From Clostridia bacterium (GTDB taxonomy: Bacteria > Bacillota > Clostridia > TANB77 > UBA1234): DNA of 30,930 nucleotides. The position numbers were made by a program, and so were the translations under genes. The notes under the pieces are model-generated. The model ran no database searches. It was not told where the DNA came from and saw nothing but the letters and a program-made list of their open reading frames with translations. Every line of letters begins with the position of its first letter. Positions within the stretch are counted from its first letter, which is position 1. This document shows positions 1 to 30,930 of the stretch, in pieces. The stretch covers positions 1 to 30,930 of the forward strand of contig JAFUGE010000004.1 of assembly GCA_017469545.1 (NCBI GenBank), written 5' to 3'.

Positions 1-1306
1 CTGCAATTGGGAATGTCCACCAAACAATGCTAGTAACATTTGGGGATAACGTAAATAAATATGCGACAGGGAAAACAAATATCACAAGTCTTAAAAGTGA
101 TATGATTAGCGGCCTAATGGCATATCCTAAAGATTGTAAAACGCCTTGCACGGCAACTGAAAATCCCATAAATACATAGCCAATACTAGCAATTCTAAGC
201 GCAGCGGTACAGATATCGATAATCGCGCTGGTGCTTCCCCCGCTTAAACCAAACAGATTAGCAAGTGGCTTTGCAAAAATTTCAAATAATATCGTTATAA
301 TAAAAGTCACAATCAACGTATCAATAATTCCATACTTCATACAATCGTTAATTCTCTCTTTATCTTTCATTCCATAATTAAACGATAAAATCGAAATAAT
401 TGTATTAGACAAGCCAAACGCAGAGAACAAAGCGATTTGCTGAATTTTATAATAGATTCCGAAAGAGCCAACTAAGATGGTTGGATTTGCCTCCGCACGG
501 CCTAAAATCGCATTCATTCCCGCCATCATAACAGAAAGCAGTGCTTGCATAATCGCAGCAGAAATACCTATTTTGTAGATTGCTTTGATTAAACCAAACT
601 CTGGTTTCATATATTTCACAGTACCATTTATCTCTTTATTTAGTGCATAGTGGAATACCATCGCAAGAATCAAAGACACAAATTGTCCAATGATAGTAGC
701 CCACGCAGCACCTGCAACGCCCATTTTGCAAGGGAATATGAATACATAGTCTAAAACAATATTCACTAGCGCACCAGATATTTGAGAGATAGTAGATAAC
801 ATCGTTTTTCCTGTCGATTGTAATAATCTTTCATAAACGGTATAGCCAATTGCTCCTAATGAAAAGCAACAGCAAATTTTTAAGTACGTGGTACCCATCG
901 CGATTACCTCGTTATTTCCGCCAGCAAATAGCGAAATAAACCATTTTGAGCCAAATGCACCAAACAATAAAAATACTAAGAAAATACAAATGCTAAGGAA
1001 AATACCATTCCCCGCCACTTTATTTACTTTCTCTTGATTCTTTTCGCCTAAGCTCTTGGAAAGCAGTGCATTTAATCCTACTCCTGTTCCAACACCAATA
1101 GCAATAATCAATATTTGAATAGGAAATGCAATCGTAAGTGCCTGATTGGCGACGGCCCCACTTTCCCCCATATTCGTAACAAAGATACTATCAACCACAT
1201 TATATAGCGCCTGTAAAACCATTGATATAATCATTGGCAGTCCCATCTTCCAAAACAATTTTTTCATTGGTGCTTCTGCCATTTTGTTATTCTTCGTCTC
1301 TTCCAT
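1..1306 (-). CDS. MATE family efflux transporter; C-terminus runs off the left window edge
   Basis: Absent from the ORF track because it is open at the window edge. Manual minus-strand translation from ATG 1306 gives MEETKNNKMAEAPMKKLFWKMGLPMIISMVLQALYNVVDSIFVTNMGE... and stays open and multi-TM to position 1, typical of NorM/MATE proteins. AAGGAGG lies upstream. In-frame alternative ATGs at 1282 and 1267 make the start ambiguous. Confidence 0.8.
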   Translation of the reverse strand, partial: MEETKNNKMAEAPMKKLFWKMGLPMIISMVLQALYNVVDSIFVTNMGESGAVANQALTIAFPIQILIIAIGVGTGVGLNALLSKSLGEKNQEKVNKVAGNGIFLSICIFLVFLLFGAFGSKWFISLFAGGNNEVIAMGTTYLKICCCFSLGAIGYTVYERLLQSTGKTMLSTISQISGALVNIVLDYVFIFPCKMGVAGAAWATIIGQFVSLILAMVFHYALNKEINGTVKYMKPEFGLIKAIYKIGISAAIMQALLSVMMAGMNAILGRAEANPTILVGSFGIYYKIQQIALFSAFGLSNTIISILSFNYGMKDKERINDCMKYGIIDTLIVTFIITILFEIFAKPLANLFGLSGGSTSAIIDICTAALRIASIGYVFMGFSVAVQGVLQSLGYAIRPLIISLLRLVIFVFPVAYLFTLSPNVTSIVWWTFPIA

Positions 1307-1344
1307 CTCTTTATTTTTCCTCCTTATATCTTTTAAAAACGCGC

Positions 1345-1383
1345 AAAAAAATACGCATAAGGCCAAAATCTGGTCTTACGCGT
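1345..1383 (-). terminator. Hairpin plus U-run between the ABC permease stop and the MATE start; operon terminator or leader attenuator
   Basis: Minus sense reads ACGCGTAAG-(13 nt)-CTTATGCGT, a 9-bp stem with one G-T pair, followed by ATTTTTTT. Confidence 0.45.
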
Positions 1384-1409
1384 GCTAATTTCGCTGCTCG
1401 ATGTGAAAT

Positions 1410-1438
1410 ATTTTATCACAAAATTTTGATTTGTGTAA
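1410..1438 (-). promoter_or_regulatory. Candidate sigma-A promoter upstream of the MATE gene
   Basis: Minus sense TTACAC-17 nt-TAAAAT with TG at the extended -10 position (TGATAAAAT). The -35 is weak. Confidence 0.3.
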
Positions 1439-1454
1439 TACTTTTTTGAAAAAA

Positions 1455-3098
1455 TTAATATAAATTTTCGAAAATTTTCTTATCGTTACGATAAATATAT
1501 TGATTGATTATACCATTAATGATTGCCACCATAAATATCATAACGATAAAATATATCGTTACATTTGGCACAGCAACTCCGAAAAGAAGCACTACCGCTA
1601 TGACGAGCATCGTGTAAAAAAGCTCATACATCACATTGGTATTCTGCTTCAGCATAGTATACTCATTATCCCAATCAATTTTCGGATTGCGCAAATCTAT
1701 CAAGATTTTTATTTTTTCTCCAAAAACATTTAGTCCAAAACTTGCGACCACAAGAAAAATCGCATTCCAAATACTTCTTGTGCAAAGATAATAAAATATC
1801 ACAACAGCTAGGCTAGAAATAAAACTACTTAGTTTTCCTATCCATAATTTCATATGCAGCTGCCTACTCAATTTGATGGGAATACATTTGCTAAGTACCG
1901 CCCATCGTTTCTCTTTTGAAACTGCGATAATCGAAGAAAAATTAATCATATAAAACACTTGCGTCACTGCTAAAAAAGCCCCCGCCAGTATGGAATCCCC
2001 CAGTGTCTTCTTAATTTCTTCCCATATATCAAATTCAAATCCTCTGGCAAATGCGACTACAGCCAGAGCAATTGCCAATGCCCCAAATGCAAACGCAAAA
2101 GGAAATACAATGCATTGCATAAAGAACACAGGCGACCTGCGAGTAACCGTGTATTCTTTTAAAAGATATGCTTTCTGATAAGGCCTTTCTTTAAAATCTT
2201 CGATGCGAAGCTCTGCTTTTTCTCTTGCCATTTTCTTATTCCCATTTACCGTCGTTCCAATGGCGCCTTTTAGATAAATTGACGAAATAGTGGTTATGGC
2301 TAATACATAGCTGATTCCGCTTGCAACCAAATACAAAATGAAACTTCTAACACCCTCCCACGTTTGATAATGCAAAAGTGAATTCATAATGGGAATAAGA
2401 AGTTTAAATTGATTCGCAATTTCTGTGGCTAGTGCATTGTCTGCTTTCATATCCCAATTTTGAAACAGCGCAAGTATCGAGCCTTGCCCGCTAACACTTG
2501 ATAGCACTAGATTTAGCAAAAGATAAGCGATAATGATAGTAATATACATCACTCTACTTTTGTTTTTTATCTTGTTGGTAAATCGCATAATCACGGCTAA
2601 AAGAATGGAGGTAACACTAATCGGAATAATTGGCAAAATCAGTAAAATCATTGGAATATATAAATAAAATTGATAGCCGGCATTCGTCATTATCCCGTAT
2701 ACTATCATTGGAATGGCAAGCATAATGACTTCCATTTCATATTCAGAAACTATCATTTTTAATATTTTCGCATTCACAATATCCCTTGATTTTATTGGCA
2801 TTCGCAATAATATTTTTAAATCTTTAGAAAAATATAATACGTTGAGTGATTGAAAAATACTGCCCAAAAATAATATGCCAAAATTCACGAGTAACATTAT
2901 ATTCACAAATGCGTATGTTTGGCCAATATCCTCCAGCCTTTTCGTAATATCAACAGAAACATAAATCATAATCGCTGCCAGCGAGCCAAACACAATAGCA
3001 AATGATAGAAGCGATAATAGATTTCCGGATACTCCTTCACGCGAAATTCTTTCTCGCCTTTTTTCATTTTTAAAAATGATACTTGTTAATGAATTCAC
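1455..3098 (-). CDS. ABC transporter permease-like polytopic membrane protein (547 aa)
   Basis: Long ORF with many hydrophobic segments. Its GTG start overlaps the TGA of the upstream ATPase (GTGA), implying translational coupling. AGGAGGG lies about 10 nt upstream. Confidence 0.75.
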   Translation of the reverse strand: MNSLTSIIFKNEKRRERISREGVSGNLLSLLSFAIVFGSLAAIMIYVSVDITKRLEDIGQTYAFVNIMLLVNFGILFLGSIFQSLNVLYFSKDLKILLRMPIKSRDIVNAKILKMIVSEYEMEVIMLAIPMIVYGIMTNAGYQFYLYIPMILLILPIIPISVTSILLAVIMRFTNKIKNKSRVMYITIIIAYLLLNLVLSSVSGQGSILALFQNWDMKADNALATEIANQFKLLIPIMNSLLHYQTWEGVRSFILYLVASGISYVLAITTISSIYLKGAIGTTVNGNKKMAREKAELRIEDFKERPYQKAYLLKEYTVTRRSPVFFMQCIVFPFAFAFGALAIALAVVAFARGFEFDIWEEIKKTLGDSILAGAFLAVTQVFYMINFSSIIAVSKEKRWAVLSKCIPIKLSRQLHMKLWIGKLSSFISSLAVVIFYYLCTRSIWNAIFLVVASFGLNVFGEKIKILIDLRNPKIDWDNEYTMLKQNTNVMYELFYTMLVIAVVLLFGVAVPNVTIYFIVMIFMVAIINGIINQYIYRNDKKIFENLY

Positions 3099-3826
3099 TC
3101 TTCATTCCCTCCTATCATTTTCAAAAACGACTCTTCCAAAGACTCTGTAGAATTTAGCTTTTGATGTAGCTCGTCAATCGTTCCCACAAATATAATTTTT
3201 CCGCAATCGATAATCGCAATTTTATCACAAATTTTTTCCGCCACTTCTAACACGTGTGTCGAGAAGAAAACGGTATTTCCTTGCGCTGCGTGCTGCTTCA
3301 TAAGCTCCTTTAATGTATGTGATGTTTGCGGGTCGAGGCCTGTCATTGGCTCGTCTAAAATCCAGTTTTTCGGATTGTGAAGTAATACACTGATAATTAA
3401 TAGTTTTTGTTTCATTCCGTGCGAATAGCTTTGAATTCTGTCTTTCAAATTTTCATACATTCCAAATTCTTTGGCAAGCTTGCTCGTTCTCTCCAATCTT
3501 GTTTTGGCATCAACACCATACACATCACCAATAAAATTCAAATACTCCAATCCCGTTAACTTTTCAAAAACATCCGGAGAATCTGGAACAAAACCAAATC
3601 TGCTTTTCGCCGCCATGGGATATTTAGTAATACTTTTTCCATCAATGAAAATATCTCCCTGGTCAATCTTGACAATGCCCGTTATCATATCAATCGTCGT
3701 GGTCTTTCCGGCGCCATTCGGCCCCAAAAAGCCAAACACAACGCCGTCCTCCACTTTCAGGCTCATATTTTCAATCACATTCTTCCCTTTCACATACGAT
3801 TGCGTAACTTCTTTTATCTCTATCAT
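3095..3826 (-). CDS. ABC transporter ATP-binding protein
   Basis: Walker A GPNGAGKTT, ABC signature SHGMKQKL, Walker B WILDEP. AAGGAG lies upstream of the ATG. Confidence 0.93.
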   Translation of the reverse strand: MIEIKEVTQSYVKGKNVIENMSLKVEDGVVFGFLGPNGAGKTTTIDMITGIVKIDQGDIFIDGKSITKYPMAAKSRFGFVPDSPDVFEKLTGLEYLNFIGDVYGVDAKTRLERTSKLAKEFGMYENLKDRIQSYSHGMKQKLLIISVLLHNPKNWILDEPMTGLDPQTSHTLKELMKQHAAQGNTVFFSTHVLEVAEKICDKIAIIDCGKIIFVGTIDELHQKLNSTESLEESFLKMIGGNEE

Positions 3827-3853
3827 TGGTATCTCCTTTTATTTCGAATTATT

Positions 3854-4231
3854 ATGATTGTATCATATTCTATCATTAGTGGAAATAGATTAATTTTGGA
3901 CTCAAAAAATTCGCAGAAAGAACAAAATTTAGAAGCTGTAAAAATGGCAGTCAGCAGAGAAATTGCCAAAAGCAATATGGGAGGAGTTATTACGCCAGCA
4001 ACCTATAGCTACGTTGGAACTAGAAATCCCGTGATAGGAAGAGACGAAACAGGCGACCCAATTAATGCAGGCGTCGACTGGTACTTGCTAGACACAGATG
4101 CCCTAAAAGAACTTGGAATCAAAAAAGTAAAGGAAAATTATCTTGTGAATTATGCCAAGAATGAAGTCCTTCTGGTTGAAGATTTCTTAAATAAATATGA
4201 TAATTTGCGGTCAGCAATATGTAGTAGTTAA
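3854..4231 (+). CDS. Hypothetical protein, possibly a truncated or degraded gene
   Basis: The ORF-track frame 3800..4231 overlaps the ABC gene start. The first plausible ATG is 3854 but has no Shine-Dalgarno. No recognisable motifs. Its end overlaps the next ORF in another frame. Confidence 0.3.
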   Translation: MIVSYSIISGNRLILDSKNSQKEQNLEAVKMAVSREIAKSNMGGVITPATYSYVGTRNPVIGRDETGDPINAGVDWYLLDTDALKELGIKKVKENYLVNYAKNEVLLVEDFLNKYDNLRSAICSS

Positions 4232-4748
4232 CTTTTTATCAAATAGATTATCCAGTGAATATGTTGAACTTGAATATATTCAAAGCGATGGTAAGCAATA
4301 TATAGAGCCAGAATATCAGCCAACACCAAATACAGGAATATATTCAGATTTTCAGTTTACTAATATTGCTACGCAATACAGACTGTTTGGAAGCGGATCT
4401 GATAATAGTGTCGAGGGTAAATTGAATTTTGAATTTTATATTAATGGCAGTCGCCGTTGGGCATATGCATATAATAATAAAAAAGGAAACTGGGTAAACA
4501 CTAAAATAGCAGCAGATACAAATAGGCATACTCTAAGTTTCAATGTTGTAAATAAAAAAATTTTAATTGATAATGGCAGTACATATAATAGTACTCTTAA
4601 GGGAACAGCAACAATAAATTCTAGTTATCCTTTCTTAATATTAGGAAGACAATATGAAACAAATGCACCAGCTATTGGCTGGAACCCAAAAATAATTCTA
4701 TATAGTTTTAAAATTTATGAAGCTTCATTCACTGAGGCCTCTTGCTAA
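4197..4748 (+). CDS. Hypothetical beta-rich protein with an N-terminal EYVELEYIQSDGKQYIEPEY motif
   Basis: 183-aa ORF. From memory the (Y)xxLEYIxSxGxQYI motif recurs at the N-terminus of small jelly-roll/LamG-like proteins of phage or accessory origin. No clear RBS. Confidence 0.5.
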   Translation: MIICGQQYVVVNFLSNRLSSEYVELEYIQSDGKQYIEPEYQPTPNTGIYSDFQFTNIATQYRLFGSGSDNSVEGKLNFEFYINGSRRWAYAYNNKKGNWVNTKIAADTNRHTLSFNVVNKKILIDNGSTYNSTLKGTATINSSYPFLILGRQYETNAPAIGWNPKIILYSFKIYEASFTEASC

Positions 4749-4915
4749 ATTTACACTTACTCTTTTGCTATACTAAGTATTTCTTCTTTAAATTCTTCTA
4801 TGATACTCTCGTGTGGTATTTTTCTGATTACTTCTTCCTTTTTGAAAAGCACCCACTCGTTGAAAAAAATAAAATTTTTTAGTGGCGCCCTTTGGTCGCC
4901 ATATATGATTAAAAT

Positions 4916-4959
4916 AAAGCACTTGCAATCTGGTCAAAGCCAAGATTTGCAAGTGCTTT
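4916..4959. terminator. Long hairpin in a non-coding gap, terminator-like, better on the minus strand
   Basis: AAAGCACTTGCAA (4916..4928) pairs with TTGCAAGTGCTTT (4947..4959), with a partly paired loop. The minus sense is followed by TTTATTTT, the plus sense only by TTT. Confidence 0.4.
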
Positions 4960-5208
4960 TCGTGCATTTATATTGTAAATTTTATATACTAATCCAATGT
5001 CGATTTTACCTATACTTGGTCGTAATAGGCCTTAATTGTGATTATTATTTGTAAATTAAATTTAACTTGTAAATTGTAAAAAGTAACTCTTTGTTCCCTT
5101 GAACAATAAAAAGGCTATTTACAAACAAATGCACCACTGGCTGTAGAATTTGTTAGTAGACTAACTATTCCCATTTAACAATACTTTCAGTATGCACCAA
5201 ATTGAGCA

Positions 5209-5227
5209 GGCATACGAAATGCATGCC
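5209..5227 (-). terminator. Weak hairpin just downstream of the 5252..5758 gene
   Basis: Minus sense GGCATGC-ATTTC-GTATGCC (7 bp, one G-T pair) with a poor U-run. Confidence 0.25.
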
Positions 5228-5251
5228 CACATTCATGATTCGAAATCAATT

Positions 5252-5758
5252 TTACCATTCAACCTCAAATTCTATGGAATTCAATTTTGAAATCTCAAAC
5301 TCCAAGTTTTGAATTTGTTCTTGTATCTTAGTATACTCTTCTTTTATCTTCGCAACATCAAAATTCACTTCTTTTGATTCAAAGTATGAGTTGTTTACTT
5401 CTGTCACTCTTCTCTTTGAATTTTTATAGTTTAGAAAGCTCTCCATCAAGTACATTTTCTTTCTTAATAAGTTGATTGAAATTAACGCATCAGCAATCGT
5501 TTCGCCATTAGAAAGAGTAAGTTCATTATTCTTCTTCGCAATTATCTTCTTTGCCGCTTGAATCTTTGCGAAAAGTTCATTATATTCTTCAAACTCATCT
5601 GCAAAATCTTGTTTAAAATCTTCTATCACATTCTTTCTACCGTCTAATTCTTCAATTGTTGTAGAATAAATATGTTCTCTCAGATTTCCATCCGCCATAT
5701 TAAAATTTCTTTCATATTCTGATACTAAATTCATTAAATTAGATATGTTTGTTTTCAT
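5252..5758 (-). CDS. Hypothetical coiled-coil protein (168 aa)
   Basis: ATG 5758 is preceded by GGAGGA; the ORF-track start at 5800 is probably an over-extension. Charged heptad-like sequence without TM segments. There is a faint resemblance to the DIP1984/septicolysin-type small helical family that I cannot verify. Confidence 0.7.
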   Translation of the reverse strand: MKTNISNLMNLVSEYERNFNMADGNLREHIYSTTIEELDGRKNVIEDFKQDFADEFEEYNELFAKIQAAKKIIAKKNNELTLSNGETIADALISINLLRKKMYLMESFLNYKNSKRRVTEVNNSYFESKEVNFDVAKIKEEYTKIQEQIQNLEFEISKLNSIEFEVEW

Positions 5759-5856
5759 ATATATTCCTCCTATCTTCGTTCCTCGAAATGGATTATACAT
5801 TGTCTTATTAAAATATGTATTAATTCATTGTAAAAAATTTGTAATTATATTCCGTT

Positions 5857-6997
5857 TTAAACCTGTTGTGCACCAATCATTAGAATGCCAATATTGTCGT
5901 TATAGATTTTATCAAATTGTGATATGGGAAGTGGATTAGTGCCTAGGCCTGTTTCCACTGTATATCCCGGCAATCGATAATTGTCAATAAACCAATCTCT
6001 GTATCCCGCAAAACTTCCCGTATCTGCTCTATCGTCCGGCGTATAGCCACTCGCTTGTTGAAAAAGATTTACGATATCTTCTGCATAGTCCGGCTCTAAA
6101 TCTAAGTACCTCCAGAAAATGACTTCTCCTTGTGTATGATAAGCAATAATTAGCCTAAAAGTATGACTAAGCGTATAATTGTATATGGCAAGTGACTCCG
6201 GCTCTGTCAGTGGCCCATATCCAACAAAATCCCTTGGAGCAGGCCTCGTAAATCCTTGGGCAAATTTATTTCTACGCGCTAAAATCCAATTTGATGGGAA
6301 TTGCAAATTGAGGTCAATTCCGCAATATATTTGCTTTCCATCCACTTGGGAAAGGAATACTTGGGAAATTTGCTCCAATAATTCTCGCATTTCTATATGC
6401 AGTAGAAGTCTGCGAAAGTGCTCCTACCACCAAATCCACGCCATCTGGATTTACCATAGGCGCAACATAAATAGATACTCTTTGAAATAATTCTCTAATA
6501 TTTTGATTATACAAACTGCCATTATTCACATAGCTTTCCGCATAATTCTCCACAAATTTCATTAATACTGGCGAATTAATCCATTCATTCGCGTGCATTG
6601 AAGCACTGTAAAATACTTCTTTTGGGCCATTACCTAATCGTATTACATATAAATTTCTTCCAAGCACACTCCTTCCCATACTTTCCACTTGCAAAAAATT
6701 ATATTTATTTCTTAGTGCCTCAATATTCATTTGCATTACCCAATAAGGATAACTCATATCCGTAGGAACAATGCTCCCTACGGTTCCATTTATGTACGGC
6801 ATTAATTTGTTCCACGTGGCATTCCCAACAATTCCATCAATTTTTAATCCATAATCCTTTTGAAATTTATAAACAAAATCTCTCGTGTTTGGGCCAAAAA
6901 TTCCATCAATTGGCCCCACATAATATCCGATTTTCTTCAGTGTACTTTGCAAAAGTTCCACACTAATTCCCCTGGAACCAAGTCTCAAAGTATCCAA
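5857..6997 (-). pseudogene. PG-binding domain plus M14 zinc carboxypeptidase (gamma-D-glutamyl-meso-diaminopimelate peptidase type), split by a frameshift
   Basis: The upstream ORF 6314..6997 (TTG start, GGGGGTGA SD) carries a PG_binding_1-like repeat and the HANEW zinc motif. The downstream ORF 5857..6390 carries GIDLNLQFP, YHTQGE and TVETG. The frames join at WKANI/CGIDLN if one base is skipped in the ATATAT tract 6325..6330. Confidence 0.8.
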
Positions 6998-7078
6998 AAA
7001 ATCACCCCCATAATTTGTATGTATGGAGGTGAGAAAAAATGCTAATTAAGTCCGTCCTCATTAGCAACAATTTTGTAT

Positions 7079-8104
7079 TCAATTTACCTCAATATAATGG
7101 TGCTCGCAAGCCCTGATTAATCGATTCATAATTGCAAGTCCTAGCCCTTCCGCTTTCACGCCTTCAATGATTGCAACATCCACCTCATAAGTATCAACTT
7201 TCCTAAGAAGCGAAAAAATATTGTGAGATATTTCTAACAAATTAATTTTACTTCCCATATCCAAACATTCAAAACCTATGTATTTTTCCATATTCTCAGT
7301 TGTTGATAATATTAAAGCTTTTCTATTTTCTTTCGCGATTTTTAGTATTTCCTCTACCATTTTTTCATTATCTTCGCCATATACTAAAACACATTGTGTA
7401 TTCGGAGCATAATGCCTATACTTCATTCCAGGCGATAAAACCCTCTCATTTGCGTTGATACTGCCCATAACATTTTTATCAATCGTTGCACTACTTGCAA
7501 CACTTTCTATTTCTTCTTTCGTTATCTTACCAGGACGTAATATTCTCACTTCATTACCAATCACTCTCACGACAGTAGATTCAAGTCCAATTTCGCACTC
7601 GCCTCCATCTATCATATAATCTACTTTTCCTTGTAGTTCCTCCATAATATCTTTTAAATTGGTGCCGCTCGGTCTTCCAGAAATATTGGCGCTCGGCGCC
7701 GCAATTGGGCAATTCGTTTCTTTGATTAAATCGTGCGCAATTTTATTGCTTGGCATCCTCACGCCACAAGTGTTGCCATTACAAGTAGCAACATTTGCTA
7801 TTCCCTCTTTTTTATTTAACACAATCGTAAACGGCCCTGGCCAAAAAGCATCCATCAAACGATACTCTAATTCCGAAATATTGTCCGCAATTTGAGAAAG
7901 CATATCCATATCAGAAATATGAAGTATAAGTGGATTATCTTGCGCCCTTCCCTTGGCAACAAATATTTTTTTGACAGCCTCGTCATTTAATGCATTCGCC
8001 CCAATTCCATACACTGTCTCCGTCGGAAATAGCACTAATCCGCCTTTTCGTATCACTTTTGCCGCTTCTACTATTTCTTTATTTTCTTCTTTCCAATGCT
8101 CCAT
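7079..8104 (-). CDS. tsaC: L-threonylcarbamoyladenylate synthase (TsaC/Sua5/YwlC type, long form)
   Basis: PTETVYGIGANA, KGRAQDNPLILH and SANISGRPS motifs plus a C-terminal Sua5 domain. True start is MEHWKEEN at ATG 8104 with AAGAGG upstream. The ORF-track start 8194 reads through the 64-bp palindrome. Confidence 0.9.
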   Translation of the reverse strand: MEHWKEENKEIVEAAKVIRKGGLVLFPTETVYGIGANALNDEAVKKIFVAKGRAQDNPLILHISDMDMLSQIADNISELEYRLMDAFWPGPFTIVLNKKEGIANVATCNGNTCGVRMPSNKIAHDLIKETNCPIAAPSANISGRPSGTNLKDIMEELQGKVDYMIDGGECEIGLESTVVRVIGNEVRILRPGKITKEEIESVASSATIDKNVMGSINANERVLSPGMKYRHYAPNTQCVLVYGEDNEKMVEEILKIAKENRKALILSTTENMEKYIGFECLDMGSKINLLEISHNIFSLLRKVDTYEVDVAIIEGVKAEGLGLAIMNRLIRACEHHYIEVN

Positions 8105-8148
8105 TATTTTTACCTCTTTTCTTATGCTAACCATTATAGCACTTTTTT

Positions 8149-8212
8149 TGAACTTGGGGACGTCCATTGAAAATTCAATTTTCTGAACTTTCAATGGACG
8201 TCCCCAAGTTCG
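8149..8212 (+). repeat. 64-bp palindromic element, copy A
   Basis: TGAACTTGGGGACGTCCATTGAAA-(loop)-TTTCAATGGACGTCCCCAAGTTCG with perfect 23-bp arms. Identical to 9133..9196. Confidence 0.95.
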
Positions 8213-8223
8213 CGTCCTCCATC

Positions 8224-8463
8224 TTATCTCTTGAATTTTTTGCTTTTAGGATACGGTTTCATTTCGTCCGTCATTCCTAGAATATAATCAACACTCGTCC
8301 TGTAAAAATCAGCTAGCTTTTTTAAAGCATCAATTGGAATGTTGACTTTTCCTAATTCATATTTACTATAATTCGTTTGCGAAATTCCAAGATACTTTGC
8401 CATTTCTTCTTGCTTGATTTCCCTATCTTCCCTCAAGTCCTTTAATCTTAACAATTCCATCAC
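8224..8463 (-). CDS. XRE-family helix-turn-helix transcriptional regulator
   Basis: QEEMAKYLGISQTNYSKYELGKVNIPIDALKKLADFY is a classic HTH_3/Cro-C1 motif. GTG 8463 is followed directly by ATG 8460. There is no SD, so the mRNA may be near-leaderless. Confidence 0.85.
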   Translation of the reverse strand: MMELLRLKDLREDREIKQEEMAKYLGISQTNYSKYELGKVNIPIDALKKLADFYRTSVDYILGMTDEMKPYPKSKKFKR

Positions 8464-8489
8464 CGATAAAATTTTATAATAGTTATAAA

Positions 8490-8525
8490 ATGACTATTGC
8501 ATTTTAGTCATATTTTGACTAAAAT
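8490..8525 (+). promoter_or_regulatory. Promoter of the membrane-protein gene overlapped by three TGACTA/TAGTCA operator half-sites
   Basis: TTGCAT (8497..8502)-17 nt-TAAAAT (8520..8525). Inverted repeats are ATGACTA N8 TAGTCAT (8490..8511) and TTAGTCA N5 TGACTAA (8504..8522). Confidence 0.55.
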
Positions 8526-8598
8526 AGTAATAGTAGAATATTTTTATAGACTTATGGTATGTCGTAAGACCAACAATTATGTAAGGGGGATAATTATT

Positions 8599-9066
8599 AT
8601 GGGGAAAATTTATGAAAAACAAGAGTATGAATCAAAGAAAATTGCAAGTACTTTCTGGTGGGATACCGCCGGAATTTTATTTCTAATAGCCATAGCATTG
8701 GGCATTATATATGGCATTTTCATAGCGAATGCTTCTTATGCTACCGCTATCAAATTAGGAGTCTTTGTTTATGAACATGAAATGATATTAAATATTATTA
8801 GTATCATTCTTGTGGCCGCATTAGTAGTTGGGGCAGAATGTATTGCCATTAAAAAAATAAGAAAAAGAGCGATTGTTAAGAAAAGTCAGGTAAATGAAAT
8901 TGCAGCGAAAATGCTAATTAAATATATTATTTTAGGTGCAGTAGTTGTTATTGTTGATAGTTTGTCAAACGAGCTTTCTATTATGACCATTGTTTCATTT
9001 ATTATTGAAGCTGCTGTCGGAACATTATTTGGAAGATATCTAATCAGTAAAGAAGCAGAAGACTAA
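8599..9066 (+). CDS. Small integral membrane protein (155 aa, about 4 TM segments), function unknown
   Basis: ATG 8599 is preceded by AAGGGGGA. Four hydrophobic stretches. Divergent from the XRE gene. The ORF-track start 8497 lies within the promoter. Confidence 0.7.
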   Translation: MGKIYEKQEYESKKIASTFWWDTAGILFLIAIALGIIYGIFIANASYATAIKLGVFVYEHEMILNIISIILVAALVVGAECIAIKKIRKRAIVKKSQVNEIAAKMLIKYIILGAVVVIVDSLSNELSIMTIVSFIIEAAVGTLFGRYLISKEAED

Positions 9067-9132
9067 TTTATCGTTGCACATACCAAAAACTCTACCATAT
9101 GCTCTATAAGAAAGTCTAAATTTCCTATGATA

Positions 9133-9196
9133 TGAACTTGGGGACGTCCATTGAAAATTCAATTTTCTGAACTTTCAATGGACGTCCCCAAGTTCG
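9133..9196 (+). repeat. 64-bp palindromic element, copy B
   Basis: Base-for-base identical to 8149..8212, same loop orientation. Confidence 0.95.
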
Positions 9197-9230
9197 TAGC
9201 AACACCTATTTTTCATACTTTCCAAAAATA

Positions 9231-9560
9231 CTAGTTGTTCTCTAGCACCTTTTCCAAAAATATTTTCTTTTCAAAAGCTCCTCTTTTTTCATTTTTCTTG
9301 TCTGCTATTTCAATTACATCTTGTAATGTCTTGCCTTCCAACTTAGCTAAAGCACGTATAATTTCAAGCATATCTGCTAGTTCTTCCACTCTATCTTCGC
9401 CAGTTGCTGCTAAAACTTCTTGATATTCTTCATTTAATTTCTTTTCTAATTCAATTTTGTATGTATCGTCGTCTAAAATCCTCGTCACCGGTATTTCGCC
9501 TTTTTCTTCAATAATATTAGGGATATTATCTCTTACTAATTTGTTATAAATTCTTTCCAT
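9231..9560 (-). CDS. MazG-like / PRA-PH-like all-alpha nucleoside triphosphate pyrophosphohydrolase
   Basis: YNKLVRDNIP ... EEYQEV ... EELADMLEIIRALA ... KRGAFEKKIFLE matches the small house-cleaning NTP-PPase family. AGGAGGG SD. Confidence 0.8.
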   Translation of the reverse strand: MERIYNKLVRDNIPNIIEEKGEIPVTRILDDDTYKIELEKKLNEEYQEVLAATGEDRVEELADMLEIIRALAKLEGKTLQDVIEIADKKNEKRGAFEKKIFLEKVLENN

Positions 9561-9625
9561 AAATTAGCCCTCCTTTTTATACAACTGTATTATATCATAT
9601 TAATTGATATTTGCAAAACATTAAA

Positions 9626-9651
9626 CGGGCAGCGTGATACGCTGCCCCTAC
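9626..9651 (-). repeat. REP-like GTAG-head hairpin, copy 1
   Basis: Plus strand CGGGCAGCGTGATACGCTGCCCCTAC, 5 nt after the cotJC stop. Confidence 0.9.
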
Positions 9652-9656
9652 ATTTT

Positions 9657-10263
9657 TTATTGCATATTGTTGTTCATATTCACATTATTCATATAAAACG
9701 TTCTTTGTGCTAACTTATCTTGCACAGTTCTTAGTGCTTCTCCAAATCTTTGGAAGTGTACGATTTCTCTTTGTCTTAAGAAACGTAGTACATCGATTAC
9801 GTCTGGATCGTCAGCTAAGTCAATTAAATATTCATACGTGCTTCTTGCCTTTTGCTCTGCTGCTAAGTCTTCCGTTAAGTCTGTGATTGGGTCGCCCTTT
9901 ACTTGAAGATATGCTGCTGTAAATGGAACACCTGCCGCACTTTGCGGATATACAGATACACCATGATCTGTATAATATTCTCCTAAACCTTCACGTTTTA
10001 AAACTTCTGGTGATACACCTTTCGTTAATTGATGTACTAAGGCACCTACCATTTCCAAATGTCCGGAGTTCCTCGGTACCTATATCGTTTAGTGTTGCCT
10101 TCGTTGTTTCCGTCGGCATACTAAATCTTTGGCTTAAATATCGAAGTGAAGCTGCCAGCTCGCCATCTGGCCCACCATACTGGCTGATAATTACTTTCGC
10201 CATCCTAGGGTCTGGATTTTTAATATTTACAGGGTATTGCAACTTTTTATCATAATTCCACAT
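9657..10263 (-). pseudogene. cotJC: Spore coat protein CotJC (manganese-catalase-like), interrupted by a 1-nt frameshift
   Basis: ORF 9991..10263 (MWNYDKKLQYPVNIKNPDPRMAKVIISQYGGPDGELAASLRYL...DIGTEEL) and ORF 9657..10058 (EMVGALVHQLTKG...AAGVPFTAAYLQVKGDP...LRFLRQREIVH) together make a full CotJC. Removing one C from CTCCGG (plus 10063..10068) restores ...TEELGHLEMVGA.... Confidence 0.85.
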
Positions 10264-10266
10264 ATT

Positions 10267-10524
10267 CTACACCATCCTTTCCCACGGCCACGGATTTTCT
10301 ATCCATTTCCATTCACACTCACCAGCCGCATTATTTATTGTTAATGGACCATACATTTTCTCATACTTCTCTTTTTTCTCCTCTACTTCTTCTGTAAGTT
10401 CTTGATACATATCCAAAACATCCTCGTCAAATGGATGTGTATCCAAATACAAAGCTAAATCATATAGCTTAAAATCTAATGCCATTATTTCTTTCAATAG
10501 ACTTTTTCTATCTTCCATCATCAT
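10267..10524 (-). CDS. cotJB: Spore coat protein CotJB
   Basis: LLKEIMALDFKLYDLALYLDTHP ... WPWE signature. ATG 10524 lies 9 nt after GAGGAGG. The ORF-track start 10542 is a GTG further upstream. Confidence 0.85.
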   Translation of the reverse strand: MMMEDRKSLLKEIMALDFKLYDLALYLDTHPFDEDVLDMYQELTEEVEEKKEKYEKMYGPLTINNAAGECEWKWIENPWPWERMV

Positions 10525-10798
10525 CGTCACATACCTCCTCACAAGTCTCTGTTCCCTCTAAATATCTTATGATACATTGCGATTGACCAGCCATATATGG
10601 GCTTACTAATTCAGGGAAAGCAGTTCCATTTTCTAGCGCCTCCATTGGGCAAAAGGTGTCTTTCTCTGCATCAACATATTGATAAGGAACATAACTATTT
10701 GCAAGCTGTGGGTCTTTAGGCATCACTGGTAATTCTCTGCAATTCCTACAATTGTTACACATACAATTGTGGCGATTGCGCTTATTTCTTGTGTACAT
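10508..10798 (-). CDS. cotJA: Spore coat-associated protein CotJA
   Basis: SYVPYQYVD...CPMEALENGTAFPELVSPY motif. ATG 10798 is preceded by GAGGAGG. It overlaps the cotJB start. Confidence 0.8.
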   Translation of the reverse strand: MYTRNKRNRHNCMCNNCRNCRELPVMPKDPQLANSYVPYQYVDAEKDTFCPMEALENGTAFPELVSPYMAGQSQCIIRYLEGTETCEEVCDDDDGR

Positions 10799-10887
10799 AA
10801 ATACCTCCTCAAAGTTAAAAAAGTAAGCAAATACCATTTGCTTTCTAATATAGGATATGAGACTTATCCAAAGGAGGTGATAAGAAA

Positions 10888-11030
10888 TTGAAACACGCAA
10901 GGGCATCCGCCTGAAACACGCAGGGACACCCCTTAATGTTTCACGTATTCAACATAAACCAATTATTGGCGATTTATGTCACGTGCGTGAAACATTAAGG
11001 GGTGTCCCTAAGTGTTCCAAGGGGGTGTCC
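10888..11030. repeat. Composite palindromic element between the trpS stop and the cotJ promoter region
   Basis: Perfect 24-bp arms AGGGACACCCCTTAATGTTTCACG (10922..10945) and CGTGAAACATTAAGGGGTGTCCCT (10986..11009) around a 40-bp partly palindromic spacer. TGAAACACGCA is directly repeated (10889, 10911). A third GGGGGTGTCC box lies at 11021..11030. Confidence 0.85.
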
Positions 11031-11039
11031 TACCGTTTT

Positions 11040-12020
11040 TTATCTTCCTAGTCCCATTTTCTTTCTCATATCTTCAAATTTGGCTTTGGCAATTGGTCTG
11101 GTGTAGTCCCTGCCGGCGTCTAGAATTTTATCTACCTCGTTGCTGTTTTGCAAAGCGTTATATCTTTCTTGCACGCCGCTTACAAATTCTATTACTACGT
11201 CTGCTACTTGCTTTTTGAATGTTCCATAGTTGCAACCTTCAAATTCTTTCTCTGCTTCTTCTATCGTTTTGCCTGTTAAGGATATGTATATGTTGATTAA
11301 GTTTGAGATTCCTGGCTTGTTTTCTGGATCATATTTTACTAGCATTTCTGAGTCTGTTGCTGCCGACATAATTTTCTTTCTAATGACATCCAAGTCGTCT
11401 AACAGCATAATGACGCCTTTTTTATTCTCCGCCGATTTGCTCATTTTCTTCGTTGGGTCTTGCAAGTCTGTGATTTTTGTTCCCTCTTTAGCAATTAAAG
11501 GCTGTGGCATTTTAAATGTTTCTCCATACTTTTTGTTGAATCTTTCTGCGATGTCTCTCGCAAGTTCCACGTGCTGCTTCTGGTCGATTCCTACAGGCAC
11601 ATAATCCACATCATAGGCAAGTATATCAGCTGCCATCAAAACAGGGTATGTAAGCAATCCTGACGTGAAATTCTGGCTCTTTTTACTCTTGTCTTTGAAC
11701 TGTGTCATTCTACTTAATTCACCGTAGTATGTGCTGCATTCTAAAAGCCACGATATATTGGCGTGAAATTCATTTTCTGATTGTATAAATATTTTGTTTT
11801 TGTTTGGGTCTATGCCGCAAGCTAAATAGATATTGACTAAACTTCTGATTCGCTCTTTTAATTCTTTAGGGTCTTGTGGCACTGTGATAGAGTGCATATC
11901 TGCAATAAAGATGTATGAATCGTATTTATCTTGATATTCCACTACTTGCCTAATAGAACCTATATAATTTCCAAGTGTAATACTCCCTGTTGGTTGTAAA
12001 CCTGTTAAAATTTTTTCCAT
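11040..12020 (-). CDS. trpS: Tryptophan--tRNA ligase
   Basis: Class I aaRS with GLQPTGSITLGNYIG (HIGH-type region) and KMSKS. 326 aa. AGGAG SD. Confidence 0.95.
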   Translation of the reverse strand: MEKILTGLQPTGSITLGNYIGSIRQVVEYQDKYDSYIFIADMHSITVPQDPKELKERIRSLVNIYLACGIDPNKNKIFIQSENEFHANISWLLECSTYYGELSRMTQFKDKSKKSQNFTSGLLTYPVLMAADILAYDVDYVPVGIDQKQHVELARDIAERFNKKYGETFKMPQPLIAKEGTKITDLQDPTKKMSKSAENKKGVIMLLDDLDVIRKKIMSAATDSEMLVKYDPENKPGISNLINIYISLTGKTIEEAEKEFEGCNYGTFKKQVADVVIEFVSGVQERYNALQNSNEVDKILDAGRDYTRPIAKAKFEDMRKKMGLGR

Positions 12021-12040
12021 TTTATAAAATCTCCTTTAAT

Positions 12041-12068
12041 GCGGGCAGCTTTATTTAGCTGCCCCTAC
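12041..12068 (-). repeat. REP-like hairpin, copy 2 (loop variant), in the trpS 5' UTR
   Basis: Plus strand GCGGGCAGCTTTATTTAGCTGCCCCTAC. It ends 5 nt from the trpS SD. Confidence 0.85.
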
Positions 12069-12082
12069 AATTTATATATCAT

Positions 12083-12110
12083 ATTTTACCAAAAATACGC
12101 ATTTTGTCAA
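12083..12110 (-). promoter_or_regulatory. trpS sigma-A promoter
   Basis: Minus sense TTGACA (12110..12105)-16 nt-TAAAAT (12088..12083), preceded by TGG (extended -10-like). Confidence 0.65.
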
Positions 12111-12143
12111 GATATACGCCTTGATATGCCGAGATTTGCAGGG

Positions 12144-12164
12144 GGGTGGCGTAGCATGCCACCC
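12144..12164. repeat. Diverged REP-like hairpin without a GTAG head
   Basis: GGGTGGC-GTAGCAT-GCCACCC, same stem frame GGGNNGC as the family. Confidence 0.5.
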
Positions 12165-12172
12165 GAATTTTC

Positions 12173-12199
12173 GCGGGCAGCGTATTACGCTGCCCCTAC
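12173..12199 (-). repeat. REP-like hairpin, copy 3
   Basis: Plus strand GCGGGCAGCGTATTACGCTGCCCCTAC. Confidence 0.9.
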
Positions 12200-12220
12200 A
12201 GTTCGAGAATTTCAATAATA

Positions 12221-12245
12221 ACAAAAGACGCGGCTTTGCCGCGTC
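12221..12245 (-). terminator. Intrinsic terminator ending the ribosomal-protein/secY operon
   Basis: Minus sense GACGCGGC-AAA-GCCGCGTC followed by TTTTGTTATT, 8 nt after the secY stop. Confidence 0.85.
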
Positions 12246-12252
12246 TATGTTA

Positions 12253-13575
12253 TTATTCTAAGAATCCCTTATAATGTCTTACCAACATTTGTGATTCTAA
12301 TTGTCTGATTGTCTCTAATGCAACACCTACGATAATTAGGATTGCTGTTCCTCCAAATGAAATTTGAAGACCAGCTACTCTTGCAACTATTGGTAGTATT
12401 GCAATAACACCTAGGAAGAATGAACCAAACCAAGTGATGTACTTAAGAATTCCGCTTAAGTAATCTGACGTTGGTTTTCCGGCTCTAATTCCTGGAACGA
12501 ATCCGCCATTTTTCTTTAAGTTGTTAGCAACTTCCACTGGATTAAATACCATCATTGTGTAGAAGAATGTAAATCCTACAATCAATAATAGATATATTAA
12601 ACTGTGAACAAGTCCATATGGCCAGAATGCGACATCTGTTAAAGATGTGTATGCAAATATCTTATATGCTCCAGCCCAAAATCCTGTTGCTGTTGCAATG
12701 TTAGGATTGATTAATTGAATAATCATAGCTGGGAATTGCATAAATGACATTGCAAAGATAACTGGCATAACGCCTGCCATAGCTAGTTTGATTGGAATGT
12801 GTGTGTTTTGTCCACCATACATTTTTCTTCCAACTACTCTCTTTGCATATTGTACAGGAACTCTTCTTTCAGCTTCTGTAACCCATACAACACCTGCAAT
12901 CAATATGATTGCACCAATGATAATGGCAATTGCCGTGATTAATCCGCTGACACTTAAAGCGCCATCAACTACAGCTAGGCCATACAAGTATTGTGCTGTT
13001 TGTGGTAAACCAGATACGATACCTGCGAAGATAAGTAATGAAATACCATTGCCTACGCCTTTGTTTGTAATCTGGTCACCAATCCACATTAAGAATGTAG
13101 ATCCTGCTGTTAGTGTCATTACGAATAATAGTGGCACTAAAACACCTTCTCCGATAAATACGCCTTGTCCTCTATAAGTAAGGTATAATCCGAAGGCTTC
13201 CACTGCAGCTAGTATCACAGCTGCATATTTTGTATATCTTGAAATTGCTCTTCTTCCTTCTTCGCCCTCTTTAGAAAGTTCTTCTAAAGCTGGAATTGCG
13301 TATGTCAACAATTGAATGACAATCGAAGCCGTAATGTAAGGGCTTATCGACATCGCAAATATAGATAGTCTAGAAAAAGCACCACCAGTTATAAAGTTAA
13401 TTGTTTGTAGTAATGAACTACTACTTGCTTGCACTGCATCGTTTAATGCTACTGCATCAACGCCTGGTGCTGTGATAATCGCACCAAATCTAAATATTAC
13501 TAGAAGTAATAATGTAAATAATAACTTTTTCCTTAATTCAGGAACTTTCCAAGCATTAATGAGTGTTTTGAACAC
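12253..13575 (-). CDS. secY: Preprotein translocase subunit SecY
   Basis: 440-aa 10-TM protein, MFKTLINAWKVPELRKKLLFTL.... GTG start immediately after the rplO TAG, with GAGGTGA SD. Confidence 0.96.
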   Translation of the reverse strand: MFKTLINAWKVPELRKKLLFTLLLLVIFRFGAIITAPGVDAVALNDAVQASSSSLLQTINFITGGAFSRLSIFAMSISPYITASIVIQLLTYAIPALEELSKEGEEGRRAISRYTKYAAVILAAVEAFGLYLTYRGQGVFIGEGVLVPLLFVMTLTAGSTFLMWIGDQITNKGVGNGISLLIFAGIVSGLPQTAQYLYGLAVVDGALSVSGLITAIAIIIGAIILIAGVVWVTEAERRVPVQYAKRVVGRKMYGGQNTHIPIKLAMAGVMPVIFAMSFMQFPAMIIQLINPNIATATGFWAGAYKIFAYTSLTDVAFWPYGLVHSLIYLLLIVGFTFFYTMMVFNPVEVANNLKKNGGFVPGIRAGKPTSDYLSGILKYITWFGSFFLGVIAILPIVARVAGLQISFGGTAILIIVGVALETIRQLESQMLVRHYKGFLE

Positions 13576-14016
13576 CTAGATCACCTCTACCTTTCCGCCA
13601 GCAGCAACGATTCTAGCCTCTGCTGTCTTAGTGATTCTGCTTGCTTTTACTGTTAATTTTTTCGTTAATTCGCCGTTTCCTAGAACTACGATTCCGTCTC
13701 TAACTTTCTTGATAACGCCTAACTCTTTTAGGCTTTCTGCTGTTACTTCTGTTCCATTCTCAAGTTGTTCTAGCATTTCTAAAGTTACTTCTGTATACTC
13801 TTTAGAATTTATATTTTTAAATCCTCTCTTTGGAAGTCTTCTGAATAAAGGCATTTGACCACCTTCAAAACCAGGTCTTACGCCGCCGCCTGATCTTGCG
13901 TTTTGTCCCTTATGTCCTTTACCAGCTGTCTTTCCAAGTCCAGATCCAACTCCTCTACCAATTCTTCTACCAGTTGTTTTTGATCCTGGTGCTGGTTTCA
14001 ATTCGTCAAGTTTCAT
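13576..14016 (-). CDS. rplO: 50S ribosomal protein L15
   Basis: [38 protein letters not shown]. Confidence 0.97.
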
Positions 14017-14061
14017 TTCTATTGCACCTCCCTTTGTTTAATTAAAAAACTGTATCTGTAT

Positions 14062-14087
14062 CGGGTCGCGTGATACGCGACCCCTAC
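14062..14087 (-). repeat. REP-like hairpin, copy 4 (compensated stem variant), in the rpsE-rplO gap
   Basis: Plus strand CGGGTCGCGTGATACGCGACCCCTAC. Confidence 0.85.
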
Positions 14088-14113
14088 ATGGCGATTAAAA
14101 TCACCATGACGGT

Positions 14114-14602
14114 TTAAAGTTCTGCTACTTTTTTTCCTCTAAGCATAGCAACTTCCTCAGCTGTCTTTAATTCTCCTAATGCCTTTAATGTAGCATAAAC
14201 TGCATTTCTAGCATTATTAGAACCTAAGTTTTTCGTTCTAATATTTTTATATCCTGCAAGCTCTAGAACTGATCTTGCGCCACCACCAGCGATTAATCCA
14301 GTACCTTCTACAGCTGGTTTTAAAAGTACTTTACCTGCGCCAAAATGACCTATAATTTCGTGAGGAATTGTTGTATCAACGATTGGAACTTCAATTAAGT
14401 TCTTCTTTGCGTCGTCAATCGCTTTTTTGATTGCGTCTGGAACTTCGGCTGATTTTCCATTGCCTACGCCAACGTGACCTTCGCCATCGCCAACAACAAC
14501 TAGTGCGCTAAAACGAAAAGTTCTACCACCTTTAACAACTTTAGCAACTCTGTTAATCGCAACAACTTTCTCTTTAAGGTCTAATGTCTCTGCATCTATC
14601 AT
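14114..14602 (-). CDS. rpsE: 30S ribosomal protein S5
   Basis: [30 protein letters not shown]. Confidence 0.97.
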
Positions 14603-14625
14603 CTTTTTTCTCCTTTCTTCTTAAT

Positions 14626-14985
14626 TTAGAATTGAAGTCCTGCTTCTCTAGCAGCTTCCGCTAATGCTTTTACTTTACCATGATATATATATCCGCCTCT
14701 ATCGAAAACAACATTTTCAATACCAGCTTTTTTAGCTCTTTTTGCAACTAGCTCGCCAACTTCTTTCGCAGCTTCGATATTGCTAGCCTTTGTCTTTACT
14801 TCTTTATCAAGTGTAGAAGCAGAAACTAAAGTCTTACCAACTGTATCGTCAATGATTTGAGCATAAATGCCTTTGTTACTTCTAAACACACAAAGTCTTG
14901 GACACTCTGTTGTTCCGCTAATTTTTCTTCTTACTCTTACGTGTCTTCTTACTCTTAAGTCATTTCTAACTTCCTTTTTAATCAC
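14626..14985 (-). CDS. rplR: 50S ribosomal protein L18
   Basis: [18 protein letters not shown] ... [29 protein letters not shown] start. Confidence 0.97.
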
Positions 14986-15070
14986 GGTTTTACTCCTTTC
15001 CGATTGAAAATTCTAACTCTCAATCCTTGTTTTTCGTAGAATACCATCATAATAATTAGTGTACTAACTA

Positions 15071-15607
15071 TTATTTCTTACCTACTTTACCTTCTTTTCT
15101 AATAATTCTCTCACCTACATATTTGATACCTTTGCCCTTATATGGCTCTGGTGGTCTTACTTTTCTAATCTCAGCTGTTAATTGTCCAACTCTTTCTTTG
15201 TCGATACCGTTGACAACGATACTTGTTTGAGATGGAGCTTCGATTGTTAAACCATCTTCGTCTTCGAACTCAACTGTATGAGAGAATCCCATATTCATAA
15301 TCAATTTCTTACCTTGTTTTTGAACTCTATAACCAACGCCGTTTATTTCAAGTTCTTTCTTGAAACCTTCCGTAACGCCAATTACCATATTGTTAAGCAA
15401 AGTTCTTGATAAACCTTGTAAATTATCTTCTTCTGGATTATTTACTTTAATGTTTATCTCGCCTGCATTTTGCTCAATTGTAACATCTTTATGGAATTGT
15501 CTTGTTAAAGTACCCTTAGGGCCTTTTACTGTTACTAGATTTCCTTCGTCAACTTTCACTTCAACACCAGCAGGAACGGTTACAGGTTTGTTACCTATTC
15601 TAGACAT
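15071..15607 (-). CDS. rplF: 50S ribosomal protein L6
   Basis: [19 protein letters not shown] ... [11 protein letters not shown]. Confidence 0.97.
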
Positions 15608-15647
15608 TTTATTTTCCCCTTTCTAAATTGTAAATTTAATCTCTAGA

Positions 15648-16043
15648 CTACCATACAAATGCTAAAACTTCTCCACCAATACCTTCTTGGCGAGCTTTTT
15701 TATCTGTCATGATTCCTTTTGATGTTGATATTAATGCAATACCCAAACCGCCTAATACCTTTGGCAATTCGTCTTTCGTTGCATAAACTCTCAATCCTGG
15801 TTTGCTTATTCTTTTTAGTCCTGAAATTACTTTTTGTTTATTAACGTATTTTAATGTAATTCTTAAAATACCTTGTGAATTATCTTCTATCTCTTCAAAT
15901 GCCTTTATGTATCCTTCCTCTAACAAAATCTCTGCGATAGATTTTTTCATTTTAGAAGCAGGAACATCAACAGTCTCGTGTCTTTGCGCATTTGCATTTC
16001 TAATTCTTGTTAGCATATCTGCTATTGGATCAGTAATGTTCAT
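15648..16043 (-). CDS. rpsH: 30S ribosomal protein S8
   Basis: [15 protein letters not shown]. Confidence 0.97.
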
Positions 16044-16086
16044 TTACGAAAACTCCTTTCTTTCTAGAATTTTTATCTCTAAATTA

Positions 16087-16272
16087 TTACCAACTAGCTT
16101 TCTTTACTCCAGGAATCTCGCCCTTGTGAGCTAACTCTCTAAAGCATATTCTGCAAATACCATACTTACGAATGTAAGCGTGTGGTCTTCCGCAAATTTT
16201 GCATCTATTATATTGTCTTGTGCTGAACTTTGGTTCTAATTTTTGTTTAGCAATCAATGATTTTTTTGCCAT
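16087..16272 (-). CDS. rpsN: 30S ribosomal protein S14, short zinc-binding (type Z) form
   Basis: 61 aa with CKICGRP...CRIC. Confidence 0.96.
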
Positions 16273-16284
16273 GATTCTCCTCCT

Positions 16285-16824
16285 TTACTTTGAAAATGGC
16301 ATACCAAGAAGTCTTAATAACTCCTTTGCCTCTTCGTCCGTTTGAGCAGTTGTAACGAATATAATATCCATACCTCTAATCTTGTCGATTTTATCGTACT
16401 CAATTTCTGGGAATATTAATTGTTCTTTCACACCCATCGTGTAGTTTCCTCTTCCATCGAAAGAGTTTGGAGATAATCCTTTGAAATCTCTAACTCTTGG
16501 AAGAGCTACATTGAATAACTTCGTGATAAAATCATACATCTTATCAGCTCTTAATGTAACTTTACATCCGATTTTCATTCCTTCTCTAATTTTAAAACCT
16601 GCAATAGATTTTTTAGCCGTTGTAGCAACTGCCTTTTGACCAGTGATAATCTCTAAATCTCTCATTGCACTCTCTAAAGCTTTTGCGTTATCTCTTACGT
16701 CGCTTACGCCCATATTGATAACAACTTTCTCAAGCTTTGGAACTTGCATCACTGATTTGTACTCGAACTTCTTCATAAGTTCTTGCACGATTTCGTTTTT
16801 ATATGTTTCTTGTAGCTTTGTCAT
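16285..16824 (-). CDS. rplE: 50S ribosomal protein L5
   Basis: Operon position, and sequence ...[21 protein letters not shown].... Confidence 0.97.
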
Positions 16825-16843
16825 ACTAATGATTACCTCCTTT

Positions 16844-17164
16844 CTACTTTATTTCACTGCCACACTTACTGCAAACTCTAACCTTTGTGCCGTCTTTCTT
16901 TACTTCTGATTTTGTTCTAACGCCCTTTCCGCACTTAGAGCAAAATACATTTGCTTTAGAAGCGTTAATTGCAACTTCAGATTTTAAGATTCCACCTGGT
17001 TCTCCTGCAGCTCTTGGCTTTGTATGCTTAGATCTAACATTGACACCTTCAACTACTACTTTATTTTCTTTTGGTAATACTTCTAAAACCTTACCCTTTT
17101 TGCCTTTATCAGCGCCAGAGTTAATCATAACAGTATCACCCTTTTTAACGTGTAGGTTGTTCAT
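16844..17164 (-). CDS. rplX: 50S ribosomal protein L24, with a four-cysteine C-terminal region
   Basis: KOW region [23 protein letters not shown]-terminus [33 protein letters not shown]. Confidence 0.96.
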
Positions 17165-17205
17165 TCTTTTTTACACCACCTTTAGTTTAATCTTATTCCT
17201 CTAAA

Positions 17206-17574
17206 TTATAGAACCTCTGGAGCAAGAGAAAGAATCTTCATATATTCTTTATCTCTTAATTCTCTGGCTACTGGCCCAAATATACGAGTACCTCTAGGGT
17301 TCTTGTCTTCTTTTATAATAACGGCTGCATTATCGTCAAATCTGATGTAAGAACCATCAGCTCTCTTAAGACCTTTTTTCGTTCTTACTACAACAGCCTT
17401 TACAACATCACCTTTTTTTACCATTCCGCCTGGTGTAGCGCTCTTTACAGAAGCAACAATAACATCACCGATGTTAGCAAACTTTCTATAAGAACCACCA
17501 AGACATCTGATAACCATGATTTCCTTAGCTCCTGTGTTGTCAGCAACACGAAGGATACTTTGTTGTTGTACCAT
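17206..17574 (-). CDS. rplN: 50S ribosomal protein L14
   Basis: [18 protein letters not shown]. Confidence 0.97.
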
Positions 17575-17618
17575 GATTTATTCTCCTTTCATTAAAATTG
17601 TAATATGAATTCTCCGTC

Positions 17619-17645
17619 GCGGGCAGCGTAATACGCTGCCCCTAC
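17619..17645 (-). repeat. REP-like hairpin, copy 5, in the rpsQ-rplN gap
   Basis: Plus strand GCGGGCAGCGTAATACGCTGCCCCTAC (consensus form). Confidence 0.9.
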
Positions 17646-17672
17646 ACATCCTGTATAGGGATTTTTCAACAA

Positions 17673-17930
17673 TTATTTTGCCTTCTCTACAATCTCAACA
17701 ACTCTCCATCTCTTGTCTTTTGATAGAGGTCTTGTTTCCATAACGCGAACTGTATCACCGATAGCGCACTCATTATTCTCGTCGTGTGCTTTCAATTTAA
17801 AAGTTCTCTTCATAATTTTTCCATATAATTTATGCTTATAGCTGGTTTCAACAGCAACAACGACTGTTTTGTCCATCTTATCGCTGACTACTTTTCCAAC
17901 TCTTGTTTTACGAAGTGATCTTTCTTCCAT
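17673..17930 (-). CDS. rpsQ: 30S ribosomal protein S17
   Basis: [19 protein letters not shown] ... KYHAHDE-type KLKAHDENN. Confidence 0.97.
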
Positions 17931-17965
17931 ATTTTTTCTCCTTTCTATAGGATTAAGGCTCTATC

Positions 17966-18172
17966 TTATTCTTCGCCTTTTAATTCTTTTTCTCTTAACA
18001 CTGTTTTTACTCTAGCAATGTCCTTCTTTATATTCTTGATTTTCATCGGATTGTCTAATCCATTTGCTGCGTGTTGAAATCTTAGCTTGAATAACTCAGA
18101 CTTTAACTCAGCAAGTTCATTTTGTAATTCCGATGAGCTTGACTTTCTCATTTCATTAGTCTTCATCATTCT
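17966..18172 (-). CDS. rpmC: 50S ribosomal protein L29
   Basis: [19 protein letters not shown]. The ORF track starts at GTG 18178. ATG 18172 or 18169 after GGTGGTGA is more likely. Overlaps the rplP 3' end. Confidence 0.93.
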
Positions 18173-18599
18173 CACCACCTATTTCATTTTTCTCATTCTT
18201 AACGAATTTTGTTTTGATTGGAAGCTTGTGAGAAGCAAGTCTTAAAGCCTCTCTAGCTGTTTCTTCTGGAACACCAGCCATCTCAAACAAAATTCTTCCT
18301 GGTTTAACCACAGCAACCCAGTACTCTACGCTACCTTTTCCGCTACCCATACGAGTCTCAGCAGGTTTCTTCGTAATTGGCTTATCTGGGAATATCTTAA
18401 TCCAAACTTGACCGCCTCTCTTAATGAAACGAGTCATAGCAACTCTGGCTGCCTCGATTTGGTTAGAAGTAATCCATCCAGCTTCTAAGGCTTGTAATCC
18501 ATATTCACCATATGTGATTGTAGCGCCTCTCGTAGCCTTACCTCTATTTCTACCTTTTTGCATTTTTCTATATTTCGTTCTTTTTGGCATTAGTGGCAT
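18156..18599 (-). CDS. rplP: 50S ribosomal protein L16
   Basis: [17 protein letters not shown]. The ATG overlaps the rpsC TAA. Confidence 0.97.
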
Positions 18600-19255
18600 T
18601 ATTTTCTACCTCCTTCTGCGTTTTTCTTAGGAAGTACTTCACCTTTATAAATCCAAACTTTAATACCGATCTTACCATAAGTCGTATTTGCTTCGCAGAA
18701 ACCATAATCAATATCTGCTCTTAATGTTTGTAGTGGTATTGTACCCTCTCTATAAAACTCTGATCTAGCGATTTCAGCGCCTCCAAGTCTACCAGAAGCA
18801 GCTGTCTTAATACCTTTCGCACCAGCTTTCATAGCCTTTGCCATTGCTTGCTTCATTGCTTTTCTGTAAGAAATTCTTCTTTCTAATTGTCCAGCAATGT
18901 TTTCAGCAACTAATTGTGCATCAATATCAGGATTCTTCACTTCAACGATGTTGACAATGATATCCTTTTTAAACATTTTTGCTAAATCTTCTCTTAATTT
19001 ATTAACAATCTCTCCATTCTTGCCTAAAGCTAAGCCTGGTTTTGCTGTTAATACATTTACTCTTGTGCTGCTAGCCGTTCTCTCGATCTCAATCTTTGAA
19101 ATTCCAGCAACATATAATTTTTTCTTTACATATTCACGAATCTTATAATCTTCGATAAGATTATCTGAAAATTCTTTCTTTCCTGCATACCATCTTGAGT
19201 CCCAGTCCTTAATAACTCCGACTCTATAACCATGTGGATCTACCTTTTGTCCCAT
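18599..19255 (-). CDS. rpsC: 30S ribosomal protein S3
   Basis: [24 protein letters not shown]. Confidence 0.97.
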
Positions 19256-19275
19256 GAAATAATTCCTCCTTTCTC

Positions 19276-19611
19276 TTAATCTCTCTCTTTTAATACAACT
19301 TCAATGTGTGAAGTTCTTTTTCTAATTCTGTTTGCTCTACCTTGTGTAGCAGCTCTAATTCTCTTCATTGTAGGGCCTTGATTTGCATAGATTTCAGCAA
19401 CATACAATTTGCTTCTATCCATATGGAAATTATTTTCTGCGTTAGCAATGGCTGACTTCAAAACCTTTTCAACTAATGGAGATGCTGCCTTTGGTGTATA
19501 TTTCAATATTGCTAGTGCTTCGTCAACTGATTTCCCTCTAATTAAGTCGATTACGATCTTAACTTTTCTAGCTGAGATTCTAGCATACTTTAAACTTGCT
19601 CTAGATTCCAT
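19276..19611 (-). CDS. rplV: 50S ribosomal protein L22
   Basis: [27 protein letters not shown]. Confidence 0.97.
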
Positions 19612-19630
19612 TTTAGGTTACTCCTTCCTT

Positions 19631-19909
19631 TTATTTTACTTTCGTTGTTTTATCACCAGCATGACCTTTAAATGTTCTTGTTGGAACAAACTCGCCTAAT
19701 TTATGACCAATCATTTCGTCTGAAATGTAAATTGGCACGTGTTTTCTTCCGTCATGAACTGCGATTGTATGTCCTACCATTTGTGGGAATATTGTAGAAG
19801 CTCTTGACCAAGTCTTTAAAACTTCTTTTTTGTTCTCTTCGTTCATTTTCTCGATTCTAGCTAAAAGCTTCTTATCTACGAATGGTCCCTTTTTTATCGA
19901 TCTTGACAT
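19631..19909 (-). CDS. rpsS: 30S ribosomal protein S19
   Basis: [12 protein letters not shown] ... [16 protein letters not shown]. Confidence 0.97.
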
Positions 19910-19939
19910 CTATTTTTCCTCCTTATCCAAGTTTTAAGT

Positions 19940-20773
19940 TTATTTAGAATTTCTACGTTTAACAATAAACTTATTGCTTGCTTTCTTAGCATTTCTTGTC
20001 TTATATCCAAGTGCTGGTTTGCCCCATGGAGTAACAGGTCCTGGTCTACCAACTGGAGATTTACCTTCACCACCACCGTGTGGGTGATCATTAGGGTTCA
20101 TAACAGAACCTCTAACCTCTGGTCTCTTACCAAGCCATCTGCTCTTGCCGGCTTTACCTAATTTAATATTCTCGTGTTCACTGTTACCAACTTCACCGAT
20201 AGTAGCTTTACAATCAACACTGACTAATCTCATTTCGCCAGAAGGTAATCTTACGTGTGCATATTTACCTTCCTTAGCCATTAACTGTGCACTGTTTCCA
20301 GCACTTCTTACCATTTGTGCACCCTTGCCTGGCTTTAATTCGATACAATGAATTAAAGTACCAACTGGGATGCTTGATATTGGTAAGCTGTTTCCTGGCT
20401 TAATGTCTGCTTTCTCGCCAGCCATAACCTTATCTCCTACTTTTAATCCAAGTGGAGCTAAGATGTATGCTTTCTCGCCATCTTCATATTCCAATAAAGC
20501 GATATTAGCGCTTCTGTTTGGATCATATTCGATAGCACTAACTGTTGCAGGCATATCTACTTTTCTTCTCTTAAAATCAATGATTCTATACTTTCTTCTT
20601 GAACCGCCACCTTGATGTCTAACCGTAATTCTACCATAAGAGTTTCTACCAGCATTTTTCTTTAATGTTGTTGTTAAAGATCTCTCTGGCTTTGTCTTTG
20701 TAATCTCTTCAAAAGTAGAAACTGACATACCTCTTCTTGATGGGGTTGTTGGTTTATATTGTTTAATACCCAT
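19940..20773 (-). CDS. rplB: 50S ribosomal protein L2
   Basis: [18 protein letters not shown] ... [12 protein letters not shown]. Confidence 0.98.
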
Positions 20774-20871
20774 TTTTGTTTCTCTCCTTTTATCTTTTTA
20801 AGACCAATCTCAAAATTAGTTTTTCAGGTTATTTTTTTAGGGTCTCTAACCTATAATTTCTAATTCTTCTT

Positions 20872-20900
20872 GCGGGCAGCTTAGATAACGCTGCCCCTAC
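20872..20900 (-). repeat. REP-like hairpin, copy 6 (longer loop), in the rplW-rplB gap
   Basis: Plus strand GCGGGCAGCTTAGATAACGCTGCCCCTAC. Confidence 0.85.
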
Positions 20901-20904
20901 GGTG

Positions 20905-21249
20905 TTATGCACCAAATTCTTCTATGCTTGTTTTGAACTTCTTAGAAGAAGTAGCCTCTTTTCCGCCCTTCGTCTTATATGTTAAGCTTCCTGGATTTGT
21001 ATCAATTGTAACAATTGCTTTCTTCCAGTCAGAAGTCTTACCCTCGTGAGCGCCTTGTCTCTTTGGCTTACCCTTTACTGTAATTGTTCTCACTTCTTTT
21101 ACTTTTACTCCGAACAATTTCTCTACAGCATTCTTAACTTCCACTTTTGTGGCTTTCTTATTTACTTCGAATGTGTACTTACCTTCGGCTTGAGCCATGC
21201 TACTTTTCTCAGTAACAACTGGTCTTACAATAACATCTTCTGCAACCAT
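20905..21249 (-). CDS. rplW: 50S ribosomal protein L23, with a C-terminal insertion
   Basis: VIVRPVVTEKS ... KATKVEVKNAVEKLFGVKV ... DWKKAIVT. 114 aa. Confidence 0.95.
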   Translation of the reverse strand: MVAEDVIVRPVVTEKSSMAQAEGKYTFEVNKKATKVEVKNAVEKLFGVKVKEVRTITVKGKPKRQGAHEGKTSDWKKAIVTIDTNPGSLTYKTKGGKEATSSKKFKTSIEEFGA

Positions 21250-21869
21250 TATGCGTACACCTCCTCTATCTTCTCCACAGCAGCTTTCGTTAAAATCAAT
21301 TTCTCATACTTCAAAATGTCATAAGTATTGATTGTGTTTACTAAAGCAGCTTTCACGTTTGGAATATTTCTTGTTGAAGCGTCCACATTAAAGTTCTTCT
21401 CAGCTAATACAACAAGAGCTTTCTCAGCTTTTAAGTTCTCAAGAACTTTTGCCATATTCTTTGTTTTGATTTCGTCAAAATCTAAAGCATCAACAACAAT
21501 AATTTGATTTTCATTTACTTTAGAAGTAAGCGCAGACTTTAATGCAAGTCTCTTTACTTTCTTGTTCAATGTATATTTGTAAGATCTAGGTTTTGGTCCT
21601 AAAGCAATACCACCTTTAATCCATTGTGGAGCTCTAATGCTACCTTGTCTTGCTCTACCAGTACCCTTTTGCTTCCAAGGTTTCTTTCCGCCGCCTGCGA
21701 CTTCACTACGAGTCTTTGTGCTTTGTGTACCTTGTCTTTGGTTAGCTAAGTAGTTCACTACAACATCGTGAAGAACATCTTCATTTACTTCTACTGCGAA
21801 AATGCTATCTGCTAACTCGATATCGCCAACCTTTTTACCTTCTATATTTAATAAATCTACCTTAGGCAT
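21249..21869 (-). CDS. rplD: 50S ribosomal protein L4
   Basis: [35 protein letters not shown]. Confidence 0.97.
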
Positions 21870-21888
21870 TTCTTATATCCTCCTTCCC

Positions 21889-22524
21889 TTATTTCTCGCT
21901 CTTTACAGAATCTTTAACTCTTACTAGAGAGTTCTTTCTGCCAGGAACAGAACCTTTAATTAAAATGACATTCTTGTCCATATCTACTCTTACAACTTCT
22001 AGGTGTTGTACAGTAACCGTCTCTTTTCCAGTTTGTCCTGGTAACTTCTTGCCTGGGAATACTCTTCCTGGTGAAGATGTAGGTCCCATAGAACCTGGTC
22101 TTCTATGATACATAGAACCATGTCCCTTAGGTCCAATGTGTTGACCGTGTCTCTTAATAACGCCTTGGAATCCTTTTGCTTTAGAAATTCCTTGTACGTC
22201 AACGAACTCGCCAGCAGCAAATACGTCTGCTTTTAATTCGTCGCCAACGTTTACGCTTTCAACATCGTCAAGTCTTAATTCTCTAATATACTTCTTATAA
22301 GCTAATTTTAATTTATCAAATTGTCCCTTTGTAGGCTTGTTTAAGTGTTTCTCTTTCACTTCGCCAGTAGCAACTTGAATTGCATTGTAACCGTCTGTCT
22401 CAACAGTCTTCTTTTTAATGACAACACATGGCTCAACCTCAACTACTGTTACTGGAATTGCTAAGCCATTCTCGTCAAATACTTGTGTCATACCTAACTT
22501 TTTGCCATAAATTCCTTTTTTCAT
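21889..22524 (-). CDS. rplC: 50S ribosomal protein L3
   Basis: [20 protein letters not shown] ... [10 protein letters not shown]. Confidence 0.97.
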
Positions 22525-22574
22525 TTTTAAATACCTCCTTGGTTATCGGTTCATTTTCGTTATGAACATGACCA

Positions 22575-22919
22575 TTATTTGTTAACTTTCATTTCTGCTT
22601 CAACACCAGCTGGCAATTCTACTTTCATTAAAGCTTCAGCCGTCTTTGGTGTTGGGTAAAGAATATCAATCACTCTCTTATGCGTTCTCATTTCGAATTG
22701 TTCTCTTGAATCCTTGTACTTGTGTGGTGAACGTAAAATTGTGATAACTTCTTTCTTAGTAGGTAGTGGAATAGGTCCTGAAACTTGAGCTCCACTTCTT
22801 TTAGCCGTATCTACTATTTTTTGAGCAGACTGGTCTAGAAGAACGTGATCAAAAGCTTTAAGTCTAATTCTGATTCTTTCCTTTCCTACTTCCGTTGTCG
22901 TTTGTTTTTCCTTTGGCAT
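22575..22919 (-). CDS. rpsJ: 30S ribosomal protein S10, with an N-terminal extension of about 12 aa
   Basis: [40 protein letters not shown]. Confidence 0.97.
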
Positions 22920-23125
22920 ATTGGTTTCCCTCCTTAAAAATTTGTTACGACAAAGTTATCCACGCACCCGGGTGTTTCAAATAATCCCATATTTAAACCC
23001 AGGTAAATACCTGGGGAAAAGTGCTTTTCCTACCCTTGTCGCCCGGTTTATAATCGGACATACTCCGTGAAAGTTCCCTGCCCGTAAGCGGCAGCCACAT
23101 TCCACATCATCGCAATATCACATCG
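22920..23125 (-). promoter_or_regulatory. Structured 5' leader of about 200 nt for the S10 operon
   Basis: It lies between the predicted promoter and the rpsJ SD and looks more G/C-rich than its surroundings. Perfect hairpins are CCCAGGU-AUUU-ACCUGGG (22998..23015) and GGAAAAG-CA-CUUUUCC (23015..23030). Long-range complementarities are CGACAAGG/CUUUGUCG and CCGGG/CCCGG. Confidence 0.5.
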
Positions 23126-23131
23126 TGCACT

Positions 23132-23160
23132 ATTATACTACCTACGGAAGCACAATGCAA
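23132..23160 (-). promoter_or_regulatory. S10-operon sigma-A promoter
   Basis: Minus sense TTGCAT (23160..23155)-17 nt-TATAAT (23137..23132). Confidence 0.7.
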
Positions 23161-23163
23161 GAG

Positions 23164-23199
23164 TTTTTTAACAAATTTTAGAAAAAATTTGTTAAAAAA
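23164..23199. promoter_or_regulatory. Perfect 16-bp A/T-only inverted repeat abutting the S10 promoter -35
   Basis: TTTTTTAACAAATTTT-AGAA-AAAATTTGTTAAAAAA. Could be an UP-element-like region or a protein binding site. Confidence 0.4.
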
Positions 23200-23201
23200 C
23201 C

Positions 23202-23228
23202 GTAGGGGCAGCGTACCACGCTGCCCGC
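23202..23228 (+). repeat. REP-like hairpin, copy 7 (GTAG head on the plus strand)
   Basis: GTAGGGGCAGCGTACCACGCTGCCCGC. Confidence 0.9.
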
Positions 23229-23257
23229 TATTTATGATTCTTTATCCATTCGTGCGT

Positions 23258-23286
23258 TTTCGGGCGGCGTAATACGCCGCCCGAAA
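23258..23286. repeat. REP-related fully symmetric hairpin (compensated variant, no GTAG)
   Basis: TTTCGGGCGGCG-TAATA-CGCCGCCCGAAA, 4 nt after the stop of the large lipoprotein gene. Confidence 0.7.
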
Positions 23287-23290
23287 TATT

Positions 23291-26200
23291 TTATTTCTTA
23301 TACCCATCAATAATTTCGTCATTATATTTTAGCATAATTATTCCTGGCTCGTATTGCTCGCCGGAGTTGGTAATTCTTACTTTATACTTGACCTCCGACC
23401 TAATTGCCGAAGGATTCCACTTAGGGTCGTACGAGTTCCAACAGTTTATCGTAAGTTTTTGCCCATCTTGTTTTCTTAAATATCCATTCGTATTTTGTCC
23501 ATATAGGTACTCCACAAATGTCATATTATTTGGGATGGCGTCCTCTATCTTAAAGCCGTACTGGTGCCCCTCGTCATAAAGCTTTTTGTTGTCTACCACG
23601 ATACTCACTTCTACCAAGTCTCCTACTTTCGCATTGCTATTGCTGTACGACTTCGAAATGATGTAGTCATTATCAGGAATGGTAGCAAAATCAATCGGCT
23701 TATACTGCTCTATCATAAACTTCAAATTATCCGACATTGCCACAACTTCAATCTCGTCTTTACCGGCAATTAGTTTTCTCGTAAACCCTACATTCTTTAC
23801 TTCCACTTCTTCCTCTTTGCCATTAATTCTTAAGGTTAGCGTTCCCTTCTTGTAATTCTTAGAAACCGCATTTTGTACATAGTAAAGTTTAACAAAGTCA
23901 CTATTTTCCGGAAGTAATTCTTTTTTAAGATATGCTTGGTATAACTCTTCCATTTCAGGCAAGTTTAGTTTAATCGCTAAAATCACTTTTAACTCAAATT
24001 CTGTTTCGTCCTTTTCTGTAACGGCATCCTTCACGATATCATATAGTTCCAACGCATCGTCATAGGCCCCGATATCTGCAAATGCTAGGGATAGATACAA
24101 AACATTTTCTTTTGTGTACTTTGCAGTATTCTTCAAAATGGATTCTTTCTCTTCCCTTAATTCTTTTAATGTCGCTGTGTTCATATTAACTTTTGCCCAA
24201 AGCGCCGCTTGATTGCCAAGTCTTACTTCAATCTTGTCAATGACTTCTTCACTATCAATACGTAGTGCTCTCGTCGCAAGCATTCGAAGCGCAAGCCTTG
24301 CATCGTCGCTGCTATTCTTCATTACCTTAAAGATATTCTTCTCTGCCACATAGCTATACTTCTGCGCATATTCAAATTCTACCCCATTGACTAGATTATT
24401 AAAAATTCTAGCACTTTCACTTGCAATCAATGTCGTGTCGTTTCTGTCGCTATTGTAACTACTTGAAAGCTCGAAAATCGTAGGCAACACTTTCGCAATA
24501 TCCGTATTCAAAATATACAAATATCCTTTTGGAGAAACAATCGCAATCTTATCGCCCACTTGCAAAACAAGGTCTTCTCGAATCGTTGCGTCAAGCAAAC
24601 TTTCCGTCACTTCAATCTCGTCTATCAAAATATCTTTGCTCTTTCCGCAAGTACCAGTAATCTTAATCTTGTAAGTTCCTTTTGTTTCAAGTGCTTTGCT
24701 TACTTGATAAGATAGTACATCCCCCACTTTCTCATTTAGCGTATTTTGCTCAATCACATTGTCCTTGGCATCTAAAATTTCGACTTTGAATGTCATATCT
24801 TTGCCACTATCTGTCTTCGAAAAACTCTTAATGTTAAAAGCAAAATGCTCTCCCACCAAATATCTATCCTTGTGGTTCACGCTCACGAAGAAATCTTTGC
24901 TCACTTTAATCTTCTTTTCCGCTGCCACGGCCTTGTAATCATTCGAAATCGCCTGTGCTTTTATTGTCCATTCCGTAATATTATCCGGCAATTTCACTTT
25001 GATTTTCGCCACGCCATTTTCGTCTGTCACAATACTTTCAAAAAATGCCGTCACTCTCAAATCGTCTCTCACAGAGGCGCTATCGTCGCCACCTCCGCCG
25101 CCAGCCATTTCCGGTTCGTCTGCCATCATTGCCATTTCATTCACAGCTGTATCTCTCGCCGAATTACTTGCAAATTTCGTCATCGCTTTCGTTCCATTGC
25201 TAGCAGACTGAATATAGTACTGATTCATTAAACTACTAACGATATTACTACTTACCGCTCCATTCGCGTCAATATAAGCCGTATCTAGCGCCGATAAATT
25301 CACGCTCGCTTTCACGCCTTTGCCATTGCTCGTAACTTTTATCGTAATTTCCGCTTCGTCTTTTGGCTCATACACTTCTTTATCAAAAGATACTTCAATG
25401 CCTAACGATAACTCCTCCTCGCAAAGTGTAATTTGCGAAGTAGGACGCCAGAAATAATCACTTCTTATCATAGAGTAGAACGAGTAAATATCATTTGACG
25501 TTGGAACATATGTCTTCAAAGAGTCATATAAAATCGTGTAGGTTGCCACATTCGCGCCCATTTCTTTCGTAAATGTAAAATGTGGTCTTTCCCCTTGATT
25601 ATGATAAATCTTGTTTCCGTCTGCCGATACTACCAAGGTATAAAAATCAAACATGGCATAATCGTTTAATCTTCTTCCCTCGCTGTCTTGCAAATAGAAA
25701 TAAACTTCGTCTCCTACCTTTAACTTATCATTCGTCTCATAGCGTAACGTATACGTCAATTCGTTATTGATAATTGGCGTCACATACTCTACTTCTTCGT
25801 ACTGCGTCGTTGAATTTACTGTTTTGTATGACATTGAATAGATTTGCCCGTTATAACTTAAGGCTAATTCCTTGCCATTTTCCGTCATTAAATAAGCATA
25901 AAAACGATAATAGCAATTTTTATCTTCTTTATAATTCGCAAGCGTATAAGTTCCCTTGCCGTCTTTCATATTCACCATAAAAGACTTATCATAGCTGCTT
26001 TCTGCCACTTCTCGATACTCAACGATATCTTCCATTTCTTTCGTGTATTTATTGTATCTTGTGCCAGTAACCGTCCTTACTGTCTTATATGCTTTTGCCA
26101 CCACTTTGATATTATCATTCGCAGGCACGGTATTATCTAAAGATAAATACTCGTTAAAAGAAAGATAATATTGATTCTCGTCTACGATAAACTTTACTTG

Positions 26201-28270
26201 ACTGTCCGCATAATGCTTATATGGATAAACCGTAAAGTACACACTTTCTTGCTCTCCATCAATATAGGAATTCAAAATCGTCACGCGAATTGTCTCCGGC
26301 AAAATATTCGTCTGTGATTTTGCCAAAATAAGTGGCACACGAATCGTCGCATTTCCAGAAGCATCTGTTGTCACTTTTCCGCTTTGCGCTTTCGCGCTAT
26401 TGCCATAGTAGCGATTATCGATTTCATATGAAAAATCCAAATTACCAAGTGGGGTGCCATCATAAGTAGAAGCAGAAATATCAATCGCTGCCGTATCGCC
26501 GTCTAAATATCTTGTGCTTTCTGGTTTAATTTCAATTTGATATTGCTTTAACTCATAATTTCTCACTTCAAAAGTTCTAGAACTTACTGCATTATCGCCA
26601 ATATATAGCGTTGCCGTGATATAGCTTTCTTGATTCACATCCGAAATCACAAACTCTGTTTCATAAGCCCCAACTTCATTTAATCTTAGCGGTATTTCTG
26701 CTAGCGTGTCGTCCCAATTGGAAACAATTTTCAAAGTCGCATTCTTTACTTCCACTTTTCTGTTCTTTGCATATCCCCAGAAGTGGACTGTCTCTCCCGG
26801 CTTGTAGTAATTCCTATCGACATACACATATCCATTATGAAATCTCGAAAGGGCTGTCAATGCATTCTCGCCAGAATATTCACTATCCACTTGATTGGAA
26901 ATATCGCAAATCAAATTGGTGTTACCATTCTTAAATTCAATATAATTAATTTCTTTCTCTAAATTCTTGATCGTATTTCGAAAGCTTTCTACGTATAGAA
27001 GTCCTTCCTCAGATGTCGTGCCAAGCTTTTCTTGGTTCACATAGACGTCGACACTGTTATTCTTGCCGTCCTTACCTTTATATAAAATCATGAAATTATC
27101 ATTGGCAAGCGTCGAGCAAGTTGCCGTCGCTTCATTGACTTGAAATAGCGCGCTACTTAATTTATCGTTGATGTTCAAAATTGCTAAATAGTAGCCCTCT
27201 TTTTCTATCCTCAAATTCGCCTCGATTGGAAGCTCGTCGTAGTAATAATATCTACTTTTCGCCTTAGCGTCATTGTAAGCATTGGTCATTTCGCCTTTGA
27301 TATCTTTTGTAAAAATGGTCGTATATCCCTTTGCATTGTAATAGTTTGTCAAACTTTCCAAATCATTCACATCTTTGATTGCCTTGATAAAATTCTCTTT
27401 TGAGCCCAAATCAATAATCTTTATCTTGGCTTCTTTGATAGACAAACTCTTATTCAAATTCATACTTAGGCCTAGCTGAAAATCAATTGGATCGTTTGGC
27501 TGGTAACGGTTCAAAAGCATCAAGCTTGCTGAAACATCTTCTTCATTACTAATCGAAAACTGAAATGTATAATCTTCTTTTAATTCATTTCCGTCAATAT
27601 CTTTCAAACCCCTTTTAATTCTTATCGTATAGGTAGTATTCTTTTCGAAATGTTTATCGTGCTCAAAACGATAATTGTATGTATAACTATTCTTCCACTC
27701 TCCAGATATTTGAGGCTCTATCGTAATGTAATCCTTAAGTCTTACATCCTCCGCAATTTTGCTGTTGAATCGAATCTCGGGAACGCCCGTCTCCGTAAGG
27801 ATTTCTTGATTAGCAGGATAGGTATAATCCACACTAAAAATCTTTTCCGTTTGGAATGCCCACTTTTTCGTACCACTTGCCGTGCTCTCAATAATGTTAT
27901 AAATCTGGTCGTCCTCCAAAGCCTCTTTCGTTGTTAATTGATAATACTTCGGATTAATTTGCACCACGTCCAATTCCCTATAAGGCTTGATACTAAACGT
28001 ATTTTCCACATACTCCTGCGTCACCTCTTCGTCAAAACGAACGGAAAAACTAGCCGTAACAGGAATGATACTCCCCGTCTCTTCGCTAGCACTAACCTCT
28101 GCCTCAGCCGCCTTATCAAAAACAATTCTCTCTTTCTTCGGCGTCACACTATCCATAAAAGCCACCCTTTCATCGTACACTAACTCATTATCGCTAATTT
28201 CTGTATCGGCACAACCCGTAAGCAAAATCGCCCCTATGCCAAGTACTGCCAAAACTTTTGAAAATCTCAT
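23291..28270 (-). CDS. Alpha-2-macroglobulin-like / MG-domain giant lipoprotein (1659 aa), no thioester motif
   Basis: Lipoprotein signal MRFSKVLAVLGIGAILLTGC from ATG 28270, with AAGGGA 8 nt upstream (the ORF track starts 3 codons earlier). A2M-family block LRVTAFFESIVTDENGVAKIKVKLPDNITEWTIKAQAIS follows a Gly/acidic bait-like stretch. No CxEQ anywhere. Confidence 0.8.
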   Translation of the reverse strand: MRFSKVLAVLGIGAILLTGCADTEISDNELVYDERVAFMDSVTPKKERIVFDKAAEAEVSASEETGSIIPVTASFSVRFDEEVTQEYVENTFSIKPYRELDVVQINPKYYQLTTKEALEDDQIYNIIESTASGTKKWAFQTEKIFSVDYTYPANQEILTETGVPEIRFNSKIAEDVRLKDYITIEPQISGEWKNSYTYNYRFEHDKHFEKNTTYTIRIKRGLKDIDGNELKEDYTFQFSISNEEDVSASLMLLNRYQPNDPIDFQLGLSMNLNKSLSIKEAKIKIIDLGSKENFIKAIKDVNDLESLTNYYNAKGYTTIFTKDIKGEMTNAYNDAKAKSRYYYYDELPIEANLRIEKEGYYLAILNINDKLSSALFQVNEATATCSTLANDNFMILYKGKDGKNNSVDVYVNQEKLGTTSEEGLLYVESFRNTIKNLEKEINYIEFKNGNTNLICDISNQVDSEYSGENALTALSRFHNGYVYVDRNYYKPGETVHFWGYAKNRKVEVKNATLKIVSNWDDTLAEIPLRLNEVGAYETEFVISDVNQESYITATLYIGDNAVSSRTFEVRNYELKQYQIEIKPESTRYLDGDTAAIDISASTYDGTPLGNLDFSYEIDNRYYGNSAKAQSGKVTTDASGNATIRVPLILAKSQTNILPETIRVTILNSYIDGEQESVYFTVYPYKHYADSQVKFIVDENQYYLSFNEYLSLDNTVPANDNIKVVAKAYKTVRTVTGTRYNKYTKEMEDIVEYREVAESSYDKSFMVNMKDGKGTYTLANYKEDKNCYYRFYAYLMTENGKELALSYNGQIYSMSYKTVNSTTQYEEVEYVTPIINNELTYTLRYETNDKLKVGDEVYFYLQDSEGRRLNDYAMFDFYTLVVSADGNKIYHNQGERPHFTFTKEMGANVATYTILYDSLKTYVPTSNDIYSFYSMIRSDYFWRPTSQITLCEEELSLGIEVSFDKEVYEPKDEAEITIKVTSNGKGVKASVNLSALDTAYIDANGAVSSNIVSSLMNQYYIQSASNGTKAMTKFASNSARDTAVNEMAMMADEPEMAGGGGGDDSASVRDDLRVTAFFESIVTDENGVAKIKVKLPDNITEWTIKAQAISNDYKAVAAEKKIKVSKDFFVSVNHKDRYLVGEHFAFNIKSFSKTDSGKDMTFKVEILDAKDNVIEQNTLNEKVGDVLSYQVSKALETKGTYKIKITGTCGKSKDILIDEIEVTESLLDATIREDLVLQVGDKIAIVSPKGYLYILNTDIAKVLPTIFELSSSYNSDRNDTTLIASESARIFNNLVNGVEFEYAQKYSYVAEKNIFKVMKNSSDDARLALRMLATRALRIDSEEVIDKIEVRLGNQAALWAKVNMNTATLKELREEKESILKNTAKYTKENVLYLSLAFADIGAYDDALELYDIVKDAVTEKDETEFELKVILAIKLNLPEMEELYQAYLKKELLPENSDFVKLYYVQNAVSKNYKKGTLTLRINGKEEEVEVKNVGFTRKLIAGKDEIEVVAMSDNLKFMIEQYKPIDFATIPDNDYIISKSYSNSNAKVGDLVEVSIVVDNKKLYDEGHQYGFKIEDAIPNNMTFVEYLYGQNTNGYLRKQDGQKLTINCWNSYDPKWNPSAIRSEVKYKVRITNSGEQYEPGIIMLKYNDEIIDGYKK

Positions 28271-28365
28271 ACCCATCATCCCTTACCAAAAATTGTATCA
28301 AATTAATCATACACTATTATGACAGAAAAACAAATCATTTTGTTTCAAATCGTATGATTGCGTTT

Positions 28366-28392
28366 GCGGGCAGCGTGTTACGCTGCCCCTAC
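28366..28392 (-). repeat. REP-like hairpin, copy 8
   Basis: Plus strand GCGGGCAGCGTGTTACGCTGCCCCTAC. Confidence 0.9.
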
Positions 28393-28406
28393 AAATTCAA
28401 ATTTTA

Positions 28407-28435
28407 TTGACTGTCATGGTAAAGATATATATAAT
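28407..28435 (+). promoter_or_regulatory. dut sigma-A promoter
   Basis: TTGACT (28407..28412)-17 nt-TATAAT (28430..28435). Confidence 0.7.
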
Positions 28436-28448
28436 GAATACAGAAAAC

Positions 28449-28475
28449 GTAGGGGCAGCGTAATACGCTGCCCGC
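28449..28475 (+). repeat. REP-like hairpin, copy 9, in the dut 5' UTR
   Basis: GTAGGGGCAGCGTAATACGCTGCCCGC, ending 5 nt before AAGGAGG. Confidence 0.9.
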
Positions 28476-28494
28476 AAATCAAGGAGGTAACAAA

Positions 28495-29004
28495 ATGAGA
28501 ATAAGAGGATTTGAAGTATGCAAAGGATTCGAAGACAAAGACATCACTTTGCCAATCAGAAAAACAAAAAATTCCGTAGGATACGACATCGAAGCCGCAG
28601 AAGATACGGTAATTCCGTCTATGTGGAAAACCATATTTGAAAACGTCAAAAAATTCATATCAGGCAATCACGAATACGAACCAATCAAACCAACACTTGT
28701 CAAAACAGGCGTCAAAGCCTATTTTCAAGAAGACGAAGCATTATTCTTGGCCAATAGAAGTTCCAACCCAGGCAAAAAAGGCTTAATCCTAGCAAACAGC
28801 ATAGGTGTAATCGAATGCGACTACTATGGAAACCCAGACAACGACGGCCATATTATGTACGCCTACTACAACTTCTTCCCAGTAGACACGACAATCAAAA
28901 AGCACGAACCAATCGGCCAAGCATTCTTCCAAAAATTCTTAATCACAGACGACGACAAAGCCACAGGCGAAAGAATGGGCGGATTTGGAAGTACAGATAA
29001 ATAG
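28495..29004 (+). CDS. dut: dUTP diphosphatase (trimeric dUTPase family)
   Basis: All five dUTPase motifs: SVGYDI, NRSSNP, GVIECDYYGN, PIGQAFF, GGFGSTDK. Confidence 0.88.
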   Translation: MRIRGFEVCKGFEDKDITLPIRKTKNSVGYDIEAAEDTVIPSMWKTIFENVKKFISGNHEYEPIKPTLVKTGVKAYFQEDEALFLANRSSNPGKKGLILANSIGVIECDYYGNPDNDGHIMYAYYNFFPVDTTIKKHEPIGQAFFQKFLITDDDKATGERMGGFGSTDK

Positions 29005-29030
29005 GCTTATTGGGGAAATGTAGTTTTTTC

Positions 29031-29094
29031 GTGGCGGGTTGAAAAGGCGAAGCCACGGCTGAGCGCCGTAGGCGATCAACGGACAGCCCGCCAC
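29031..29094. other. GC-rich structured island of unknown function in a convergent intergenic gap
   Basis: Outer stem GTGGCGGG/CCCGCCAC encloses the hairpin GCCACGGC-TGAGC-GCCGT(A)GGC. A T-run precedes it and an A-run follows, the reverse of a terminator. Confidence 0.4.
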
Positions 29095-29114
29095 AAAAAC
29101 ACTTGTTATCCGTT

Positions 29115-30038
29115 CTAAATTTCCATTTCCATCTCTTGATGCCTCTTTATCCTCTCCAAAACGGCTTTGTCACTAATCACATCTTCTATCTCACCATCCG
29201 CAATACTGCCATTTTTCGTATAATTCACAATTGCGCTCGCCTCATTTTTGAACTGCTGCATATAGTAACGATCTGCCATCAAACTATTTCTATCAATTTC
29301 CAAACCTCTATTTTTCAAATCCAGCGTAGACGGACAAGCCATTACTTCAGCATCCGGAAAATATTTCTTAAAACTCAAAATCGCTCTCCTACAATGAAAA
29401 GAAGAAGTAATAACCATAATCTTCTTCACTTTGTGAACTTTTCCCTCCTCCTGTAGCTCGTCCAATAATTTCCTGGAATACTGCAAATTCTGCACTGTAT
29501 TCATAGAGTCCTTTTCCAAAAACATCTTATCGTCCGGAATACTCACAACATCCTGACTCGCCTTCATAATCTTATAAGCAATCTGCGCCTCCGTCTCATT
29601 TAGTGCCTGTTTCAACCTTTTGCCCATATATTTGTACAAGGCCTTCCCCTTTTTGCCACTTACCTCCGTCTGTTGCATCCCATCAAAAATCGTATGTTTC
29701 AAGGCAAGCTTCATTTCCTTATACTTCTTCGCCTTTAGCTGCAAATATGCATACTTCTCGCCCTCATTCTTAAAAGCTTTGTTCTCCACCTTAAAAAGTT
29801 TGTGCCAGCCATTGCCCCCAGAAAGTAGCACATACTCGCCATATCCTTTCTGGTAAAGCTGCATCATTTTTACCACTCTCGCCTTAAGTGGAACCGGAGA
29901 ACATCCAAGCACAATCAAAAAATCTGGATTGTTCTCAGGCAAAGGTTCTTCCCCTGCATAATCCACAATGCCGCTCATTACCAAATCATACATATCATTA
30001 TCCGTTAACTTCTTAAGATCTAAATCAGAAAATTTCAT
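29115..30038 (-). CDS. DUF218 / YdcF (ElyC/SanA-like) family protein
   Basis: FLIVLGCSPVPLKARVVKMMQLYQKGYGEYVLLSGGNG and IMVITSSFHCRRA motifs. ATG 30038 with AGGGAGG SD. The ORF-track start 30077 is an over-extension. Confidence 0.8.
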   Translation of the reverse strand: MKFSDLDLKKLTDNDMYDLVMSGIVDYAGEEPLPENNPDFLIVLGCSPVPLKARVVKMMQLYQKGYGEYVLLSGGNGWHKLFKVENKAFKNEGEKYAYLQLKAKKYKEMKLALKHTIFDGMQQTEVSGKKGKALYKYMGKRLKQALNETEAQIAYKIMKASQDVVSIPDDKMFLEKDSMNTVQNLQYSRKLLDELQEEGKVHKVKKIMVITSSFHCRRAILSFKKYFPDAEVMACPSTLDLKNRGLEIDRNSLMADRYYMQQFKNEASAIVNYTKNGSIADGEIEDVISDKAVLERIKRHQEMEMEI

Positions 30039-30054
30039 AACAGACCTCCCTCTT

Positions 30055-30065
30055 GCGGGTAGCGT
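30055..30065 (-). repeat. Half REP (one arm only) abutting the DUF218 SD
   Basis: Plus strand GCGGGTAGCGT, identical to the left arm of copy 10 located 52 nt away. Confidence 0.6.
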
Positions 30066-30106
30066 TCTTGATACCACTCAGCAGTAACATCTCTACCACT
30101 CATTTT

Positions 30107-30133
30107 GCGGGTAGCGTAATACGCTACCCCTAC
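30107..30133 (-). repeat. REP-like hairpin, copy 10 (compensated variant)
   Basis: Plus strand GCGGGTAGCGTAATACGCTACCCCTAC, 5 nt after the ATP-grasp stop. Confidence 0.9.
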
Positions 30134-30138
30134 GATTA

Positions 30139-30930
30139 CTAAAACATCAAATTAATCGCTCCACTATATATACGTTTTGCAATTTCTCGCCCACTTGGCA
30201 CTTGCTCTATGAATTTATTCATACAAACGCTTGAGTTAACCTCTAGCACCATTAGCTCACCATTCACTTTCACCAAATCCACACTAGCAAACCTAATATC
30301 AATTGCACTCGCTACTCTCAAAGCAAGTTCACTTAAGCGCTTTCTCTCGTCCTCATCCTCGATTATTCTTGCCACCGCGCCATTAGAAAGATTATGCCTC
30401 CACTTGTCTCCCGTTCTCTCTTTTGAAAAAATAACCTCAACGGCTCCCTCCAAAACAATCACTCTATACTCCGCCTCAATATTCAAAAACGGGCAAATCA
30501 CAGCCGTATCCTTTCTCTCAAAAATCTTGTCTAAATCCTCCCTCACTTCCTGGTAACTATTGGCACGATAAACCTGCAAACCATTCGATCCACACGTATC
30601 CTTCACAACCACTTCTCTGTGCTTGTTCAAATAATCCTCAAGCTCTTCTCTGTCAATCAAATCAGAAGAATAATTCTCCAAATAGCCCTCACGATACATC
30701 AAGCAATGCTCAACCACAGGAATACCAGCATTTTCAAGCACTTGATACAACGCATACTTATCCACACAAATCGTAGCCGAACTATAACTATTTATCGGAA
30801 AACGCATCCCCACGATAAACTTCGCCCTACCATCCTTAGAAAGCTTCATAATCCAATCCTTAGAAAGCAGTCTAAAATCAATATTCTTCTCCTCACAAAT
30901 TTCTTTTATCAATCCTTGAAAATTATCCAT
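30139..30930 (-). CDS. ATP-grasp domain protein (RimK-like ligase family)
   Basis: 263-aa ORF whose ATG is the last triplet of the window, so the true start could lie beyond it. It has the ATP-grasp pattern (VVKDTCGSNGLQV ... AEYRVIVLEG ... ASVDLVKVNGELMVLEVNSS). Confidence 0.7.
   Translation of the reverse strand: MDNFQGLIKEICEEKNIDFRLLSKDWIMKLSKDGRAKFIVGMRFPINSYSSATICVDKYALYQVLENAGIPVVEHCLMYREGYLENYSSDLIDREELEDYLNKHREVVVKDTCGSNGLQVYRANSYQEVREDLDKIFERKDTAVICPFLNIEAEYRVIVLEGAVEVIFSKERTGDKWRHNLSNGAVARIIEDEDERKRLSELALRVASAIDIRFASVDLVKVNGELMVLEVNSSVCMNKFIEQVPSGREIAKRIYSGAINLMF

Follow-up and report, generated by a model that had tools for sequence, protein, structure and literature searches.

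The question raised by this locus is what the short GC-rich hairpins headed by GTAG are, lying as they do between the genes of an AT-rich genome, and how they came to be there. The window, meaning the whole 30,930-nt stretch that was analysed, belongs to a host of ~36% GC which, judged from its S10-Clostridia leader, cotJA, cotJB and cotJC genes, Coat_F and SecY homologs, is a Clostridia-type spore former; NCBI labels the SecY homologs that are 73% identical 'Clostridia bacterium'. The first-pass annotation had listed 10 full copies, two headless hairpins (12144 and 23258) and one half copy (30055), all of which were recovered where it had placed them. These elements and the adjacent promoter-like sites are:

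9626-9651, minus strand: full copy starting 5 nt after the cotJC stop codon, upstream of a promoter-like site (TTGCAA-16-TATAAT); no other copy is followed, in the sense orientation, by a T-rich tail (here GTTTAATGTTTT).
12041-12068, minus strand: variant copy with an 8-bp stem (GGGCAGCT) and a 6-nt loop, in the 5′ UTR of a tRNA-synthetase (tRNA-synt_1b) gene, located 14 nt beyond the -10 hexamer of the top-scoring promoter match, with the Shine-Dalgarno sequence following directly.
12083-12110, minus strand: promoter-like site TTGACA-16-TAAAAT with a TG extension, 11/12 matches.
12138-12165 (hairpin 12144-12164), plus strand: degenerate inverted partner with the head GCAG (GCAGGG precedes) and a stem GGGTGGCGT/ATGCCACCC with one mismatch; forms the doublet 12138-12199 with the next copy, heads outside and 8 nt between.
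12173-12199, minus strand: full copy 53 nt after the secY stop codon, just past the actual secY terminator (12226-12246).
14062-14087, minus strand: full copy, compensatory stem variant GGGTCGCGT/ACGCGACCC, between rpsE (S5) and rplO (L15).
17619-17645, minus strand: full copy between rpsQ (S17) and rplN (L14).
20872-20900, minus strand: copy whose loop is longer and whose inner stem is imperfect, starting 4 nt beyond the stop codon of rplW (L23) and before rplB (L2).
23202-23228, plus strand: full copy located between an A2M-like gene, at its 3′-end, and the S10 leader, and antisense to the gene on either side.
23258-23286, no strand: headless relative TTTC-GGGCGGCGT-AAT-ACGCCGCCC-GAAA, a palindrome of 12-13 bp that closely follows the stop codon of the A2M-like gene.
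28366-28392, minus strand: full copy upstream of the A2M-like gene and sense to it; pairs in inverted orientation with the copy at 28449, the two GTAG heads lying on the inner side of a 56-nt spacer.
28407-28435, plus strand: promoter-like site TTGACT-17-TATAAT, 11/12 matches, ending 13 nt before the 28449 copy.
28449-28475, plus strand: full copy in the 5′ UTR of the plus-strand gene 28495-29004 and sense to it, directly 5′ of AAGGAGG and ATG.
~30055-30065, minus strand: half copy, in which the 3′ arm ACGCTACCCGC recurs ~40 nt downstream of the full copy at 30107.
30107-30133, minus strand: full copy whose stem is a compensatory variant, GGGTAGCGT/ACGCTACCC, and which begins 5 nt beyond the end of gene 30139-30930, counted from its stop codon.

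The consensus unit consists of Y-GTAG, a 9-bp stem (GGGCAGCGT), a 3-nt loop and ACGCTGCCC-G, giving a GC-rich element of 25-28 nt that ends in G(C); the TAATA-like loop first described (8 bp with a 5-nt loop) did not survive measurement. The head is on the minus strand in 8 of the full window copies and on the plus strand in 2. GTAG is present in all 10 of these and in all 13 copies on the scaffold, and the base directly 5′ of it is a pyrimidine in 26 of 26 copies from this genome and other sources. A search of the window with GTAGGGGCAGCG, allowing up to 2 mismatches, gave 11 matches against 0.78 expected by chance, a number reached in 0 of 100 shuffles; the eleventh (18341) is inside a coding region and is a chance match. 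Perfect GC-rich hairpins number 13 in the window against 0.1 expected from local shuffles, nine being members of the GTAG family and two the headless relatives.

Positions 1-9625 contain no copy, and the 10 window copies fall within 20.5 kb. Three more were found in the next 8.5 kb of the same scaffold, bringing the total for the 40 kb of readable scaffold to 13 (~1 per 3 kb overall). All 13 lie between called genes, save one at a gene junction. The earlier claim that the elements are all intergenic thus holds for the full copies, but the half copy falls in the first codons of ORF 29115-30077 if the GTG start is right.

Across 21 distinct copies, 96% of stem cells are paired, and 12 double-sided (compensatory) changes are spread over 3 stem positions. 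Sub-families with the stems GGGCAGCGT, GGGTCGCGT, GGGTAGCGT and GGGCGGCGT each have a matching 3′ arm, and likeness between copies stops within 1-2 nt of the hairpin and GTAG. Comparison of the copies shows a near-identical, dispersed and extragenic series predicted to form hairpins, the stem being kept through changes in both arms. Predicted RNA fold energies are -15 to -20 kcal/mol, with z-scores of -2.6 to -5. Only the S10-Clostridia leader passes threshold in an Rfam search of the window; the GTAG hairpins match no family, and at E <= 5 there are only spurious miRNA-type matches on the 28366-28475 inverted pair.

GTAG-tagged REPs are defined by an invariant, unpaired GTAG on the 5′ side of a short palindrome rich in GC, and by their occurrence as many copies dispersed through extragenic DNA (PMC3733652); the REP-like build proposed for the window is upheld. 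On these features of sequence and placement, the hairpins are a real REP-type family in the intergenic DNA of an AT-rich gut Clostridia lineage. In GTAG-tagged REPs the stem is 6-9 bp, the loop 2-3 nt and GTAG unpaired (Di Nocera, De Gregorio & Rocco 2013, PMC3733652). The Clostridia hairpins have in common with that superfamily the head, the GC-rich stem and sub-families with complementary stem changes; both are extragenic, mostly downstream of genes, occur as singletons and as head-head or tail-tail dimers, and are likely to be transcribed (PMC3733652). Unlike the surveyed families, the Clostridia units are sharp GC islands in a host of ~36% GC, and copies are also located within the S10-spc operon and in 5′ UTRs. 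Hosts in the GTAG-REP survey are Proteobacteria, Cyanobacteria, Chloroflexi and the PVC superphylum; neither its text nor its genome table names any Firmicutes (PMC3733652), and the suggestion that such a family is undescribed in low-GC Gram-positives agrees with the GTAG-REP and RAYT surveys examined.

Among GTAG REPs, the predicted structure most closely resembles the 'group 3' type, which has a perfect short stem and a 3-nt loop. REP_Sm of Stenotrophomonas maltophilia (group 3) is 23 nt long, with GTAG, an 8-bp perfect palindrome and a 3-nt loop, and is cleaved in vitro at CT dinucleotides by its cognate TnpA_Sm, a TnpA-REP (PMC8266576). The Clostridia unit has a 9-bp perfect palindrome in place of 8 bp, and its conserved base is any pyrimidine directly before GTAG rather than CT. 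The REP/BIME elements of E. coli, with RayT (YafM), likewise have a 5′ GTAG, an extragenic hairpin and a high copy number, and roles in mRNA stability have been reported for them (PMC3333891, PMC3479197). However, E. coli REPs are longer, mostly in BIME doublets, and have a bulged stem, which is required by the enzyme (PMC8266576), whereas the Clostridia stems are perfect and mostly single. A GTAG REP of Chloroflexus islandicus (L021), GTAGGGGCAGCGC-GTC-GCGCTGCCC, also has a 9-bp stem and 3-nt loop; the head and first 8 stem pairs are identical to the Clostridia unit, and the ninth pair and the loop differ. The Chloroflexota REP hosts compared (L021 and L080) are unrelated to the Clostridia host and higher in GC.

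Could the shared sequence simply be that of ordinary lineage-specific intrinsic terminators or attenuators, alike by chance? The first-pass annotation had set this possibility against its own reading. A terminator scan flags 9627-9647, 23206-23226 and 28453-28473 in one or other orientation, and the copy after cotJC has its GTTTAATGTTTT tail. However, a T-rich tail in the sense orientation is found in only 1 of the 10 full window copies, the sense-orientation 3′ flanks being GCAAG, GCGAC, GATAC, GCGAA, GCATT and similar. Three copies separate co-transcribed ribosomal protein genes within the S10-spc operon, two are in 5′ UTRs directly before Shine-Dalgarno sequences, and at secY a canonical terminator already precedes the copy found after that gene. 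Independent terminators would also not have an invariant unpaired Y-GTAG and a 9-bp stem in common. This explanation, contradicted by the missing T-tails and by the operon-internal and 5′ UTR copies, is extremely improbable.

Copies in the window occupy the L23/L2, S17/L14 and S5/L15 spacers and the synthetase 5′ UTR. Relatives with 92%, 87%, 86% and 79% SecY identity have no copy at those same sites, the orthologous L23/L2 spacer of L060 among them, while the flanks of the empty sites (promoter, Shine-Dalgarno sequence and coding ends) still align with the window. The promoter-like site at 12083-12110 is kept in L058, where no hairpin lies downstream. The S17/L14 spacer is 98 nt in the window against ~15-20 nt in relatives, and holds 83 extra nt, more than the 27-nt unit alone. 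In an independent assembly of the same strain, a contig ends inside a copy. Because of their absence from the same spacers in relatives, the assembly break in a copy and the compensatory stem changes, the copies look like insertions, not conserved local structures, as far as sequence comparison can tell. At the sites compared, neither a duplication of the target site nor a clean footprint of excision could be delineated. Partial arm duplications were observed in the 30055 half copy and in the 3′ flank of the 21551 copy of L073.

The small repeats RUP, bcr1 and EFAR of Firmicutes are also dispersed, non-coding, gene-adjacent and folded in RNA, but these are MITEs of 70-300 bp with terminal inverted repeats (PMC3733652), whereas the Clostridia unit is a single hairpin of 25-28 nt with a GTAG tag. 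A MITE was rejected on the grounds of this small size, the loss of similarity 1-2 nt from the hairpin and GTAG, and the lack of any duplication seen. MITE-like inserts of ~120-190 nt do occur in the same operon of L058 and L060, and are unrelated in sequence to the hairpins.

A motif confined to the window would have told against the first-pass reading; it recurs further along the scaffold, in another metagenome and in a related species. The exact family is present on 11 short AT-rich contigs (31-36% GC) of the other metagenome. The relative with 87% SecY identity has GTAG hairpins with GGGTCGC stems downstream of secY, and Faecousia and the rumen Clostridiales MAG RUG13043 have several copies with the same head and stem. 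A near-identical GTAGGGGCAGCG head and stem is also found in Chloroflexota and in MAGs labelled Ignavibacterium and Obscuribacter. Inverted doublets were seen at 12138-12199, 28366-28475 and 545/622 of L063, with a convergent pair in RUG13043, and most of the 26 copies are singletons.

The reading we favour, at a probability of roughly 0.55, is that a REP-type family was spread as single-stranded hairpins by a RAYT-type enzyme encoded elsewhere, with transcribed copies tolerated and possibly used. REP-type units would have colonised the intergenic DNA of this AT-rich gut Clostridia lineage as single-stranded DNA hairpins, cut and rejoined by a RAYT-type (TnpA-REP) HuH/Y1 enzyme, the product of a single gene in another part of the genome. 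Such an enzyme would use the unpaired GTAG for recognition or as a guide, and the invariant pyrimidine preceding GTAG could show where cleavage or joining takes place. After insertion, most copies would be transcribed in sense as very stable RNA hairpins; the cell would tolerate these, and might exploit them to protect mRNA at its 5′-end, just past stop codons and between cistrons. Several observations weigh against spread by a RAYT. In Pseudomonas and E. coli the inverted doublet is regarded as what moves, and here singletons are the majority; no target-site duplication or footprint could be defined. The orientation bias tracks transcription and not a single DNA strand, a pattern not predicted by a single-strand mechanism coupled purely to replication. 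The sole RAYT group reported from Clostridia in the survey of Bertels et al. is Group 1 (PMC5581495), the one least tied to REPs: the 16-mers that flank it occur much less often than those flanking the REP-rich Groups 2 and 3 (PMC5581495), and Quentin et al., who equate it with their subclass 2.1, report no REP-like sequences nearby (PMC6006769).

The statement that the window holds no transposase was borne out by the gene and Pfam listing and by Y1 searches. No RAYT or other Y1 transposase was detected in the window, the 8.5-kb extension or any of the ~80 loci sampled, using a regular expression for HuH...Y---NP, phmmer with E. coli RayT against 5160 six-frame ORFs, and Pfam lists. Since RAYTs are single-copy genes and <2% of the genome was covered, this is weak evidence that the enzyme is absent. 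E. coli RayT lies in a REPtron flanked by REPs, and no REPtron was found in the Clostridia DNA sampled. One was seen on a plasmid of a Chloroflexota (L080, 49% GC replicon), where a RAYT is flanked by GTAG doublets; its homologs have Chloroflexota-type names, and none among the matches listed is labelled Clostridia. Seeded protein searches for RAYT homologs likewise returned none labelled Clostridia among the matches listed, and a link between a RAYT and the Clostridia hairpins is hypothetical.

A possible if somewhat unlikely alternative is a REP family that is orphan or otherwise mobilised, with no dedicated RAYT, its copies having been left behind by an enzyme since lost, mobilised in trans by the TnpA of an IS200/IS605 element (common in Clostridia), or propagated by recombination or gene conversion. 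No Y1 gene was present in any locus sampled, although that absence rests on a very small sample of the genome. CGTC-tagged REPs are likewise without a dedicated transposase (PMC3733652), Clostridia are rich in IS200 transposases of subclass 1.1 (PMC6006769), and the arm duplications and the 83-nt block of the S17/L14 spacer suggest that slippage or recombination also shapes copies. However, the invariant GTAG and preceding pyrimidine are the signature read by TnpA-REP enzymes (PMC8266576). The ends of IS200/IS605 elements, moreover, have other guide tetranucleotides and imperfect hairpins.

Orientation bears on the role of the copies in RNA. Of 24 assignable copies, 19 are sense with the neighbouring gene (p = 0.0066), and for the 13 scaffold copies 11 are sense compared with 9 on one DNA strand. 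This bias and the invariant pyrimidine before GTAG are new observations here. Seven of 26 copies start <=5 nt from a stop codon, and the two best promoter matches, with strong -10 hexamers, end 13-14 nt before copies that directly precede Shine-Dalgarno sequences. Together with the very stable predicted RNA folds, and with the argument of Di Nocera et al. that many REPs act as RNA elements (PMC3733652), these features would suit a primarily RNA element, such as an mRNA 5′ or 3′ stabiliser, an RNase processing or blocking site or a protein-binding site, for which spread was secondary. That is quite unlikely: copies are not conserved at orthologous sites in relatives, there is no Rfam family match, about one fifth of copies are antisense or past terminators, and placement by stop codons and Shine-Dalgarno sequences is also expected from constraint alone in spacers of 15-40 nt. 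As a secondary function, a role in RNA would be compatible with the REP/RAYT-type explanation.

It is also conceivable, but rather unlikely, that this is a Clostridia REP lineage selected at the RNA level, with sense hairpins shaping mRNA ends in RNase J/Y-type decay and spread due to a highly divergent Y1 enzyme or proceeding without a dedicated RAYT. The hairpins would then be 5′ caps after promoters, blocks after stop codons and insulators in the ribosomal protein operon, and, if this is true, the near-identical hairpin in Clostridia, Chloroflexota and MAGs labelled Ignavibacterium and Obscuribacter would suggest that one preferred hairpin had spread horizontally or been selected repeatedly.

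REPs and RAYTs are the best-studied case of a domesticated transposase with miniature repeats, and knowledge of them comes almost entirely from Proteobacteria. These hairpin repeats break metagenome assemblies, and they sit in a ribosomal protein operon widely used for extraction of phylogenomic markers. With a dense family of GTAG REPs in AT-rich gut Clostridia that form spores, the known host range would extend to Bacillota. Its GC-rich units stand out from the AT-rich background, making a census and dating easy, and it would let RNA-level roles of REPs be tested where a 5′-to-3′ exonuclease, not RNase E, drives mRNA decay.

The GTAG hairpin repeat is real and occurs far beyond chance. With up to 2 mismatches allowed, GTAGGGGCAGCG was found at 11 sites in the 30,930 bases of the window, compared with a shuffle mean of 0.78, and no shuffle reached 11. 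Ten of these sites are the full copies reported in the first-pass annotation, each at the same coordinate (9626, 12041, 12173, 14062, 17619, 20872, 23202, 28366, 28449 and 30107). The eleventh, at 18341, lies within a ribosomal protein gene and is a chance match rather than a copy. The two headless hairpins (12144 and 23258) and the half copy near 30055 that had also been described are present. The GTAG head is on the minus strand in 8 copies and on the plus strand in the other 2 (23202 and 28449). Local shuffling predicts 0.1 perfect GC-rich hairpins for the window, whereas 13 are present. Nine belong to the GTAG family, 2 are the headless relatives, one is the secY terminator, and the last, a short one at 22998-23015, immediately precedes rpsJ (S10).

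Read head-first, the unit consists of GTAG, a 9-bp stem GGGCAGCGT, a 3-nt loop in which the first base is always A, the arm ACGCTGCCC, and then G and usually C. RNA folding energies of the units range from -15 to -20 kcal/mol. Over 21 distinct copies, 96% of stem cells are paired, and changes in both arms were seen at 3 stem positions (12 cells in total), which was matched by no shuffle and no shifted register. The base 5′ of GTAG, a position never constrained by the search patterns, is a pyrimidine in all 26 copies from AT-rich lineages (T in 17, C in 9; chance ~2e-10). Likewise, the base 3′ of the 3′ arm is always G, including in the 15 copies where the search pattern left it free, and the copy flanks are A-rich. 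Partial tandem duplications of the 3′ arm adjoin full copies, as at 21551-21600 of the fetched locus L073, where GCTGCCCGCGA is repeated; at 30055-30065 of the window ACGCTACCCGC is repeated ~40 nt from a full copy. Such duplications may reflect slippage at the hairpin, or events aborted there.

In reverse complement, the window corresponds to positions 450-31379 of a 118.6 kb metagenome scaffold (ENA ERZ28654170 scaffold_386, BioSample SAMN15829995; sister assemblies ERZ28655154 and SRR12529321), and its gene order and the sites occupied by the repeat are as follows.

Gene order in the window and placement of the copies
Minus strand, first: A2M-like gene, 1662 aa
Minus strand, second, after the A2M-like gene: S10-Clostridia leader (Rfam RF03136)
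Minus strand, third: S10-spc ribosomal protein operon, to secY
Minus strand, fourth, after secY: tRNA-synt_1b gene
Minus strand, fifth, end of the order: cotJA, cotJB and cotJC
L23/L2, S17/L14 and S5/L15 spacers of the ribosomal operon: 3 copies
Past the terminator of secY itself: 2 copies, one degenerate
5′ UTR of the synthetase gene: 1 copy
After cotJC: 1 copy
Around the A2M-like gene and the two genes beyond: remaining copies

Given this gene order, a GC content of ~36% and SecY homologs at 73% identity that carry the NCBI label ‘Clostridia bacterium’, the earlier description of the host as an AT-rich spore-forming Firmicute is fair. The motif is also repeated outside the window, with 3 more copies in the 8.5 kb beyond window position 1, which brings the total to 13 in 40 kb of the scaffold.

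Other features of the region were recorded alongside the repeat. The operon layout at 12020-14114 is unusual, with no rpmD (L30) between S5 and L15, and secY is followed by the tRNA-synt_1b gene and cotJABC instead of an adk-map cluster; adk and map do follow secY in L060, a relative with 79% SecY identity. The cotJC gene (Mn-catalase family) is present as two overlapping ORFs (9657-10263), and in L058, the 92% relative, a large serine recombinase and phage-like genes come after cotJB (11567-18197). This is reminiscent of the interruption of sporulation genes by intervening elements. A membrane-like ORF on the plus strand (8497-9066), without a Pfam hit, is flanked by two identical 64-nt near-perfect palindromes (TGAACTTGGGGACGTCCATTGAAAATTCA...), at 8149-8212 and 9133-9196. 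As a sister assembly's contig begins near one of them and has a 30-nt repeat in common with it, the palindrome probably either forms the two ends of a small cassette or is one more repeat found genome-wide. Between the synthetase gene and cotJA, the spacer (10881-11050) is filled by a large imperfect inverted repeat with 78-nt arms that are 76% complementary and contain GGGACACCCC/GGGGTGTCCC motifs; L058 lacks this repeat.

The first-pass annotation had offered ordinary lineage-specific terminators as the explanation that would compete with a REP-like element, and this is contradicted by both the tails and the positions of the copies. A T-rich tail in the sense orientation was found only in the copy after cotJC. 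Three copies are flanked on both sides by co-transcribed essential genes, two stand in 5′ UTRs directly before Shine-Dalgarno sequences, and secY has a separate canonical terminator. No Rfam family matches the hairpin at the gathering threshold, nor when the cut-off is relaxed to E ≤ 5. A MITE was also rejected, because the unit is too short and carries no terminal inverted repeats.

The same operon was compared in relatives with SecY identities of 92% (L058), 87% (L076), 86% (L077) and 79% (L060). The GTAG hairpin is absent from the L23/L2, S17/L14 and S5/L15 spacers in all four, though the flanks align, and the S17/L14 spacer is 98 nt in the window but only ~15-20 nt in the relatives. The synthetase 5′ UTR, comparable only in L058, also has aligning flanks and no hairpin; here a TTGACA-16-TAAAAT promoter and the ATATATAAATT that follows it are common to both sequences and the 28-nt unit is found in the window only. 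In L076 a GTAG occurs at a roughly matching place in the S5/L15 spacer, but not at the other empty sites, and a pre-existing GTAG as the target site was rejected. Beyond the A-rich flanks and the pyrimidine at -1, no consistent insertion target was seen. In another, independent assembly of this strain, a contig end falls inside one copy, as expected of a genome-wide repeat. Insertions of this family are found throughout the intergenic regions of an AT-rich lineage of gut Clostridia, its ribosomal protein operon among them.

Inserts of another kind were seen in two of the relatives (L058 3960-4718 and 6245-6433; L060 5669-5887 and 8879-9022). These measure ~120-190 nt, have ends in inverted orientation (such as TTGAGTGGTGAGTGATG...CATCACTCAA), and stand directly after stop codons in ribosomal-operon spacers other than those holding the copies in the window. 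They are a separate MITE-like family, unrelated to the GTAG hairpins, that occupies the same niche. Insertion into the ribosomal operon is evidently tolerated by this clade.

Where a neighbouring gene could be assigned, 19 of 24 copies are in sense with it (p = 0.0066), a count that leaves out the higher-GC MAGs (Faecousia, ‘Ignavibacterium’, Obscuribacter), for which raw-ORF gene calls were too noisy. For the 13 scaffold copies, sense orientation (11/13) is a better predictor than a single DNA strand (9/13). Seven of 26 copies start no more than 5 nt from a sense stop codon, and on one metagenome contig the stop codon is the TAG of GTAG itself. The two best promoter matches in the regions scanned (11/12 each) have their 3′ ends 13 and 14 nt upstream of copies with a Shine-Dalgarno sequence and start codon immediately 3′, so that the hairpin would sit near the 5′ end of the mRNA. 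The sense bias, together with placement at mRNA 5′ ends and after stop codons, suggests that the hairpins may have a role at the transcript level.

The likeness to REP elements drawn in the first-pass annotation holds, as the unit has the same build as the GTAG-tagged REPs of Di Nocera et al., in which an unpaired GTAG precedes stems of 6-9 bp with loops of 2-3 nt and complementary stem variants, and which occur as singletons and as head-head or tail-tail dimers (PMC3733652). Among characterised types, the closest is the ‘group 3’ REP of Stenotrophomonas maltophilia, composed of GTAG, an 8-bp perfect palindrome and a 3-nt loop; its TnpA-REP cleaves it at a CT dinucleotide, and GTAG takes part in selecting the site (PMC8266576). 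The repeat is a family of REP type, with its greatest likeness to these group 3 GTAG REPs.

The survey of Di Nocera et al. records GTAG REPs from Proteobacteria, Cyanobacteria, Chloroflexi and members of the PVC group, and neither its text nor its genome table includes any Firmicute (PMC3733652). Bertels et al. reported Group 1 RAYTs from Clostridia, whose flanking 16-mers occur at far lower abundance than in Groups 2 and 3, which are rich in REPs (PMC5581495). Quentin et al. treat Group 1 as equivalent to their subclass 2.1, around which they detected no REP-like sequences, and for Clostridia these authors mention the IS200-type subclass 1.1 alone (PMC6006769). A GTAG-REP family in Clostridia is therefore undescribed within the searchable literature, in agreement with the earlier statement that none is described in low-GC Gram-positives, though this is not proof of priority. 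A literal search for GTAGGGGCAGCG found it in no paper.

Downstream of secY, the 87% relative L076, which comes from a Hadza gut, carries GTAG hairpins whose stems read GGGTCGC. In JGI metagenomes, an exact-pattern scan placed the unit on 11 short contigs of one assembly, all of 31-36% GC, and viral contigs contained no copy. GTDB species genomes were scanned with a looser pattern; among the matches listed, which stop short of the lineage of the window, head and stem as in the window occur several times in a Faecousia MAG (Oscillospiraceae; JAZQHW01), in 4 copies in 3.7 kb of the rumen Clostridiales MAG RUG13043, and in MAGs that bear the labels Ignavibacterium, Obscuribacter and Chloroflexota. 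The single copy listed for Chloroflexus islandicus differs from the window unit only at the ninth stem pair and the loop. In two MAGs labelled ‘uncultured Ignavibacterium’ (~40% GC) there is a composite repeat, GTAGGGGCAGCG-CTTGC-CGCTGCCC followed by the small hairpin TGCGCGTAAGCGCA, which was seen in at least 11 fetched stretches (L012, L026, L027, L029, L037, L041, L045, L046, L051, L055 and L057). The GTAG survey lists no GTAG REPs for the Ignavibacterium group (PMC3733652).

No HuH-Y1 gene was detected in the window, the scaffold extension or the fetched loci, whether by a regular expression (HuH...Y---NP) over all ORFs, by phmmer with E. coli RayT against 5160 six-frame ORFs, or in Pfam lists of the window, the extension and the relatives' loci; the claim that the window holds no transposase was thus borne out. 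As RAYTs are single-copy and the search covered <2% of the genome, this is no evidence of absence. A tblastn search of 72,556 plasmids with RayT gave 32 records, with no Firmicute among the 32 matches listed, and included a Chloroflexota plasmid REPtron in which the RAYT gene is flanked by GTAG doublets. When this RAYT was used as a protein-search seed, the best 120 of 5066 homologs were of Chloroflexota type and none had a Clostridia name; a distant Clostridial RAYT would rank below these 120. Among the matches listed, many RAYT homologs are on contigs of only ~1 kb, as expected if assemblies break at the REPs on either side of RAYT genes, and a RAYT would then easily drop out of a binned MAG. 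Mobilisation of the hairpins by a RAYT-type enzyme would be the most likely mechanism.
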